From Eubacteriales bacterium (GTDB lineage Bacteria; Bacillota; Clostridia; Oscillospirales; SIG627): 64,000 bases of DNA. The translations under genes were made by a program, and so were the position numbers. The stretch lies in contig JAZODR010000021.1 in NCBI GenBank assembly GCA_045597125.1, positions 22,062-86,061 on the forward strand, read 5' to 3'. Below, piece after piece: positions 1-64,000 of the stretch; the first letter of the stretch is position 1, and the number at the start of each line of letters is the position of its first letter. The notes beneath the pieces were generated by a model. The model was given only the letters and a program-made list of their open reading frames with translations. It was not told the origin of the DNA and searched no databases.

Positions 1-479
1 AAAGCGGCGGTGGGAATAATCTTTATGCTGTTTTGGAAGGTGACTTCTTCTAAATTCAAGCAGTTGTCAAAGCATTCGACTCCTAGGGTTTCAAGGTTTT
101 TGGGCAGGGTGATTTGATGGATTTCGCATTTTTGGAATGCGTAATCATCTATGTGTTTTACGGAATCGGGAATGGTAATATGGGAAAAGGAAGTACCCGC
201 GAAGGCATTTTTGCAGATGCGTACCAGGGTGTAGTCCTCGTATTTGTCCGGAATGACGAGGGTATTTGCGTGGTCTGCGGTCTCCGAAGGGCCTACAAGC
301 TCACAGGTATAGTCGTTGTAAAGGGAAAATATTAGGCCGGCATATTCCAAGTCGCCGGTCTTCTCCCGTTTCTCGGGGGCAATTGTAGGGGGGGTGAACA
401 CAGGCTCGGGGGATTCTTTTACGCAACCACAAAAAAGTGTACAAAGAAGGGCTATAGTAAGACAAAGCGTTTTTTTCAT
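1..479 (-). CDS. Lipoprotein with BspA-type leucine-rich repeats (N-terminal part only; gene runs off the window start)
   Basis: Absent from the ORF track because it has no stop in the window. My translation of the minus strand from ATG 479-477 gives MKKTLCLTIALLCTLFCGCVKESPEP (signal peptide + Cys lipobox). It continues ...LVIPDKYEDYTLVRICKNAFAGTSFSHITIPDSVKHIDDYAFQKCEIHQITLPKNLETLGVECFDNC..., the IP-SV-x-I-x-x-x-AF-x-x-C periodicity of LRR_5/BspA repeats. The frame stays open to position 1. Confidence 0.7.
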   Translation of the reverse strand, partial: MKKTLCLTIALLCTLFCGCVKESPEPVFTPPTIAPEKREKTGDLEYAGLIFSLYNDYTCELVGPSETADHANTLVIPDKYEDYTLVRICKNAFAGTSFSHITIPDSVKHIDDYAFQKCEIHQITLPKNLETLGVECFDNCLNLEEVTFQNSIKIIPTAA

Positions 480-660
480 TACAGATTCCTTTCGCTGAAG
501 TTCTATATTCTTATCATACTCCAAAACGGGTGATAAGTAAAGGAAAAACGAAAAAAGTTTCCAATTAAATTGTGGTGCACATCTTGACAAACAGAGGGTA
601 CAAGAGTAAACTGATTGTATATTTTTGTCAAAAAATGATTATTTATTGGAGAGAAAATTT

Positions 661-2490
661 ATGTTTAAAACAAGAAAACTTCTGGTATCTCTGATGATTT
701 TTCTTCTGTTGACCGTGGTTTTGGGTATCAGCGTATATGCGATGGACCTGAAAGTGGCAGAGAAGAATGGTTTTGAGGTGGACGGAACACAGTATGATTT
801 TGAAAATGGAGTGACGGTATCTGAGGAAAGCGAACTTTCCGGCGAGGATTCGGCATATGCATATTTGGATAGCTATGAGGATAATATGCAGGCAGATGCT
901 GATTTCAAGACGCATTCCAAGGAGGCGGTAAAGACGGTTCGCGAAGGCGTTCCCGCATACGCTACCGTTTGGTCCTTGCTTCCCGCAGTAATCGCCATTG
1001 CCCTTGCTCTGATTACCAAAGAGGTGTATTCCTCTTTGTTCGTGGGAATTTTGGCAGGTGGTTTGATTTGGTCCGGATTTAACTTTGAGAAGACCGTGAC
1101 TCACGTATTCAGCGACGGCTTCGTGGCAAGTGCCGCAGATTCCTATAACATGGGTATTCTGGTATTTTTGGTGATGCTGGGTGCATTGGTTGCTATGATG
1201 AACAAAGCAGGAGGCTCTGCTGCATTTGGCAGATGGGCATCCAAGCACATTAAGGGAAGAGTGGGTGCGCAGATTGCCACCATTATTCTTGGATGTTTGA
1301 TTTTTATCGACGACTATTTTAATTGTTTGACGGTAGGCTCCGTGATGCGTCCCGTAGCAGATCAGCACAAGGTCAGCCGTGCGAAACTGGCGTATCTTAT
1401 TGATGCTACTGCGGCTCCCGTTTGTATCATTGCTCCTATTTCCTCTTGGGCGGCTGCCGTTGCAGGTTTTGCTCAGGGCGAAGGACCTATGAGCGGTATT
1501 TCCTTGTTCATCAAGGCGATTCCTTTTAATTTCTACGCGCTTCTTACCATCGTGATGATGCTGGTTCTGGCATTTGGTAAGTTTGACTACGGCCCAATGA
1601 AGCTTCACGAGAAAAACGCCGTGGGAAAAGGTGACCTGTTCACTTCCGGCGGGGAAGAATTTCTTGATTCTGTTACCGAAGGAAAGAGTGCTAATCCGAA
1701 GGGCAAGGTGATTGATCTGGTATTCCCCGTGGTATTTTTGGTTATTGCCTGTGTTGTGGGAATGATTTATTCCGGCGGATTTTTTGATGCGGAGTCCGAA
1801 GGCTATAAGAATTTTATTATCTCCTTCTCGAATTCCGATGCTTCTGTTGGTCTTTTATATGGGTCTTTTGTTGCTGTGATTGTAGCGGTGATTTACTTTT
1901 TGTGCAGAAGAGTTATTTCCTTTAAGCAGTGTATGGAATCCATTCCCGAAGGTTTTAAGGCTATGGTTCCTGCTATTATGATTTTGATTTGCGCTTGGAC
2001 GCTTAAGGCTATGACCGATTCTCTTGGCGCCAAGATTTTTATTTCCTCTTTGGTAGAGGGAAGCGCTGCGGGATTCCAGGCTTTCTTGCCCGCCATTATT
2101 TTCTTGATTGCAATAGGTCTTTCCTTTGCAACGGGTACCAGCTGGGGAACTTTTGGGATTTTGATCCCTATCGTTTTGTCTGTATTTGGCGGTGTTAATG
2201 ATAATATGACCGTAGTTGCTATTTCTGCTTGTATGGCAGGCGCTGTATGCGGTGATCACTGTAGTCCTATTTCCGATACTACCATTATGGCTTCCGCAGG
2301 TAGCCAGTCCAATCATTTGAACCACGTTACCACTCAGTTGCCTTATGCGATGACGGTTGCGGGTGTTTCCTTTGTAACCTATATTTTGGCCGGATTTGTT
2401 CCCAATGCGTGGATTGCTCTTCCTGCAGGTATTGCGCTGATGATCGGAACGCTTTTGGCGATTCGTGCTTTTGCCAACAGAAAGGGATAG
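661..2490 (+). CDS. NhaC-family Na+/H+ antiporter-like membrane transporter with an acidic N-terminal extension
   Basis: ORF 625-2490 is a multi-TM protein with NhaC-like segments (WSLLPAVIAIALALITKEVYSSLFVGILAGG, GDHCSPISDTTIMAS). I prefer ATG 661 (GGAGAG upstream) over the TTG at 625. Confidence 0.65.
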   Translation: MFKTRKLLVSLMIFLLLTVVLGISVYAMDLKVAEKNGFEVDGTQYDFENGVTVSEESELSGEDSAYAYLDSYEDNMQADADFKTHSKEAVKTVREGVPAYATVWSLLPAVIAIALALITKEVYSSLFVGILAGGLIWSGFNFEKTVTHVFSDGFVASAADSYNMGILVFLVMLGALVAMMNKAGGSAAFGRWASKHIKGRVGAQIATIILGCLIFIDDYFNCLTVGSVMRPVADQHKVSRAKLAYLIDATAAPVCIIAPISSWAAAVAGFAQGEGPMSGISLFIKAIPFNFYALLTIVMMLVLAFGKFDYGPMKLHEKNAVGKGDLFTSGGEEFLDSVTEGKSANPKGKVIDLVFPVVFLVIACVVGMIYSGGFFDAESEGYKNFIISFSNSDASVGLLYGSFVAVIVAVIYFLCRRVISFKQCMESIPEGFKAMVPAIMILICAWTLKAMTDSLGAKIFISSLVEGSAAGFQAFLPAIIFLIAIGLSFATGTSWGTFGILIPIVLSVFGGVNDNMTVVAISACMAGAVCGDHCSPISDTTIMASAGSQSNHLNHVTTQLPYAMTVAGVSFVTYILAGFVPNAWIALPAGIALMIGTLLAIRAFANRKG

Positions 2491-2509
2491 AATACAAAGG
2501 AGAAGCGGA

Positions 2510-2944
2510 ATGAAAATTGCTGTAAAAAAGGTATTGCCCGGCGCAAAGCTTCCCACTTACGGAAGTGAATTTTCCGCGGGAGCGGATTTGTATGCGCTTT
2601 TGGAAGAACCTTGTACCATTGCGCCCGGTGGAACGGTGCTTTTGCATACGGGAATTGCTATGGAAATCCCGGAGGGTTACGGCGGTTTTATTTATGCAAG
2701 AAGCAGCCTTGGCGTAAAAAAAGGACTTGCGCCCGCCAATAAGGTAGGGGTAATTGATTCTGATTATCGTGGGGAAATCCGCGTTGCTCTGCACAATCAT
2801 GGCACCGAACCGCAGATGGTGGAAAATGGTGAACGGGTCGCTCAGCTGGTGATTGCTCCTTTTCTGAAAGCAGAATTTGAGGAGAGTGAAGAATTGGCTG
2901 AAACAGACCGCGGTGCAGGCGGTTTCGGCAGCACGGGAAAATAA
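2510..2944 (+). CDS. dut: dUTP diphosphatase
   Basis: MKIAVKKVLPGAKLPTYGSEFSAGADLYA, DSDYRGEI and C-terminal RGAGGFGSTGK are the dUTPase motifs. ATG 2510 is preceded by AGGAGAAG; the track ORF start (2465) lies inside the previous gene's end. Confidence 0.9.
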   Translation: MKIAVKKVLPGAKLPTYGSEFSAGADLYALLEEPCTIAPGGTVLLHTGIAMEIPEGYGGFIYARSSLGVKKGLAPANKVGVIDSDYRGEIRVALHNHGTEPQMVENGERVAQLVIAPFLKAEFEESEELAETDRGAGGFGSTGK

Positions 2945-2956
2945 TGAATGAAAACG

Positions 2957-2988
2957 GGTTCTTGTCTTGTGGACAGGAACCTTTTTTT
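2957..2988 (+). terminator. Rho-independent terminator after dut
   Basis: GGTTCTTGTC-loop-GACAGGAACC hairpin followed by TTTTTTT. Confidence 0.7.
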
Positions 2989-3145
2989 GTTAAAAATATA
3001 CAAGAAAAAAGTGTTTAAAATAGCAAAAAAATGAAAAGTTATGATGAGATTGTAAATTCTAAAAAAAAGGTTCCATTTTTAAAAAAAGTGTGCTACAATG
3101 TAATCAGCCTAAACTAGGCAAAAATCTTTTGAAGGAGAAAGAAAA

Positions 3146-4657
3146 ATGAACGCAAAAAGAATCCTTTCTTTGATTTTGGCGGTCATTATGCTTTGCTCTG
3201 TATTTTTGGTTTCTTGCAATAAGGAAGAAGGCAAGGAAGGCGGCGCTGCAGGCAGCGTTGTTGAAAATGAGACCGAAGATGCCAGCAAGGTATATGATGC
3301 TGAGGTCAAAAATCTCAACGGTCATGAATTTCGTTTTGTCGTAAGAGAAAAGCCTACTGCTCCTCACCTTTCCGTAAACGAAGTTTATGCAGAGGCTCCC
3401 AATGGCGATAAAGTAAACGATGCTGTATTTGCTCGTAACGCTCAGCTTCAGGAAAAGTACAACTGTACTATTGTTGAAGATCGTCAGAGCGGTGTTATTT
3501 CTGCAGTTCGTGAACCTTTGATTGCAGGTGAATATGTTGCCGATTATATTCTTCATGATGCAAACGGTAGCAGACCTCTTGCAGCTGCTAACTTGCTTGT
3601 TGATTTGTCTGTTCTGGATAATATCAACTTGGAAAAGAGTTGGTGGGACCAAAACGGTATAACAGGTATGAACGTAGGCGGCAAGGTTTTCTTTGTTAAC
3701 GGCGATGGATGCACTTTGGATGACAGAGCTGCTTGGATCCTCTTTTTTAACAAGGACTGGATTGAAGAATACGATCCTGATTTGAACCTCTACGATGTAG
3801 TAGAAAAGGGTGAGTGGACCATTGATTTAATGTATGAATTGATGACTGCCACTGCAAAAGACGTGGATGGTGATGGTGTTCTGACTGCCGGAACGGACCG
3901 TTTCGGTTACACCGGCGAATGCTTTAACAACTGGGTACACGTAAACGGTTGCGGTGGTACACTTTCCAGAATCTCCTCTTCCGGAGAGTATGAAATTCCC
4001 GCACAGCCTAAGGCTGAGCTTCTCAACATTTGGGAAAAGCTTCGTCCTCTGCTGACCTCTCCCACTCGTTTTGTTTCTGATACCAGTAAATACTTCCATA
4101 GTGGACAGGCTACTTTCTATGCAGGAAACACCGGTATTATTACCAACGCAGCAAGCTCTACTATTTCTCTTGGTGTTCTTCCTATGCCTAAGTTGAATAA
4201 GGAGCAGGATAAGTACTATAATGGTGTATCTTACTATCAGCTTGGTTGTTTCAGCATTCCTACTACCACTGATAACTGCGAGGACTGGGAACTGAACGGA
4301 TTCACCTCCGGTCGTGAACAGGCAGCATATTTCCTTGAAGCATTCAGCTACTACTCTATGCTGATTTTGACTCCCGCATTCTATGATCAGGTTATTCTCA
4401 AGCAGTCCATTCGTGACGTTGAGTCTGCTAAGATGATAGAGTACTCTATGGAGAACAAGGTTTATGACCCTGTTGTAGGTTATGACTTTGGTAAGCTTTT
4501 GAGACTCTTCTACGAAGTAGGTTCTCCGAACGTTGGCGCACCTGGTTCTGATGCTGCTTATGATACTTTCGTATCTACTTATGAGTCCAGATTTACCGCT
4601 GCTCGTAAGGCTCTTCAGGATTATATGAGATATATCAATACCGAGGCGGCAGTTTAA
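3146..4657 (+). CDS. Large extracellular solute-binding lipoprotein (ABC-type sugar-binding family)
   Basis: MNAKRILSLILAVIMLCSVFLVSCNKEE is a lipoprotein signal with Cys. The ~500-aa size and composition fit family-1 sugar SBPs. GAAGGAG SD upstream. No permease genes are adjacent. Confidence 0.6.
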   Translation: MNAKRILSLILAVIMLCSVFLVSCNKEEGKEGGAAGSVVENETEDASKVYDAEVKNLNGHEFRFVVREKPTAPHLSVNEVYAEAPNGDKVNDAVFARNAQLQEKYNCTIVEDRQSGVISAVREPLIAGEYVADYILHDANGSRPLAAANLLVDLSVLDNINLEKSWWDQNGITGMNVGGKVFFVNGDGCTLDDRAAWILFFNKDWIEEYDPDLNLYDVVEKGEWTIDLMYELMTATAKDVDGDGVLTAGTDRFGYTGECFNNWVHVNGCGGTLSRISSSGEYEIPAQPKAELLNIWEKLRPLLTSPTRFVSDTSKYFHSGQATFYAGNTGIITNAASSTISLGVLPMPKLNKEQDKYYNGVSYYQLGCFSIPTTTDNCEDWELNGFTSGREQAAYFLEAFSYYSMLILTPAFYDQVILKQSIRDVESAKMIEYSMENKVYDPVVGYDFGKLLRLFYEVGSPNVGAPGSDAAYDTFVSTYESRFTAARKALQDYMRYINTEAAV

Positions 4658-4664
4658 GTTTATG

Positions 4665-4702
4665 AATATCGCACCGAGAAAAACTCGGTGCGATATTTTT
4701 TT
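4665..4702 (+). terminator. Terminator after the solute-binding protein gene
   Basis: AATATCGCACCGAG-AAAAA-CTCGGTGCGATATT followed by a T-run. Confidence 0.75.
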
Positions 4703-4740
4703 GCATAAAAAAAGAAGATCGGCGAAAGCCGATCTTCTTT
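4703..4740 (-). terminator. Terminator of the minus-strand sugar operon
   Basis: AAAGAAGATCGGC-TTTC-GCCGATCTTCTTT followed by TTTTT on the minus strand, directly after the stop at 4745. Confidence 0.75.
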
Positions 4741-4744
4741 GAGG

Positions 4745-5365
4745 TTATCTCTTTTTCCACTCGTCGTACTGCTCCATATAGGTCTTTTCTTCTGCAGGGA
4801 ACTTGCGGAGGGTGTTTACAACCTCGCCGTTGTTGTACTTGCGGGAACCGATGTCATCGCAGGTACCCATAATGGTAATGTTGCACTGACGGGGACGGGC
4901 ACGAACGTGATCCCAGTCGATAAAGTAGATGTGAGCAAATTCGCCAAGATCCAGAACGCCATCCTTAATGGTCATGGTCTCGCTTCTGCCAAAGAATACG
5001 GAGCGAAGGTGACCGTCGGTGTTCATAGAGGTGAAGTTGCCGGGCTCATCTACGTATCTGCCGAACTGAGCGTGTACGGGACCGGGGTGACGGTACTGAT
5101 GCTCGTCAGCAAAGTCGGGGATCATCTTTCTCATAATGTCCAGCAAGTCGTGCTGCAGGAACTCCAAATCGAAGGTATCGAAGTCGTGGGAGCACTCCTG
5201 AATCATTACGGAGCAGGTGGTGTGGTGAGAAACAACAGCAACGGTACCGTTGGTAATACCGGCCTCTTCAACGATCTTGTGAACGTCGATAGAGATGTCA
5301 TGGAAGGTGGGAATCCATCCTCTGGACTGCAGCTGAATCTCTCTTTGTACCATTTTAAATTCCAT
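4745..5365 (-). CDS. YjbQ/UPF0047-family protein (secondary thiamine-phosphate synthase-like) with a C-terminal extension
   Basis: TNGTVAVVSHHTTCSVMIQECSHD resembles the YjbQ HTTA-x-x-x-x-E core. AGGAGG lies 8 nt upstream of the ATG. 206 aa is longer than the ~140 aa I recall for this family. Confidence 0.5.
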   Translation of the reverse strand: MEFKMVQREIQLQSRGWIPTFHDISIDVHKIVEEAGITNGTVAVVSHHTTCSVMIQECSHDFDTFDLEFLQHDLLDIMRKMIPDFADEHQYRHPGPVHAQFGRYVDEPGNFTSMNTDGHLRSVFFGRSETMTIKDGVLDLGEFAHIYFIDWDHVRARPRQCNITIMGTCDDIGSRKYNNGEVVNTLRKFPAEEKTYMEQYDEWKKR

Positions 5366-5397
5366 TATATTTTCCTCCTGAAAATAAAAATAATAAC

Positions 5398-6114
5398 TTA
5401 TTTCTGAGCCTGTCTTACATCCCAGGCTTCACGGACTGCGCGGATCATATCGTCAACCATCTGGTATCTTGCTTCGGGAGTGGGGAGACCCACGATACCG
5501 GAGGAAGAACCGGTTGCTTCTGCGCCTGCTAAAATATTGCGATATACATCGTCATAGCACTTGATACCTGCACCTTGCAGTACCAGAATGTCGGGATTGA
5601 CATCCTTGACAGCGCGGATGGAAGCTTCAACGTATTCTTCGTCAGAAGCTTTGCCGGTACCGATAAGCTCAGTGGGCTCTGCAACAATGATATTGGGATT
5701 GAGATGGGCAATGGCTGCAGCTTCTGCGCAAGAGTCTGCACAAACGATGGTAGCCAATCCAACTTCATCTGCGCGCTTGATAGCGGCTTTCAGCTGGGCA
5801 ACGGTAACGGGCTTTTCACAGTGATTGAGCATAACGCCTTCTGCGCCTGCAGCAACAATGCTTTCGGGGAGAATGTCAGCTAAACCTCTTCCGGGGGTGA
5901 GAGCATCCATATGAGGTGCGAAAACGTGAATCTTCTCCGTTGCTTCCTTTACTCTGCGGATCTCAACGATGGGGGTGGTGAAGATGATGTCAACATTATA
6001 TTTTTTGCTGGCAGCATCTGCAACCTTGGCAAGTTCAACGACATCATCGCCCCAAAGGTAATTCTTTGGACCAATTTCGAAGAAGGGTGCCTTAATGGTG
6101 ATATTCTTAATCAT
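5398..6114 (-). CDS. Triosephosphate isomerase-family (TIM paralogue) sugar-phosphate isomerase
   Basis: IGPKNYLWG at the N-terminus, GVMLNHCEKP (NHSE-like motif), AEPTELIGTG and LQGAGIK match TIM-family signatures. GGAGAA SD. Confidence 0.6.
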   Translation of the reverse strand: MIKNITIKAPFFEIGPKNYLWGDDVVELAKVADAASKKYNVDIIFTTPIVEIRRVKEATEKIHVFAPHMDALTPGRGLADILPESIVAAGAEGVMLNHCEKPVTVAQLKAAIKRADEVGLATIVCADSCAEAAAIAHLNPNIIVAEPTELIGTGKASDEEYVEASIRAVKDVNPDILVLQGAGIKCYDDVYRNILAGAEATGSSSGIVGLPTPEARYQMVDDMIRAVREAWDVRQAQK

Positions 6115-6132
6115 TGGTTTTCTCCTTCCAAC

Positions 6133-6729
6133 TTATTTCTTATTCAAACGCTCACCAACGGCTCCGCCGGGATGGGTGAGGGCAAACTGCTCATTAACAA
6201 AGCCGGTTTCTTCAATCAAAGCGGTTTGCAGAGCATCGAATACGGATGCAAGGGCAACAAAGCTGGAGGTGGACTGGGAATTGTACTTGTCGGTTTCCAG
6301 ATTTACTTGCATAGGAATTACAATGTCAGCTCCTTGAGCAAGGGGAGAATCCATCTTTTCGGTTACGGAAATGACGGTAGCGCCCTTGGTGCGGGCAATA
6401 TTCATAATGGGAATCAGCTCTGCAGTCTTACCTCCGCGGGATGCCAGAACCATAACATCGCCTTTTTGGAGGAAGCCCGTTGCACCGTGTACTGCTTCTG
6501 CAGGGGAAATAAAGCGTGCGGGACGCTCGATGCAACATAAGGAGTGAGCAAAGTGGGTGCAGCAGATACCGGAGTGGCCGCAGCCTGAGGTACCGATACG
6601 CTCTGCTTTTGCCAAAGCCTCAACAGCTTTCGCAAAGGCATCCCAATCCATAACTTCTTTGGCGCGATTAATTTCTGCCGCCTCGATATCAAATGCTTTT
6701 TGTGCGGCAACCAATGCTTCGTTCTTCAA
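6133..6729 (-). CDS. SIS-domain sugar-phosphate isomerase (6-phospho-3-hexuloisomerase-like)
   Basis: RIGTSGCGHSGICCTHFAHSL ... GDVMVLASRGGKTAELIPIMNIARTKGATVISVT is the classic SIS fold pattern (G-x-G-x-S, then SxSG-x-T). Confidence 0.65.
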   Translation of the reverse strand: MKNEALVAAQKAFDIEAAEINRAKEVMDWDAFAKAVEALAKAERIGTSGCGHSGICCTHFAHSLCCIERPARFISPAEAVHGATGFLQKGDVMVLASRGGKTAELIPIMNIARTKGATVISVTEKMDSPLAQGADIVIPMQVNLETDKYNSQSTSSFVALASVFDALQTALIEETGFVNEQFALTHPGGAVGERLNKK

Positions 6730-6754
6730 AACTTATATACCTCGATTCTTAAAA

Positions 6755-8173
6755 TTAAACAGATATAGTGGAAATATTTAATAGATTGTCCAATTTTTTA
6801 TACTTGTTATAGGCAGCGCTGTAATCTATGCCTTGAGGACTGTAGGTCTTTTTGGTTTTGATAATGCTACGACAAGCTTCTTCGATGGAAGGATAAATGC
6901 CGCAGCCAACACCTGCCATAATGGCAGTACCAAGACAAGCAGATTCCTTTTCCTGCAGAGTGGAAAGGTTTAGACCGGTAACGTCTGCTTTGATTTGCGC
7001 CCAAAGGGGACTGGTTGCTCCGCCGCCGGTAATGCGGATTTCGTTGCACCCAGCTCCGATGCACTCTAAATCATCCTTTAGAGTGAAGGCAACGGCTTCC
7101 AGAATGGCGCGGGCAAAGTGACCCTTGCCGTGTGCTAAAGTCATACCCCAGAAAGCACCTCTGGCATCGGGGTTATATACGGGCATAGTAGAGCCGCACA
7201 GGTGAGGCAAAAATGCCAGACCTTCTGCGCCGGGTCCTGCTTTTTCCGCTTCTTCATCCAATTGGCGGAAAGACATTTCAGAAGCAAAGTTGTTGCGGAA
7301 CCACTTTAGCGCCATCCCTGCGGTAGAACTCCACAAAAGGGAAACATATTTGTTGCCAATGGCATGGAGGTGACAAGGAATTTTGGAATTTGGGTCATAG
7401 GGAGGGATGGAATCGGTTACCACGCAAATTGCCATAATGGTACCGGTCATTTCGCTGACGATATTTTCGTCTATCACTCCTACGCCTACAGCACCTGCGA
7501 TCTGATCCAGCGCGCCGGTTACCACGGAGATATCGCCGAATGATCCGATTTTGGTAGCGGAGGGAACAATGGCGGGAAGCATCGCGCGATCAACGCCGAT
7601 GAAGTCCAGCATTTCCTGCCACCAATCTTTTTTTACAATGTCAAGGTAAATGGTGGAGGACTGAATGGTAGGCTCGGTAACAAATTCACCCGAAAGCGCC
7701 CAAAGGAGCCAATCCTCCAGCATAAATATTTTCTTGGTTTTTGCCCACGCTTCGGGTAGATTTCTCTTCACCCAGAGAAGCTTACAAGCGGGCCAACCGC
7801 CGGTGCATTCTGCCTGACCGGTTACATTGTAAATGGTTTCGCCTCCGAAATGAGCCTCGATCTCCTCGGCTTCTTTCACGGCACGGTTGTCCAGCCAAAC
7901 GATGGCGGGCATGGTAGGATTGCCCTCGGCATCGGTCAGAATCATGGTTTCGCCTTGGGTATCAATGGAGATGGCGTGAATCTGAACCGTTTTTTGAATT
8001 TCGGCAATGGCTTCCTTTGCGATGCGGATATATTCCATTGCATCGAATTCTACCAGATCGCCGCGGGTATCCAGAGTATAATCAATATTGGTTTCGGCAA
8101 GGCAGGTTCCTTTTTCATCAAAGCAGACGGCTTTGAGGGAGGTGGTGCCTATGTCGATTCCCAGTAAATTCAT
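6755..8173 (-). CDS. FGGY-family carbohydrate kinase
   Basis: MNLLGIDIGTTSLKAVCFDEKG (N-terminal actin-like ATPase motif) and C-terminal ITGGGATSPLWAQIKADVTG are typical of xylulokinase/glycerol-kinase relatives. Confidence 0.8.
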   Translation of the reverse strand: MNLLGIDIGTTSLKAVCFDEKGTCLAETNIDYTLDTRGDLVEFDAMEYIRIAKEAIAEIQKTVQIHAISIDTQGETMILTDAEGNPTMPAIVWLDNRAVKEAEEIEAHFGGETIYNVTGQAECTGGWPACKLLWVKRNLPEAWAKTKKIFMLEDWLLWALSGEFVTEPTIQSSTIYLDIVKKDWWQEMLDFIGVDRAMLPAIVPSATKIGSFGDISVVTGALDQIAGAVGVGVIDENIVSEMTGTIMAICVVTDSIPPYDPNSKIPCHLHAIGNKYVSLLWSSTAGMALKWFRNNFASEMSFRQLDEEAEKAGPGAEGLAFLPHLCGSTMPVYNPDARGAFWGMTLAHGKGHFARAILEAVAFTLKDDLECIGAGCNEIRITGGGATSPLWAQIKADVTGLNLSTLQEKESACLGTAIMAGVGCGIYPSIEEACRSIIKTKKTYSPQGIDYSAAYNKYKKLDNLLNISTISV

Positions 8174-8344
8174 TTTGTTTCTCTCCTTCGGAAAAACTGG
8201 ATTTTGTGAGAAAAAATTCCAACACTTTTCAAGTACAATTTTACCATAAAACTTATGGAGTTGTCAACAATGAAAGGGGGAAAAGTGCAAGGAAAATTGC
8301 TTTTTTTGCAAAAAACTTTGATGTAAATCGGGGTGGAGGGGGAG

Positions 8345-8373
8345 TTGACGAAAAGAGAAAATTTATTTATAAT
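8345..8373 (+). promoter_or_regulatory. Sigma-A-type promoter upstream of the topoisomerase subunit gene
   Basis: TTGACG (8345-8350), 17-nt spacer, TATAAT (8368-8373). Confidence 0.55.
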
Positions 8374-8402
8374 AATACGAGATTGGCTTGATAGGAGATT
8401 TT

Positions 8403-10460
8403 ATGGCTGAACAAAGTAAAGCAAAAAAACAGGTGGAATACAATGACCAAAGTATATCCAGTTTAAAAGGGGCGGAACGCGTCCGTAAAAGACCGGGCGT
8501 TATTTTTGGCTCCGATGGATTGGACGGTTGCTCCCACTCGTTTTTTGAGATTCTCTCGAATTCTATTGACGAAGCGCGAGCAGGCTACGGTGATGCTATC
8601 TATGTGACGGTAACCAAGGATCACGTGATCACCGTAGAGGATTTCGGCCGCGGTATCCCCTTGGACTGGAATGAAAAAGAGGGAAGATATAACTGGGAAT
8701 TGATTTTTTGTGAAATGTACGCAGGCGGTAAATATGACAATGCCTCAGGTGGTGCATATCAGTATTCTCTCGGTTTGAACGGTTTGGGTGCTTGTGCTAC
8801 TCAGTATAGCTCGGAATTTATGGATGTTGAGGTGCGCACTAAGACTGCCCGCTATGAAATTCATTTTAAGAAGGGTGAAGTATCGGGGGATCTGATTAAG
8901 GAAGAGGAAGCTCATCGCCGTACCGGTACAACCATTACTTGGCGCCCCGATCTTTCTGTGTTTACGGAAATTGCCATACCCGAGGAGTATTTTACGGATG
9001 TAATGCACCGTCAGGCGGTGGTTAACGGGGGCCTGAATCTTCATTTGAAATTTCAGAAGGATGACGGTACCTGGAACGAGTATCACTATTTCTATAAAGA
9101 GGGAATCTGTGATTATGTCCGCCAAAATGCAGGTATCAACGAATTCAATGAAGTGGTTGCCGAGGAGGGAAAGGTTGGCACTTTGACCGATCTTGTATTC
9201 TGGGAAGGCACCAAGCGCGGTCGCGATCGCGAGGATAAAACGGAATATGATGTGGAAATTACCGTCGCATTTCTTTTTTCTGCTCAGAGGCAACTTTTGG
9301 AGTATTATCATAATTCCAGTTGGCTGGAGCATGGCGGAAGCCCCGAAAAAGCGGTAAAATCCAGCTTTTTGCGGGCGGTGGATGCGTATCTGAAGAATTC
9401 GGGAAAATACAATAAAAATGAGGCGAAAATTACGTTCCAAGACGTAGAAGATTGTTTGATTTTGGTAACAAACTGCTTCTCTAACGAGGCATCCTTCTCT
9501 GATCAGACCAAAAAGAAGGTAACCAATAAGTTCATTGCAGATGCCATGACGGAATTTTTCGATGAGAAGCTGGAAATCTACTTTGCGGAAAATCCCGCAG
9601 AGGCGGATCGCATTGCCCAGCAGGTGCTGATCAACAAGCGAAGCCGTGAAAATGCGGAAAGCGCCCGAGTCAATATCAAAAAGAAACTTGCGGGCGCGGT
9701 GGATGTGACCAATCGCATTGAAAAGTTTGCCAATTGCCGTTCCAAGGATAAGGAAAAACGCGAGCTTTACATTGTAGAGGGTGATTCTGCATTGGGAAGC
9801 TGTAAGCTGGGCAGGGATGCGGAATTTCAGGCGATTATTCCTGTTCGCGGAAAGACGCTGAACTGCTTGAAATGCGGATATGACCGTATTTTTAAGAGTG
9901 AAATCATCGTAGATTTACTGCGTATCATCGGATGCGGTGTGGAGATCGGCAAGGGGCAGAAGGGTCTTGCGGAATTTAATTACGACAATCTCAAGTGGAG
10001 TAAGATTATTATCTGTACCGATGCGGATGAGGACGGTTATCAGATTCGCACGTTGATTTTGACTATGTTCTACAGGCTTCTTCCTACTCTGATTCAAAAG
10101 GGAAAGGTGTATATTGCTGAGTCCCCTTTGTATGAAATTACTTGCAAGGGTAAGAAAAAGGATGGGGAAGAGGAGATTTTCTTTGCCTATGATGAAAAGG
10201 AAAAGGCGAAGATTTTGGCTGAATTGTCAGATCGCAAATATACCATTCAGCGCTCTAAGGGTCTGGGTGAGAATGAGCCTGATATGATGCGGCGTACAAC
10301 CATGGATCCTGCTACCCGCCGACTGGTACAAATTATGCCTGAGGATGAATTTGTCACCCGTGAAATGTTTGAGATTCTTCTGGGAGACGATTTGGAGGGA
10401 AGAAAACGCTATATTTCCGAAAACGGGCATCTTTATATTGATATGGCGGACGCGTATTGA
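8403..10460 (+). CDS. Type IIA DNA topoisomerase subunit B (GyrB/ParE family, divergent)
   Basis: AERVRKRPGVIFGS, EILSNSIDEARAGYG (GHKL ATPase N-box), Toprim ELYIVEGDSALGS and ICTDADEDGYQIR. ATG 8403 follows GGAGA. No A-subunit gene is adjacent. Confidence 0.8.
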   Translation: MAEQSKAKKQVEYNDQSISSLKGAERVRKRPGVIFGSDGLDGCSHSFFEILSNSIDEARAGYGDAIYVTVTKDHVITVEDFGRGIPLDWNEKEGRYNWELIFCEMYAGGKYDNASGGAYQYSLGLNGLGACATQYSSEFMDVEVRTKTARYEIHFKKGEVSGDLIKEEEAHRRTGTTITWRPDLSVFTEIAIPEEYFTDVMHRQAVVNGGLNLHLKFQKDDGTWNEYHYFYKEGICDYVRQNAGINEFNEVVAEEGKVGTLTDLVFWEGTKRGRDREDKTEYDVEITVAFLFSAQRQLLEYYHNSSWLEHGGSPEKAVKSSFLRAVDAYLKNSGKYNKNEAKITFQDVEDCLILVTNCFSNEASFSDQTKKKVTNKFIADAMTEFFDEKLEIYFAENPAEADRIAQQVLINKRSRENAESARVNIKKKLAGAVDVTNRIEKFANCRSKDKEKRELYIVEGDSALGSCKLGRDAEFQAIIPVRGKTLNCLKCGYDRIFKSEIIVDLLRIIGCGVEIGKGQKGLAEFNYDNLKWSKIIICTDADEDGYQIRTLILTMFYRLLPTLIQKGKVYIAESPLYEITCKGKKKDGEEEIFFAYDEKEKAKILAELSDRKYTIQRSKGLGENEPDMMRRTTMDPATRRLVQIMPEDEFVTREMFEILLGDDLEGRKRYISENGHLYIDMADAY

Positions 10461-11092
10461 TGGAGTTTTATCGCACGGTACGCGGCTTTGCGGAAAGCCG
10501 CTTTACGGAAAAGAAAAGTGAATTTATCGGCTGGGTAAAGCCCTGTGACAGTTGGGAGGAGGCGAAGGCCTTCGTAGAGGAAGCGCGAAAGGCGTTTCCC
10601 GATGCCAGGCACTACGTTTCTGCCTTTATCAATAAAGAGGGCAATATTCAGCGTTTTGATGATGACGGCGAACCCAAGGGCACGGGAGGGATTCCGATGC
10701 TGGAGGTTTTGAAAAAGGAAGAGATTACCGGCGCAAGCGTGGTAGTGACCCGTTATTTTGGCGGTATTTTGCTTGGTGCGGGAGGACTTTCGCGCGCCTA
10801 TGCGCGCGGTGCGCGGGATGCGGTGGCAGCGGCGGGAATTTGCCGTTATTCACGTTTTTTAAAGGGGAAGATCACGGTGCCGTATCCTCTTTATTCCAAA
10901 GTGGAATTTGAATTGAATGCGAGAAATTACCGCTTGACGGGAAAGGAATTCGGTGAGGGCGTTAATTTGTTTCTCTTGGTTTCCCAAAAGGAGAGAGAGG
11001 GATTGGAAGCGCTTTTGGGCGACCTTTCCGGCGGTAAAATGAAACTTGAAATTGTAGGTGATACTTTTGCCGAGGACCGGGATGATGCTTGA
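10460..11092 (+). CDS. yigZ: YigZ/IMPACT-family protein (UPF0029)
   Basis: KKSEFIGWV, ARHYVSAF, DDDGEPKGTGGIPML and VVVTRYFGGILLGAGGLSRAY are the IMPACT N-domain motifs. The ATG overlaps the upstream TGA by 1 nt. Confidence 0.8.
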   Translation: MEFYRTVRGFAESRFTEKKSEFIGWVKPCDSWEEAKAFVEEARKAFPDARHYVSAFINKEGNIQRFDDDGEPKGTGGIPMLEVLKKEEITGASVVVTRYFGGILLGAGGLSRAYARGARDAVAAAGICRYSRFLKGKITVPYPLYSKVEFELNARNYRLTGKEFGEGVNLFLLVSQKEREGLEALLGDLSGGKMKLEIVGDTFAEDRDDA

Positions 11093-11519
11093 GATTGGCT
11101 GTTATAAATTGGAAGTATTTCCCGAGGAAACAAAAAAAGAATATGAAGCTCTTTCCGGCGGTGATACGGATGATGTGGCGGTGCGTTTTTTTCGCCATTT
11201 GATGAAACGCGCGCCTAAGGAAACGGTAAATTTTTTGGAGGGCTTGGGAATTAATCCTATGAAGATTCCCCTTGCAAGGCCTTTGACTGAGCCTGATGAA
11301 AACGGAGAGATTCTTTATTTTGCTTGTGCTCCGCTGTGCGCTCGAATCCTTGCAGATGGAGATGAATCGCCTCGGCAAAGCGAAGAAATTGCAGGGATTA
11401 GCGTAATATTTGTGAGAGAGCGGGATGCTTTTTCGCCTTCTTTGCCTATTTTTCCCAATGGTGCGGAGCTGAGATTTGTGATTCCGTTCTCTTTTGATGC
11501 TACTTTTTTTGAGCAATAA
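11082..11519 (+). CDS. Hypothetical protein, translationally coupled to yigZ
   Basis: ATGATG at 11082 overlaps the yigZ stop (11090-11092). I recognise no family. Confidence 0.4.
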   Translation: MMLEIGCYKLEVFPEETKKEYEALSGGDTDDVAVRFFRHLMKRAPKETVNFLEGLGINPMKIPLARPLTEPDENGEILYFACAPLCARILADGDESPRQSEEIAGISVIFVRERDAFSPSLPIFPNGAELRFVIPFSFDATFFEQ

Positions 11520-11618
11520 AAAAGCATCGCTGTATAAATGTAGTTCAAGTGTCTTAAGAGGGTTGCCAATGTGCGTCTATATCTTCTTGATATAATGTAC
11601 AATATTGGAGATGATTAA

Positions 11619-12465
11619 ATGAGAAATTTAATAATTGACAGAAAGTTTGCCGTGGCAGGTGGACTTGCAAAAATGAACGTTTTCATAGAAGATCCTAACT
11701 CGAGTGAGCTTATCTTACTAGACCGTCATTACAAAAAACTCGGAGATTTAAAAAACGACGAAGTCAAAACCTTTCAGGTTACCGAAGATGCGGCGAAAAT
11801 CATTGTAGTATCCGAACGAGAGGGAAGAAATGCACGTAGGGGATTTTATATGCTTGACCAAGGCACTGAGGACGTGGTGCTGAGCGGAAAAAACTATACT
11901 GGAAAAGGGTGGCCAATTCGTTTTTGATTTTGATGCGGAAAGCAGTCAAATCAATACACAAGCAATCAACAAACGCCATGTTATAAAGCGTTGGTTTGTA
12001 CGTGTGCTTATTATGGTGCTTTGCGTACTTGTGTTGCGCTCTTGCAAGACGGAGCCAAAGACCTTTACTGCAGGGGATCTTAATATCACCCTGACTACTG
12101 CCTTTGAGAGAGAAGACGATGAGGAGGTTTTGGCGAAGTTTGAATCAAGGAAAGTGAATGTGTATGTTCAAAAAGTGGTGCATATTTTTGATAAGGACTT
12201 AAGAAGCCTCTCAGCTGAGGAATATGCCGAATGGATGGCGGAATATAGCGGCGTTAATGCTAACATAACAAAAAACTCAAACGGTTGGGTTACGTACGAC
12301 TATGAAAAAGACGTCGGAACAATCTACGCCTCGCATCATTTTGTGTATGTTTTTAAAACCACGAACACTTTTTGGCTTGTGGAGTTTGCAACTCCGAACA
12401 AATACGCCGATGATTGTGGAGATGACATTGAGCAATGGGCAAACTCGCTGGAATTTAATAAATAA
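11619..12465 (+). pseudogene. Frameshift-split gene for a single-pass membrane protein (ORFs 11619-11927 and 12004-12465)
   Basis: The second ORF has only a GTG start and no SD. Its frame is open back to 11884 and overlaps the first ORF. Removing one A from the A6 run at 11888-11893 fuses the two into one ~280-aa protein: soluble domain, TM segment WFVRVLIMVLCVLVL, then a C-terminal domain. Confidence 0.45.
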
Positions 12466-12592
12466 TGGCTCTATAACAAATGTTGGGGTAATCAAGTAGA
12501 GGCTTGCGAAAAAAATGAATAAAACAAAAAACACCCATAGGGTTGTGTACTGCCCCACAGGCAGCCATCGTAAACAAGCAGTATAATAATTG

Positions 12593-12622
12593 ATCCCCTC
12601 GGATTGCTCCGAGGGGATTTTT
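12593..12622 (+). terminator. Rho-independent terminator
   Basis: ATCCCCTCGGA-TTGC-TCCGAGGGGAT followed by TTTTT. Confidence 0.7.
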
Positions 12623-12629
12623 CTACTTG

Positions 12630-12658
12630 TTGAATTTTAAAGTCAAAAGTGTTATAAT
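12630..12658 (+). promoter_or_regulatory. Sigma-A-type promoter for the P-loop kinase gene
   Basis: TTGAAT (12630-12635), 17-nt spacer ending in TGT, TATAAT (12653-12658). Confidence 0.55.
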
Positions 12659-12685
12659 CAATTAAATAAACAAGAATTTTTAAGG

Positions 12686-13207
12686 ATGAGAACAATGATT
12701 ATTTTAATCGCGGGAGCATCACATACCGGCAAAACCGCACTTGCTCAAAAACTGCTTGAAAAATATAAATACCCGTATTTGTCTATTGACCATTTGAAAA
12801 TGGGGTTGATTCGAAGCGGTAACACAGAGCTTACTCCAATGGATGATGACGACCTAACGGTATATCTTTGGCCTATTGTTCGTGAAATGATAAAAACTGC
12901 GGTTGAAAACAAACAGAACCTAATTGTTGAGGGATGTTATATTCCTTTTGATTGGGAAAAAGATTTTTCAAGAGAATACCTCGATAACATCCAATATTAT
13001 TGCCTTATAATGAGCGAGAACTACATTAGTAATCATTTTGTAGATATAAAGAGATATGCAAACACTATCGAAAATCGGTTAGATGATGAATGGTGTACAT
13101 TGGAAAGTGTGTTGGCAGATAATGCACAGGTTTTAGAGCTTGCTCAAAAGCATAAGGTTAACTATATCCTTATTGATGACAAATACGAGGTAGATATTGA
13201 TTTATAA
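12686..13207 (+). CDS. P-loop NTPase/small-molecule kinase-like protein (2-phosphoglycerate kinase/AAA-like)
   Basis: MIILIAGASHTGKTALAQKLL is a Walker A motif (GxxxxGKT) at the extreme N-terminus of a ~170-aa protein. The start may be ATG 12695. Confidence 0.55.
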   Translation: MRTMIILIAGASHTGKTALAQKLLEKYKYPYLSIDHLKMGLIRSGNTELTPMDDDDLTVYLWPIVREMIKTAVENKQNLIVEGCYIPFDWEKDFSREYLDNIQYYCLIMSENYISNHFVDIKRYANTIENRLDDEWCTLESVLADNAQVLELAQKHKVNYILIDDKYEVDIDL

Positions 13208-13240
13208 TTCCCCTCTTTTGCGGATGGAAGGACAGGCTGT
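13204..13240 (+). repeat. Direct repeat copy 1 (ATAATTYCYCTCTTTTGCG...ACAGGC)
   Basis: Matches 13934-13970 at 26/37 positions, with a 17/19 core. In both copies the TAA stop of the preceding gene sits at repeat positions 2-4. Confidence 0.5.
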
Positions 13241-13399
13241 AATTAAATCTAAGTAATTAGATTTTGTAGGGACAGGCGTCCTTGACTGTCCGTTATAAAG
13301 AAAAAATTATCCCTCTCTCGAGAAATCGGCGGAGGGATTTTTGGTTAAACGTGTTGTGTTTATGGCTAATATATGATATAATAAATCAAAAATCAATTT

Positions 13400-13639
13400 A
13401 TGGTGGTACAAAAGTTGAATTCTCATAAAAGGAAAATGATTGCCCCGATAATTATCACAGTCATTATGATACTGTATTATATTGCGTATTTTGGATTTTT
13501 GATCTCTCTACTTGGCGGTTTTTGGAAATATGTTTTGGGTGCTATCCCGCTTGTTTTTTCGGTGATTATGGTTTGCATTTGTATAGAAAGAATAAATGAA
13601 ATAAAGAAAGGTGAAGAAGATGATATTAGTGAATACTGA
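13400..13639 (+). CDS. Small two-TM membrane protein
   Basis: 79 aa with two hydrophobic spans (IAPIIITVIMILYYIAYFGFLISLL, VLGAIPLVFSVIMVCICI). Its end overlaps the ybjQ-like start. Confidence 0.45.
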   Translation: MVVQKLNSHKRKMIAPIIITVIMILYYIAYFGFLISLLGGFWKYVLGAIPLVFSVIMVCICIERINEIKKGEEDDISEY

Positions 13640-13937
13640 TTACATCAGTGGCAAAGAGCTAGAAACACTCTCTCTTGTAAAAGGAAGTACCATTCAGTCA
13701 AAACACATAGGCAAGGATCTTGCGCAAAGTTTCAAGACATTAGTTGGCGGTGAACTGAAATCCTACAATGAAATGATGAACGAAGCCCGTGCGCTTGCCA
13801 CCAAAAGAATGGTTGCAGAGGCCGAAGAACTTGGCGCAGATGCAATTGTTAATATTCGTTATGCTTCTTCTGCAATTATGCAAGGTGCCGCAGAAGTGAT
13901 AGCGTATGGCACAGCGGTCAAATTTGTCAACAAATAA
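13620..13937 (+). CDS. YbjQ/UPF0145-family protein
   Basis: MILVNTDYISGKELETLSLVKG ... GGELKSY ... AEELGADAIVNIRY ... AYGTAVKF matches the YbjQ pattern. ATG 13620 has AAGGTG upstream. Confidence 0.75.
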   Translation: MILVNTDYISGKELETLSLVKGSTIQSKHIGKDLAQSFKTLVGGELKSYNEMMNEARALATKRMVAEAEELGADAIVNIRYASSAIMQGAAEVIAYGTAVKFVNK

Positions 13938-13970
13938 TTTCTCTCTTTTGCGTGCTGCAATACAGGCAGC
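13934..13970 (+). repeat. Direct repeat copy 2
   Basis: See 13204-13240. Confidence 0.5.
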
Positions 13971-14004
13971 TATCAGTTGTGAAAATACAGTATGAGACGA
14001 AATT

Positions 14005-14037
14005 AAAAGGAAGCACGAGAATTTCGTGCTTCCTTTT
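14005..14037. terminator. Bidirectional terminator between the ybjQ-like gene and the DD-carboxypeptidase gene
   Basis: AAAAGGAAGCACGA-loop-TCGTGCTTCCTTTT, flanked by an A-run and a T-run. Confidence 0.75.
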
Positions 14038-15378
14038 TCAGTGTTTGGGTTTGTGTAATTTTTTTCGGTGTAGGTATGCTGCTAAGCGAAGTAAGGGGAG
14101 GGTGACGAAGATGACCAGAAGCAGAAGGATGAAAAGGATGACGAAGACCATGTCTTCTCTGAAGATATTCGAAATTGCTTTGGCCGCGCCCTCTGCGCCT
14201 TTCTCCAGGGCAGATTTTGTCGTGATGGGCTTTCCGTTCCACGATATACATAAGGAGATTTCTTTTTCGATGGGCTCGGAATTAAAGGTGAAATTCAGAG
14301 AGCCGATTTTTTTGCCGTCTTTTATATCGTTGACGTGAAGCTCCTTAGGGAGATTTAGTTTGTAATGGGGTTCGGTATTTTTGCGAAGAAGCGCCGTTAC
14401 GTTTTCGTTTGCGGTGACGGAAACGGTTTCTTCGGAATCTGTCACGGAAAGGCGGGTGACCTCTTGCCCTTTTTCAAAGACCGTTTGCAAAGCGAAGTTT
14501 TCGTAAGCGTAGGAAAGCAGGGTATGAGTCTCGATTTCTGCCATATTGCCGGGATATTTTTTATTTCCGTCCAGATTTGCACCAATCAAAACAGAAACGC
14601 AGGACATACCGTCTTGTTCGCTGTAGGTGGCAAGGCATCTGCCTGCTTCATTGGTAAATCCGGATTTTCCGCCTACATAGCAGGGGAGGTAGTATTTTGC
14701 ACCCTCATTGTAACTGCGCACCGTATAGTTTAATTTGCGCTCGGCTGTTTTTTGGGTTGCGGGGATGGAGTAATCCCGCAGAGAAATAATTTCGCGGAAG
14801 GCGTCGTATTTCATTGCTTCCCGCAAAATGATTGCCATATCGCGGGGGGAAGAGTAGTGGTTGGGGTGATGCAGACCGTGTGCATTTTCGAAATGGGTGT
14901 TTTTTAGCCCCATTTTTTTAGCAGTATCGTTCATTTTTTGAATGAAACGGGAAATTTCTCCGTCGCCGAAATGCTCTGCTAAAAGGTCTGCCACATCGCA
15001 GAAGGATTCGATCATCAGTCCTGCCAAAAGATCGAATACCGTGAAAGTTTCGCCGCTTTTCAGAGCCATATGGACACCGCGGTCCTTAATGATATAATCA
15101 AACATAGACATACTGGTTACGGTGATGGTTTCTTCTTTTAAATTTTTGCATTCCTGCAGCACTACCAGCGCGGTCATAATCTTCGTCATGGAAGCGGGGA
15201 ACATACGGGCGTTTTCTGCTTTGGAATACAGAACCGTTTCGGTTTCCAGATTGATCAGATAGACACCTTGGGAATCCAAGGAAATATCATAAATTGGATC
15301 TTTTTCGGCAAAAACCGACAACGGGGCGCTGAAAAGAAAGAGAATCAACGCAAGGGTAAGTGAAAATATACGTTTCAT
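14038..15378 (-). CDS. D-alanyl-D-alanine carboxypeptidase (S11, PBP5-type) with a C-terminal membrane anchor
   Basis: Signal peptide, SMTKIMTA (SxxK), a later SGFTNEAG region and a C-terminal hydrophobic tail VFVILFILLLLVIFVTLPLL. Confidence 0.8.
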   Translation of the reverse strand: MKRIFSLTLALILFLFSAPLSVFAEKDPIYDISLDSQGVYLINLETETVLYSKAENARMFPASMTKIMTALVVLQECKNLKEETITVTSMSMFDYIIKDRGVHMALKSGETFTVFDLLAGLMIESFCDVADLLAEHFGDGEISRFIQKMNDTAKKMGLKNTHFENAHGLHHPNHYSSPRDMAIILREAMKYDAFREIISLRDYSIPATQKTAERKLNYTVRSYNEGAKYYLPCYVGGKSGFTNEAGRCLATYSEQDGMSCVSVLIGANLDGNKKYPGNMAEIETHTLLSYAYENFALQTVFEKGQEVTRLSVTDSEETVSVTANENVTALLRKNTEPHYKLNLPKELHVNDIKDGKKIGSLNFTFNSEPIEKEISLCISWNGKPITTKSALEKGAEGAAKAISNIFREDMVFVILFILLLLVIFVTLPLLRLAAYLHRKKLHKPKH

Positions 15379-15398
15379 AAAATCTTCAATTTCCTTTT

Positions 15399-16481
15399 TT
15401 ACATATCACGGTATAGCATAAAGCTTCTCCAAGCCTCCAAAAGCTGTTTGGAGGGGGAATCGGGCAGGGAAGCGAGAGCTTTTTCTGCCTCTGCCAGGTA
15501 AGAAGCGGCAAGGGAGCGGGTTTCTTCCAGACCTCGTTCCATCAAAATATTTCTCGCCTTCAGAATATCGTCTTCGTTCTTGGAGGAGCCAACCACGCGG
15601 CGGAGAAAAGCCTTTTCTTCTTCGGAGGCATTCTCATAAGCGGTCAGAAGGAGGATGGTGGGTTTTCCTTCGCGGATGTCGCTTCCGATGGGTTTGCCCA
15701 AGGTTTTTTCGGTAGAGGTGATTCCCAAAATATCGTCCTGCAATTGAAATGCCAGACCGCAAAGCTCGGCAAATTTTGCAAGGGACGCACAGAGGGGATT
15801 TTCGACATTGGGCTGACGGGAACCAATCAAAGCGCCGGATAAAGCGCTGATGGCGAAAAGCGCCCCGGTTTTTCCTGCCATCATCGTGGTAACCTCGTCT
15901 TTGGTTAGGCGATAGAAAGAGCCTTCGCCGTAGAGAACACCGTTTTTGGTATCAATGGTTTCTCCGCTGATAAGGAAGGGGCCGTAATTTCCCTCTAAAA
16001 GGGAAATAATCTTTAATGTAACGGAGGGCGGAACAAAGCCTGAATCGGAAAGCTGTGACAGGTAGGATATGGCAGCACTGTGCAAGGCATCTCCTGCCAA
16101 AAGGGCGGCGTCAAAACCGTATTCGGCTGCTTTTTCCGCTCCAAATTCGGCAAAGGAATCGGTGATAAGTTTATGGACTGCGCTTTTACCTCGACGGGTA
16201 TCGTCGTGGTCGATCATATCATCGTGAATCAGGGTCCAATTGTGATACAACTCTAAGGCAAGGGCGCACGGAGTGGCGGCTTCTTCGGCTTCTTTTCCGC
16301 CTAAAGCTCCTGCCGCAAGACGGCAAATGGCAGGGCGTAAGCGCTTTCCGCCACGCTCAAAATAGACAAAGGCTCCCTCGTGAAGCTCCGCCGGGGTCAA
16401 GGCATAGGGAGGATTCTTTTGGTAGTAGGAAAGAATGGTATCGCCGCTTTCCTTTAAATAAGAAAGAAGAAGCTTGTTCAT
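15399..16481 (-). CDS. Polyprenyl diphosphate synthase (trans-isoprenyl diphosphate synthase family)
   Basis: First Asp-rich motif LIHDDMIDHDDTRRG and second FQLQDDILG. Confidence 0.85.
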   Translation of the reverse strand: MNKLLLSYLKESGDTILSYYQKNPPYALTPAELHEGAFVYFERGGKRLRPAICRLAAGALGGKEAEEAATPCALALELYHNWTLIHDDMIDHDDTRRGKSAVHKLITDSFAEFGAEKAAEYGFDAALLAGDALHSAAISYLSQLSDSGFVPPSVTLKIISLLEGNYGPFLISGETIDTKNGVLYGEGSFYRLTKDEVTTMMAGKTGALFAISALSGALIGSRQPNVENPLCASLAKFAELCGLAFQLQDDILGITSTEKTLGKPIGSDIREGKPTILLLTAYENASEEEKAFLRRVVGSSKNEDDILKARNILMERGLEETRSLAASYLAEAEKALASLPDSPSKQLLEAWRSFMLYRDM

Positions 16482-16837
16482 CGGCTCAAAAGGAAATCAA
16501 TGTAATCCAGAACCATTTTTCTCTGACCCATTGAGAGGTTTTGAAATTTTTCATTGAATAATTCTCCGGAGCGAAAGGCATTGCCGGAGGGTTTTTTTTC
16601 TTCCGTTTCTTTATAAACGCCCGAGCAGAAGAGCAGATCATCCGCCGTGATGCCTCCTGCTGCGTTCTGAGCAATTTTATTGATGAGTTTGAGCCTGGGG
16701 GAATTTTCTTGCTGACCCAAGGCGAGTTTTCTCATCTGGATATAACTGATGTCGCTGTCCATGGCAAACTGTCGCCAGGAGCGATCTCCCTTTGCCTGTT
16801 CCAGCAAAAGAGAAAAGATGCGTTTGTTGAATTTCAT
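16478..16837 (-). CDS. XRE-family helix-turn-helix protein
   Basis: SWRQFAMDSDISYIQMRKLALGQ is HTH_3-like. ATG 16837 lies downstream of the promoter at 16872-16901, so the track start at 16912 is unlikely. The stop overlaps the next gene's ATG (ATGA). Confidence 0.6.
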   Translation of the reverse strand: MKFNKRIFSLLLEQAKGDRSWRQFAMDSDISYIQMRKLALGQQENSPRLKLINKIAQNAAGGITADDLLFCSGVYKETEEKKPSGNAFRSGELFNEKFQNLSMGQRKMVLDYIDFLLSR

Positions 16838-16871
16838 TGCGCGTCCGCCTTTATATTTTGATTCAATTGAT

Positions 16872-16901
16872 ATTATATCAGTAAAAGAGCACTTCTGGCA
16901 A
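16872..16901 (-). promoter_or_regulatory. Sigma-A-type promoter for the HTH/polyprenyl synthase/carboxypeptidase operon
   Basis: On the minus strand: TTGCCA, 18-nt spacer ending in TGA, TATAAT. Confidence 0.5.
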
Positions 16902-17198
16902 GAAAAAAACACAAACTTTTGTGAATAAAATAAAAATTTATTGTGTAATGAAACAGTTTATACAGTTTTTTAAAGAGAAATTTTGTATTAAAAAATATAT
17001 AATGAGTTTAGATAAATGTAGTATAAATCAAAGATTTCGAATATGAATAATAATCTTTTCTATAATATTTGTACAATTTAGACAAATTGTTTTTTGTATT
17101 TTTGGGGAATAAACATCTTTTCATCAGGGGGGAAATTTGTTAAAATGTATTCGTTTGATTATGCAGAGGGTTTCTGCGCATATTTTTAGGAGGAAAAA

Positions 17199-18320
17199 AT
17201 GGCAAGTGTATCTTTGAAGCATATTTTTAAGAAGTACCCCGGCGGTGTTACTGCGGTAACCGATTTTTGTCTGGAGATTAAGGATAAGGAATTTATTATT
17301 CTGGTAGGTCCCTCCGGTTGCGGTAAGTCCACCACCCTGCGTATGGTAGCAGGTCTGGAGGAAATCACCGAGGGTGAACTTTTCATCGGTGATAAGCTGG
17401 TTAACGACGTTGCACCTAAGGATAGAGATATTGCGATGGTGTTCCAGAACTACGCTTTGTATCCCCATATGTCCGTATTTGATAATATGGCATTTGGTTT
17501 GAAGCTCCGTAAGGTTCCCAAGGAAGAAATCAAGAGAAGAGTTGAGGAAGCTGCTCGCATTCTGGATATTGCTCACTTGCTCGACCGTAAGCCTAAGGCT
17601 TTGTCCGGTGGTCAGAGACAGCGTGTTGCTCTGGGTCGTGCGATTGTCCGTGAGCCTAAGGTGTTCCTGCTCGATGAGCCTCTGTCCAACTTGGACGCAA
17701 AGCTGCGTGCATCTATGAGAACTGAGCTGACCAAGCTTCATCAGAAACTGCAGACCACCTTTATCTATGTAACCCACGACCAGACCGAGGCTATGACTAT
17801 GGCTTCCAGAATCGTCGTTATGAAGGACGGTATCATTCAGCAGGTTGATACTCCTCAAAATCTGTATGATTTGCCCGTTAACTTGTTCGTTGCAGGCTTT
17901 ATCGGTACTCCTCAGATGAACTTTATCAATGGTAAGCTCATCAAGAAGAGAGGCGAGGACGGCATTTACTTCACCTTTGGTGAAAGCAATGAGTTCAAGC
18001 TTCCCGAAGAGAAGGCTGAGGACGAAGAGGTTCAGAAGTACGTTGGCAAGGAAGTGATTGCAGGTATTCGTTCCGAGGCAATTCACGACGAGCCTATGTA
18101 CTTGTCTCAGTTCTCTGAATGGGTAATTGATGCAGGCGTTGACGTGACCGAGTTGATGGGTGCTGAAATCTTCTTGTACCTGAATAGCCAAGAGACCAAC
18201 TTCATTGCAAGAGTATCTCCCCGCTCCAAGGCTAAGGTTGGCGATTCCATCAAGGTTGCCTTCGATATTAACAGAATGCACCTGTTTGATAAGGACACCG
18301 AAATCTGCATTTGCCACTAA
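17199..18320 (+). CDS. ABC transporter ATP-binding protein, MsmX/MalK/UgpC type (orphan)
   Basis: [18 protein letters not shown] (Walker A), [14 protein letters not shown] (signature) and [11 protein letters not shown] (Walker B), plus a MalK-like C-terminal regulatory domain. No permease or SBP gene is adjacent. Confidence 0.9.
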
Positions 18321-18329
18321 TACAAAATT

Positions 18330-18361
18330 CCACCCGATGAACACATCGGGTGGTTTTTTTA
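18330..18361 (+). terminator. Rho-independent terminator
   Basis: CCACCCGATG-AACA-CATCGGGTGG followed by TTTTTTT. Confidence 0.8.
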
Positions 18362-18379
18362 TAAAAAGAATCGTTTTTC

Positions 18380-18408
18380 TTGATTTTTTTGTCAGTTTGT
18401 GGTAAAAT
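18380..18408 (+). promoter_or_regulatory. Sigma-A-type promoter for the SNF transporter gene
   Basis: TTGATT, 17-nt spacer ending in TGG, TAAAAT. It lies inside the track ORF's 5' extension, which argues for the ATG 18443 start. Confidence 0.55.
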
Positions 18409-18442
18409 AAACGGGTTATTTTGGATAAAGAAAGGTTTTGTT

Positions 18443-19939
18443 ATGGACAAAAAGAAAAACGGCTTTGCCAGTGGATTGGGATTTGTTTTGGCAGCAGCGG
18501 GCTCGGCAGTAGGGCTCGGCAATCTTTGGGGATTTCCTTATAAGACACAGGAATACGGCGGCGCAGCATTCGTATTGGTTTATATTGCTTGCGTTCTTTT
18601 GATTGGCGCGGTTACGATGGTTTGTGAGATTTTTATTGGCAGACGCGCTCAGGCAAATCCCGTTACCGCTTATAAAAAAATCAATAAAAATGTGGGCTGG
18701 TTTGGTGTACTTGCCATTCTGATTCCCGGTTTTATTGCTTGTTATTATTCGGTGCTGGGAGGGTATACGGTTCGTTTTGCCGTCAATTCCTTTAAGGGCA
18801 ATGACGGAACGATGGATGCCTTTGTCTCCAATGGCATATTGGTAACAATCTTTACTGCGATTTTTATTGCAATGGCGCTTTTTGTTGTTATGGCGGGTGT
18901 GAAGGGCGGTATTGAGAAGGCATCTAAGGTTTTGATGCCGGCGCTTTTCATTTTGCTGTTTGGCACTGCAATCTTCTCTCTTTGTCTGGGGGAAGGTGTT
19001 TCGGAAGGCTTGAAGTTTTATTTGAAACCCGATTTTTCAAAATTGGGCGGTATGCAAATTCTTGCGGCGATGGGTCAGGCTTTTTATTCTCTTTCTTTGG
19101 GAATGGGAGCAATGATTGTTTACGGCTCTTATACGGGCAAAGAGATCAGCGTTGTCAAGTCAACGGGCATGATTTGTTTATTTGATACGATGGTAGCTCT
19201 TTTGGCAGGTTTTGCCATTTTCCCGGCGTTGTATCACTACAAGGCGACTGCAGGTGTTATGCCGGAGAATATTGCAGGTTCAAAATTGATGTTTAAGACT
19301 TTGCCCATGGTATTTGAATCTCTTGGCTTTGTTGGAAAAGTTGTCAGTTTTCTGTTTTTCGCTATGGTTGTGATTGCTGCTTTGACCTCTGTTATTTCTC
19401 TTCTTGAGGTGGTATGTCAGTTTGTGATTCAGAAATTCCGTGTTTCCCGCAAAAAGGCAGTTTCTATTCTTGCTTTGATTTGTTTTTTGATTTCTATTCC
19501 CGTGGGAATTTCTGCAGGGCAGGATATATCTTCTCCCGATGCTATTAAGGTATTTGGAATGGATCTGCTCAGCTTTTTTGATACGGTAACTAATACGGTA
19601 TTGATGCCTGTTTGTGCTTTTTTTAGTTGTATTGCAATTGGCTGGTTCATCGGGCCGAAGAAAGCGGTCTCTGAAATGGAGGAAGATGGTCAAAAACTTG
19701 GCTTTTTCCGCCCTATCTTTATGTTTATGGTAAAATATGTAACCCCGATTTTGATTTTGGCAATTGAGGTTCTCGGTGTCTTTGAGCTGATCTTTCCCAA
19801 GGGAGAAGTGGGAAGAGCTTTTTCTTTCGACGGTTTGGGAATTTCTCTTTCTGCCTATGGAATTCTTGCGGTAGGCACGGTGCTTTACTTTGTATTCTTT
19901 AAGAAAAGCGATACCGGTACCAACGAAGACGAAAAGTAA
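18443..19939 (+). CDS. Sodium-dependent transporter, SNF (neurotransmitter:sodium symporter) family
   Basis: FASGLGFVLAAAGSAVGLGNLWGFPYK is the NSS TM1 signature. About 12 TM segments. Confidence 0.85.
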   Translation: MDKKKNGFASGLGFVLAAAGSAVGLGNLWGFPYKTQEYGGAAFVLVYIACVLLIGAVTMVCEIFIGRRAQANPVTAYKKINKNVGWFGVLAILIPGFIACYYSVLGGYTVRFAVNSFKGNDGTMDAFVSNGILVTIFTAIFIAMALFVVMAGVKGGIEKASKVLMPALFILLFGTAIFSLCLGEGVSEGLKFYLKPDFSKLGGMQILAAMGQAFYSLSLGMGAMIVYGSYTGKEISVVKSTGMICLFDTMVALLAGFAIFPALYHYKATAGVMPENIAGSKLMFKTLPMVFESLGFVGKVVSFLFFAMVVIAALTSVISLLEVVCQFVIQKFRVSRKKAVSILALICFLISIPVGISAGQDISSPDAIKVFGMDLLSFFDTVTNTVLMPVCAFFSCIAIGWFIGPKKAVSEMEEDGQKLGFFRPIFMFMVKYVTPILILAIEVLGVFELIFPKGEVGRAFSFDGLGISLSAYGILAVGTVLYFVFFKKSDTGTNEDEK

Positions 19940-19976
19940 AAAAAGACCGCTTGCATTGCAAGCGTTCTTTTTTTTG
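19940..19976. terminator. Bidirectional terminator between the SNF transporter and PEPCK genes
   Basis: A-run, CGCTTGC-ATT-GCAAGCG, T-run. Confidence 0.7.
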
Positions 19977-19980
19977 TAAA

Positions 19981-21756
19981 TTACTTCAGGTTTGCTTTCA
20001 GGGTCTCCAGCTGAGTCTTGAGCTCTGCGGGCAGACGATCGAATTTCTTGAAGTACTCTTCAACGTCGGCGGCATACGCATTCCAAGCATCCTTATCAAC
20101 GGTAAGAATGGATTTGAGAACCTCGAAGTCCATATCCAGATCGGTAAGATCAATGTCTTCGGGTCTGGGAATGTAACCGATAGCGGTTTCAGCGGCATCC
20201 GCCTTGCCTTCGCAACGGTCGATAATCCAGTTAAGAACTCTCATATTATCACCGAATCCGGGCCATACGAAATTGCCCTCGTCGTCGGTACGGAACCAGT
20301 TAACGTTAAAGATCTTGGGAGCCTTGTCACCCAGCTTTTCGCCCATATCGAGCCAATGCTGGAAGTAGTCGCCCATATTGTATCCACAGAAGGGAAGCAT
20401 AGCCATGGGATCGTGACGAACCACACCGACTGCACCGGCAGCGGCTGCGGTGGTCTCGGAAGCCATGGTAGCACCTACGAATACACCGTTCTTCCAATCC
20501 TTGGACTGGTAAACCAGGGGAGCCAGTTTTGCACGTCTTCCGCCAAATACGATTGCGGAGATGGGAACGCCCGCGCCTTTATCAAATTCCTCGGAAATGC
20601 AGGGGCAGTTTACAGCGGGAGCGGTGAAACGGGAGTTGGGATGAGCAGCGCAGGTGGACTTGTCAGCCTTGTCAAACTTGGAGGGATCCCAAGGATTGCC
20701 TTTCCAGTCGATGGCGTTCTCGGGCAGGTTTTTGTTGAGACCTTCCCACCATACGGTGTTGTCATTCAAATCCAACGCTACATTGGTGAAGATGGTGTTC
20801 TTCTTGGTAGATTCAAGAGCATTGAAGTTGGACTTTTCGTTGGTACCGGGAGCAACGCCGAAGAAGCCGTTCTCGGGGTTGATGGCGTAGAGTCTGCCAT
20901 CGGCACCGATTCTCATCCAGGCAATATCGTCGCCAACGGTCCATACCTTGTATCCCTTTTCGCGGAGATACTTGGGAGGAATGAGCATTGCAAGGTTGGT
21001 CTTACCGCAAGCGGAGGGGAATGCAGCGGCGATGTATTTTACTTCGCCCTTGGGATTTTCAAGACCCAGAATGAGCATATGCTCTGCCATCCAGCCTTCC
21101 TTCCAGCCCTGGTAGGAAGCGATACGGAGAGCGAAGCACTTCTTGCCGAGAAGCACGTTTCCGCCGTAAGCGGAGTTTACGGAAATGATGGTGTTGTCTT
21201 CGGGGAACTGGCAGATGTATCTGTTCTCGGGATCAACATCGCATTTTGCGTGCAGACCGCGAACCCAGTCGTTGGAGTCGCCCAGAACTTCCAATACCTT
21301 GGTGCCAACACGGGTCATAATTGCCATATTGAGAACAACGTAGATGGAGTCGGTAATTTCGATTCCGATTTTTGCAAGAGGAGAACCGATGGGACCCATA
21401 GAGAAGGGGATGATGTACATGGTTCTTCCCTTGTAGGTACCGCGTGCAATGTTGTAGAGCTTTTCATACATTTCTGCGGGTGCACACCAGTTGTTGGTGG
21501 GACCTGCATCTTCCTTTACGGAGGTGCAGATAAAGGTTCTGTCCTCAACACGAGCTACGTCGTTTTGACGAGTTCTATGGAGGTAGCAGCCGGGAAGTTT
21601 TTCTTCATTGAGCTTCTGCAGTTCACCACTTGCACAAGCCTCGGCACGGAGTGCCTCCAGCTGAGCTTCTTCGCCGGTGATCCACACCATTTGATCGGGG
21701 TTTAGAAGAGATTTCATCTCTTCGAGCCACTTAAGAACGGTTGCGTTGGTGGTCAT
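19981..21756 (-). CDS. pckG: Phosphoenolpyruvate carboxykinase (GTP)
   Basis: 591 aa. FPSACGKTNLAML (kinase-1a P-loop of GTP-PEPCK), WMRIGADGRLYAINPE and FNVNWFR are characteristic. Confidence 0.9.
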   Translation of the reverse strand: MTTNATVLKWLEEMKSLLNPDQMVWITGEEAQLEALRAEACASGELQKLNEEKLPGCYLHRTRQNDVARVEDRTFICTSVKEDAGPTNNWCAPAEMYEKLYNIARGTYKGRTMYIIPFSMGPIGSPLAKIGIEITDSIYVVLNMAIMTRVGTKVLEVLGDSNDWVRGLHAKCDVDPENRYICQFPEDNTIISVNSAYGGNVLLGKKCFALRIASYQGWKEGWMAEHMLILGLENPKGEVKYIAAAFPSACGKTNLAMLIPPKYLREKGYKVWTVGDDIAWMRIGADGRLYAINPENGFFGVAPGTNEKSNFNALESTKKNTIFTNVALDLNDNTVWWEGLNKNLPENAIDWKGNPWDPSKFDKADKSTCAAHPNSRFTAPAVNCPCISEEFDKGAGVPISAIVFGGRRAKLAPLVYQSKDWKNGVFVGATMASETTAAAAGAVGVVRHDPMAMLPFCGYNMGDYFQHWLDMGEKLGDKAPKIFNVNWFRTDDEGNFVWPGFGDNMRVLNWIIDRCEGKADAAETAIGYIPRPEDIDLTDLDMDFEVLKSILTVDKDAWNAYAADVEEYFKKFDRLPAELKTQLETLKANLK

Positions 21757-22017
21757 GATTTGAGTTCCTTTCTCTCATTGATTCAAAGTTACCGATATTA
21801 TACTAAAATATACAAAGTTGCGCAAGAGGTGAAGGGCAGAAAAACGAAAAAAAATACTTTTTTTCTCAAAACTTACGAAAAATAACAAAAGCGCACTTTT
21901 AATTTATTTCTTTTTTGAAATAAACTTGGTTTTCAAAATAAATTTAATAGTTGAAAGGTTGTTTTGATTTGGCAAAGAAAAGGAAAGCTCCTTTTTGCAA
22001 AAAAATCAAAAAAAGGT

Positions 22018-22046
22018 TTGAAATGGTACAGAATATATAGTATAAT
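22018..22046 (+). promoter_or_regulatory. Sigma-A-type promoter for the M16 peptidase pair
   Basis: TTGAAA (22018-22023), 17-nt spacer, TATAAT (22041-22046). Confidence 0.55.
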
Positions 22047-22079
22047 ATAGTGGATTATAAATGGCAGAAAGGACGAAAT

Positions 22080-23363
22080 ATGGATCGAGAAAAATTACAG
22101 CGGATTTCCGTTCTTCCCGGTGTTCATTTGAATTTTGTGGAGAATGATCGTTATAAAACCAATTTTATTACGTTTGATTTTCTTACACCTTTGGACCGCG
22201 TGACTGCTTCGTACAACACGGTGCTTTCCCGTGTTTTGACCAGAGGATGTGAAAAATATCCCGATCAGATGACGCTGAACCGCGCATTGGACGAGCTTTA
22301 TGATGCAACCCTTTCCTCGGATTCAATTAAGGTGGGCGAGTGGCATACGCTTTCTGTGACGCTGTCTCTTTTGGACAATGCTTTCACTTTTGATTCAAGG
22401 GATCTTTCCGAGGCGGGACTTGCACTTTTGAAAGAGGTGATTTTTCATCCTTATCTTCCCCAGGGTATTTTCTGTGAGGAATATGTGAAGGGAGAAAAAA
22501 AACAGGCACTTCTTGAGATAGCTTCGCTGGTAAACAATAAGGCAAGATATGCAAAAGGGCGAATGATCGAGCATATGTGCAAGCTGGAGCCTTATTCTAC
22601 TTGTGCCATCGGTACCCGTTCTGAAATCGGAAAGATTACGGCGGAAAGTCTTACCGCTTATTATAAACAATTTTTGAAGACCTCTCAGATTGAGCTCTTT
22701 TTCGTGGGTCGCTTTGATCAGGAGAAAGTGAAAAAGCAGGTTGAAAAGCTATTTATTGGTTGTGACCGCGCTTTTGCGCCACTACCGCCTCTCTCCATTC
22801 GCACCAAGGCACGCACGGTTAAGGAAATTACCGAGACGATGGATATTACCCAAGCAAATCTTTTGATGGGATTCCGCACTGCCTGTACCATTTACGATAA
22901 AACTTGGCGAGCAATGAGTCTGTATAATGCGGTTTTGGGAGGCTCTTTGACTTCTAAACTTTTCTGCGTTTTGCGCGAGAAAATGAGTTTATGCTATTCT
23001 ATTTCCTCTACTCCCGATGCGCTGAAGGGGATTCTGTCTGTTTACGCGGGGATTGCTCCTGAGAATCGAGAGGTTGCCATTCGCGAAGTACTCAATCAGA
23101 TGGAAGAGATTCGCAAGGGCAATATTACTTCCGAGGAGTTGGAGAATGCCCGCGGTGCGCTGGTTCATTCTTTACGGGGTTTGCAGGATAATCCTGCGGT
23201 GCTTGCAGATTGGTATTTGCCTCGCATTTTGACGGGTAATTTCCAGACACCCGATCAGATTGTTGCAGAACTTTTGGCATTGACTGTTCAGGACGTGGTG
23301 AAGGTGTCGGAGAATATTACGTTGGATACGGTTTATACCCTGACGGGAAAGGAGGAGCGGTGA
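22080..23363 (+). CDS. M16-family peptidase-like protein, probably the non-catalytic partner
   Basis: Size and pairing fit pitrilysin-family two-gene sets. I found no HxxEH motif in the N-terminal region. The ATG 22080 start lies downstream of the promoter. Confidence 0.6.
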   Translation: MDREKLQRISVLPGVHLNFVENDRYKTNFITFDFLTPLDRVTASYNTVLSRVLTRGCEKYPDQMTLNRALDELYDATLSSDSIKVGEWHTLSVTLSLLDNAFTFDSRDLSEAGLALLKEVIFHPYLPQGIFCEEYVKGEKKQALLEIASLVNNKARYAKGRMIEHMCKLEPYSTCAIGTRSEIGKITAESLTAYYKQFLKTSQIELFFVGRFDQEKVKKQVEKLFIGCDRAFAPLPPLSIRTKARTVKEITETMDITQANLLMGFRTACTIYDKTWRAMSLYNAVLGGSLTSKLFCVLREKMSLCYSISSTPDALKGILSVYAGIAPENREVAIREVLNQMEEIRKGNITSEELENARGALVHSLRGLQDNPAVLADWYLPRILTGNFQTPDQIVAELLALTVQDVVKVSENITLDTVYTLTGKEER

Positions 23364-24661
23364 TGCGTTTTTATACTACGGAAAATGAGCGTCTTAAGGA
23401 AAAATATTATCGCGGAAAGCATGCTTCGGGGCTTGAGGTAGTTATTGTTCCCAAGGCTCATAAAAAGGCGTTTGCCTTATTTGGCACCCGTTACGGTTCG
23501 GTGCATCGTACCTTTAAGACGGACCGTGATTCGGATTTTGTTACCGTTCCTGATGGTATTGCTCATTTTCTGGAGCATAAACTGTTTGAAAACGAAGACG
23601 GTAGCGATACCTTTGCTCAGTTTGCCGCTTTGGGAGCCAGCTGTAATGCTTTTACTTCTACGGAAATGACGGCATATCTTTTCTCTGCAACGGATTGGTA
23701 CTATGAAAATCTTTCGGTTTTGCTCAAATTTGTCACGCAGCCGTATTTTACTCCCGAAACGGTAGAAAAGGAAATGGGTATCATCGGGCAGGAGATTCGT
23801 ATGTGCTATGATGAGCCTTTTCATCAGCTTTATTACGGACTTCTGGACGCGCTTTTCGTGAATCATAACGTAAAGGTGGATATTGCGGGGACGGAAGAAA
23901 CCATTTCCCATATTACAAGTGATATTCTTTACCGCTGCTACAACACTTTTTATAATTTAAATAATATGCTTCTGGTTCTTTGCGGTCCTTGGGATAAGAC
24001 AAAGGTGAAAGCGGTGCTGGATGCAGAACTGAAAAAGAGTGAAGCTTGTCGTATTCAGACTCGTTTTCCTTCGGAGCCCAAGCGAATCAACAAGAAAAAA
24101 GTAGTGAAGGAATTTCCCGTGGGAACGCCTTTGTTTGCCGTAGGAATGAAAGAAGACGATCTGAAAAAGCGTCGTAGTGCCGAGCAGACTTTGAAGCAGC
24201 AGGCACAGCACGAGATTCTCTCGGATATGCTTTTTGGAAAATCCAGTATTTTGTACAATGAATTGTATGATCAAGGATTCATTGGCGATCGTTTCTCGCT
24301 GGAGTACAATTTATCTCAAAGTTACGGATATCTTTTGATTTTCGGAGAGAGCAGTCGTCCCGAAACGGTTTATAAGAGGATCCGTGAAACGGTAAAGCGT
24401 GCCGCAGAGCTTGTAACACCTGAGGATTTTCAGCGTAGCCGTAAGGCGGTGTATGCCCGTGCAGTGCAGGACTGGAATTCTACTACGGAAATTGCGGAGA
24501 ATTTTATGGATTTTGCTTTTTCCGATACGGATATGCTTCTTTATCCTGATACAGTGGCAAGTGTTACCTTTGAGGATATCAAGAAGCGGATTGTCGATTC
24601 TTATCATCCCGCCAGACTGGTTCTGTCGGTTGTGAAAAAACCAAAGGAGGAAAAAAGATGA
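23363..24661 (+). CDS. M16-family (pitrilysin-like) zinc peptidase
   Basis: GIAHFLEHKLFENE contains the inverted zinc motif HxxEH. The start overlaps the upstream TGA. Confidence 0.75.
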   Translation: MRFYTTENERLKEKYYRGKHASGLEVVIVPKAHKKAFALFGTRYGSVHRTFKTDRDSDFVTVPDGIAHFLEHKLFENEDGSDTFAQFAALGASCNAFTSTEMTAYLFSATDWYYENLSVLLKFVTQPYFTPETVEKEMGIIGQEIRMCYDEPFHQLYYGLLDALFVNHNVKVDIAGTEETISHITSDILYRCYNTFYNLNNMLLVLCGPWDKTKVKAVLDAELKKSEACRIQTRFPSEPKRINKKKVVKEFPVGTPLFAVGMKEDDLKKRRSAEQTLKQQAQHEILSDMLFGKSSILYNELYDQGFIGDRFSLEYNLSQSYGYLLIFGESSRPETVYKRIRETVKRAAELVTPEDFQRSRKAVYARAVQDWNSTTEIAENFMDFAFSDTDMLLYPDTVASVTFEDIKKRIVDSYHPARLVLSVVKKPKEEKR

Positions 24662-25527
24662 TTGCAAATACCACGATTGTATCCTTTCCCGAATTGGGAT
24701 GGGGGCCTTGGACCATAAACCGTTTTTTGGTGGAGGATTTGTTTGGAAAAATCAATATTGCTTGGTACGGCGTGATTATTTGCCTGGCAATGATTCTTGC
24801 CTGTACCATTGTTTTGCGCAATGCGGTGAAAAAGGAAAAGTTTAATATGGATTCCTTTTTGGATTACTTTATTTTTGCGATTCCGATTGGTGTGATTGGT
24901 GCCAGAACCATGTATGTTCTGGCTAAATTTGAGGAGTATGATTCCTTTGGGGAAATGATTGCAATCTGGAATGGCGGACTTGCCATTTACGGCGGCGTTT
25001 TAGCGGGAATCGTAACGGTTCTTGTAATTGCTAGAATTAAAAAACAAAATCCCCTTGCTGTATTTGATGCCATTGTGCCCGGTCTTTTAATCGCTCAGTC
25101 TTTGGGACGCTGGGGCAATTTTATCAACGGCGAAGCTTATGGCGAGACTGTGACCCACGCTATGCCTTGGGGAATGGTGGTCAACGGTGTTGGCCCTGTA
25201 CATCCTACTTTCCTGTATGAATCTATTATGACCTTTATCGGTTTTTGTCTTGCTCAGTTTTTAATTTACCGTTTGAAGAAATCCCACGGTCAGGTATTTG
25301 CCTTTTATTTGATTTGGTACGGTACGGCAAGAACTTTGATTGAGGGACTGCGCGTAGATTCCTTGATGATCGGCCCTTTGCGTCTTGCACAGTGTATCGG
25401 CCTTGCTTCTGTTTTGGCGGGTATTGCTTTGTTTGTGATTTTAGGTCTGTATGGAAAGCCCAAAGAGGTTCTTGCAGAACAGAGCGAGGTAAAAGAAGAG
25501 GAGGAGAACCATGGCGATCAGAATTGA
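24658..25527 (+). CDS. lgt: Prolipoprotein diacylglyceryl transferase
   Basis: [25 protein letters not shown] and [13 protein letters not shown] are Lgt signatures. Confidence 0.9.
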
Positions 25528-26365
25528 TGGAAAACTTACTTCTGTAAAGCGCAGAGAAAAGATGCTTGCTGAAACGGAAGAGCTCATTCGAGAAATGGGT
25601 GTTCGTCCCGGTCTGGCGGTGATATTGGTTGGAGATGATCCCGCCTCCGCTATTTACGTGAAGAATAAGAAGAAGGGTTGCGAGGAACTTGGTTTCTTGT
25701 CACGTGAATATCGTCTTCCTGCAGAAACATCCGAGGAGGAATTGCTCTCTTTGATTGATACGCTCAATGGAGATTCCCAGATTCACGGTATTTTGGTACA
25801 GCTTCCTGTACCCAAGCACATTGACGATAAAAAGGTAATTGCCCGCATTGCCCCTGAAAAGGATGTAGATGCTTTTGGCTTTGAGAATGTGGGCAGAATT
25901 ATGACCGGTGATTTTGACTTTGTTCCTTGTACCCCTGCGGGAATTATGGTACTTCTGGAGGAATATGGCATTGATCCTGCGGGTAAGCGCGCAGTGGTCA
26001 TCGGACGAAGTAATATCGTGGGTAAGCCTATGGCAATGCTTCTGCTCCATAAAAATGCAACGGTGACTGTTTGTCATTCCAGAACGGAGAATCTTGCTGA
26101 GATCTGCCGAGAAGCGGATATTCTGGTTGCCGCTGTAGGGAAGGCGAATTTTGTGACGGCGGATATGGTAAAGCCCGGTGCGGTGGTGATTGACGTGGGA
26201 ATGAACCGCGATGAAAAAGGACTTTGCGGTGACGTGGCATTTGCCCAGGTAGAGCCTAAGGCATCTTATATTACCCCTGTTCCCGGCGGTGTGGGTCCTA
26301 TGACCATTACTATGTTGCTGCAAAACACTTTGACCAGCGCTCGTAAAGAGGCAAGGTCCAAATAA
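25511..26365 (+). CDS. folD: Bifunctional methylenetetrahydrofolate dehydrogenase/methenyl-THF cyclohydrolase
   Basis: [54 protein letters not shown] and [16 protein letters not shown]. Confidence 0.95.
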
Positions 26366-26374
26366 GGAGAGCTG

Positions 26375-27595
26375 ATGAAAAAAAACATAGCTTTAACAGC
26401 ACTGATTTTGGCTTTCGTGATGCTTCTGTCTTCTTGCGCACAGGAAGCTGCAGAGCCTACTACCGAAGCCGGTCAGGAAACGGCATCCTTTCAAGGGCTG
26501 ACCGATCAGGATCGAGAATATTTGAAAAACTATCTTTTAGACTATGAGGCAGGTAAAATAGAAGGAAAAATTCTTTTTGATTATGAGGATTTTACCAAAT
26601 TTATAAAGCCTTTTACATACAAAGGTCTTACTTATCCCGAAGATTCGATGATTCGGGTAGAGGTTACCGATGAGGAAGTGGACGAGTATCTGACGCTGTT
26701 TTTCCTGGCGACACAGGTTTCCGATGAGCAGTATGAGACTCTTTCCGAAGGCGTGGTACAGAAATACGATTTGACCGTCATTGATTTTCGCGGTGTGGTA
26801 GATGGTAAAGAATCGGAAAATGCCAGCGGAACCGATCAGGAGCTTATGATTGGAAGCGGTTCTTTTATTGATGGTTTTGAAAGCGGTCTTGTGGGAGCAA
26901 AAATCGGAGAAGAGGTTCGGCTTGATCTGAAATTTTCTCCTTATTACGGAGCAAAAGAGATGGCGGGGAAAGATGTTACCTTTTTTGTGACGGTGAAGAG
27001 TATTCAAAGGGCTGCCATTCCCGAGTTTTCGCTGGATGTAATCAATCAGTATCACGATACCGAGTTTAAGACGCTCGAGGAGACAAAGGCTTGGTTTAAG
27101 GAGGAACTTCAAGTACAGGCGAAACAAAATTCGTATTCTTCTTTATCTGCTTATTTGCAGGAAAAGATTCTTGCTGGTCTTGAGGTGATACAGTATCCTG
27201 ATGATGAATTGGAGCATTTTTCTTCTTTGTATCTGCTTCGGCATGAAATGGCAAAAGCAGATGCCGATTGGGAGACATATTGCTCGGAAAATCTGGGAAT
27301 TTCTTATGAACAGCTTCAGGAAGAGGCGCAAACGTATGCCAAAGAGCAGATAAAGCCTCTTTTAATGATGTACTATATTGAAAAGGAAGAAGGACTGTCT
27401 TGTACCACTGCTCAGCTTGGCGCTTTTATTGAAGGCTTTTATACATCGCAGAATACCGATGGTTATTATTCAAAGCTGGAGGATATGATCAAGGATTGCG
27501 CCGAGTTTTACGGTGCGGACTTTTTTGAGCAGCAGGTAATCGGTGCTATGGCATCGGAAAAAATTATTGAATACGCAGTGAAAGAGGCTGTATGA
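26375..27595 (+). CDS. Exported trigger-factor-like lipoprotein with an FKBP-type PPIase domain (paralogue 1)
   Basis: MKKNIALTALILAFVMLLSSCAQ is a lipobox signal. VIDFRGVVDGKE...LMIGSGSFIDGFESGLVGAKIGEEVRLDLKF...MAGKDVTFFVTVKSIQ matches the trigger-factor PPIase core, and a TF-C-like helical domain follows. Confidence 0.7.
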   Translation: MKKNIALTALILAFVMLLSSCAQEAAEPTTEAGQETASFQGLTDQDREYLKNYLLDYEAGKIEGKILFDYEDFTKFIKPFTYKGLTYPEDSMIRVEVTDEEVDEYLTLFFLATQVSDEQYETLSEGVVQKYDLTVIDFRGVVDGKESENASGTDQELMIGSGSFIDGFESGLVGAKIGEEVRLDLKFSPYYGAKEMAGKDVTFFVTVKSIQRAAIPEFSLDVINQYHDTEFKTLEETKAWFKEELQVQAKQNSYSSLSAYLQEKILAGLEVIQYPDDELEHFSSLYLLRHEMAKADADWETYCSENLGISYEQLQEEAQTYAKEQIKPLLMMYYIEKEEGLSCTTAQLGAFIEGFYTSQNTDGYYSKLEDMIKDCAEFYGADFFEQQVIGAMASEKIIEYAVKEAV

Positions 27596-28701
27596 GATAT
27601 TTTAAAATGACTCTCGCTTTGCTTGTTGTTTTTGCTTGTGTGATGCTGGGTGCCGATCAATTGGTAAGCAAGGCCCCTATCCCCTCTGATTCCGCAGAGC
27701 CGGACGAGACGCAGGCATATCAATATGACTTTTCCGAATATTTGACAATGGGGGATATCACTGCAGTTCAAGCAGAGTTTGATGATCCTACGGTATGCAC
27801 GGATAAGGAAGTGGATGCGGCGGTGTTTCAAATTCTTTTAAAGAATGCGAAATTTGAAGAAAAAAATCCGAAGCAGAGAGCGGAACGTTACAATCGGGTA
27901 ACGGTAGATCTTGCGGTTTTGCAAAATGGTCAGGCGCTTTCTGATTATAGTCAGATAAATTACGAGATTGTTATCGGCTTGAGCACTGACGATGGACGAA
28001 ATACAGTTTTGGGTGAAGCACTCATGGGCTCTGCCGTAGGGGAAGTGTGCACAGCGGATTATACCTATCCCGATGAAATTGGGGAAGGCGGTCTGAAAGG
28101 ACAAAGCGTGGTGCTTTCCGCTACGGTGAAGAAAATCGAAAAGCAGATTATTCCTGAACTGATTGATACAACGGTGGCTGAGATTTCGGGTGATACCTTT
28201 GCAACGGTACAGGAATTTCGCGAGGCTGTACGGCAGGATCTTTTGCGGGAAAAAGAGATGGCAAAGGCACAGGCGGTATGGCTTGTTATTAAGCGGGATG
28301 CTATCGTGCGCCGTTTCCCCGAGCGGGAACTGCAGGAAACGATAGAAATGTTCAAGCAGAGTTATATCCAGCTTGCTGCGCGTTTTGAATTGAGTTTGGA
28401 GCAGCTGGTGACGGTCTATATGGAATCGGATATGGAAACCTTTGAGGCGGATGCAAGAGAGTATGCCGAAGAAAAGGTAAAGAACGATATGATAATGACT
28501 CAATTGGTTCGATTGCAGAATATGACCTTGACCGATGAGGAGTACCTTGCGGGAGCGAAAGCGTATTTTGAAAAAGAAGAGAGCGATTTTGGCTCCTTTG
28601 AGGAGTTTTTGGAATATTACACCGAGGAAAATTTGCGTCGCGAGATTTTGTGGGACAAGGCCCTCAAGGCAGTAGTGGATCGCGCGGTGCGAATTGGATA
28701 A
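27592..28701 (+). CDS. Trigger-factor-like exported protein (paralogue 2, degenerate PPIase core)
   Basis: N-terminal hydrophobic segment ending in VVFAC (lipobox-like). Same architecture as paralogue 1 (…VTVDLAVLQNGQ…SATVKKIEKQIIPELID…) but without the GSGxFIxGFE motif. The start overlaps the upstream stop (ATGA). Confidence 0.55.
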   Translation: MRYFKMTLALLVVFACVMLGADQLVSKAPIPSDSAEPDETQAYQYDFSEYLTMGDITAVQAEFDDPTVCTDKEVDAAVFQILLKNAKFEEKNPKQRAERYNRVTVDLAVLQNGQALSDYSQINYEIVIGLSTDDGRNTVLGEALMGSAVGEVCTADYTYPDEIGEGGLKGQSVVLSATVKKIEKQIIPELIDTTVAEISGDTFATVQEFREAVRQDLLREKEMAKAQAVWLVIKRDAIVRRFPERELQETIEMFKQSYIQLAARFELSLEQLVTVYMESDMETFEADAREYAEEKVKNDMIMTQLVRLQNMTLTDEEYLAGAKAYFEKEESDFGSFEEFLEYYTEENLRREILWDKALKAVVDRAVRIG

Positions 28702-28713
28702 GGAAGGTTTTTT

Positions 28714-29787
28714 ATGAAAAAATGGATTGGATTCGTTTCTCTTGTATTGGCATTGCTTCTGTTTTTGGGTGCTTGCGGTAAGGAAGACGGGATTCGTTAT
28801 AACTACGATTTGGCAGAATATGTGGAGATTGGAGATGTTCACAACATTAAGGCTCCTTATGCAGATCCAAATGTTTGTACAGACTCTGAGATTGACTATG
28901 CCATTCATCAGATTATGCTCACTTACGCGGAATTTACCGCTAAAGAAGAGGACTCTGTAATTCAATTGTATGATAAAGCGGTAGTGGATTACAAAATTTT
29001 CCAAAACGGTCAGGAGATAGAGGAGTTCAGTCATTCCGAGTACGGGATTGTGGCGGGTTATGATGCCAACGGCGATCTTGATACGGCTCTTATAAAAGAA
29101 CTTATGGGCAAAAAGGTGGGGGATACTTGCAAGGTGGAGTACACATTTCCCACTGACGTTTCTCTCGGTTCTTGGGCAGGTGCGACGGTAGAATGTCAAG
29201 GCACGGTGCTGGGTATTTATCGTGCTTCGGTTCCTGAGTGTACCGATGAATTTGTGCAAAGAATTGAAAAATTGCAGTTTACAACGGTGCAGGAATTCCG
29301 CGATCAGCTGAAACTTGATATTATGTCACAAAAACAGGAAGCGAAAAAACAGCTTGTTCTGGATGCTTTTATTTCAGGGGTTAAGGTGAAGAAGTATCCT
29401 GATGCGGAAGTAAAGGATTACGTAGAGGATTATATTACCGATTTAAAGACAATGGCAGACGAAATGCAAATGGAATATGTCGATTACTTAAAAGAGTATA
29501 TGCAGGCTACTGAGGACCAGATCAATGATATTGCCTTAGAGGATGCCCGTCGCCGGGTGAAAAATGATATGGCTTGTATCCAGGCCTCCCGCATTCTGCA
29601 GGTGACATTTAGCCAAGAGGAATATAAAAAACGTTTGCAGGGATATTATGAGCAGGAGGCGGATAAATTTGCCTCTGCAGAAGAATTTGAGATTCATTAT
29701 ACCAGACCCTTTATGGAGGATTGTATCCGTTGGGATATTGCTTTTGAAGGGATGGTAGATAGTGCCGTTTCTACTTTGGAGCAATAA
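28714..29787 (+). CDS. Trigger-factor-like lipoprotein (paralogue 3, degenerate PPIase core)
   Basis: MKKWIGFVSLVLALLLFLGACGKEDG is a lipobox signal. The layout is colinear with paralogue 2 (YDKAVVDYKIFQNGQE…GTVLGIYRASVPECTDEFV…). Confidence 0.55.
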   Translation: MKKWIGFVSLVLALLLFLGACGKEDGIRYNYDLAEYVEIGDVHNIKAPYADPNVCTDSEIDYAIHQIMLTYAEFTAKEEDSVIQLYDKAVVDYKIFQNGQEIEEFSHSEYGIVAGYDANGDLDTALIKELMGKKVGDTCKVEYTFPTDVSLGSWAGATVECQGTVLGIYRASVPECTDEFVQRIEKLQFTTVQEFRDQLKLDIMSQKQEAKKQLVLDAFISGVKVKKYPDAEVKDYVEDYITDLKTMADEMQMEYVDYLKEYMQATEDQINDIALEDARRRVKNDMACIQASRILQVTFSQEEYKKRLQGYYEQEADKFASAEEFEIHYTRPFMEDCIRWDIAFEGMVDSAVSTLEQ

Positions 29788-29809
29788 AAAAGCCCCACGA
29801 AAGTGGGGC
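29786..29809. terminator. Hairpin between convergent genes (T-run only on the minus strand)
   Basis: GCCCCAC-GAAA-GTGGGGC. On the minus strand it is followed by TTTTTTATT, so it terminates the LysR gene. Confidence 0.6.
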
Positions 29810-29815
29810 AAGGGA

Positions 29816-30691
29816 TTATAATTTTTCCTGACAAAGTGCCAAAAAGTTTTTAGTGGCTTTGGATTGAAAACTGTTTTTCATTGTTACTATGGCGCGCTGG
29901 GTAGTCAGCTCTCGACTGTCGATGATTTTATAGGCGAGTTTTTTGCGGCAGAAGGAAAGGCTGTTTTCGGGAACGATGGCAATTCCCAGACCCGCCTCTG
30001 CCCAGTTCAGATTCAAGGTGAGCTGCTTATTTCTTGCACGGATATTGGGGCGGAATAATTCTTGCGCACACAACGTATTGAACATATCCTCGTAGCGACG
30101 GATGATAAGAATGGGTTTATCTTTCAGATCGTGAAGAGAAATTACCTGATCTTCTTTTTCAAAGGAGAATACCTCGGGATCGTACGCGCAGACCAGTCGT
30201 TCGTCGCTGATGTAAAATACGTCCATTTCGGGGCTGATGGGGCAGGGAGTGCTGACTACGCCAATATCTGCAGAGCCATTCTCCAGAAGATGGAGAATGT
30301 CCTCGGACTCTTTTTCCAGAATCTCGTAGGTAATCAGGGGATACTGCTTGGTAAAGAGCGGAATAATCTCTTGCAGTAAATTGATTTCTCCCGATTGAAT
30401 GGTAGCAATTTTCAGACAGCCCAACTCTCCTGTGCAGGTGTCGGAAATCTCGCTGAGCATGGCATTTTCCAGAAGGATGATTTTTTTGGCTCGCTCATAA
30501 AACAGTTTTCCCGCATCGGTCAGCCGTTGGTGGCGGGAATTACGCTCGATGAGAGTGGTATTCAATCCTTTTTCTAAAGCTTTCAGTTGATTGGAGAGGG
30601 CAGGCTGGGCAATAAAAAGCTTTTTGGACGCAGAGGTCAAGGAGCCTGAATCCACGATTTCCACAAAATTACGCAGGGTTTTAATATCCAT
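29816..30691 (-). CDS. LysR-family transcriptional regulator
   Basis: MDIKTLRNFVEIVDSGSLTSASKKLFIAQPALSNQLKALEKGL is the LysR wHTH, followed by a ~200-aa substrate-binding domain. Confidence 0.85.
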   Translation of the reverse strand: MDIKTLRNFVEIVDSGSLTSASKKLFIAQPALSNQLKALEKGLNTTLIERNSRHQRLTDAGKLFYERAKKIILLENAMLSEISDTCTGELGCLKIATIQSGEINLLQEIIPLFTKQYPLITYEILEKESEDILHLLENGSADIGVVSTPCPISPEMDVFYISDERLVCAYDPEVFSFEKEDQVISLHDLKDKPILIIRRYEDMFNTLCAQELFRPNIRARNKQLTLNLNWAEAGLGIAIVPENSLSFCRKKLAYKIIDSRELTTQRAIVTMKNSFQSKATKNFLALCQEKL

Positions 30692-30815
30692 GATAATTAC
30701 CTATTTCCTTTCGTTATAGGAAAAATGAAAAATATTAAAAATCATTATAGATTCAGTATATACTAAAAAATAAAAAAAATCAAGATAAATTTTAAATTTG
30801 GAGTGAGGCATCGAA

Positions 30816-31679
30816 ATGAGGCGAAAAAACATAATGGTTTCCTATGGGGTGATTTTGGCGATGGCGTGTTTGATGGCGCTGAATTATCGCATTTTGATCT
30901 TGGAAAACGCCTTTGCTCCGGCAGGGCTGAACGGCATAGCCACTATGATTCAGTATAAACTGAATTTCAGCGTAGGGTATATGAGTCTTTTGATTAACGT
31001 TCCTCTTTGCGTGGTTGCATTTTTCTTTGTGGATCGGGATTATGCGATGAAAAGTCTTGCTTTTTCTGTTTCCTTTTCTTTGTTTTTGCTTTTGTTTCAA
31101 TATGGTATTGATTTGGAGAATTTTGTGTATAAAACTTCCAGCAGCACTATTTTGGCTCCTCTGACGGCGGGTGTAATCAATGGTTTTATTTACGGGAATG
31201 TAATTCGCTCCAACGGTTCTACCGGCGGGACGGATATTGTAGCTGCTTGTGTTCACGAAAAGAAGCCGGAAATGAATTTGGTGTGGATTATTTTTGGCAT
31301 GAATTGCGCGGTGGCGGGCGCTTCTTACTTTGTGTATGATCATAAGCTTGAGCCTGTCATTTTGTGTATTCTTTATTCCTTTTTGACCAGCAAGGTCAGT
31401 GACTCTATTTTGCGCGGCGGTAAGGAGCAGCTGAAGTTTGAGATTATTACCAAGAGCCATGGGGAAATGAGTCGCGAGATTATGGAAAAGCTTCATCACG
31501 GCGTAACGGTCATACCTGCCAAGGGAATGTATTCGGGCTCGGATCTTAGCATGGTGGTTTGTATTATCAATAAGCATCAGATCGCAAAGCTTCGCACCAT
31601 TATTGATTCTTACCCCGGTTCCTTTGCTAATGTAACTCAGGCAAATGAAATATTTGGTAATTTTAAGACTGTTAAATAA
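30816..31679 (+). CDS. YitT-family membrane protein (with a DUF2179-type C-terminal domain)
   Basis: APAGLNGIATMIQY, STGGTDIVAACV and C-terminal HGVTVIPAKGMYSG...CIINKHQIAKLRTIIDS are YitT-like. Confidence 0.7.
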   Translation: MRRKNIMVSYGVILAMACLMALNYRILILENAFAPAGLNGIATMIQYKLNFSVGYMSLLINVPLCVVAFFFVDRDYAMKSLAFSVSFSLFLLLFQYGIDLENFVYKTSSSTILAPLTAGVINGFIYGNVIRSNGSTGGTDIVAACVHEKKPEMNLVWIIFGMNCAVAGASYFVYDHKLEPVILCILYSFLTSKVSDSILRGGKEQLKFEIITKSHGEMSREIMEKLHHGVTVIPAKGMYSGSDLSMVVCIINKHQIAKLRTIIDSYPGSFANVTQANEIFGNFKTVK

Positions 31680-31709
31680 AGGGCTGAAAAACAGCCCTTT
31701 ATTTTTTTT
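31678..31709 (+). terminator. Rho-independent terminator after the yitT-like gene
   Basis: AAAGGGCTG-AAAAA-CAGCCCTTT followed by ATTTTTTTT. Confidence 0.8.
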
Positions 31710-31772
31710 GTCATTGCGTGTCAGTACTCTTTTCGTGTATCATCCGCTCAACGAAACAAACAAGGAGGCACT

Positions 31773-33350
31773 ATGAAGCAAACAGAAACGAAATTTCTCA
31801 CAGAGGATTTCAAACTTTTGGAAAAGGGCAGGGAATATAACCGAACCATTGCCCTGTACGATACAGTCAACCGCAATGAACGCTTTTATCGCGGCGACCA
31901 ATGGCACGGCGTAGAAAAGGGGGATCTGCCTACACCGGTATTCAACCTGTTTAAGCGTGTTATCAACTATTTCGTTTCCACGATTATGAGCCAGAAAATG
32001 TCGGTTCATTTTGCGGCGGAGGGAATGGAAATCTTTCACGATAAAGAAAAGCGAATCCGTATTGAGGAGGCTTGCAGACTTCTGACCCGTTATGCCAATT
32101 ATCGCTTTGATCGTGATAAGTTGGATGATCTCTTAACGCGAGGTCTTTTGGATGCTGCGGTGACGGGAGATATGTTTCTTTATGTGTATTGGGACCATGA
32201 GAAAAAGACAGCGCAGGGCTTTAAGGGAGATTTTGTAACGACCCTTGTGGATAGTACTCAAGTCTTTTTCGGGGATGTAAACACTCCTGAGGTGGAGGCA
32301 CAGCCTTATATTCTTTTGACGGGTAGGGAACTGGTTTCCAAACTGCGTCAAGAGGCATTGGAAAATGGAGCCACTGAGGAAGAAGTGGCAAAGATTGTTT
32401 CTGATCGTGATACCGAAAGCCAAAGCGGAGATTACGGAAAAATGGAGCTGGCGGATACAAAGGCAAGCTATGTAATTTGTATGTATAAAAAGGATGGCAC
32501 TGTTCGATTCCGCAAAAGCTGCAAAGAGCTTGTGATCGTGCCGGAACGCGATACGGGTTTAAGCCTTTATCCTGTGGTTTTATTAAATTGGGAGCGTGTA
32601 AAAAATTCCTACCATGGTCAGGCGGCTGCAACCAATTTGGTGGATAACCAGCTTTACATTAACAAAGCCTTTGCTATGGTGATGAAGCATATGATGGATG
32701 TTTCTTTTTCAAAGGTAATTTATAACGCAAATATTATCGATGAATGGACGGGTGAGATTGGTGAGGCGATAGCGGTAAACGGGCCTGTGGAACATGCCGC
32801 TGATCGTCTGGATCCCGGCAGTTTACAGGCAGGTTTTCTGGACATTATTCGAATGACTATGACCGTTACCAAGGAACTGATGGGAGCCACCGATGCGGCG
32901 CTGGGAAATGTTACGCCCGACAATACCAGTGCAATTATTGCTCTGCAGCAAAGCTCCGCCGTACCGCTGGAACTGCAGAAAAGGGCGCTCTATACGGCGG
33001 TAGAGCGTCTGGGTATGATTTGGCTGGATTTTATTCTGGGCTTTTACGACGAATCTCGTATTATGCTTTTCCGAGAGAAGGGAGAACTTCTGGGCGGAAC
33101 CATTTCATCGCGGGAGATGAAGAATATTCTCTTCTCTTGTACCACACAGGCAGGCGCTTCCAGTCATTGGAGTGAAATTGCTCAGATTTCTACCTTGGAC
33201 CGTCTTCTTACCTCGGGTAATATTCGATTCTCACAGTATTTGGAGCGTATTCCCGACGGTTATATTTCGAAGCGTGAGGAACTTTTGGAAGAAGTAAAAC
33301 AAGAAGAAGACGTGCTTGCTACCCAATCTGATTTTCCGGCAAACGCCTGA
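31773..33350 (+). CDS. Phage portal-like protein
   Basis: 525 aa. N-terminal NRNERFYRGDQWHG...LPTPVFNLFKRVINYFVS resembles the portal N-terminal motif. It sits directly upstream of scaffold-like and capsid-like genes. AAGGAGG SD. Confidence 0.65.
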   Translation: MKQTETKFLTEDFKLLEKGREYNRTIALYDTVNRNERFYRGDQWHGVEKGDLPTPVFNLFKRVINYFVSTIMSQKMSVHFAAEGMEIFHDKEKRIRIEEACRLLTRYANYRFDRDKLDDLLTRGLLDAAVTGDMFLYVYWDHEKKTAQGFKGDFVTTLVDSTQVFFGDVNTPEVEAQPYILLTGRELVSKLRQEALENGATEEEVAKIVSDRDTESQSGDYGKMELADTKASYVICMYKKDGTVRFRKSCKELVIVPERDTGLSLYPVVLLNWERVKNSYHGQAAATNLVDNQLYINKAFAMVMKHMMDVSFSKVIYNANIIDEWTGEIGEAIAVNGPVEHAADRLDPGSLQAGFLDIIRMTMTVTKELMGATDAALGNVTPDNTSAIIALQQSSAVPLELQKRALYTAVERLGMIWLDFILGFYDESRIMLFREKGELLGGTISSREMKNILFSCTTQAGASSHWSEIAQISTLDRLLTSGNIRFSQYLERIPDGYISKREELLEEVKQEEDVLATQSDFPANA

Positions 33351-33379
33351 AAATAAATGAATAAAAAAAGGAGGACATT

Positions 33380-33793
33380 ATGAAGAAGAAAAAGGAAAAA
33401 GAAGTACCTGTAGAACAGATGCTTCCCGCCCAAACTCCTGAATCCGAGGAAGCAGGAGTTTCTGCTGAGGACTGGATGGAGGAGGATATTGAACTCTTTC
33501 GCAGTTTATTTCCCGAGGTAAAGGGAGAGGACATCCCTCAGGAGGTATGGGACCGCGTAGAGCACGGCGAAAGTCTTGCGGCAAGCTATGCGCTCTATGC
33601 TGTACAGCAGTACCGAGAAGAGGAAAGAGTCAGCCGTATCAATGAGGAAAACGGCAAAAAGGCACCGCCTCCCATCGAAGGAAGCTCTGCCGAAGGCGAC
33701 TACTTTTCTCCGGAAGCGGTGAAGAGTATGAGCCGTAGCGAAATTCGCAAAAACTACAACAAAATTTTATCTTCCATGGAAAAATGGAACTAA
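33380..33793 (+). CDS. Phage scaffolding-like protein (acidic, helical)
   Basis: 137 aa and very acidic (EQMLPAQTPESEEAGVSAEDWMEEDIELF), placed between the portal and capsid genes. AGGAGG SD. Confidence 0.45.
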   Translation: MKKKKEKEVPVEQMLPAQTPESEEAGVSAEDWMEEDIELFRSLFPEVKGEDIPQEVWDRVEHGESLAASYALYAVQQYREEERVSRINEENGKKAPPPIEGSSAEGDYFSPEAVKSMSRSEIRKNYNKILSSMEKWN

Positions 33794-33813
33794 AAAAGAA
33801 AGGATGAAACATT

Positions 33814-34650
33814 ATGGCAATTCAAAATTTTATTCCCACACTTTGGAGTGAAACTCTTTATACGGAGCTGGAAAAGGACTATGTGGGTGTCCGACTTTGC
33901 TCCCGTGACTTTGAAGGAGAAATCCGTGGAGAGGGTGACCGCGTTAAAATTTGCGGCGTAGGACCCGTAACCGTATTCGACTACCACAAAAACCAGGATA
34001 TGCCTGCCGCAGAGGTGCTTTCCGATACGGAGAGAACCTTGGTTATCGATCAGGCAAAAGGCTTTAACTTCTTTCTGGATTCTATTGATCTTGCTCAGTC
34101 TAAAAAGGGCTTGATGCAGGCGGCAATGAAGGAGGCATCCGGTGCTCTTTCCGACGTGGCGGATCGCTACATTTACTCTTTGACCGATGAGAACGTAGCA
34201 GAGCTTGAGAATAGCGCAGCTACCAGCACCAACATTATCAGCACGATTGCAGAGGCAAGAAAAATGCTGATGGAAAACAATGTGCCCAATTCTGCCAAGG
34301 TATCTTTGGAGGTTTCCCCTGCCATCGAGCAGAAGCTGGTGCTTGCCAAGGTTCTTCGTTCTACCGACAACGTAGAGGCACTGGGCAGAGGATACATTGG
34401 CTCCTTTATGGGCTTTGATATTTATGTAACTAACAATATTACCCCTAATGATGACGGTTCTTATCGTTGTATTGCCAGAACCGGAAGAGCGATTGCCTTT
34501 GCCGAGCAGGTATCTGCGGTAAAAGCCTACGAGCCTGAGCTTCGTCACGGTGACGCAGTAAAGGGTCTGCATCTGTACGGTGCTAAGATTATTTACCCCA
34601 AGGAAATGGTATTTTTGAACCTGACTCCTGGGGAAGAAGAAATGATCTGA
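33814..34650 (+). CDS. Phage major capsid-like protein
   Basis: MAIQNFIPTLWSETLYTELEKDYVGV...RDFEGEIRGEGDRVKI matches the N-terminal pattern (FIPEIWS...Y-x-G-x-I...GDTVKI) that I recall from P22-coat-like capsid proteins of Firmicute phages. The position after the scaffold gene agrees. Confidence 0.65.
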   Translation: MAIQNFIPTLWSETLYTELEKDYVGVRLCSRDFEGEIRGEGDRVKICGVGPVTVFDYHKNQDMPAAEVLSDTERTLVIDQAKGFNFFLDSIDLAQSKKGLMQAAMKEASGALSDVADRYIYSLTDENVAELENSAATSTNIISTIAEARKMLMENNVPNSAKVSLEVSPAIEQKLVLAKVLRSTDNVEALGRGYIGSFMGFDIYVTNNITPNDDGSYRCIARTGRAIAFAEQVSAVKAYEPELRHGDAVKGLHLYGAKIIYPKEMVFLNLTPGEEEMI

Positions 34651-34681
34651 TTATTTTTGCATCAGGAAAGGGAGGAAGGAT

Positions 34682-35065
34682 ATGAAATGTGCTGAAGATA
34701 TCTATCATAGAAGTCTTGCTCTCATGGGAGAAACACCGGGGGAAGAAAATCAGATTTTCAAGGAACGGGCAGTGCCTATTATCAATGTACTCCTGTCACA
34801 GCTTTTTGAACTGGAAATTGCGCTTAGGGGAGAGAAGTATTCCGTAGAAACGGTCATTCCGCAAATTACTTCTCTGAAGGATGTTCTTTCCTTATGTGAT
34901 CCGATTCTTTACACGGTAATTCCTTTGGGACTTGCGGGTTTTCTCCTGATGGAAGAAGAAATGGAGCGAGGAAGATTTTTCCTCCAGTTGTATCATACTG
35001 AGGTGGAGCTTTTGCAAGCCAGAAGTTTACGCGGTGTCCGTCATAAAATTACAAGGAGCGTGTAA
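34682..35065 (+). CDS. Hypothetical protein (position suggests a head-completion/adaptor role)
   Basis: 127 aa with GGGAGGAAGG SD. No family recognised; the role is inferred from position only. Confidence 0.35.
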   Translation: MKCAEDIYHRSLALMGETPGEENQIFKERAVPIINVLLSQLFELEIALRGEKYSVETVIPQITSLKDVLSLCDPILYTVIPLGLAGFLLMEEEMERGRFFLQLYHTEVELLQARSLRGVRHKITRSV

Positions 35066-35068
35066 GGT

Positions 35069-36772
35069 ATGGCAAAGGATTTTACGTTGCGTGTGGAGGA
35101 GTTTGCGGGGATGAGATTGTCCGCGGACAATACCGATGAGCTTTCTGTGGGCAACGGTGCGGATATGGTCAATTTCCGTATTACCCAGGCAAAAAAACTA
35201 AAACGTCGAGAAGGTTATTCTCGGGTATTTAATGCTCCTTCTAATTTGAGAGGAATTTTTTGCGGTAGTGTAGGAGGTGTGACGCACTATCTGGCTGCCT
35301 GTGGAAATCGACTTTACACTTCCACCGAGGGGTTTGACCGTCTTGAGCCTTTGGAAACAGAATTGGGCGGAGAGGATCGCGTGTTCTTTTTTCCTTTTCA
35401 CTCTAAGCTTTATCTGCTTACAGGGGAGAATATTTACCACTATGACGGTGCTACCTTATCTATTATTGAGCCGTACATTCCACTGATTATGATTTGTACC
35501 CCGCCCCAAGGAAGCGGAATCGTATATGAGGATGTCAATCTTTTGACTCGCAGGGTGCGCCAAAGATTTTCTCCTGACGGATACAAAACCATTTTCCCCG
35601 CTGCGGTAGAAAACGTGGATGCCATTGACTGGGTCAAGATCAATGGATTCATACAGCGAGAAGATAGCTATTATTTCGATTATGATAATAGTTCCTTTGA
35701 ATTTGTGGGTGCTCCAAGAATGGGAACAGATACCGTGGAGATTCAGTACGTAATCGCTAAGGAGGATGTATCGGACCGTATTAAAAAATGCTGTTTTGCT
35801 ACGGCATTTGGTGGGGCGAATGATACACGAGCTTTTTTGTACGGTAATCCCGATAGTCCTGCGGTGCGCTATCATAGCGGTATCGTAGATGGAAAACCTT
35901 CCTTTACCTATTTCCCCGAAACAGCCTTTTCCCTGGTGGGAACGGGCGATCCCATCACTGCCATTTGTCGCCATTATGACCGACAGTTGATTTTTACTGC
36001 GGGCAGTGCCTATTATTCTTATTTGGAATATATGACAGGGTCGGAGGGAAGGCTGATTGCAGGCTTTCCTATCCTTCCTTTGAACGAAGAGAGAGGCTGT
36101 GTTGCTCCCGGTCAGGCAATTTTGGTGAAAAACACTCCTTATACTCTTGCCGAGGACGGTTTATTTCAATGGATTTCAACCAATATCCGCGATGAGCGAA
36201 ACGCAGAATGTATGTCCGAACCCATCAATCACGCCTTGCAAAAAGAAGTGCTATCAAGCGCGATTTTGTTCAATCGCAAGGAGCAATCGGAATTGTACTT
36301 ATGCGTAGGAGAAAATTGTTATGTGTACAATTATCGGTTGAAGCTGTTTTATCGGTACAGAGTACCTCGTATTCTCGGATTCTGTCGGGGAGAACAACTG
36401 TATTTTTATACAGAGGACGGAATTTTTTCTCTTGGCGGCAATACGGATGACGGGCAAAAAATCAAGGCGGTATGGAAGTCTAAGCTTTTGGATTTTTCTG
36501 ATAAGCAAAGGATAAAGAAATTATTTGGAACTACGCTCATTGCCAAGGGTGGACTTGGAAGTGAACTTCTGCTTTCCTTTCGAGAGGAAAATGAAACGGA
36601 AAAAATTACAAAGCGGGTACATTTTTCCGGAAATCCCGAAGGAGAAAGGATTCACCTGGATACGCCCAAAAGGCGATTTGGGGCATTGGAGATTAGCCTT
36701 GAAACCGATAGTGAGGAAAGCGTACATATTTTGGCGCTACTTCTAAAGGGGAGAATTACAGATGCAAAATAG
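35069..36772 (+). CDS. Hypothetical large protein in the phage-like module (possible virion/tail-hub component)
   Basis: 567 aa and rich in short aromatic beta-strand-like repeats (LYLLTGENIYHYDG, LYLCVGENCYVYNY, LYFYTEDGIFSLGG) that suggest a repeated beta fold. No family recognised. Confidence 0.35.
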   Translation: MAKDFTLRVEEFAGMRLSADNTDELSVGNGADMVNFRITQAKKLKRREGYSRVFNAPSNLRGIFCGSVGGVTHYLAACGNRLYTSTEGFDRLEPLETELGGEDRVFFFPFHSKLYLLTGENIYHYDGATLSIIEPYIPLIMICTPPQGSGIVYEDVNLLTRRVRQRFSPDGYKTIFPAAVENVDAIDWVKINGFIQREDSYYFDYDNSSFEFVGAPRMGTDTVEIQYVIAKEDVSDRIKKCCFATAFGGANDTRAFLYGNPDSPAVRYHSGIVDGKPSFTYFPETAFSLVGTGDPITAICRHYDRQLIFTAGSAYYSYLEYMTGSEGRLIAGFPILPLNEERGCVAPGQAILVKNTPYTLAEDGLFQWISTNIRDERNAECMSEPINHALQKEVLSSAILFNRKEQSELYLCVGENCYVYNYRLKLFYRYRVPRILGFCRGEQLYFYTEDGIFSLGGNTDDGQKIKAVWKSKLLDFSDKQRIKKLFGTTLIAKGGLGSELLLSFREENETEKITKRVHFSGNPEGERIHLDTPKRRFGALEISLETDSEESVHILALLLKGRITDAK

Positions 36773-36786
36773 GAAAGGAGAAAGGA

Positions 36787-37521
36787 ATGTCACAGACAGA
36801 TACTATGAAGCAGTATTTGCGACGTCTGGAAGACGAGTCTGCGGCGATTCGCTCACGGTATGCAAGTCTTGCTGCCGCAAGCGATGCGCAGTATCGGGCA
36901 AAAATTGAAAAGCTGGATATGGATTATGCTGCAGCGGTAAATGAAGCTTCTGCTCAATCTCAGATTAATTTGAAAAACAATCTGGAGAAAATGGCGGATG
37001 CGGGCTATACACGCTCCGGCGAAACGGTGCAGGCAACTATTGCAGCAGGTTCCGATCGGGCAAAGATGCTGTCTGCTTTGTCATCGCAGAGGGCTCAGGA
37101 TAAGAAGAGCTATGAAAGCGAAATGGCCCGAGCCCGAGAGGGCATTGTTCTGGAGGGAGAAAAGGAGGCGGCGGAATATGAAAACCGTGCTACGGAAATG
37201 ATTCTTGCCCAGCAGAACGCAGATCGGGAATTTGAGGCAACCCAGCGCCAGAGAGCCGTTGAGAATGAATTGAAACAGCGTTCTTTGGCTCAGGAGAAGA
37301 AAAATGAAGAGAAAGGAATCGTTCCCGAAAAAAATCCCTACGAATATGTGGAGCAAATTGTAAAACAAAACAGTCAGTACAACAAGAAGAAAGGGTACAC
37401 GGTGGTGGATCGCAAGGCAATTTTGCTGGCGATTTCTTCCGTGGTGAAGGACAAGCGTCTGTCTTATCAGTACCGTTATGAAATGTATTTGTACGGAAAA
37501 AGTTTGGGATATATTCAATAA
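36787..37521 (+). CDS. Hypothetical coiled-coil protein in the phage-like module
   Basis: 244 aa, A/E/Q/R-rich with heptad-like stretches. GGAAAGGAG SD. No family recognised. Confidence 0.35.
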   Translation: MSQTDTMKQYLRRLEDESAAIRSRYASLAAASDAQYRAKIEKLDMDYAAAVNEASAQSQINLKNNLEKMADAGYTRSGETVQATIAAGSDRAKMLSALSSQRAQDKKSYESEMARAREGIVLEGEKEAAEYENRATEMILAQQNADREFEATQRQRAVENELKQRSLAQEKKNEEKGIVPEKNPYEYVEQIVKQNSQYNKKKGYTVVDRKAILLAISSVVKDKRLSYQYRYEMYLYGKSLGYIQ

Positions 37522-37547
37522 AAAAAGAGCCGAAAGGCTCTTTTTTT
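37522..37547. terminator. Bidirectional terminator between the phage-like module and dpaB
   Basis: AAAAAAGAGCC-GAAA-GGCTCTTTTTTT. The T-run overlaps the dpaB stop codon. Confidence 0.8.
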
Positions 37548-38112
37548 ATTGAAAGATGGGTTGAAGCGATTTTCCGTTTAGCGCCGCTTCGATGGCATCG
37601 GGGATAAGATCAAAATTGCATACCAGGGAGGCGGGTTTTTCGGAAGGCGCATCTTGCCTCATGGGAACAAAGAAAATGCTTTTTTTATCGGCAAGCACGC
37701 CCAGACTTTTGGCAGAACCGGATAGGGCATCGTTGGTGGAGAGGGCAATGAGAATTTTTCCGCCACCGCGACGATGGGATTTTGCCGCCATTGTGACGCA
37801 TGTATCCGTAATCCCCAGGGCCATTTTGGAGAGCGTATTGCCCGTGCAGGGACAAATGACCAAAAGGTCCAGCATATGCTTCGGACCTAGGGGTTCCACC
37901 TCGGTCAGCGTTTGCAGGGGTATTTGTCCGCAGATGTTCTCCAATCGGGAAAGAACCTCTTGTGTTTTAAAAAAGCGGGTGTTGGTATTTGCAACCCGTT
38001 CCGAAATGATGGGAATCAGATGATATTGCTCCTTTAAGGCTTCCATAATCCGAAAGGTTTTTTCCAGTGAGCAGAAGGAGCCTGTCAGGGCAAAGCCTAC
38101 GGTTTTTTTCAT
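37546..38112 (-). CDS. dpaB: Dipicolinate synthase subunit B (flavoprotein family)
   Basis: GFALTGSFCSLEK...ICPCTGNTLSKMALGITDT...IALSTNDALS is SpoVFB-like. It is coupled to the dpaA-like gene by a 4-nt overlap. Confidence 0.8.
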   Translation of the reverse strand: MKKTVGFALTGSFCSLEKTFRIMEALKEQYHLIPIISERVANTNTRFFKTQEVLSRLENICGQIPLQTLTEVEPLGPKHMLDLLVICPCTGNTLSKMALGITDTCVTMAAKSHRRGGGKILIALSTNDALSGSAKSLGVLADKKSIFFVPMRQDAPSEKPASLVCNFDLIPDAIEAALNGKSLQPIFQ

Positions 38113-38885
38113 AATATACTCCTTTTGATAGATAGGGTGCGCGTTATCTCATACCAGATGGCATCGGCTTCCGATGCGGGGCAGTATTTTCCGGGAAGAC
38201 CGTGGAGGGGGAAAAAACGGATACCACGCTGTTCCAAAGCATTTGTATCAATGCCTGAAAATCCACTTGCTATTTGGAAAAACGAACTGTCATGTCGCAT
38301 GGTGGAAAGAAATTGAGTTGAAAAGATGGAATCGGGCACGGTATTGATGATTCCGTCGAACATTCCCAGTCCCTTGACGGGCGCAGGGTACACATTAAAG
38401 CCATCTGATTGTGCAAGGGCCTGTCCTCGTTCTCTTGACCAAACCCATACTTCACACCCGCAAAGCCACAAAAGACGTGCAATGGCGCGTCCGCAATTTC
38501 CGTAGCCGTAAATGAGAAAGCAAAGTTCGTCCAGCTTTCGGTGGGTATTTGTAATGATTTCCGCCAAAGTGCCTTCGGCGGTATGTTCTGCATTTTTTAA
38601 AAGGTATCGTTTCTTTTCTAAAAGGTAAGTCAAATGGATGTTCTTTTGCCCTGCATCCTCTTTCACATCGTTTGTGCTTTTCCCAAAAAAGACAAAGCTT
38701 CCTGATGGAATTTTGCCAAGGGCATCGAGGCACGCTTTTTCGTCGAGGTTGAAAGGGAAGAGGAAAACACCCGGCTCCGATGGGGTGTTTTCATTGTATT
38801 GTAAAACTTGAAAACCCGCCTCCTCGGCTATGGCGGAAAGGTGTGTGAAGCGAAGGTCGTTTGTTTTTGGCAGAATGAATTTCAT
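38109..38885 (-). CDS. dpaA: Dipicolinate synthase subunit A
   Basis: Rossmann motif IYGYGNCGRAIARLL, size and pairing with dpaB. ATG 38885 has GAAGGAGG upstream; the track GTG at 38909 is less likely. Confidence 0.7.
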   Translation of the reverse strand: MKFILPKTNDLRFTHLSAIAEEAGFQVLQYNENTPSEPGVFLFPFNLDEKACLDALGKIPSGSFVFFGKSTNDVKEDAGQKNIHLTYLLEKKRYLLKNAEHTAEGTLAEIITNTHRKLDELCFLIYGYGNCGRAIARLLWLCGCEVWVWSRERGQALAQSDGFNVYPAPVKGLGMFDGIINTVPDSIFSTQFLSTMRHDSSFFQIASGFSGIDTNALEQRGIRFFPLHGLPGKYCPASEADAIWYEITRTLSIKRSIL

Positions 38886-39029
38886 TACAGTTCCTCCTTC
38901 TGAATCCACACTTTATTTTATGCAAAGTATATATCTTTGCTACGGTTTTTTGGTGAAAATGTATCTTTTGTTTTATAGTTATATTTGGTATAATGAATTC
39001 GGAAAGAGTAAAATTATAAGGAGAATTTT

Positions 39030-40508
39030 ATGAAACGAATTTTATTTTTGTGTTTAGCGCTTGTGATGATGCTGACAAACCTTGCATCTTGCGCATCTTC
39101 CTTGTTGGCTCCGGAGACCGCCGCTGAAGAGCAGAATGTTAGCTCTGACAAGGAAACGGCCAATGAAAAACGCGATCCTACCGGTTTTTCCGCAGGTTTC
39201 GGTCGTGCTGTTATTAACCCTAAAAATCCTGTTGGCATGGCTGGCTATGGCAATGATAAAACTCGTCTATCTACAGCCGTCGGAAACGACTTGACTGTAT
39301 CCTGCATCGCTGTTTCTGATGGGGAGAATACCGCTTTGTTTTTCACTATTGATGTGCTTTCCATTGGTTATAAAAATCTTGAGAATATTCAAAAGCAGGT
39401 TGAGAAAAACTTGGGTATTAAGCCGGAATTCGTTATCGTTTCCGCAACTCATGCTCATTCTGCGCCTGCCATTGCCAATAGTGCGAATGAGTCTGTTGCA
39501 AATTATTTGAGACTGTTTTATCCTGCGGTTATCAAGGCGGCAAAGGATGCCGTGGCAGACCTTGACCGTTGCGAAATCAAGGTTGGATGTACTACTACTA
39601 CCGATCTTAGCTATGTGCGTCGCGTTTTCCGCGAGGATGGAACTTTTTACGGAACTAACTATGTTTCTACTAGCACCTCTCCCGTTGTTCGCTATGAAAC
39701 CGAGATAGATAATGAAATGCAGCTTTTGATGTTTGATCGTGTGAATGGCAAAGATATTCTGATGATGAATTGGCAGTGCCATGTAACCACTGCAGGCGGT
39801 CGCAATAACACCATTCTTTCTTCTGACTGGGTAGGCGTACTTCGCGAGAAAATAGAGAAGGAAGGTAATATACACTTTGCTTATTATCAGGGAGCTGCGG
39901 GCAATATTGTTTCCAATAGTTATATTACATCCGCTCCCAGAAATGATGATTACAACATTTATGGAAAGAAGATTGCTGATGTTGCTTTGGCGGCAATTCC
40001 TAAGATGGAAAAGGTTTTTTCCGGCAAAGTGAGCGCTACGAGCAAGATTGTCTCTTGCGAAAAGGATTTGGATATTTCTATGTATGATTTGGAGAAGGCG
40101 AAGTTGATTGCAGAACCTTATCGAGCAGGTGATTATGAAAAGGCAAAGTCTCTTTGTCTGGATTATGGATTCAATTCTCCTTATCACGCAAATGCGGTTG
40201 TAACCAAGAGTGAGAGTACGGAAACAGCATCGACGATGCCGCTTTCTGCTGTTTCTATCGGTGATGTAGGGTTTGCCGTTGCTCCTTATGAAATGTTTGA
40301 TACCAACGGACAGCAGATTAAGACAAATTCTCCTTACAAGATGACCTTTGTTTGCGCTTATTCTAATGGTGCGTATGGATATATTCCTTCTGAAATTGCT
40401 TGGCCTAACGGCGGTTATGAGGTAGATACATGTAAATATGTTAAGGGAACGGGCGAGATGTTGGCAAATGAATTGGTTTCGTTGCTTGGAGAAATAAAAA
40501 TAGATTAG
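39030..40508 (+). CDS. Neutral/alkaline ceramidase-like lipoprotein (function uncertain)
   Basis: MKRILFLCLALVMMLTNLASCASS is a lipobox signal. AGFGRAVINPKNPVGMAGYG...LTVSCIAVSD...FFTIDV...VSATHAHSAP resembles the ceramidase N-terminal domain pattern. Confidence 0.5.
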   Translation: MKRILFLCLALVMMLTNLASCASSLLAPETAAEEQNVSSDKETANEKRDPTGFSAGFGRAVINPKNPVGMAGYGNDKTRLSTAVGNDLTVSCIAVSDGENTALFFTIDVLSIGYKNLENIQKQVEKNLGIKPEFVIVSATHAHSAPAIANSANESVANYLRLFYPAVIKAAKDAVADLDRCEIKVGCTTTTDLSYVRRVFREDGTFYGTNYVSTSTSPVVRYETEIDNEMQLLMFDRVNGKDILMMNWQCHVTTAGGRNNTILSSDWVGVLREKIEKEGNIHFAYYQGAAGNIVSNSYITSAPRNDDYNIYGKKIADVALAAIPKMEKVFSGKVSATSKIVSCEKDLDISMYDLEKAKLIAEPYRAGDYEKAKSLCLDYGFNSPYHANAVVTKSESTETASTMPLSAVSIGDVGFAVAPYEMFDTNGQQIKTNSPYKMTFVCAYSNGAYGYIPSEIAWPNGGYEVDTCKYVKGTGEMLANELVSLLGEIKID

Positions 40509-40517
40509 GAATACGTT

Positions 40518-40555
40518 AAAAGTCCCCTTTATGCTTTAGCATAAAGGGGACTTTT
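40518..40555. terminator. Bidirectional terminator
   Basis: AAAAGTCCCCTTTATGC-TTTA-GCATAAAGGGGACTTTT. Confidence 0.8.
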
Positions 40556-40559
40556 GATT

Positions 40560-41291
40560 TTATCTTTCAATTCCAAGGTCTTCTAAAGTCAAAGAGGAAT
40601 AGTCCTCTTCCTCTTCTGTTTGTGGGGGAGTGGGTTCATTTTTTGCTTCCTTAATGGGAATCATACGAAGTCCTAAGGAGAGTGTGTAGAAGAAATAATA
40701 AAGGAAAGGGGAAATGGCGAAAAATGAATAACGAAAATAAGAGGTATGACCCATAGGAAGTAGTTGGGAAAAGTAGAAAAAGGAGTATTTTTCTTGGAAC
40801 AGCGCTGACAAAATCAGAAGCAAAATTTCAATTCCCAAATAAGAAAAAATCATAAGGGGAGCGATTTTTTTTGCGTCGGGTAAAAAAGCGGCAAAGGCGG
40901 AAAACACACCGATGAAAAGAATTCCCAGCATCGTTACAATTAAGGTGCCGTGGGTTTTTTCGTCCAGAAAAGAGGGGATGCGGAGTATGGCGTACAGGGT
41001 CATAGGCAGACAAGAAAGAAGTATTCCGATTCGCTCTTTATTTTGACAGAAGAAAACGGAAGCGCAAAGCAGAAAAAAGGGAGAAGCCATCCAAATGCAG
41101 TCTGCCACGGTACTCAAAAGACCGCTGTTTACTCCGATGGGAATTTCCCAACCATATTCGAAGCCCTTGGCATCGGAGTGCCAGGCCAGCGTGAAAAAGG
41201 TGAAAAAAAGCATCCCTGCAGAGAAGACTGCGGAAAGGGAAAGGAGGATTCGGCGGAGTGAGCTCATAGAAGTCTCCTTATGGTTTTTCAA
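40560..41291 (-). CDS. Polytopic membrane protein, unknown function
   Basis: About 6 hydrophobic spans and an acidic C-terminus (PQTEEEEDYSSLTLEDLGIER). No family recognised. The start may be the internal ATG at 41270. Confidence 0.45.
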   Translation of the reverse strand: MKNHKETSMSSLRRILLSLSAVFSAGMLFFTFFTLAWHSDAKGFEYGWEIPIGVNSGLLSTVADCIWMASPFFLLCASVFFCQNKERIGILLSCLPMTLYAILRIPSFLDEKTHGTLIVTMLGILFIGVFSAFAAFLPDAKKIAPLMIFSYLGIEILLLILSALFQEKYSFFYFSQLLPMGHTSYFRYSFFAISPFLYYFFYTLSLGLRMIPIKEAKNEPTPPQTEEEEDYSSLTLEDLGIER

Positions 41292-41350
41292 GTATCATAA
41301 CACAAACCAGGCGTTTTAGCAAGATGATTTGAAACAAAAGCGAAATGTCA

Positions 41351-41380
41351 TTGTGCGTCACGGCTGGTGTAATATATAAT
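41351..41380 (+). promoter_or_regulatory. Possible sigma-A-type promoter upstream of the small terminase-like gene
   Basis: TTGTGC, 18-nt spacer, TATAAT (41375-41380). Confidence 0.35.
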
Positions 41381-41408
41381 ATGGCAAAATAAAAAAGGAG
41401 AAAACACC

Positions 41409-41798
41409 GTGAAAAGATTGACCGAAGATATGGCAAGACAGCGAATCTGCGCCTATTTTGCCTCTCGCAGGGTGGAAAAGCGGGATTCGGATGGTAATGT
41501 GCTTGTGAATAAATGCGGGGAGGTGCTTTACGATGAAAAGCCTTGTACCGTTACGGGCCTTTCCCTTGCTCTGGGGTTTTCCCAAAGGGAAGAGCTTTTT
41601 GAAGTAAAAAATAAAAAAGTAAAAGTGCTCGTTGACCGAGCACTTTTGAAAATTGAAGAATATGCAGAGGAAAAGTTATTTTGTAAGGATACCTTCCACG
41701 GAGCAAAGCTTTTTCTGGAGGCCAACTATAAACGCTGGCAAGGAGAAGAAACCGAAGAGGTTGCAGGTCTTGGAGTTTGCTCTCAGTGGGCGGAGTAA
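41409..41798 (+). CDS. Phage terminase small subunit-like protein
   Basis: KPCTVTGLSLALGFSQREEL...ALLKIEEYAEEKLF...GAKLFLEANYKRWQGE follows the terS pattern (P-x-T-x-x-GLALALGxS ... AE..L ... G.IF.LKN..GW). GTG start with AAGGAG upstream. Confidence 0.7.
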   Translation: MKRLTEDMARQRICAYFASRRVEKRDSDGNVLVNKCGEVLYDEKPCTVTGLSLALGFSQREELFEVKNKKVKVLVDRALLKIEEYAEEKLFCKDTFHGAKLFLEANYKRWQGEETEEVAGLGVCSQWAE

Positions 41799-42407
41799 TC
41801 AAGGCTCGCGAATCAGATAAAAGGCGCCTTCGTGGATTTGGATGACGGTGCGTTTGGTTCCCTCGTTGCTGATGCCTAAGGTCAAAGACGGGGGAAGAGT
41901 CGCTTGTTCCAAGGGGTATTTTGCACCTGTTACCGAAATGATCCCCGTTCCGCTAAAGTCGAAAAGAGAAAAATAACCATCTGTAAAATTAAAGGTATGA
42001 ATACCGCGCGTCAGGTAATATACCAGGTAATGCTCGTCTATTAGTATTCCCTCGGCATTGTTTTCTGCCAGAAAGGCAAGGACTTGTAGATTTGCCAAGG
42101 AGTGGGAGAAGCGCTTTCCGCCCAAAGCGCCGTAAATGCGAAAATGTCGATATCCGCGGATAAGTCCTTCGCGAAGTGCTGCATGAATATCCGTATCGTC
42201 TTTGACAGGGGGGAGAACCACGGCTTGGATTCCCTCGGGGTTGTAGCCCAGAGAATCGCCGTCGCCGATGTAAAGATGGGGGCGGATGTTTGCTTTCGCA
42301 AGATGCTCATAGCCTGCGTCAGCAGCAATGAGAAAATCACTTGGGGCAAGGTGCAAAAGACTCTCGGAGAAATCTCCCGCGCCTACAACGTGGCAAATCT
42401 TTGGCAT
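41799..42407 (-). CDS. thiN: Thiamine pyrophosphokinase
   Basis: FLIAADAGYEHL, YIGDGDSLG, KDDTDIHAAL and RIYGALGGKRFSHSLANLQ are TPK motifs. It lies downstream of thiT behind a TPP riboswitch. Confidence 0.8.
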   Translation of the reverse strand: MPKICHVVGAGDFSESLLHLAPSDFLIAADAGYEHLAKANIRPHLYIGDGDSLGYNPEGIQAVVLPPVKDDTDIHAALREGLIRGYRHFRIYGALGGKRFSHSLANLQVLAFLAENNAEGILIDEHYLVYYLTRGIHTFNFTDGYFSLFDFSGTGIISVTGAKYPLEQATLPPSLTLGISNEGTKRTVIQIHEGAFYLIREP

Positions 42408-42410
42408 AGT

Positions 42411-43058
42411 CTATCCTTTCTTGATAGTGGGGATTTTTGCAAGGCAGAATCCTGAAAATGCGGTAATAAGAATTTCGGGCAGCATATAAAGCCCGTTATA
42501 AATGACGGAATAGCAAATGGCAAGACCTGCGCCGCTGAAGGTCTTCATAACCCAAGCGGAGATGGCAAGGTCTTTTGCCGCGCTTTCCGTAAAGAACCAT
42601 TCTGCCCAAGCGCCGTAAAAGATGGCGCCGGAAATTACGTGGAACAGGTAGCAAAGGGAAAGACCGAGAATGCTACCCCATAGAATTGCCCATTTTTTGG
42701 AGAGACGGTTGCGAAAAACACCTGCAAGGCCTACGGAGGTGAAGGCAAGTACATAGTCCAGAAGCAAAATGAGAATGGCGAAGCCTGCGCCCATATAGGA
42801 ATCGGATGTGGGTATAAACAGGGCGGAAACAGTCTTAAAGCCTACTGCCATTTGCATCAGAGCATACACGAAGGCGCTTCCCAGACCCCAGCTGATGCCG
42901 TACATCCAGGAGATGAGTACCAAAGGCAAAAGACTTGCCAGGGTAATGGTTCCTCCAAAGGGGAGATTGAGAAAGGGAATCCATTCGGATACGAAGGAAA
43001 TTGCGGTACCCAAGGCAATGAGCATTGCCGAGGTAACCAGTTTTTGGGTTTTGTTCAT
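42411..43058 (-). CDS. thiT: Thiamine transporter ThiT (ECF S-component)
   Basis: About 6 TM segments, N-terminal KLVTSAMLIALGTAISFV, and a position directly behind a TPP riboswitch. AAGGAG SD. Confidence 0.7.
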   Translation of the reverse strand: MNKTQKLVTSAMLIALGTAISFVSEWIPFLNLPFGGTITLASLLPLVLISWMYGISWGLGSAFVYALMQMAVGFKTVSALFIPTSDSYMGAGFAILILLLDYVLAFTSVGLAGVFRNRLSKKWAILWGSILGLSLCYLFHVISGAIFYGAWAEWFFTESAAKDLAISAWVMKTFSGAGLAICYSVIYNGLYMLPEILITAFSGFCLAKIPTIKKG

Positions 43059-43067
43059 AACAAACTC

Positions 43068-43107
43068 CTTAAATAAAAATTCGCACAGGACGGAAGTCCC
43101 GTGCGAA
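43068..43107 (-). terminator. Riboswitch expression-platform terminator
   Basis: On the minus strand: TTCGCACGGGA-CTTCCG-TCCTGTGCGAA (one G-U pair) followed by TTTTTATTT. It sits between the TPP aptamer and the thiT SD. Confidence 0.7.
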
Positions 43108-43125
43108 CGCGAATTTGGTTCTCAT

Positions 43126-43214
43126 AAAAACTCCCTACGCCGGTATTATCCATCTCAGGTTAAAGGGTTTGCGGTTATCCGCATCTCAGCCGTTGATACA
43201 GCACCCCTGTTTTT
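43126..43214 (-). promoter_or_regulatory. TPP (THI-box) riboswitch
   Basis: The minus strand reads AAAAAC-AGGGGTGC..GGCTGAGA..ACCCTTTAACCTGAGATGGATAATACCGGCGTAGGGA-GTTTTT. This carries the conserved GGGGUGC, CUGAGA, ACCUGA-x-x-GGAUAAUACC-x-GCGUAGGGA elements and a closing P1. Confidence 0.9.
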
Positions 43215-43234
43215 CCGCTCATGTGCGTGGCATT

Positions 43235-43263
43235 ATTCTAGTCTTTTTTTCACGGTTTGTCAA
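43235..43263 (-). promoter_or_regulatory. Sigma-A-type promoter of the thiT-thiN riboswitch operon
   Basis: On the minus strand: TTGACA, 17-nt spacer, TAGAAT. The -35 element lies 7 nt from the terL-like ATG on the other strand. Confidence 0.6.
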
Positions 43264-43270
43264 GAGAAAA

Positions 43271-44638
43271 ATGAATGCAACAGAAAAATTATTATCTTCC
43301 CTTCACCCTTTTCCGCCCCAAGAGGAGTTTTTCCGTGCCAAGGCGCGGAGGATTGCTTACGGCGGAGCAAGAGGAGGCGGGAAAAGCTTTGCTATGCGTG
43401 CAAAGCTGGTTTTACTTGCCCTGCGCTATTCGGGAATCCAAATTTTGCTTTTGCGCAGAAGCTTTCCCGAGCTTCGGGAAAATCATATCAATCCCTTACG
43501 CCGATGGCTCCACGGTATTGCCCATTTTCGCGAATCTACCAAGGAGTTTATTTTCCCCTCAGGCTCTCGCATCAAATTGGGGTATTTGGCTGAAGAAGCC
43601 GACGCTTTGCAGTATCAGGGACAAGCTTACGAAGTTATCGGAATGGAGGAGGCGACTCAATTTACCGAGAGTCAGTATTATGCCATGACTGAGTGTTGCC
43701 GACTTTCGGGAGCGATGCGGGAGAAATTCGTCCCGCGTATGTATTTTACAATGAATCCGGGTGGGGTGGGACACGCTTGGGTGAAAAGGCTTTTTATCGA
43801 TCGGGATTATCGCGAGGGCGAGTGTGCCGAGGATTACGTGTTTATCCCCTCTACCGTTTATGATAACCGTTATTTGCTTCAGGAGAATCCCGAGTATGTG
43901 CGCAATTTGGAGAGTCTTCCTCCTTTGCGGAGAAAGGCGATGCTGGAGGGGGATTGGGATGCCTTTGAGGGGCAATATTTTACCGAATTTGACCGAAGCC
44001 GTCACGAAATCGAGCCCTTTGAGATTCCAAAAACTTGGCATCGTTTTGCGGCAATGGACTATGGTCTGGATATGACCTGTTGTCTGTGGTTTGCCTATCC
44101 GCCCGACAGAAGCCGCCTTGTGGTTTATCGGGAACTTCATGAGCCCGATTTGGTGCTGTCCGAAGCGGCCGGAAAAATTGCAGAAATGACGGGAGGAGAG
44201 ACTTTGCGCTATATTGCAGCTTCTCCTGACCTTGCCGGAAGACGGCAGGACGTGGGGAAAACAGGTTTTGATATTATGGCTGCCGGTGGATTGAAAGGTC
44301 TTATTCCCGCGGAGAACAGCCGTATTCCCGGTTGGCGTCGGGTACGGGAATTTTTACGGGCGAATGGGGAGAAGGGAGCCTATTTCGGCATTTTTTCTCC
44401 TTGCCGTAATCTTCTTCGCACCTTGCCGCGGCTGACCTTTGACCCCGTGCATACCGAGGATACCGCTTTGACGCCTCACGAAATTACTCATGCGCCTGAT
44501 GCCTTGCGCTACGGACTTGCCTCTTTGTCTTTTTTGCCCGGAGAAAAACAGGAAACCAAGGAGCGGATTCGAGATTTGCGTACAGAATTTTTTGGAAAAA
44601 AAGGCAGTGACCCTTACTTTGATTTTTTGAAAAAGTAA
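43271..44638 (+). CDS. Phage terminase large subunit-like protein
   Basis: AYGGARGGGKSFAMRAKL (Walker A), VIGMEEATQF (Walker B-like), and C-terminal RNaseH-like acidic positions (AAMDYGLD, IAASPDLAG, HAPDALRY). ATG 43271 is the only start upstream of the Walker A that does not run into the riboswitch. The SD is poor. Confidence 0.75.
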   Translation: MNATEKLLSSLHPFPPQEEFFRAKARRIAYGGARGGGKSFAMRAKLVLLALRYSGIQILLLRRSFPELRENHINPLRRWLHGIAHFRESTKEFIFPSGSRIKLGYLAEEADALQYQGQAYEVIGMEEATQFTESQYYAMTECCRLSGAMREKFVPRMYFTMNPGGVGHAWVKRLFIDRDYREGECAEDYVFIPSTVYDNRYLLQENPEYVRNLESLPPLRRKAMLEGDWDAFEGQYFTEFDRSRHEIEPFEIPKTWHRFAAMDYGLDMTCCLWFAYPPDRSRLVVYRELHEPDLVLSEAAGKIAEMTGGETLRYIAASPDLAGRRQDVGKTGFDIMAAGGLKGLIPAENSRIPGWRRVREFLRANGEKGAYFGIFSPCRNLLRTLPRLTFDPVHTEDTALTPHEITHAPDALRYGLASLSFLPGEKQETKERIRDLRTEFFGKKGSDPYFDFLKK

Positions 44639-44667
44639 TTGACGAAGCGGCACTTCTTTGGTACACT
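44639..44667 (+). promoter_or_regulatory. Sigma-A-type promoter for the QueG-like gene
   Basis: TTGACG (44639-44644), 17-nt spacer, TACACT (44662-44667). It begins immediately after the terL-like stop. Confidence 0.45.
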
Positions 44668-44683
44668 TTTTTCGGAGGGTATT

Positions 44684-45487
44684 ATGTTAAAACCGTTTTT
44701 CAATCAGGAAAAAATTGAATATTTTGCTGCTCTTTCTCCCAAAGACATTATTCTTTGGGACCGTGAAAAATTTGACCGTTTGGAAGCACAGATGGGGAAA
44801 ATTAAAAGTGTGGTGGTCTTTCTTATTCCCTACAATGCGGGGCAAAAAACCACCAATTTGTCCGTTTACGCCCAGGTGAAGGATTATCATCTGTATCTGC
44901 GAGAACTTTCCGCGCGGTTGGATGTTTTTTTGAAAGAGAAAGGGATTCAAGTTGCTTTTCGAGGCTTTGCGGATTCTTCTCCCTTGGCTGAACGGGAAAC
45001 TGCCCTTGCGGCAGGGCTTGGCGTGATGGGGGAAAATGGACTTCTGATTCATCCTAAGTACGGCTCCTTCTTTTTTATCGGTGCTTTCTTTTTTACGGAA
45101 TGTCTGCTGCCGAATGGAACGAAGGAAGAGGCGGAAAAGTGTCTTTCCTGCGGTGCTTGTAAAAAGGCTTGTCCCACGGGTGCGATTTTGGATTCTAAGA
45201 GGGAAATGTGTCTGTCACTGATTTCTCAGAAGAAAAATCGAACTGCTGAGGAGGATGCATTGCTTGCAAAGGCGGATTGTAAATGGGGCTGTGATCTTTG
45301 CCAGAATGTTTGCCCGATGAATCAAAACGCGGCTTTAACCCCAATTCCTTTTTTTCAAAATGATCATATAACCCATCTTACTCTTGATACGGCAGAATTA
45401 CCGAAAGGGGAATTTCTTTCCCGCGCTTTTTCTTGGCGGGGCAGAGAACTGATTCGTAAAAATTTGAAGAAAACATATACGGAGTAA
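44684..45487 (+). CDS. Epoxyqueuosine reductase (QueG)-like 4Fe-4S protein
   Basis: GFADSSPLAERETALAAGLGVMGENGLLIHPKYGSFFFIG plus two ferredoxin motifs, CLSCGACKKACPTGAI and CDLCQNVCPMN. It is shorter than the canonical QueG I recall. Confidence 0.6.
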   Translation: MLKPFFNQEKIEYFAALSPKDIILWDREKFDRLEAQMGKIKSVVVFLIPYNAGQKTTNLSVYAQVKDYHLYLRELSARLDVFLKEKGIQVAFRGFADSSPLAERETALAAGLGVMGENGLLIHPKYGSFFFIGAFFFTECLLPNGTKEEAEKCLSCGACKKACPTGAILDSKREMCLSLISQKKNRTAEEDALLAKADCKWGCDLCQNVCPMNQNAALTPIPFFQNDHITHLTLDTAELPKGEFLSRAFSWRGRELIRKNLKKTYTE

Positions 45488-45518
45488 ATTTTTTACTCCG
45501 TATATGTTGATTTTTTTT
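45473..45518 (+). terminator. Rho-independent terminator
   Basis: ACATATACGGAGTAAA-TTT-TTTACTCCGTATATGT followed by TGATTTTTTTT. The stem includes the stop codon. Confidence 0.75.
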
Positions 45519-45577
45519 GTACAAACAGGTAAAATATAACATATAAGCCCTATAAAAACAATGAAAGAGAGATTTTT

Positions 45578-46396
45578 ATGAAAAATGTTTGTGTAATCAC
45601 GGGTGGCGGCAGTGGAATGGGTCTTGCCGCGGCAAAATTTATGCCCAAGGAAAAAATTATCGTTGTAACCGGTCGTACCTTATCTAAGCTTGAAAAAGCA
45701 GTTAATGAACTGACCGAGCTTGGTTATGAAGCTTATGCAAAGACCTGCGATACCTCCAAGAGAGAAGAGGTCATCGCCCTTGCAGATTATGCCGCAAGTC
45801 TTGGTGTAATCAAGAATGTGATTCATTCAGCCGGGCTTTCTCCTGCAATGGCAAAGCCTGAGCAGCTGATGCGTGTTAATGCCCTTGGAACAGTCTATGT
45901 GAATCAGGAATTTTCCAAGAGAATGAAGGATGGCGGTGTTATCGTAGATATTTCTTCTAATTCTGCATATATTCTCCCTGATTTTCTTGTCAGCAAAAAG
46001 ACCTTTTTGTTGGCAGATACCGATGAGGAGCTTTTCTTGAAAAAGGCTCTGAAGATGAGTAAAATGATTAAGGATGAATACAAATCTTCCGGTCTTGCCT
46101 ACGGAATTTCTAAAAAGTTTGTCATTTGGTATGCTGCAAAGTGCGCTTTTGAATATGGAGAAAAGGGAATTCGCGTGGTTTCCTTCAGCCCCGGACTGAT
46201 TGATACCGATATGGGTAAATTGGAGGCACAGGAAGGAGCAGCTCTTCTCAAAACTTGTGCGGAAAAGCGTATGGGTCGCCCGGAGGAATTGGGTTACGCT
46301 ATTGCAACGGTTGCCGATGAGCGCAACGGATATCTTGCAGGTGTTGATATTCTATGTGATGGCGGCAGTGTGGTGGGCAAACGTTTTGTTAAATAA
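45578..46396 (+). CDS. Short-chain dehydrogenase/reductase (SDR)
   Basis: VCVITGGGSGMGLAAA (TGxxxGxG), with NSAY...YGISK supplying the catalytic Y-x-x-x-K. Confidence 0.8.
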   Translation: MKNVCVITGGGSGMGLAAAKFMPKEKIIVVTGRTLSKLEKAVNELTELGYEAYAKTCDTSKREEVIALADYAASLGVIKNVIHSAGLSPAMAKPEQLMRVNALGTVYVNQEFSKRMKDGGVIVDISSNSAYILPDFLVSKKTFLLADTDEELFLKKALKMSKMIKDEYKSSGLAYGISKKFVIWYAAKCAFEYGEKGIRVVSFSPGLIDTDMGKLEAQEGAALLKTCAEKRMGRPEELGYAIATVADERNGYLAGVDILCDGGSVVGKRFVK

Positions 46397-46431
46397 AAAA
46401 ATCGGAGTGAACATTTCACTCCGATTTTTTT
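46395..46431. terminator. Bidirectional terminator between convergent genes
   Basis: AAAAAAATCGGAGTGAA-loop-TTCACTCCGATTTTTTT. It overlaps the stop codon of the minus-strand gene. Confidence 0.75.
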
Positions 46432-47723
46432 GCTTCTAAGCCAAGATCCCAAAGCAGACGGGACAGTACGTATTTGTCACGGATATCAGCGGTGAAAAGG
46501 AAAACATCGGGGGTGTCGTCATCTTCTGCACCTATATGAGAAGGGAGCTTTGGCATTTGAATCTTATCAAACAAAGCGTCAAGGGTTTGGGGAGAGGGGA
46601 CTTCTTCTTTGATAATGGAAAGGATTTCATCCCAATGAGACACAATGGTCTCCAGACGTTTGGCGTGGCCTTCGGGATGGTATTTTCCTTCTTTTTGCTC
46701 TAATGCGATCATTGCTTCGGCGCCTTTACCGAGAAAGGCGCGTAGTTTTTTTGCTTTTTCTGTATAGTCGAAGCGCTCTGCATGACGAAGGGCAAGATTT
46801 TTATCGGGAGTGACAGAGAGCAGCTTCGCATAAAGTTTTGCGGCAATTCTCGTGCCTACGGCGCACTGTAGACCGTGCAGATCCGCCTTTTTACCGTGAG
46901 CTAAGGAGTGCATTTCCCAAACGTGGGAAATATAATGCTCCACACCCGAAGCGGGACGGGATACTTCTGCATAAGCCATGGCAAGACCACCCAGTATAAG
47001 CCCGTCAAATACGGCTTCTACTGCTTTTTCTTCGCGGTTAAGTAAGCCATCGGCATTGTTTACGCATTTTTGCACCGCTTCGCGAACAAGACGTGCAATT
47101 TCTTCACAGTAATATTCACCTGTGATCAGATTGCCGATGCGCCATTCGCAGATGCTGATATATTTTGCTAACATATCTCCCAGGCCTGCGCGAAGCATTT
47201 TCATAGGAGCGTTTTTCAGGATTTCTGTATCACCGATGATTACGCAGGGACAGCAGGAGGGGATGGAAACCTTCAGCCCGTCACGAACCATGGAGGAACT
47301 TTCGGAAGCAAAGCCATCCATAGAGGGTGCGGTTGCTACGGTAAACAGGGGATTGCCGGTACTGCTTGCCAAAATTTTTGCCAGATCTCCGATGACACCG
47401 CTTCCAATAGCAATAATTGAGTCGCAAGTGGTGTCGTAATGAAGAAGAACGGAGCCCATTGCGAACTCGTCAGGCTCAATATGTTCTCCCGAGAGAATAC
47501 ATTCCGAAAAGGAAATGTTTTCATTTTTAAGGAGAAAATTGACCTTCTCGCCTGCCGCTTTGTAGGTGTTCTGATCGGAGAGAAGGAAGGGCTTTTTTAC
47601 ATCCTTTTCCCGAAGAATATCAGGCAAAGAGGATAAAACACCCTTTCCGCTTAAAACTTTTTCTACCCGGCTTTTGTGAATCTTTCCGCAGAAGGGGCAA
47701 GGGGTATTGGAATCAAATTTCAT
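46416..47723 (-). CDS. sn-Glycerol-1-phosphate dehydrogenase-like (AraM/EgsA; iron-containing ADH superfamily)
   Basis: N-terminal CPFCGKIH, IAIGSGVIGDLAKI (GGGS-type loop), and His-rich metal-site segments SGVEHYISHVWEM and HGLQC. Confidence 0.6.
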   Translation of the reverse strand: MKFDSNTPCPFCGKIHKSRVEKVLSGKGVLSSLPDILREKDVKKPFLLSDQNTYKAAGEKVNFLLKNENISFSECILSGEHIEPDEFAMGSVLLHYDTTCDSIIAIGSGVIGDLAKILASSTGNPLFTVATAPSMDGFASESSSMVRDGLKVSIPSCCPCVIIGDTEILKNAPMKMLRAGLGDMLAKYISICEWRIGNLITGEYYCEEIARLVREAVQKCVNNADGLLNREEKAVEAVFDGLILGGLAMAYAEVSRPASGVEHYISHVWEMHSLAHGKKADLHGLQCAVGTRIAAKLYAKLLSVTPDKNLALRHAERFDYTEKAKKLRAFLGKGAEAMIALEQKEGKYHPEGHAKRLETIVSHWDEILSIIKEEVPSPQTLDALFDKIQMPKLPSHIGAEDDDTPDVFLFTADIRDKYVLSRLLWDLGLEAKKSE

Positions 47724-47737
47724 CTTTTTTCCTCATT

Positions 47738-48025
47738 TTACAGATTGTCGTACATTTCTGTATGAAGGATATATTTTTCCTTGATGGCTTTTAGGTCCTT
47801 GATATGAGGCTGGGAGAGATGTACCTGTTGATGCGCTTTGCTTTTCCATTCCTCGAAAAGAAGAACGGTGTCTTCATCCCAGGATTTGAAATAGTAATCG
47901 TAGCGGAGGCATCCGTCTTCACGACGAACTTTATTTGCTACGCCGCTTTTCTCCAGCTCTTCCACGAATTTTCTTCCGTAGCCGTCCTTTGCCAGGTAAA
48001 CGACTGTAAGGGAGTAAGTTGCCAT
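47738..48025 (-). CDS. ABM-domain (antibiotic biosynthesis monooxygenase-like) protein
   Basis: 95 aa with a ferredoxin-like pattern (…GCLRYDYY...LLFEEWKSKAHQQVHLSQPHI…). Confidence 0.6.
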   Translation of the reverse strand: MATYSLTVVYLAKDGYGRKFVEELEKSGVANKVRREDGCLRYDYYFKSWDEDTVLLFEEWKSKAHQQVHLSQPHIKDLKAIKEKYILHTEMYDNL

Positions 48026-48044
48026 AATGTTTCTCCTTTTTTAT

Positions 48045-48083
48045 AAAACCTCTATGGTAGTTTTTCTACCATAGAGGTTTTTT
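48045..48083. terminator. Hairpin terminator after the GH127-like gene
   Basis: AAAACCTCTATGGTAG-TTTTT-CTACCATAGAGGTTTT. Confidence 0.7.
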
Positions 48084-48095
48084 GTACTGCCTAAA

Positions 48096-49964
48096 TTAGA
48101 AATAAATGCTGAAGTATTTTTGGTCGGGGATTATTTCGCTTCCTGCAGATGCGTAATCGCATACAGGAATCGTAAAGCTCTTATCGCCTTTTGTAAAGGA
48201 AAGCGTTCCACTATAGAAGCAGTCTTCACGAGAGGTCTCTTTTGCAGAGAGGGTAAAAGTTTCGTCGATCAGATAATCCTTTCCGAAAATTTCTTCTTCG
48301 GTGCATCCGACAAATTTCGTTTTGCAAAGCAGGAGTGGCCCCAGCGTGATGGTGCAACGCTTTTCTTCCAGCCAAACATCTTCGCCCACGCAGGAGTAAG
48401 CGTGATTTCTGGTCAAGAATCGACGATACATCATGGTCTGCGCTTCTTTGTGATGGGTAATTTTTTTGTTGAAGGGATGGATTTTGGGCTTTAAATCAAA
48501 TTGCAGAACGAAATGATTTTCTCCTTTTTTCAAGGGAATGCTGTGGTAAGCATCTTCCAGTGTGATGGTTTGATCACCGCAACGAAGTATTGTTTTTTCG
48601 CTCCAGGCAGGATTTCTCAAAGAAAGATTTTGGTCCTCTTTGGCACAATTGACTGAAATGGCAACCTTGCCCTCGGTAAAATATCCGTCGCTGATTTGAA
48701 CCTTGAAGGTTTTATTTTCAAACCGAAGCTTCTCATACAAATTGATGAAAAGCTGATCTTTTTTCTGCATAATTGCCGTTTCTACCATTGTGATAAAGGC
48801 GCGGGGCATATTATTGACGCAGCAATGATTGTGAACAAATTTTGCCTGTACTTCTACGTGGAAGTGCCGTCCTGCACCTCTTACACCTCTTGCGCCCCAC
48901 TTTCCGTCACGATATACACCGGCTAGGAAAGCATTGTAAAAAATGCGCTCAAAGTAGTCCATATATTCTGCTTTACCTGTCAGCATAAACAGATCCTTGT
49001 AAAGACGCATCATATGAATAGAATCGCAAGGCTCAGAAATGGAATTGATCTCTCCTGCGGCACCTGCAAACATATCGTTAAAACCGGCACTGCCAACAAG
49101 ATTTCTCTCGTATGTTTCCAAAATTTTGGCATATCCCTCGCAAGCGCGGAGATAAATTTCTTCACCGGTCAGACGGTAGTATTCTGCCAGACCCTCGTAA
49201 CAGGAAGTCATTTCGTAAATTTTTGCCCAAGTGAAGGGATTTTCCAGCCAAAGGTGGAAGGGTTTTTCTGCGATGGCATTTTCGATGAGCATAGGGGTAC
49301 GGCTTGCGGGATCTTCAAATTCCGCTACAATCTGTTTTGCGTAGGAGAAGAAGCGCTCATCTTCCGTATATTGATACAGGAGCAAAAGAGGTTTTAGAAT
49401 GGAGCAACTGGGCATTCCCAAAAACGTGCCGGTGTCACCCAAGGGGATATTATTCTTCGCCAGTTCTTCGAAAAGATGGGTTGTGTGTCTTACGGCTGCT
49501 TTTAAAATTTCGGGATCATTTGAAAGTTCATAGCAAGAAAGCAGACCCCAAAGAGTATATTTTCTGCACCAAACGTTCCAGTTAATGTACTCGGGGGTGG
49601 CAAATACATGCAGCGAATCCTTATAGGAGCCGATATATCCGTCATCACGTGCAAAAGACATAACGTCATAAGCGCTCTGAATCAAGAATTTTTTCAGCTC
49701 GGGATTACCGCAGTATTTGTATACTTCGCATCCGCTGATGACCCATTTGCCCCAGAATTCACCTTGCCAGATGCACACGGGCTCGTCATCGTCAGCCTTT
49801 GTTTCAAAGGCGCTCAGCGCTTCTTTGTAGATAACCTCTTTTGCAAACGGCGAAAAGATTCTTTCTTCAAAGAATTGATTCATTCTGTCTTTGGTTTTTC
49901 CCTCTATCTTGATTTCACTTGGTAGGGGAGATTCAATTAAATTTTGCTTTTTATATAGAATCAT
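48096..49964 (-). CDS. Glycoside hydrolase family 127-like (beta-L-arabinofuranosidase/DUF1680)
   Basis: 622 aa with an alpha/alpha-barrel-like N-terminal half. HNHCCVNNMPRAF carries the Cys-Cys pair expected of the GH127 zinc/nucleophile site. Confidence 0.6.
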   Translation of the reverse strand: MILYKKQNLIESPLPSEIKIEGKTKDRMNQFFEERIFSPFAKEVIYKEALSAFETKADDDEPVCIWQGEFWGKWVISGCEVYKYCGNPELKKFLIQSAYDVMSFARDDGYIGSYKDSLHVFATPEYINWNVWCRKYTLWGLLSCYELSNDPEILKAAVRHTTHLFEELAKNNIPLGDTGTFLGMPSCSILKPLLLLYQYTEDERFFSYAKQIVAEFEDPASRTPMLIENAIAEKPFHLWLENPFTWAKIYEMTSCYEGLAEYYRLTGEEIYLRACEGYAKILETYERNLVGSAGFNDMFAGAAGEINSISEPCDSIHMMRLYKDLFMLTGKAEYMDYFERIFYNAFLAGVYRDGKWGARGVRGAGRHFHVEVQAKFVHNHCCVNNMPRAFITMVETAIMQKKDQLFINLYEKLRFENKTFKVQISDGYFTEGKVAISVNCAKEDQNLSLRNPAWSEKTILRCGDQTITLEDAYHSIPLKKGENHFVLQFDLKPKIHPFNKKITHHKEAQTMMYRRFLTRNHAYSCVGEDVWLEEKRCTITLGPLLLCKTKFVGCTEEEIFGKDYLIDETFTLSAKETSREDCFYSGTLSFTKGDKSFTIPVCDYASAGSEIIPDQKYFSIYF

Positions 49965-50109
49965 AATTTTTTACCACTCCTTTCTCTTTCATTTTATCAT
50001 AAACTACATCTTGTTTTGTTATCAAATTCAGTGTTTTTTTAACAAAAAACGATTTTTTTTATTGCTTACGTCCGGATAAGGTGTTATAATAAAGAAAAGG
50101 AGTGATGAA

Positions 50110-50958
50110 ATGGATCCGCTGCGCAATCTTTCCCCTTTTGTTTATTCTATGGGCAAAACGGTTCGGAATAAAATGAAAAACCCCCATACTTTTTCTATGG
50201 AGTGTTGTAATGTTTTTATCTTTGTTACCCAAGGCAATGCCATTCATGAAGTGGATGGAAGAAAGCGAATTCTACAAAAAGGAACACTGGAGATTGTGCC
50301 ACCCTTTTGCCGTCAGTCGATTATCGCTGCGGGGGAGGATACAGAGATTTATTATCTCTATTTTGATTTGTTTGATCGAGTCAATTTCCGTCAAGTTCCA
50401 CGCAAGCCGTCGGTTAATGATGTTACGCGAGGTGAGCTTTACTTTGCGGATAAGCCTTCCTATAAAAATGCCGGGGAAGCCTTTGATCGGGTGATGGGGG
50501 TAATTCTTGACCTGCAGAAAAGTTTTGACCAGGAGGATGAATGGGGCTTTTTGGAGAGAAAAAGGTTGATGCTGGAACTGATTCTTTTGTTTTTTCGCGC
50601 CAAGGAAGAGGGTATGGAACATACAAACGATTTTGCTTTTGGTCACGTAGCAAAGGCTATTCGTTTCATTGAAAAAAATTATGGTGATCCTTCTCTGTGT
50701 GCCAAGAGTGTATCGGATTACGTGGGGCTAAATACGGAATATCTATCCAAGCTTTTCAATCGACAGATTCACTCCTCGCTTTCCGATTATATCCGCTCCA
50801 CCAGAGTCAGCCGTTCCAAGGAATTGTTTTTCCTTTCTCAAAAGGTGCAAGACGTGGCTTTTTCTTGCGGTTTTTCCTCATTGCCCTCTTTTTCTCGCAC
50901 TTTTAAGATTTGTACGGGTTTGTCTCCAAGGGAATATTTGCGGTCTTTGCCGAAATAA
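50110..50958 (+). CDS. AraC-family transcriptional regulator
   Basis: Cupin-like N-terminal domain and a C-terminal double HTH (VSDYVGLNTEYLSKLFNR ... VQDVAFSCGFSSLPSFSRTFKICTGLSPREY). It is divergent from the GH127 gene. Confidence 0.85.
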   Translation: MDPLRNLSPFVYSMGKTVRNKMKNPHTFSMECCNVFIFVTQGNAIHEVDGRKRILQKGTLEIVPPFCRQSIIAAGEDTEIYYLYFDLFDRVNFRQVPRKPSVNDVTRGELYFADKPSYKNAGEAFDRVMGVILDLQKSFDQEDEWGFLERKRLMLELILLFFRAKEEGMEHTNDFAFGHVAKAIRFIEKNYGDPSLCAKSVSDYVGLNTEYLSKLFNRQIHSSLSDYIRSTRVSRSKELFFLSQKVQDVAFSCGFSSLPSFSRTFKICTGLSPREYLRSLPK

Positions 50959-50999
50959 AGCATCCGGGGTTCACGGTTTCCGTGAACCCCGGATGCTTT
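50957..50999. terminator. Long perfect hairpin between the AraC gene and tRNA-Ala
   Basis: AAAGCATCCGGGGTTCACG-GTTTC-CGTGAACCCCGGATGCTTT. Confidence 0.7.
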
Positions 51000-51016
51000 A
51001 AAGGCCGATATATGTT

Positions 51017-51092
51017 TGGTGGAGCATAGGGGACTTGAACCCCTGACCCCAACACTGCCAGTGTTGTGCGCTCCCAACTGCGCTAATGCCCC
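51017..51092 (-). tRNA. tRNA-Ala (anticodon GGC)
   Basis: The minus strand reads GGGGCAT TA GCGC AGTTGGGA GCGC A CAACA CTGGCAG TGTTG GGGTC AGGGG TTCAAGT CCCCT ATGCTCC A CCA. This folds as a cloverleaf with the G3:U70 alanine identity pair and an encoded CCA. Confidence 0.9.
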
Positions 51093-51109
51093 GAATAATT
51101 ACAATGGAA

Positions 51110-51138
51110 ATTATAGCACAGGAAAGAAAAAAATGCAA
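51110..51138 (-). promoter_or_regulatory. Sigma-A-type promoter of tRNA-Ala
   Basis: On the minus strand: TTGCAT, 17-nt spacer ending in TGC, TATAAT, about 18 nt upstream of the tRNA 5' end. Confidence 0.6.
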
Positions 51139-51322
51139 TGGTTTTCGAGAAGTTTTTATTTTTTCTGTGTTGGGTATCCGTAATTCTTTCAAATTTTTAC
51201 TGTTTTGGGGAATTGCGGCTTTTTTCTTTGGAGCAGAAAAAGCAAAAAGAGCATATATTGACAGCGGAAAGCCGTTTTTGCGTTTTTCCGTTCCCGAATC
51301 AGGTCATTTTTTGGGGAAATCC

Positions 51323-51351
51323 TTGACAATAAGGAGATTTTGTGCTACTCT
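51323..51351 (+). promoter_or_regulatory. Promoter of the lysine-riboswitch operon
   Basis: TTGACA (51323-51328), 17-nt spacer ending in TGC, TACTCT. The riboswitch begins about 9 nt downstream. Confidence 0.5.
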
Positions 51352-51359
51352 TAATGTGT

Positions 51360-51524
51360 GATAGAGGTGCACTTAATCAAAAGTAATTTCCTTATTATGT
51401 GAGTTGCCGAAGCTTGGGAAATGAAAGGGATGGGTGCCGAAGCGGCTTCCGATCGGACGGGGAGTTTGCTGGCAGCTGAGAATAAGATCTCTTCTGTTGT
51501 CGCAGTTATGCGGAGTGCTATCTG
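51360..51524 (+). promoter_or_regulatory. Lysine riboswitch (L-box)
   Basis: GATAGAGGTGC...GTTGCCGAAG...GAAAGGGATGGGTGCCGAAG...CTGG...GGAGTGCTATC. These are the conserved L-box elements, with P1 formed by GATAGAGG.../...GTGCTATC. It lies upstream of the dapA-lysC-lysA genes. Confidence 0.85.
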
Positions 51525-51558
51525 ATTTCCTGAAGGTAACTTGTTTGTATTCGGAGAC

Positions 51559-51588
51559 GGTGGCTGTTCTGCAGCTACCGATTTTTTT
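51559..51588 (+). terminator. Lysine riboswitch terminator
   Basis: GGTGGCTG-TTCTG-CAGCTACC (one G-U pair) followed by GATTTTTTT, 17 nt before the dapA ATG. Confidence 0.7.
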
Positions 51589-51604
51589 AGAGAAAGGATA
51601 TGCT

Positions 51605-52495
51605 ATGAAAAATACCATTTTCCGCGGTGCAGCCACGGCAATTATTACGCCTATGAAGCAGGACGGCTCGGTGGATTTTGAGAACTTTGCCAGACTTATC
51701 GAATTTCAAATTGAGGGTGGCATCCGTGCAATCGTTGTTTGCGGCACCACCGGTGAGGCGGCTACGCTTTCCACCGAGGAGCATATTTCCGTCATTGAAT
51801 TTTGTGTTAAGACCGTAGCAGGCAGAGTACCTGTAATCGCAGGTACCGGTTCCAACGATACCGCTTACGGAATTGAGCTGAATCATCTGGCTTGTCAGGC
51901 CGGTGCGGATGCACTTCTGATGGTGACTCCTTACTATAACAAGGCCACACAGAACGGGCTTTACGAGCATTTTAAGCGTATTGCGGATGTTGCTGAAAAG
52001 CCCATCATTTTGTACAATGTGCCTTCCAGAACCGGTTGCAATTTGAAGCCTGAAACCGTTGCCCGTCTTGCCGATCACCCAATGATCGTAGGTGTGAAGG
52101 AGGCAAGCGGTGACCTTTCTCAGGTTGCTACCCTTGCCGCTTTGTGCGGTGATAAGATTGATATTTATTCCGGAAACGATGACCAAATTCTGCCCGTGCT
52201 TTCTCTGGGCGGCGCAGGTGTTATTTCCGTTTTGTCCAATCCCTTGCCTGCAGAAACCGAGGCAATTTGCCAAAAATTCTTTGAAGGGGATACCGAGGGC
52301 GCAAAGGACCTTCAGCTTCGCTATTTGCCTTTGGTTCATCTTTTGTTCTGCGAGGTAAATCCCATTCCTGCAAAAGCCGCAATGAGTGCCATGGGCTTTG
52401 GTGAGAATGTTCTTCGGTTGCCTTTGACTGCTATGGAGGAGAAGAACCGCACGTGTTTACTCGAGGAAATGAGAAAGCAGAATATTTTGCTTTGA
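51605..52495 (+). CDS. dapA: 4-hydroxy-tetrahydrodipicolinate synthase
   Basis: FRGAATAIITPM, VVCGTTGEAATLS, LMVTPYYNK and ILYNVPSRTG are DapA motifs. ATG 51605 lies after the riboswitch; the track start at 51434 is inside the aptamer. Confidence 0.9.
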   Translation: MKNTIFRGAATAIITPMKQDGSVDFENFARLIEFQIEGGIRAIVVCGTTGEAATLSTEEHISVIEFCVKTVAGRVPVIAGTGSNDTAYGIELNHLACQAGADALLMVTPYYNKATQNGLYEHFKRIADVAEKPIILYNVPSRTGCNLKPETVARLADHPMIVGVKEASGDLSQVATLAALCGDKIDIYSGNDDQILPVLSLGGAGVISVLSNPLPAETEAICQKFFEGDTEGAKDLQLRYLPLVHLLFCEVNPIPAKAAMSAMGFGENVLRLPLTAMEEKNRTCLLEEMRKQNILL

Positions 52496-52506
52496 GGTGA
52501 AGTGGA

Positions 52507-53823
52507 ATGTTGAAAGTTGTTAAATTCGGCGGAACCAGCCTTGCTTCTGCAGAGCAGTTCCGTAAGGTGCGTGACATTGTTCTCGCAGATAAAAATCGTC
52601 GCTACGTGGTGGCAAGCGCTCCCGGCAAGCGTTTCAGTGCCGATATTAAGGTCACGGATTTGCTCCTTTCCTGCTACCGTTTGGCACGTGAGGATGAAAG
52701 CTTTGATGAGCCTTTTAATCAGATTTGCGATCGTTTTCGAGAGATTATCCAAAATTTGGGAATTGATTTTTCTCTGGAGGATGACTTTGCCGCTTTTCGC
52801 GAAAGAGTGCGTAAGGGAGCAAGTGAAGCGTATATTGCTTCCCGAGGAGAGCATTTTAATTCCAAGATTCTTGCGGCTTATCTGGGTTTTCCCTTTGTGG
52901 AAAGCGCAGAGGTGATCATTTTTGATCAGAAGGGTCGTCTTTTGGAAGAGGAGACCAATGAGAGAATTGCCGCTAAGCTGAGCCAGTATTCCTGTGCGGT
53001 GCTTCCCGGCTTTTACGGTGCTACCGAATTCGGAGATATCCGTATTTTTTCTCGTGGCGGTTCCGATGTTACAGGTTCTTTGGTTGCCCGTGGCTTGAAG
53101 GCGGATTTGTACGAAAATTGGACCGATGTTTCGGGCCTTTTGATGGCAGATCCCCGTATTGTAAAGAACCCCCGTTCTATTGAGGTTGTGACTTACCGCG
53201 AACTTCGTGAGCTTTCCTATATGGGTGCCAGTGTGCTCCATGAGGATGCTATTTTCCCTGTTCGCCGCGAAGGAATCCCGATTAATATCCGTAATACCGA
53301 GGACCCCGATCACGTGGGTACTATGATTGTAGAGCGTGCTGATAAGAATGTGGGCATCGTTACCGGTATTGCCGGTAAGAAGGGCTTCGGCGCCATCTAT
53401 ATTGAGAAAGGTATGATGAATAACGAACTGGGCTTCGGCAGAAGGGTTCTTTCCGTGCTGGAGGAAAAGGGAATTAGCTTCGAGCATTTCCCCAGCGGTA
53501 TTGATACCATGACCGTGGTTGTGGATCGCGCTTCTCTGTTTGGGCACGAAAATGAATTGATTCACGCGATGCAAAAAGCGGTGAACCCCGATCACATTCA
53601 TTTGGTAGAGGACCTTTGTCTGATTGCCGTGGTGGGTCGCGGTATGATGGGCTCTCCCGGTACGGCGGCAAGACTCTTTACCGCCCTTGCCAAGGAGAAT
53701 ATCAATATTCGTATGATCGATCAGGGCTCCAGTGAGTTAAATATTATTGTGGCTTTAGAGGAGAAGGATTATGAAAAGGCGATTCGCGCCATTTATAATG
53801 GCTTTTCCCAGGAGAATGAATAA
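52507..53823 (+). CDS. lysC: Aspartate kinase
   Basis: MLKVVKFGGTSLASAEQF (N-terminal kinase motif), RGGSDVTGS, and C-terminal ACT-like repeats (IAVVGRGM...NIRMIDQGSSELNI). Confidence 0.85.
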   Translation: MLKVVKFGGTSLASAEQFRKVRDIVLADKNRRYVVASAPGKRFSADIKVTDLLLSCYRLAREDESFDEPFNQICDRFREIIQNLGIDFSLEDDFAAFRERVRKGASEAYIASRGEHFNSKILAAYLGFPFVESAEVIIFDQKGRLLEEETNERIAAKLSQYSCAVLPGFYGATEFGDIRIFSRGGSDVTGSLVARGLKADLYENWTDVSGLLMADPRIVKNPRSIEVVTYRELRELSYMGASVLHEDAIFPVRREGIPINIRNTEDPDHVGTMIVERADKNVGIVTGIAGKKGFGAIYIEKGMMNNELGFGRRVLSVLEEKGISFEHFPSGIDTMTVVVDRASLFGHENELIHAMQKAVNPDHIHLVEDLCLIAVVGRGMMGSPGTAARLFTALAKENINIRMIDQGSSELNIIVALEEKDYEKAIRAIYNGFSQENE

Positions 53824-53834
53824 TAAGGATTTTT

Positions 53835-55130
53835 ATGATTTGTGAAAATTTGACTGTCGTTTCCGGTAGACTTTTGTTTGCAGGCAGGGATTTGCGTCAG
53901 CTTGCGGATAAATACGGAACTCCCTTGTATCTGATGGATGAGGAGCGCATTCGTGAAAAGTGTCGCATTTACCGTCAGGCAATGATGGAGGCATTCGGAG
54001 AAAATGCGATGCCCGTTTACGCAAGTAAGGCCCTTTCTTTCCGTAGAATGTATGCGATTATGCAGGAAGAAAAAATGGGTATCGAGGTAGTTTCTCCCGG
54101 CGAGATCTATACGGCAAAAAGCGCCGGAGCGGATCTTTGTGATGCTTATTTTAATGGCAATAATAAAACCGATTCGGATATTGCTTATGCCATGGATTGC
54201 GGCGTTGGCTATTTTGTGGTAGATAACGAAGAGGAAATTGATGCTATCGGGCGCATTGCTACCCGGCGCGATAAAAAGCAGAAAGTGCTGCTGCGCATTA
54301 CTCCCGGCATAGATACGCATACCTATGAGGCCATTCAGACGGGCCAGGTGGATTCTAAATTCGGCTCCGCCATCGAAACGGGTCAGGCAATGGCAATTAC
54401 CAAAAAAAGTCTTGGGACAGACGGCGTGGAGCTGGTTGGATTCCATTGCCATGTGGGAAGTCTGGTATTCGATTCTGACACCTTCCTTCGTTCTGCGGCG
54501 ATTATGTTTGCCTTTATGAATGACGTCCGCAAGGAAACGGGCTTTGTGGCAAAGGAACTTTCCCTTGGCGGCGGCTATGGTGTTCGTTATACCGAGTCTG
54601 ATCCCGAACTGGATCTGCGCGCCAATATTCTCTCTGTGGGAAAAGAGGTTGCATCTCTTTGTGAGCATTACTCCTATCCCTGTCCCAAAATGATCCTTGA
54701 GCCGGGCCGAAGCATTGTTGCTGATGCAGGATTGACGCTTTATACCGTTGGCACGGTTAAGCGCATTCCCGGCTACAAAACCTATGTTTCCGTAGATGGC
54801 GGTATGACCGATAATCCCCGTTTTGCCCTTTACGGCGCAGTACATATTCCCGTACTGCCCGAGAAAATGGATGAAAAAGCGGATATGACTTGCTCCGTGG
54901 TGGGACGTTGCTGCGAAAGCGGCGATATTCTTTGTCAGGGTGCCGGTCTTCCGTCTTCCGTGTGCCGCGGCGATCTTCTTGCCGTATTGACCACCGGTGC
55001 GTATAATTACTCTATGGCGTCCCATTACAATCGGATTCCAAAGCCACCCGTGGTAATGCTTTCCGCTGCTGGTGACTACGTGGCTGTCCGCCGTGAGACC
55101 TATGAGGATCTAACACAGTTTGATGTATAA
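53835..55130 (+). CDS. lysA: Diaminopimelate decarboxylase
   Basis: PLYLMDE, YASKALS (PLP Lys), GFHCHVGS, LGGGYG, EPGRSIVA, CESGD and GAYNYSMASHYN are the LysA/group IV decarboxylase motifs. Confidence 0.9.
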   Translation: MICENLTVVSGRLLFAGRDLRQLADKYGTPLYLMDEERIREKCRIYRQAMMEAFGENAMPVYASKALSFRRMYAIMQEEKMGIEVVSPGEIYTAKSAGADLCDAYFNGNNKTDSDIAYAMDCGVGYFVVDNEEEIDAIGRIATRRDKKQKVLLRITPGIDTHTYEAIQTGQVDSKFGSAIETGQAMAITKKSLGTDGVELVGFHCHVGSLVFDSDTFLRSAAIMFAFMNDVRKETGFVAKELSLGGGYGVRYTESDPELDLRANILSVGKEVASLCEHYSYPCPKMILEPGRSIVADAGLTLYTVGTVKRIPGYKTYVSVDGGMTDNPRFALYGAVHIPVLPEKMDEKADMTCSVVGRCCESGDILCQGAGLPSSVCRGDLLAVLTTGAYNYSMASHYNRIPKPPVVMLSAAGDYVAVRRETYEDLTQFDV

Positions 55131-55134
55131 AAAA

Positions 55135-55164
55135 ACTCCCATTCAACTGAATGGGAGTTTTTTT
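55135..55164. terminator. Bidirectional terminator between lysA and tRNA-Pro
   Basis: A-run, ACTCCCATTC-AACT-GAATGGGAGT, T-run. Confidence 0.8.
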
Positions 55165-55240
55165 GGTCGAGATGACAGGATTCGAACCTGCGACTTCTGC
55201 GTCCCGAACGCAGCGCTCTACCAAACTGAGCCACATCTCG
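55164..55240 (-). tRNA. tRNA-Pro (anticodon CGG)
   Basis: The minus strand reads CGAGATG TG GCTC AGTTTGGTA GAGC G CTGCG TTCGGGA CGCAG AAGTC GCAGG TTCGAAT CCTGT CATCTCG A CCA, a complete cloverleaf with an encoded CCA. Confidence 0.9.
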
Positions 55241-55370
55241 AAAAATATTGAATTGTAAGTAGTTTGCACGCAGAAATCGCAGGAACCTGCGACTGCTTCT
55301 CGTTGACACCGTGATTCTGCCATCGCCATTCGGCTCGTCACAATCGGGTGTCTGCCGTAAAGAGTCTGCG

Positions 55371-55392
55371 AAAAAGACACCCGTGTCTTTTT
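55371..55392 (-). terminator. Terminator-like hairpin directly after the truncated tRNA-Pro copy
   Basis: On the minus strand: AAAAAGACAC-GG-GTGTCTTTTT, a perfect 10-nt inverted repeat (the two innermost pairs must open to form a loop) with a T-run. Confidence 0.55.
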
Positions 55393-55444
55393 CTTGCCAC
55401 TTCCGTCCCGAACGCAGCGCTCTACCAAACTGAGCTACATCTCG
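55393..55444 (-). pseudogene. Truncated tRNA-Pro copy (5' ~52 nt only)
   Basis: The first 41 nt equal those of the intact tRNA-Pro except for one substitution (position 9, G to A). A 2-nt deletion then breaks the anticodon stem, 9/11 further matches follow, and homology is then lost. There is no T-arm or acceptor 3' strand. Confidence 0.75.
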
Positions 55445-55466
55445 ATGGAAAAAAGTTAGCCTAATT

Positions 55467-55494
55467 ATTATATCATTTTTTCGTCTTTTGTCAA
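55467..55494 (-). promoter_or_regulatory. Near-consensus sigma-A promoter upstream of the truncated tRNA-Pro copy
   Basis: On the minus strand: TTGACA, 16-nt spacer ending in TGA, TATAAT, about 22 nt upstream of the tRNA-like 5' end. Confidence 0.6.
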
Positions 55495-55611
55495 GGGAAA
55501 AAAGGGTGATATCCTTTTGGCGGTTGAACTGGAATTTTTGGTGAATTGGGTTGAAATATGCAGTATTTTTTGATAAAATGGATTTCACAGATTGAAAGAA
55601 AGGTGATTTCT

Positions 55612-56262
55612 ATGAAGAAAAAGGAAGTTTTGAAGCGTTATCTGCTTTTTATTTTATGTTTATTTTTTATTGGTTTGGGAATTGCTTTGGCAAAGCATAG
55701 CAATCTGGGTATTTCGCCTATTTCCTCGGTGGCAAATGTGCTGAGCATGAAGTGGAATTTTCTGACTCTGGGAAACTGGCTGACGGCGATGAATTGTGTA
55801 TTTATTTTATTGCAGATTTTGATCCTGCGCAAAAATTTCAAGTTGTATCAGCTTTTGCAGCTTCCGCTTTCTTTCATTTTCGGTTATTTTACCGATCTTG
55901 GCTTGTTTATTGTAAGGGGACTTCCCAATTCCTTTTATCTCATTCAACTCTTGATTCAGCTTGTGGGTATTGCGGTATTGGGTTTTGGTATTGCGCTGGG
56001 CGTGATTGCCAATGTGATGCTCAATTCTCCTGAGGCATTTGTAAAGGCAGTTTCTGATACCACGAAAAAAGAGTTTGGCTTCTTGAAGGTTGCGCTGGAC
56101 GTAACGATGGTGGTTCTGGCCATTACCTTCTCTCTGATTTTCTTCGGAAAAATTGAGGGAATCCGAGAGGGCACGGTTATTACTGCACTTCTGGTAGGTC
56201 TTTGTGTGAAATTTTTCCGCGGTCTTCTCCAAAAGCCTTTGGAAGTCTTTTTGAAAAAATAA
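55612..56262 (+). CDS. YczE-like membrane protein
   Basis: LCLFFIGLGIALAKHSNLGISPISSVANVLS and about 6 TM segments resemble the YczE family. ATG 55612 has AAGGTG upstream. Confidence 0.5.
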   Translation: MKKKEVLKRYLLFILCLFFIGLGIALAKHSNLGISPISSVANVLSMKWNFLTLGNWLTAMNCVFILLQILILRKNFKLYQLLQLPLSFIFGYFTDLGLFIVRGLPNSFYLIQLLIQLVGIAVLGFGIALGVIANVMLNSPEAFVKAVSDTTKKEFGFLKVALDVTMVVLAITFSLIFFGKIEGIREGTVITALLVGLCVKFFRGLLQKPLEVFLKK

Positions 56263-56269
56263 ATTTGTT

Positions 56270-56305
56270 AAAAACACCGCTTGCAGTGGCAAGCGGTGTT
56301 TTTTT
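56270..56305. terminator. Bidirectional terminator between the yczE-like gene and murI
   Basis: AAAAACACCGCTTGC-AGTG-GCAAGCGGTGTTTTT. Confidence 0.8.
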
Positions 56306-57077
56306 ATAACTCCAAAAGCTTTTGAGAAAGAGCCAGAATGGCGGGATCGGTTTTGCTGTTGAAAAAGGTTACCTTACCGCCGTCTTCTTTGGGGGAGAGA
56401 AGGGAGTATTCCTCTAAACGGCGGCGGGTTTGCTTTGCCGTGCCGTAGCCACCGTCAAAAATAGTAGCATTGGGAAATAGCTTTGTAATTGTGCCGCGGA
56501 TAAGGGGATAGTGGGTGCAGCCCAAAACGATTCCGTCGGCGCTTTGTGGATCAAAGGGCGCGAAGCGCTCGGTTAGATATTTTTCGAGTTCGGTGCCTTC
56601 CAAAATTCCCGCTTCGATCAATTCTACAAGACCGGGGCATGGGACCTTTATGATATTGGCATCGTTTTCGTAAAAGTGTAATAAATTAGAAAATTTTTCC
56701 TGCTCCAACGTCATCGGGGTTGCCATAACCAAAATTCTGGGATGTTCTGCGGAAAGAACTGCGGGCTTTAGTGCCGGCTCAATTCCAATGACGGGAATTT
56801 TTGCATATTTTTCTCGTAAAACGGGAATGGCAACGCTGGTAGCCGTATTGCACGCTACCACCAAGGCCTTCGCTCCTTTCTCAAGGAGAAATTCCGCTGC
56901 GGAGAGGGAAAGATTTACCACTTCATCAACCTCTTTTGTTCCGTAAGGCGCGTGGGCGGAATCTCCGTAATAGAGAAAATTTTCACCGGGCAGAAGTTTA
57001 ATCAGCTCCCGCAGGACACTGATACCACCCACACCGGAGTCCATTACACCAATGGGCATCAATTTGTTTTCATTCAT
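56304..57077 (-). CDS. murI: Glutamate racemase
   Basis: IGVMDSGVGGISVLRE, YYGDSAHAPYG, VVACNTATS and VLGCTHYPL, including both catalytic Cys motifs. Confidence 0.9.
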   Translation of the reverse strand: MNENKLMPIGVMDSGVGGISVLRELIKLLPGENFLYYGDSAHAPYGTKEVDEVVNLSLSAAEFLLEKGAKALVVACNTATSVAIPVLREKYAKIPVIGIEPALKPAVLSAEHPRILVMATPMTLEQEKFSNLLHFYENDANIIKVPCPGLVELIEAGILEGTELEKYLTERFAPFDPQSADGIVLGCTHYPLIRGTITKLFPNATIFDGGYGTAKQTRRRLEEYSLLSPKEDGGKVTFFNSKTDPAILALSQKLLEL

Positions 57078-57091
57078 GAAAGTTACCTTCC

Positions 57092-57580
57092 TTACAGCGA
57101 CTTGATTTTTTCTTTTAAAAGAGCAAGTAAGGTTTCGTCGGGTTCAAAAATGAGGAGAACATAGCCCTTTTCCTCGGGGGAGAGAAGGTAATAAGGCTTT
57201 TCGGGAAACAGGTTTTGACAGTAAGAAAATCGGGAAGAAGTAAGGTAATTATGCTTTTCTTTCTCCCAAGTTTTGCGGTCCAGAATGACTGTTTGCGAAG
57301 TAATGGGAATGCCGCCTAAATTCTTTTCGCGAGGACCTTGTCGGGTGGATAGAAGGAGATAGCCGTCTTCCAAACCGTAGCGGTACTGCGTGAGAAGAAA
57401 GCGATTGCTGATCTGGATGACAATAAGCAGAATTGCTGCAGAAAATAGTTGTAAAAGCGCTTTAATTTGTGGAAAGCGAATGGAAAGTAAGAAGAGAATC
57501 ATTGCAAGTGCGGCAAGGAAATATACCATCGCTTCGGTCTTCTTACTTGACCTTTTTGGTTTGCAAAAATAATTTTTCAT
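57092..57580 (-). CDS. Membrane-anchored hypothetical protein
   Basis: Two N-terminal TM spans followed by a ~90-aa soluble domain. Coupled to the neighbouring genes (ATGA overlap upstream, 14-nt gap downstream). No family recognised. Confidence 0.4.
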   Translation of the reverse strand: MKNYFCKPKRSSKKTEAMVYFLAALAMILFLLSIRFPQIKALLQLFSAAILLIVIQISNRFLLTQYRYGLEDGYLLLSTRQGPREKNLGGIPITSQTVILDRKTWEKEKHNYLTSSRFSYCQNLFPEKPYYLLSPEEKGYVLLIFEPDETLLALLKEKIKSL

Positions 57581-58131
57581 AGAGATATCTCCAGTAAATT
57601 AATAATATCCAAAAAGGCGGAGGAGGAAAGATTTTTTGGCAGTGCATTTGCTTCCAATACCGCTTCCCTACGGCTTTTGGAATCATTTTTTCCAAAATAT
57701 CCCAGTCGGTACAGATCGGTTTTGGTATAAGAAGTAACGTCGGTTTTGCTGTCTTGGAGCAGACCGCTTTTTTCAAAGAGGGACAAAAGAGTCTGATTAT
57801 CAATGCCTTCAACGCCCAAAAGCCCTTCCTTTGAGCCTTGTGTTTTGCGTCGCTCCTTGCCTGCCGTGGGAGGCACGTATAGGTCGGTAATGCCTCGTCC
57901 GCCCGTGAGAGTATGTAAATGGCCGCGAATGACCTTGCCCGCTCCGTCGGGATCCATCAGAATAACCAGACCGGGTTGTTCGGCAAGTCTTTTGATAAGA
58001 GCTCGTTTTTCTGCATCCTTAAAGATACCAAAGCCTTCTGTGGTCAGAATCGTGGCATCCAGCATGGATTCGATGCGGATTTTATCGTATTTTCCCTCTA
58101 CCACAATGACCTTTCTGCAATGAGGCTTCAT
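57577..58131 (-). CDS. rnmV: Toprim-domain protein, ribonuclease M5-like
   Basis: KVIVVEGKYDKIRI...GLVILMDPDGAGKVIRGHL follows the RNase M5 Toprim pattern (VVEGxxD ... ILTDPDxxGxxIR). ATG 58131 overlaps the holA stop. Confidence 0.6.
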   Translation of the reverse strand: MKPHCRKVIVVEGKYDKIRIESMLDATILTTEGFGIFKDAEKRALIKRLAEQPGLVILMDPDGAGKVIRGHLHTLTGGRGITDLYVPPTAGKERRKTQGSKEGLLGVEGIDNQTLLSLFEKSGLLQDSKTDVTSYTKTDLYRLGYFGKNDSKSRREAVLEANALPKNLSSSAFLDIINLLEISL

Positions 58132-59177
58132 ACTGCACCGCCCAGAATTCGAGTCATTTGCAAAATGTAGATTTCCGTCACAATCCAAATGTCACTTCTT
58201 GCGCCTTTTAATTTCCCATCAAGTTCCAGACAAAGCATCAATGCCTTTTCTACATTTTCTTTTTTCTTTCCGTAAAGGGCTTTGCGGTATTTATCGTATT
58301 GCCAGGGGAGTACCTTTGCCGCTTTCGCACAGTCTGCGGCAGAAGCTCCTTCCGCTACCAGCATCGCACCTGTCAGGAAGGAAGCAAGAACCCCCGCAAT
58401 CATTATAGGGTGCACGTCCTGCTTCTTTAAATTGGACAGTATTTTTTCTACTGCACTCAGAGCGCCTTCCAGTACGGCATCGCATAGATTATAGGTGGCA
58501 AATTCGGTGGTATCCTCTGCAAAAAGGAGTACGTCTTCCTCGGTGACCTCGCTTTTCTGATTGGCGTTGGCATAGGCGGACAATTTTTCCAGTTCTCCGC
58601 GAATGATCTGCATCCGTGAACTGCACAGACGAAACAGGGTGCGCAGAGCTTTATCCGATGCGGTAAGGCCATCTGAGGCAAGAATCTTCTTTGCCCAAGG
58701 CAGCAACACTCTTTCCTCTTGCAGACAGAAATTGACAAAGGTTAGTTGCTGGCTTAAGGTAAGAACACTTTTCTTTTTCAGATCTTTTTTATCCGAGCCG
58801 AATTCCTCATGATTGGTAAAGACGATTAAAATCAGATAAGGCGGAAAGTTTTTCATCAGGTCCAAAAAACGCTTTTGGTCTGAATCACTCAGCTTTGTGG
58901 GGGAAAGGCCCCGACAGATTATAAGGCGTTTTTCGCCGCAAAAGGGGAGAATCTCCGCTTCGCCCAAAAGGTCGTTCATCGTATGGTCGCGGGAGAAATC
59001 CAGGCGCGCGATATTAAATTCTGCCGAGCCTTCTTTTTCAATGAGTGTGACAAATTTCTGCAGATAAAACTGCTTCAGCAATTCCTCCGGTCCGTAAAAG
59101 GCGAAAGCGCCTAAGGGGTTTTCCCGTAGGCGCGCTTTCAATTGGGACACGGAGATTCCAAGGAAATTCTGTGCCAT
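58128..59177 (-). CDS. holA: DNA polymerase III subunit delta
   Basis: About 350 aa. N-terminal AFAFYGPEELLKQFY is typical of HolA, and the all-helical C-terminal half fits. Confidence 0.65.
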   Translation of the reverse strand: MAQNFLGISVSQLKARLRENPLGAFAFYGPEELLKQFYLQKFVTLIEKEGSAEFNIARLDFSRDHTMNDLLGEAEILPFCGEKRLIICRGLSPTKLSDSDQKRFLDLMKNFPPYLILIVFTNHEEFGSDKKDLKKKSVLTLSQQLTFVNFCLQEERVLLPWAKKILASDGLTASDKALRTLFRLCSSRMQIIRGELEKLSAYANANQKSEVTEEDVLLFAEDTTEFATYNLCDAVLEGALSAVEKILSNLKKQDVHPIMIAGVLASFLTGAMLVAEGASAADCAKAAKVLPWQYDKYRKALYGKKKENVEKALMLCLELDGKLKGARSDIWIVTEIYILQMTRILGGAV

Positions 59178-59515
59178 TAGTCCATTGTTTCGGAGAGCTG
59201 TTTGCCGCCCAGCACGTGAAAGTGCAAGTGCTTAACGGACTGGCATCCGTGTTCACCGATATTGGTAATGACGCGATAGCCTTTTTCAAGACCTTCCGCC
59301 TTTGCAATTTTGGGGATAGCCTGAAAGATTTTGGCAACCGTCCGGCTATTTTCCTCATTTATTGCATCTGCAGAGGGGATATGGGTCTTGGGGACCACCA
59401 GTACGTGGGTGGGAGCCTGAGGATTAATGTCGCGGAAGGCATATACCGCATCATCTTCGTAAACCTTGGTAGAGGGGATATCCCCCTTGATAATAGAACA
59501 AAATAAACAGTCCAT
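59177..59515 (-). CDS. HIT-family (histidine triad) nucleotide hydrolase
   Basis: MDCLFCSIIKGDIPS...DINPQAPTHVLVVPK...QSVKHLHFHVLGG contains the HxHxHxx triad. AAGGAG SD. The track's longer start (59638) lies inside alaS. Confidence 0.9.
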   Translation of the reverse strand: MDCLFCSIIKGDIPSTKVYEDDAVYAFRDINPQAPTHVLVVPKTHIPSADAINEENSRTVAKIFQAIPKIAKAEGLEKGYRVITNIGEHGCQSVKHLHFHVLGGKQLSETMD

Positions 59516-59525
59516 AAGGTTCTCC

Positions 59526-62132
59526 TTAAAACAGTTTGAAAAATGCTTCTTTGGCTTCGCCGATCTTCTCGGGACATTTACCGCCGGACTGAGCAGAATC
59601 GGGTCTGCCGCCGCCGCCACCGCCCAAAATGGGAGCAATGGCTTTTACGATGTTGCCTGCGTGAGCGCCCTTGGCAACGGCATCCTTGCCGCAGACGGTA
59701 AGAAGCTGTACCTTGTCACCGCGAAGCTGATAGAATACGGCAACGGTATCGGGGTGGCTATCGCGGATCATATCACCGGTTTTTCTGGCATCGCTATCTG
59801 CGGAAAGTTCTTTGAAAATCAGCTTCATTCCATTTGTTACAACTGCATCGTCAAAGAGAGAGCCTATAGAAGCGGCGGTAAGCTTTGCACCAAGCGCGTC
59901 AATTTTGTCTTTTGCTTCTTTCAATTCGGTTTTCAGAGAGCGAATTTTCTCGGGGAGGAGGGAGGAGGTAGTTTTAAGAACTTCTGCGCCCTCTGAGAGA
60001 AGTGCTTCTTTCTCATATAAGTACTTTAAAAGGTTCTTTCCGGTTACACCTTCAATACGGCGTACGCCTGCGGCAACACCGCTTTCGGAGAGGATACGGA
60101 AAAGACCTGCCTCGGAGCTGTTTTTCAGGTGGGTGCCTCCGCAAAGCTCACGGGAGAAATCACCCATGGTAACAAGTCGAACCGTGCTGCCGTACTTTTC
60201 GCCAAACAAGGCCATGGCGCCCAGCTCTTTTGCCTGATTAATGCCTGTTACAATGGTTTCTACGGGCAGAGCGCGTAGAATCATTTCGTTTACCATTGCT
60301 TCAACGCGGGTCAGCTCTTCGCCTGTCATTGACTGAAAGTGTTTGAAGTCAAAGCGTAGGCGGTCTGCATCCACGTAGCTTCCTGCCTGCTCCACGTGGC
60401 TGCCGAGAATCTGGCGAAGTGCAGCCTGCAAAAGATGGACAGTGGAGTGGTTTCTGGCAATGGCAGCTCTGCGCTGGGTATCCACCAGACACAGAACCTC
60501 ATCACCTACGGAGATAGAGCCGTTTTCCACGCGAATCATATGGAGGAAAATGCCGTCGTTCTTTTTGGTATCTAGAACTGCCACACCGCCGTTTTCTCCG
60601 GTGATGATACCCATATCGCCTACCTGACCGCCGGATTCACCATAGAAGGGGGTGGTATTCAGAACGAGAGTTGCTTCACCCTCGGTTAGCGTGGTAAGCG
60701 CTTCATCTTCGGCAAAGATGGCAAGGACTTTTGCTTTGCAGCTTGTTTTTTCATAGCCGCAAAATTGGGTTGCGGGAATCCCATCTGCCAGATTTTTCGC
60801 TGCATCGGACCAGCCGGAAATGTTGGCACGGGCATCTCTTGCTCGCTTTTTTTGCTCTTGCATGAGAGCGGCAAAGCGCTCCTCGTCAATGGTAAGTCCT
60901 GCTTCTTCTGCAATCTCGCGGGTCAGGTCAATGGGGAAGCCGAAGGTATCGTAAAGCTTGAATACATCTTCACCCGACAAGGTCTTTTCGCCGTTTGCTT
61001 TTGCCTTTTTGGTTAGCTCTGAGAGAATCGTAAGGCCGGAGTCAATCGTAGCGTTGAATTTTTCTTCTTCAATAGAAATAATCTTTTTGATGTACGCTTC
61101 CTTTTCGCGAAGCTCGGGGTAACCTGCTTCGTTTTCGCTGATAACCACGTCACACAGACCGGACAGAAAAGCGTTTTCAATGCCAAGAAGTTTTCCGTGG
61201 CGAGCGGCGCGGCGCAGAATTCTGCGGAGCACGTAGCCTCTGCCCTCATTGGAGGGGGAAACACCGTCGGAAATCATAAAGGTGGAGGAGCGAATATGGT
61301 CGGTGATGATACGGATAGATACGTCGGTATCGGTGTCTTGTCCGTATTGTTTGTCGGCGGCGGTGCAAACTGCATCTAAAATCTTGCGGACGGTGTCCAC
61401 CTCAAACATATTATCCACGCCCTGCATCACGCAGGCAAGACGCTCCAGACCCATACCCGTATCAATGTTTTTCTGAGAAAGCTCGGTATAGTTGCCTTTT
61501 CCATCGTTGTCAAACTGGGTGAATACATTGTTCCAAATTTCCATATAGCGGTCACATTCACAACCGGGTTTGCAGTCGGGGGAACCGCAACCGTATTTTT
61601 CACCGCGGTCGAAGTAAATCTCGGAGCAGGGGCCGCAGGGGCCTGTTCCGTGCTCCCAGAAATTATCAGCCTTGCCCAGACGGACGATGCGCTCCTCGGG
61701 AACGCCAATCACGTCTCTCCAGATATGGAAGGCTTCCTCATCCTTTTCGTAAATAGAGGGCCAGAGAAGCTCTCCGGGAATCTCCAGAACCTGAGTGAGA
61801 AATTCCCAAGCAAAGGGAATGGCCTCATTCTTGAAGTAATCGCCGAAAGAGAAGTTGCCCAGCATTTCAAAATAAGTGCCGTGGCGGGCAGTCTTACCTA
61901 CGCGCTCCAGATCGGGAGTGCGGATGCACTTCTGACAGGTGCACACTCTTCTTCTGGGGGGCTCTTCTTCGCCGGTAAAGTATTTCTTCATCGGTGCCAT
62001 ACCGCTGTTGATGAGAAGCAGAGATTTGTCGCCCTGAGGCACCAGAGAGAAAGAGGGGAGACGTAGATGCCCCTTGGATTCAAAGTAGGAGAGATATTTT
62101 TCTCTCAGTTCGTTCAAGCCTGTATATTTCAT
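59526..62132 (-). CDS. alaS: Alanine--tRNA ligase
   Basis: 868 aa. FESKGH, FTGEEEPP, TCQKCIRT, HGTYFEMLGNFSFGDYFK, the editing-domain HSTVHLL...GGTH, and a C-terminal GGGGGRPDSAQ (DHHA1). Confidence 0.95.
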   Translation of the reverse strand: MKYTGLNELREKYLSYFESKGHLRLPSFSLVPQGDKSLLLINSGMAPMKKYFTGEEEPPRRRVCTCQKCIRTPDLERVGKTARHGTYFEMLGNFSFGDYFKNEAIPFAWEFLTQVLEIPGELLWPSIYEKDEEAFHIWRDVIGVPEERIVRLGKADNFWEHGTGPCGPCSEIYFDRGEKYGCGSPDCKPGCECDRYMEIWNNVFTQFDNDGKGNYTELSQKNIDTGMGLERLACVMQGVDNMFEVDTVRKILDAVCTAADKQYGQDTDTDVSIRIITDHIRSSTFMISDGVSPSNEGRGYVLRRILRRAARHGKLLGIENAFLSGLCDVVISENEAGYPELREKEAYIKKIISIEEEKFNATIDSGLTILSELTKKAKANGEKTLSGEDVFKLYDTFGFPIDLTREIAEEAGLTIDEERFAALMQEQKKRARDARANISGWSDAAKNLADGIPATQFCGYEKTSCKAKVLAIFAEDEALTTLTEGEATLVLNTTPFYGESGGQVGDMGIITGENGGVAVLDTKKNDGIFLHMIRVENGSISVGDEVLCLVDTQRRAAIARNHSTVHLLQAALRQILGSHVEQAGSYVDADRLRFDFKHFQSMTGEELTRVEAMVNEMILRALPVETIVTGINQAKELGAMALFGEKYGSTVRLVTMGDFSRELCGGTHLKNSSEAGLFRILSESGVAAGVRRIEGVTGKNLLKYLYEKEALLSEGAEVLKTTSSLLPEKIRSLKTELKEAKDKIDALGAKLTAASIGSLFDDAVVTNGMKLIFKELSADSDARKTGDMIRDSHPDTVAVFYQLRGDKVQLLTVCGKDAVAKGAHAGNIVKAIAPILGGGGGGRPDSAQSGGKCPEKIGEAKEAFFKLF

Positions 62133-62150
62133 TGATATTCCTCGATTTTT

Positions 62151-63224
62151 TTACTTGTTATTGGTTTTGACCTCGTTCCAAAGATCGGTAATCAGCGAAT
62201 TGGTCTCTTTGGGAAGATTGCGGAAAGATTCCCAGTTCTCATGAATCTGAGGATAGGCGATTTCGCTGGTGCTCAGTTCTTTGTCCAGAATGCTCCATAC
62301 GGCGCTGTTGGGAGTGGAGTAGTTTACATACTCGGTATTTGCTTTTCCTGCATCGGGAGAGAGCATAAAGTTGATGAATTTTTCTGCCATTTCCTTCTTG
62401 GTGCTGGTTTTGGGAATGCACATAGCATCGCTGAACATATTGGTTCCACATTCGGGAATCACGAATTTCAAATCGGGATTCTCCTCCATAACGGACATAC
62501 AGTCACCCGCATAGTAAGCACCAACCGCAAGGGAACCGGAGGGCATCATTTCAAAGAATTGATCCATTGCATAGTAGAATTGCTGCTCTTTGAGAAGCTC
62601 TGCCGCTTCGCGAAGCTCGGCTTCGCTTGTGGTATTCTGAGAATAGCCAAGCTGCTTGAGAGCAATGCCGAAAGCATCGCGGGGATTATCAAACATCATC
62701 ACCTGCTTGGGGTAATTCTTGCTCCAGAGAAGGCTCCAATCCTGACAATTCTCTACCAGTGCCAGATCCTCTTTGGTGAGCATTTTTTCATTGTAGATCA
62801 TACCCACGGTACCCCAGAAATAGGGAACCGTATATTTCTGCTCGGAATCGTATTCCAATCCCTTCCAGTTATCCATAATGTTGGCAAAATTGGGGATGTT
62901 GTCGAGATTGATTTCGGTAAGCATTCCTTCTTGTATCATGCGTTCTGCCATATAATCGGAGGGGAAAATCACGTCGTATTTTCCGGAACCGGTCTTCATT
63001 TTGGAATAAAGCGCCTCATTGGATTCCGCAGTTACGTATTTCACGCGAATTCCTGTAGTTTTTTCAAATTCCTTGATGACATCGTAATCGCAGTCGGCGC
63101 CTGTGGACATATATTCGCCCCAGTTGCATACCACTAGGGTATTGGCATCGGAGCAAGAAGAGAGGGTGAGAAGTGGCGCAGTAAGCATCAGGACAGAAAG
63201 AATGAGGGCAAGAATTTTTTTCAA
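62151..63224 (-). CDS. potD: Spermidine/putrescine ABC transporter substrate-binding lipoprotein
   Basis: PotD-like mature domain (VVCNWGEYM..., FPSDYM, YFWGTVG). I prefer TTG 63224 (AAGGAG 9 nt upstream), which gives MKKILALILSVLMLTAPLLTLSSC. The track ATG at 63278 overlaps potC by 32 nt. Confidence 0.8.
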   Translation of the reverse strand: MKKILALILSVLMLTAPLLTLSSCSDANTLVVCNWGEYMSTGADCDYDVIKEFEKTTGIRVKYVTAESNEALYSKMKTGSGKYDVIFPSDYMAERMIQEGMLTEINLDNIPNFANIMDNWKGLEYDSEQKYTVPYFWGTVGMIYNEKMLTKEDLALVENCQDWSLLWSKNYPKQVMMFDNPRDAFGIALKQLGYSQNTTSEAELREAAELLKEQQFYYAMDQFFEMMPSGSLAVGAYYAGDCMSVMEENPDLKFVIPECGTNMFSDAMCIPKTSTKKEMAEKFINFMLSPDAGKANTEYVNYSTPNSAVWSILDKELSTSEIAYPQIHENWESFRNLPKETNSLITDLWNEVKTNNK

Positions 63225-63246
63225 TGTTGTAATCTCCTTATAAATA

Positions 63247-64000
63247 TTAGTTTTTTTGTTTTGCTTCTTCTTTGGCATCGTGTACGTTCATAATTACAAG
63301 GATGATCAGTACTGCCACGAAGATTACACCGGTCATGGCCGCCATCCAAGGACGTACACCTTTTTTCAGGCTGTTGTTGATGAAGACGGAGAGGGTTTGA
63401 AAATTGCCGCCGGTGAAATAGCTGATGATAAAGTCGTCAAAGGAATAGGTCAGAGAGATGAGAAATCCTGCGAACACTCCGGGTAGGATCTCGGGAATTA
63501 CCACCTTGAGGAATGCCTTTGACGGAGGACAACCCAAATCAAGGGCAGCCTCGTAGAGATTTTTGTCCATTCTGCGCAGTCTTGGCAGAACGTTTAAAAT
63601 TACATAGGGAGTATTGAATACGATGTGGGAAAGAAGCACCGTGAAAAAGCCAAGCTCAATGGAAAAAATGGCAATGAATACCAACATCAGGGAAACTCCC
63701 GTTACAATCTCGGGATTGATGATGGGAAGATTGGAAAGGTTCATCAAAAAGCCTTTTCCCTTTTTTACGTTGTTCAGTCCCAGTGCCGCAAGGGTTCCCA
63801 AAACGGAAGCAAAGATTGCGGACAAAACGGCGATGATCAGCGAGTTTAGCAGAGCCTCTACCAATTCTGCATTGTCAAAGAGGGTCAGGTAGTTGTTCAG
63901 CGTAAATCCCTTCCAGTTGGAGATACCGATGTGGGTATCGTTAAAGGAAAGGGCAATCATCACGAAAATGGGCGCATAGAGAAATAGAAACACCAGCGCC
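63247..64000 (-). CDS. potC: Spermidine/putrescine ABC transporter permease (probably truncated at the window end)
   Basis: The EAA-type loop LYEAALDLGCPPSKAFLKVVIPEILPG and 6 TM spans are PotC-like. The frame is open to position 64000. Confidence 0.8.
   Translation of the reverse strand, partial: ALVFLFLYAPIFVMIALSFNDTHIGISNWKGFTLNNYLTLFDNAELVEALLNSLIIAVLSAIFASVLGTLAALGLNNVKKGKGFLMNLSNLPIINPEIVTGVSLMLVFIAIFSIELGFFTVLLSHIVFNTPYVILNVLPRLRRMDKNLYEAALDLGCPPSKAFLKVVIPEILPGVFAGFLISLTYSFDDFIISYFTGGNFQTLSVFINNSLKKGVRPWMAAMTGVIFVAVLIILVIMNVHDAKEEAKQKN

Follow-up and report, generated by a model that had tools for sequence, protein, structure and literature searches.

Intact phage genes for a virion head and for DNA packaging lie scattered among housekeeping genes of a clostridial chromosome, and the question raised by this locus is whether they are the debris of a prophage or the parts of a domesticated particle. 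A first-pass annotation of the 64-kb stretch of DNA analyzed here (the window) had entertained both readings.

Gene content and ancestral order

The structural and packaging genes occupied 12.9 kb of the window (31773-44638) as eight plus-strand ORFs, all intact, and each was found where the first-pass annotation had placed it. Its portal, capsid, TerS and TerL calls, together with the cellular genes between them, were borne out by family matches, weakly so for TerS. The features are listed below; relatives' loci are cited by L numbers.

31709-31743, plus: head-block promoter; box TGTCATTGCGTGTCAG (31709-31724), 13-nt spacer, -10 hexamer TATCAT (31738-31743)
31773-33350, plus: P22-type portal protein, 525 aa (PF16510 P22_portal, 2e-14; phrog_156, 1.7e-28)
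33380-33793, plus: acidic scaffold-like protein, 137 aa, basic C-terminal helix (phrog_14606, 7e-4)
33814-34650, plus: major capsid protein, 278 aa, HK97-fold PF25209 / P22-coat-like (PF25209, 3.8e-11; phrog_267, 4e-39)
34682-35065, plus: g127, helical, 127 aa, putative head-to-tail adaptor by position (that of P22 gp4)
35069-36772, plus: g567, 567 aa, predicted tail nozzle/hub of the P22 gp10 / T7 gp12 class (AF2 and Foldseek)
36787-37521, plus: g244, coiled-coil protein with a conserved C-terminal domain, at the position of P22 gp26 (needle/plug)
37546-41291: host spacer 1, with dpaB (minus), dpaA-like (minus), ceramidase-like (plus) and 243-aa multi-pass membrane protein (minus) genes
41346-41380, plus: TerS promoter; box TGTCATTGTGCGTCAC (41346-41361), 13-nt spacer, -10 hexamer TATAAT (41375-41380)
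41409-41798, plus: small terminase-like protein TerS, 129 aa, GTG start (GP3_package, 1.7e-5, below the Pfam cut-off; phrog_606, 2.8e-5)
41621-41647, minus: intrinsic terminator of the thiT-thiN operon inside the TerS coding sequence, 11-bp stem followed by a T-run
41799-43263, minus: host insert between TerS and TerL, with thiN (41799-42407) and thiT (42411-43058)
43115-43218, minus: TPP riboswitch (71.7 bits)
43263-43235, minus: thiT promoter, TTGACA-17-TAGAAT
43271-44638, plus: large terminase TerL, 455 aa (Terminase_3, 7.7e-13; phrog_979, 4e-46; TIGR01547, 4.7e-16)

Homologues of the portal and of the 137-aa acidic protein were each present in 74 of the relatives' loci fetched, the latter mostly directly upstream of the capsid gene. 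Pfam and PHROG searches with the acidic protein were empty apart from the phrog_14606 match, and its position and composition suggest that it is a scaffold. The capsid had 2078 homologues, and lengths among the 120 listed were mostly 272-286 aa. TerL homologues (n=6310) were uniformly 445-461 aa long, which speaks for a start at the ATG at 43271. The TerL Walker A motif (YGGARGGGKS) and residues E127, D263/D267, D320, D397 and H403/H407 were invariant in 17 homologues. The TerS protein could be aligned to the products of genes immediately 5' of TerL in contiguous clusters, and with the weak family matches and its position we call it TerS-like.

The gene set had been described as tail-less. The AF2 model of g567 (pLDDT 91.8) was matched by Foldseek in the PDB to the Pa223 tail (3.5e-20) and to P22 gp10 (8eap_D; 7.9e-16, TM 0.71), as well as to the Sf6, T7 and SU10 nozzles; its BFVD matches bear the name 'P22 Gp10, DNA-stabilising', and in PHROG it matched the virion structural protein phrog_3287 (3e-15). 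By this predicted fold g567 is a podovirus tail nozzle, so the set is not tail-less. It is flanked by a probable adaptor, g127, conserved in 35 loci with the capsid gene on one side and the nozzle gene on the other, and by g244, whose homologues lay 3' of the nozzle gene in 22 loci and which was fused to the nozzle in L019. Neither g127 nor g244 had a match in Pfam, PHROG, NCBIfam or the PDB, or detectable homology to adaptors or needles, respectively; the position of g244 suggests that it may act as a needle or plug. Structure searches, which the first-pass annotation had proposed, were thus informative for g567; for g127 the single-sequence AF2 model had a pLDDT of 57, making the Foldseek result uninformative.

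In contiguous relatives the genes run TerS-TerL-portal-scaffold-capsid-small-nozzle. The late operon of Salmonella phage P22 has the order 3-2-1-8-5-4-10-26, which corresponds to TerS-TerL-portal-scaffold-capsid-g127-nozzle-g244 of these relatives, and the Pfam matches to P22_portal, P22 coat and gp3 are also P22-type. Judging from the contiguous relatives, the ancestral order was probably P22-type and not T7-type as had been proposed; the downstream place of the terminase genes in the window reflects their separation from the head block. The window differs from P22 in that its 278-aa capsid lacks the I-domain, ejection proteins, tailspike, lysogeny and replication genes are missing, and its genes lie dispersed in the chromosome. 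Identity with P22 proteins at the sequence level is very low (~10% for the nozzle).

A promoter box shared by the head block and TerS

A box with the consensus TGTCATTGnnTGKCAG-13 nt-TAnnnT was found upstream of the head block and of TerS in the window and in 33 relatives' loci, with a constant spacing between the box and the -10 hexamer. The exact pattern matched twice in the window against 0.00 expected. The first-pass annotation had noted neither this box nor the thi terminator within TerS, nor the FpGTA precedent discussed below. The head-block copy, preceded by the yitT terminator (31674-31704), had the maximum PWM score (28.7 bits) and stood at the same position in L001-L034 and L046, while the TerS copy scored 21.3 bits and recurred 5' of TerS in L081, L082 and L085. 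When 1.46 Mb was scanned with the PWM, 39 of the 41 matches marked promoters of a head block or of TerS; at least 11 of these 39 came from outside the training set. The compact clusters described below lacked the box. A near-identical promoter (33/35 nt) preceded a holin gene (phrog_608, 1.2e-9) and the genes for a 134-aa and a fibre-like protein in L089; this locus adjoins host genes and lies on a metagenome contig that is not assignable to the window's genome. The box also occurred on phage-like contigs of one metagenome, so it could be phage-derived or a general regulatory site and not GTA-specific.

The claim that terminators and promoters bound each block was not borne out. No plus-strand terminator was seen after g244 or after TerS, whose stop codon abuts that of the convergent thiN, and TerL had a weak SD, no recognizable promoter and no box upstream; its own stop codon abuts a QueG-like ORF. 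The host genes between the blocks were ordinary ones: dpaB exceeded the cut-off of its model (NF006161, 219 bits), and thiN was identified as thiamine diphosphokinase, also above cut-off (TIGR01378). We found no evidence for a sporulation link, as had been speculated from dpaBA: this neighbourhood is common only to the closest relatives, L001 and L002 having dpaB-dpaA-ceramidase 3' of the head block and L082 the spacer 1 gene set 5' of TerS, and the shared promoter is presumably unlike those of sporulation sigma factors.

Conservation, synteny and selection

Capsid relatives were detected in uncultured Clostridia of gut and rumen, in no fewer than 240 species-level genomes. The genes were intact in about 80 species-level genomes, with intact ORFs in 67-81 loci and, for all eight, in 35-81 relatives. 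In the window's clade the split form holds a fixed chromosomal position. Trigger-factor paralogs and lysR stood immediately upstream of the head block in nine further species. The arrangement TerS(+)/thiN(-)/thiT(-)/TerL(+)/queG was also found in L081 and L082, where an equivalent hairpin and T-run lies within TerS, and L085 had thiT alone between TerS and TerL (TerL identity 68%). The interleaving with host genes therefore recurs across species, which argues against a chance juxtaposition. The head block and TerL were ~87 kb apart on one contig in L008 and L081, and on different contigs of GCA_045536965.1 (L021 and L085).

Over the head-block genes and TerS, dN/dS was 0.02-0.18, equal to or below that of neighboring host genes, with dS at least 0.8 and ratios computed at saturating dS. 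Portal (0.03-0.05, versus L001-L003) and capsid (0.02) were far below 1, as a domesticated system had been expected to show; values for the other genes were 0.13-0.16 (scaffold-like), 0.09-0.18 (g127), 0.06-0.12 (nozzle), 0.07-0.11 (g244) and 0.11 (TerS, versus L082). Intact ORFs, strong purifying selection, conserved position and syntenic interleaving favored the domesticated, GTA-like branch of the first-pass annotation over an eroded prophage.

Consistent with that annotation, no integrase, repressor, replication, tape measure, fibre or lysin gene was present among the large ORFs scanned, which cover most of the window. Lacking integration and replication functions, the element would be unable to move itself and would be inherited only vertically. 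Portal divergence tracked lysR divergence (Spearman 0.65). For capsid and nozzle, divergence was uncorrelated with that of the flanking host gene (Spearman -0.01 and 0.07, respectively), so strict vertical descent fails for some genes.

Some relatives carried compact clusters of 8.5-9.2 kb directly flanked by lepA/hemN, hydrogenase/SpoIIE or CarD, and no integrase or replication gene was seen in those examined. In one relative a serine recombinase adjoins TerS-TerL. A whole compact cluster was present on a faecal virome scaffold (MT836592.1, 9,588 bp). In IMG/VR, capsids of at least 43% identity were found on contigs of 4-10 kb only, while contigs of phage-genome size (30-46 kb) held only 30-40% relatives.

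Comparison with known systems and alternative readings

The closest functional precedent is FpGTA of Faecalibacterium prausnitzii, which forms ~40 nm particles with ~8.5-9 kb of DNA and has a head/packaging/nozzle operon and a distant fibre/lysis operon (Borodovich et al., Nat Commun 2026, PMC12946183). FpGTA resides in the same host order of Oscillospirales-type gut Clostridia, lacks integrase and replication genes, and has a podovirus-like TerS-TerL-portal-X-capsid-small proteins-nozzle-coiled-coil set, with a nozzle that has the same PDB match (8eap). Its structural cluster of ~9-10 kb resembles the compact relatives, and its separate fibre and lysis genes resemble the box-driven L089 locus. 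FpGTA differs in its capsid, annotated as N4-gp56 family; the NCBIfam model for that family, an indirect test of homology, did not match the window capsid or five relatives' capsids. Between portal and capsid it encodes a Prp-like protease where the window has the acidic scaffold-like protein, and its operon I is contiguous whereas host genes divide the window's set into three pieces (TerS, TerL and head block). FpGTA particles have been shown, while the window family is known from genes alone.

Alphaproteobacterial type I GTAs (RcGTA-type) are likewise vertically inherited under purifying selection and multi-locus: their fibre and lysis genes are encoded away from the head and packaging genes, and integration and replication functions are absent. 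They too have host-integrated regulation through a dedicated promoter and an activator, which in RcGTA is GafA. RcGTA is, however, built like a siphovirus (HK97-type, having a tape measure and a tail tube) where the window set is P22-like and short-tailed, and its TerS and TerL are adjacent in the main cluster. Since its hosts belong to a different phylum, an independent origin is indicated. PBSX/PBSZ-type defective Bacillus prophages are also phage-derived and chromosomally fixed in a Firmicute, PBSX particles package host DNA, and TIGR01547, the sub-threshold match of TerL, is the PBSX terminase family. The PBSX element, myovirus-like and ~28 kb long, is contiguous; it encodes a contractile tail and lysis functions, and its particles serve as a bacteriocin. 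In the window we found neither contractile tail or lysis genes nor contiguity.

Among the alternatives, the one that survives best is a domesticated particle that serves something other than gene exchange, such as lysis or DNA release as an altruistic act, a decoy in defence, or killing, and in which packaging is kept only because assembly requires it. Sequence data are silent on what a released particle goes on to do; relatives have a linked holin, and no recognizable receptor-binding protein is encoded in the window. Caulobacter GTAs have been reported to aid stationary-phase survival and DNA repair (PMC9632790). We nevertheless regard this reading as unlikely, because TerS and TerL were retained with invariant ATPase and nuclease motifs, the adaptor-like, nozzle and plug-like proteins point to a DNA-filled, DNA-delivering particle, and FpGTA carries host DNA.

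Next in order is a selfish mini-element, a capsid-forming satellite or minimal phage-like unit that packages itself and spreads by helper or recombination, the window copy being a disrupted, hitch-hiking descendant. The compact clusters are near the 8.4-8.9 kb packaged by FpGTA-type capsids and may package themselves; one occurs whole on the virome scaffold, IMG/VR classes such clusters as viral, a preprint likens them to capsid-forming satellites, and capsid alleles were seemingly exchanged between lineages. The cf-PICIs are small clusters with their own terminase, portal, scaffold and capsid, for which small capsids are produced or predicted. They are equipped with modules for integrase, regulation and replication, and take their tails from a helper. 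These modules are absent from the clusters here: genes for integrase, excisionase, replication or helper interference were seen in none of those examined. A nozzle gene of their own also means that the clusters are not wholly devoid of tail parts. Genes that are spread across 12.9 kb to more than 87 kb, as in the window's clade, yet kept under strong selection and a common promoter, are not what a self-packaging unit would be expected to show, and the flanks are core host genes, those of the head block being common to several species. We consider this reading rather improbable. That the genes are a decaying prophage remnant, with head and packaging genes surviving by chance and without present function, is largely refuted and very improbable: phage origin, interleaved host genes as rearrangements would give, and the absence of fibre, lysis, integrase and replication genes from the ORFs scanned are as expected of one, but the intact ORFs here and in relatives, the low dN/dS, the shared position and interleaving, the promoter box conserved over species and loci and the invariant TerL catalytic residues are not.

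Scattered yet intact phage genes thus fit a domesticated GTA and do not fit a dying prophage. In such a GTA, a trans-acting factor (an activator or alternative sigma factor) would act at TGTCATTGnnTGKCAG, overlapping the -35 region, and would turn on the head block (portal, scaffold, capsid, g127, nozzle and g244) together with TerS and, in relatives, a separate genomic locus with holin and fibre-like genes. TerL would most likely be reached by read-through from the TerS promoter, antisense across the thiN-thiT cassette. TerS and TerL would load small procapsids with DNA, possibly at random, the adaptor, nozzle and plug would close the particle, and the holin would release it for DNA transfer.

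GTA-type packaging was reported in other Ruminococcaceae, Oscillospiraceae and Christensenellaceae, for which the cluster was not identified in that study (PMC12946183). The window genes are probably the chromosomally fixed, multi-locus genome of a putative GTA or viriform that derives from a P22-like podovirus and is hosted by uncultured Oscillospiraceae/Clostridia of animal guts; it is best read as FpGTA-like in architecture, with a different capsid family.

Particle genes and the host genes between them

All eight plus-strand ORFs that the first-pass annotation had assigned to a phage head and packaging set were present with the boundaries it gave. Profile searches upheld the portal, capsid and large terminase (TerL) assignments and supported the small terminase (TerS) more weakly.

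Particle genes of the window and their profile matches
31773-33350, + strand: portal, P22-type (PF16510, 2e-14; phrog_156, 1.7e-28)
33814-34650, + strand: major capsid protein, 278 aa (PF25209, 3.8e-11; phrog_267, 4e-39)
41409-41798, + strand: TerS candidate (P22 gp3 family, 1.7e-5, under the Pfam cut-off; phrog_606, 2.8e-5)
43271 (ATG) to 44638 (stop), + strand: TerL (Terminase_3, 7.7e-13; phrog_979, 4e-46)

We took ATG 43271 as the TerL start because the homologues were uniform in length (445-461 aa). The Walker A motif (YGGARGGGKS) and residues E127, D263/D267, D320, D397 and H403/H407 were invariant in 17 TerL sequences of 44-84% identity, in agreement with the intact motif and nuclease-type residues reported earlier. 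The head block (31773-37521, +) further encodes an acidic 137-aa protein, which occupies the usual position of scaffolding genes between portal and capsid and gave no Prp or peptidase match in Pfam or NCBIfam, and three proteins of 127, 567 and 244 aa.

The 567-aa protein was modelled with AlphaFold from 36 homologues (pLDDT 91.8), and the model matched podovirus nozzle and hub structures (Pa223 tail, 3.5e-20; P22 gp10, 8eap_D, 7.9e-16, TM 0.71), and also the Sf6, SU10 and T7 gp12 nozzles and BFVD entries named "P22 Gp10, DNA-stabilising". Judged from this high-pLDDT model and its structure matches, the protein is a P22 gp10-like podovirus tail nozzle encoded 3' of the capsid, and the gene set cannot be called tail-less, as it had been. 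For the 127-aa protein, Pfam, PHROGs and NCBIfam gave no match with the window protein or 19 homologues, a profile search of the PDB returned nothing, and a model from the single sequence was of poor quality (pLDDT 57) and gave meaningless Foldseek matches. The 244-aa protein likewise had no Pfam, PHROG or NCBIfam match and an empty PDB profile search. The two genes sit where the P22 late operon carries gp4 (adaptor) and gp26 (needle/plug), and the adaptor and needle roles are putative, assigned by position alone. In one species (locus L019, 11263-13752) the nozzle and the 244-aa homologue were fused in a single 829-aa ORF, which supports a physical association of the two proteins.

The phage genes of the window are interrupted by conserved host operons. 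As first described, the genes between the blocks were cellular: dpaB (NCBIfam, over the cut-off), a dpaA-like gene, a ceramidase-like gene and a multi-pass membrane protein, and, between TerS and TerL, thiamine diphosphokinase (thiN) and ThiT with a TPP riboswitch at 43115-43218 (-). The remaining large ORFs, all but a few of which were scanned, were housekeeping genes or had no family match. No genes for integration, excision or autonomous replication were found among the ORFs scanned, as had been noted, and these ORFs did not make up the contiguous set of integrase, regulatory, replication, tail and lysis modules that a functional or recently inactivated prophage would carry.

The claim that terminators and promoters bound each block did not hold. 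There was no plus-strand terminator after the 244-aa gene or TerS, the TerS stop abuts the convergent thiN stop, and TerL, which has no recognisable promoter, abuts a QueG-like ORF. The TerL stop directly adjoins the start of this 4Fe-4S ORF (44638/44639), and the next plus-strand terminator lies at 45472-45508; TerL and the QueG-like host gene may be co-transcribed. The gene queG was also found 3' of TerL in two relatives (L081, L082).

Several other features of the window were recorded. Three tandem paralogs with a trigger-factor C-terminal domain, the first also with an FKBP PPIase domain, lie at 26375-29787, and relatives keep two of these paralogs directly ahead of lysR and the head block. 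A lysine riboswitch (51354-51528, +, 86 bits) precedes a dapA-aspartokinase-lysA operon (51434-55130); since the riboswitch includes the listed GTG start at 51434, the actual start of dapA lies further downstream. A pair of long ORFs of 584 and 591 aa occupies opposite strands (19951-21705, +; 19981-21756, -), the 584-aa plus-strand ORF having no Pfam, PHROG or NCBIfam match. A 144-aa ORF (16478-16912, -) with a weak Mutator-like transposase match (2.2e-4, under cut-off) may be a transposase fragment.

Conservation of the split and the forms of the family

The interleaving of particle and host genes was syntenic across relatives. Nine further species had the same neighbours upstream of the head block (lysR, two trigger-factor-like paralogs and, in some, yitT), and dpaB-dpaA-ceramidase downstream was common to the two closest relatives. 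The order TerS(+)-thiN(-)-thiT(-)-TerL(+)-queG(+) was identical in L081 and L082 (TerL 82-84% identity), and in L085 (TerL 68%) TerS-thiT(-)-TerL lay between purine-biosynthesis genes and uvrC. The head and terminase blocks were ~87 kb apart on one contig of GCA_017517325.1 (L008 and L081) and on different contigs of GCA_045536965.1 (L021 and L085). A TerL homologue of 63% identity (L083) belonged to a TerS-TerL pair that stood by itself, away from any portal gene. No integration, excision or replication genes were found around the relatives examined, except for a serine recombinase beside TerL in L083. This 445-aa protein (Resolvase, Recombinase and Zn_ribbon domains; 11549-12886 in L083/L084) is encoded directly 3' of the pair, in a lineage of Ruminococcaceae MAGs present on 23 contigs.

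Every particle gene was a full-length ORF in relatives, intact in 35-81 loci. The Nei-Gojobori dN/dS of the window against its closest species, at a dS of about 1 or more, was well under 1 for capsid (0.02) and portal (0.03-0.05), as predicted for a domesticated system, and for nozzle (0.06-0.12), the 244-aa gene (0.07-0.11), the 127-aa gene (0.09-0.18), scaffold (0.13-0.16) and TerS (0.11); these values were no higher than those of lysR, dpaB or thiT. Portal divergence tracked that of the flanking lysR (Spearman 0.65, 45 pairs), whereas capsid and nozzle divergence did not (-0.01 and 0.07), so some exchange of capsid and nozzle alleles between lineages is likely. The first-pass annotation had offered two explanations, an old prophage eroded so as to spare the head and packaging genes or a domesticated particle-forming system. 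The intact ORFs, the low dN/dS and the conserved flanks and split argue against erosion, and a domesticated GTA-like system (GTA, gene transfer agent), with its particle and transfer function predicted, is well supported by comparison with relatives.

Capsid relatives, sought in one genome for each GTDB species by a pattern-limited scan, occurred in at least 240 species-level genomes. The best 80 of these (L001-L080) were without exception MAGs of uncultured gut or rumen bacteria, with the labels Oscillospiraceae, Clostridia, Eubacteriales, Ruminococcus sp., Lachnospiraceae or Christensenellaceae. Three layouts were read by mapping the window proteins onto these loci.

Layouts of the particle genes in L001-L080
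Layout 1, capsid 73-97% identical: portal-scaffold-capsid-127 aa-nozzle-244 aa, as in the window; no TerL within 10 kb
Layout 2, capsid 61-67% identical: portal-127 aa-nozzle-scaffold-capsid...244 aa; no TerL nearby
Layout 3, capsid 50-58% identical: TerL just upstream, as TerL-portal-scaffold-capsid-nozzle or TerL-nozzle-portal-scaffold-capsid

Compact clusters, that is, contiguous relatives, were complete in ~8.5-9.2 kb (TerS-TerL-portal-scaffold-capsid-small protein(s)-nozzle-343 aa, in some with a holin) and sat directly amid core host genes (lepA/hemN and hydrogenase/SpoIIE; FBP aldolase and CarD); those examined had no integrase or replication genes. The P22 late operon runs 3-2-1-8-5-4-10-26, and this order, TerS-TerL-portal-scaffold-coat-adaptor-hub-needle with adaptor and needle taken by position, was found in the contiguous relatives L277, L278 and L086. 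The T7-type order proposed earlier thus gives way to that of P22, to which the portal match and the gp10 nozzle fold also point; in the window the terminase genes lie 3' of the head block only because they have been separated from it.

In IMG/VR, capsids at least 43% identical were found solely on 4-10 kb contigs with the same gene set. On contigs as long as whole phage genomes (30-46 kb) there were distant relatives only (capsid 30-40%, portal 27-33% and nozzle 23-32% identity). Of the phage-database records, a 9.6-kb faecal virome scaffold with a compact cluster was the nearest, and siphoviruses at 38-40% identity came next. This scaffold, L087 (MT836592.1; 9,588 bp from a human faecal virome, GC 59%), deposited as 'Bacteriophage sp.', contained solely TerS-TerL-portal-scaffold-capsid-small-small-nozzle, with a capsid 41% identical to that of the window. 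It may represent a GTA cluster of a high-GC gut Firmicute that was either packaged or misclassified.

A shared promoter box and the bisected terminase operon

The head block and TerS are preceded by the same box, TGTCATTGnnTGKCAG, which reads as a TGTCA-N5-TGTCA direct repeat astride a TTGnnT -35 hexamer and is followed after 13 nt by a -10 hexamer of the form TAnnnT.

31709-31743: box, 13 nt and -10 hexamer, ahead of the head block
41346-41380: box, 13 nt and -10 hexamer, ahead of TerS

The exact pattern TGTCATTGNNNGKCA had 2 matches in the window against 0.00 expected (100 shuffles). When a 16-nt weight matrix was run over 1.46 Mb (the window and 87 loci, both strands), 41 matches reached the threshold of 17 bits, and all but two of them (39/41) lay at head-block (L001-L034, L046) or TerS (L081, L082, L085) promoters; at least 11 of the 39 came from outside the training set of the matrix. 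The spacing from box to -10 hexamer was fixed, and the box was absent from compact clusters. By its sequence the box has the geometry of an activator site, and it resembles response-regulator boxes. In the layout 2 loci L025 and L027-L035, the ~250 nt between box promoter and portal seem to code for the last part of a small, conserved protein (C-terminus ...WQ(N/S)II(S/G)YDHK) with no counterpart in the window.

The LysR regulator (29816-30691, -) matched CidR, an activator of the holin-like cidABC operon, best in NCBIfam, at 164 bits, far under the 415-bit cut-off. Its gene divergently adjoins the head-block promoter in several relatives and lies beside the head block in 10 genomes; it was absent from more distant box-bearing loci, and its own promoter had no box. 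LysR as regulator of the box promoters is possible but unsupported. A link to sporulation, suggested earlier from the dpaBA neighbourhood, was rejected for want of evidence: dpaBA lies beside the head block in the closest relatives only, and the box promoter does not resemble known sporulation-sigma promoters.

A metagenome-wide scan for box plus -10 hexamer gave 107 matches, mostly chance-like, of which three metagenome contigs were informative. L110 carried a head block 92-98% identical to that of the window, and L184 a lysR-yitT-box-portal junction. The L089 promoter equals the window portal promoter at 33/35 nt and is followed by three genes. Their products are a holin (phrog_608, 1.2e-9), a membrane/coiled-coil protein of 134 aa and a protein that resembles tail fibres and has collagen-like repeats, and host phosphatase genes flank the locus. 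The L089 holin had no relatives in IMG/VR, and the L089 proteins had no homologues in the window or any fetched locus. This contig suggests that lysis and fibre functions may be encoded elsewhere under control of the same box, as in operon II of the Faecalibacterium GTA (FpGTA). A box scan of IMG/VR gave 2 matches, taken as chance. The box also occurred on ~10 short contigs of one metagenome, JAEIGA01 (L119, L121, L125, L131, L133, L138, L142, L158, L159, L183). On these its direction is into a convergent gene, at the 3' end or terminator, and then toward a conserved 50-84 aa ORF (MTIKELKxII...). L183 also has ORFs that by eye resemble SSB, MT-A70 methylase and excisionase, and a mobile element of the same community may therefore use the box. 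With the box, the other loci (those for lysis, fibres and the regulator) could be sought in every genome that belongs to the clade, and it could be used as bait for isolating the regulator.

TerL lacks the box, and its SD is weak. The -35 hexamer of the divergently oriented thiT promoter (TTGACA-17-TAGAAT) is 8 nt away from the TerL ATG, and a TerL promoter or box of its own was rejected, since the conserved upstream sequence is explained by the thiT promoter and leader. Between the two terminase genes no plus-strand terminator was found, and in 4/4 genomes the antisense insert has its 3' end adjoining TerS or overlapping it. The intrinsic terminator of thiT-thiN (41621-41647, -) lies inside the TerS frame, with the same hairpin and T-run in TerS of L081 and L082; on the opposite strand, the T-run comes from the codons for KNKK(V/I)K in TerS. 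The simplest reading of these sequences is that TerS and TerL would still form one transcription unit, now antisense through thiN-thiT. The TerS/thi/TerL arrangement intertwines viral genes and a riboswitch-controlled host operon unusually closely.

Relation to known gene transfer agents

The viriform and GTA criteria of Kogay et al. 2022 (PMC9662315) cover particle genes derived from tailed phages, vertical transmission under selection, encapsidation of no more than a part of the element's own genome, lack of integration, excision and replication functions, and near-random packaging of host DNA for delivery to recipients, with induction confined to a subpopulation. As read from the genes, portal, capsid, TerS-like, TerL and nozzle are of tailed-phage derivation. 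The flanks were the same in at least nine species, dN/dS was 0.02-0.18 and portal and lysR divergence correlated (rho 0.65), with the caveat to vertical inheritance that capsid and nozzle do not track lysR. No integration, excision or replication functions were found among the ORFs scanned in the window or around relatives, the serine recombinase of L083 being the sole exception. The particle genes span 12.9 kb in the window; a capsid capacity of 8-9 kb would apply only if the particle were FpGTA-like, and in the split clade the whole gene set is likely too spread for one particle.

GTA-type packaging of 4.6-8.9 kb host fragments was described in gut Ruminococcaceae, Oscillospiraceae and Christensenellaceae (Borodovich et al., PMC12946183) and reported in 2026 as common in the first two families. 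FpGTA is the sole gene set tied to it, other taxa being without candidate genes, and its homologues were not found in Gemmiger or Subdoligranulum (PMC12946183). It comprises one 10.5-kb operon (TerS, TerL, portal, a Prp-like protein, an N4-gp56-family capsid, an 8eap-matching nozzle and an abundant protein annotated "TolA") and a 5.5-kb fibre/lysis operon 125 kb away, and its particles are ~40 nm with no visible tail (PMC12946183). A July 2026 preprint reports similar candidate clusters in mouse gut MAGs, leaving GTA versus satellite unsettled.

The window system shares with FpGTA its architecture and nozzle fold, the match of our model to 8eap_D (7.9e-16) being to the PDB entry cited for the FpGTA nozzle RCH50846. 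The capsids are set apart by annotation: FpGTA RCH50849.1 is annotated N4-gp56, whereas the window capsid had no NCBIfam match (E <= 0.1) and five capsid relatives had none at E <= 0.01, N4-gp56 model included. Between portal and capsid, FpGTA carries a Prp-like cysteine protease gene and the window the acidic 137-aa protein. Given the lack of an N4-gp56 match and of a Prp-like gene, we did not file the window system as an FpGTA family member; compared through NCBIfam and annotation, it appears to work like FpGTA yet to be a separate lineage. With the P22 morphogenetic module it shares the portal family, the gp10-type hub and, in contiguous relatives, the gene order. Capsid-forming PICIs and satellites have an integrase, a pri-rep module and helper tails, whereas the window has no integrase or replication genes and has a nozzle gene. 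Our literature searches found no description of this particle family or of the box.

We consider it improbable, though worth setting out, that the scattering is itself functional, with the particle genes a host regulon, TerL gated by thiamine status and the family the missing basis of GTA packaging. A factor binding TGTCA-N5-TGTCA would then run the particle genes as a host regulon, and TerL would be expressed solely from the TerS promoter, antisense through the TPP-riboswitch-controlled thiT-thiN. Thiamine starvation would cause strong thi transcription and block TerL by transcriptional interference, and particle-gene induction would silence thiamine uptake. If true, the family would be the genetic basis of GTA-type packaging in those gut Ruminococcaceae, Oscillospiraceae and Christensenellaceae without FpGTA.

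The window system is a new and widespread GTA candidate of gut Clostridia, whose GTAs were first described in 2026, and adds to them a derived gene dispersal, a promoter box found across the clade and a terminase operon split in two by a host operon under riboswitch control. Found in at least 240 species-level genomes, strongly conserved and of a different capsid lineage, the family provides a candidate gene set for gut taxa without FpGTA, and its compact and dispersed forms make up a natural series that begins with a phage-like cluster and ends with a multi-locus system fully integrated into the host.
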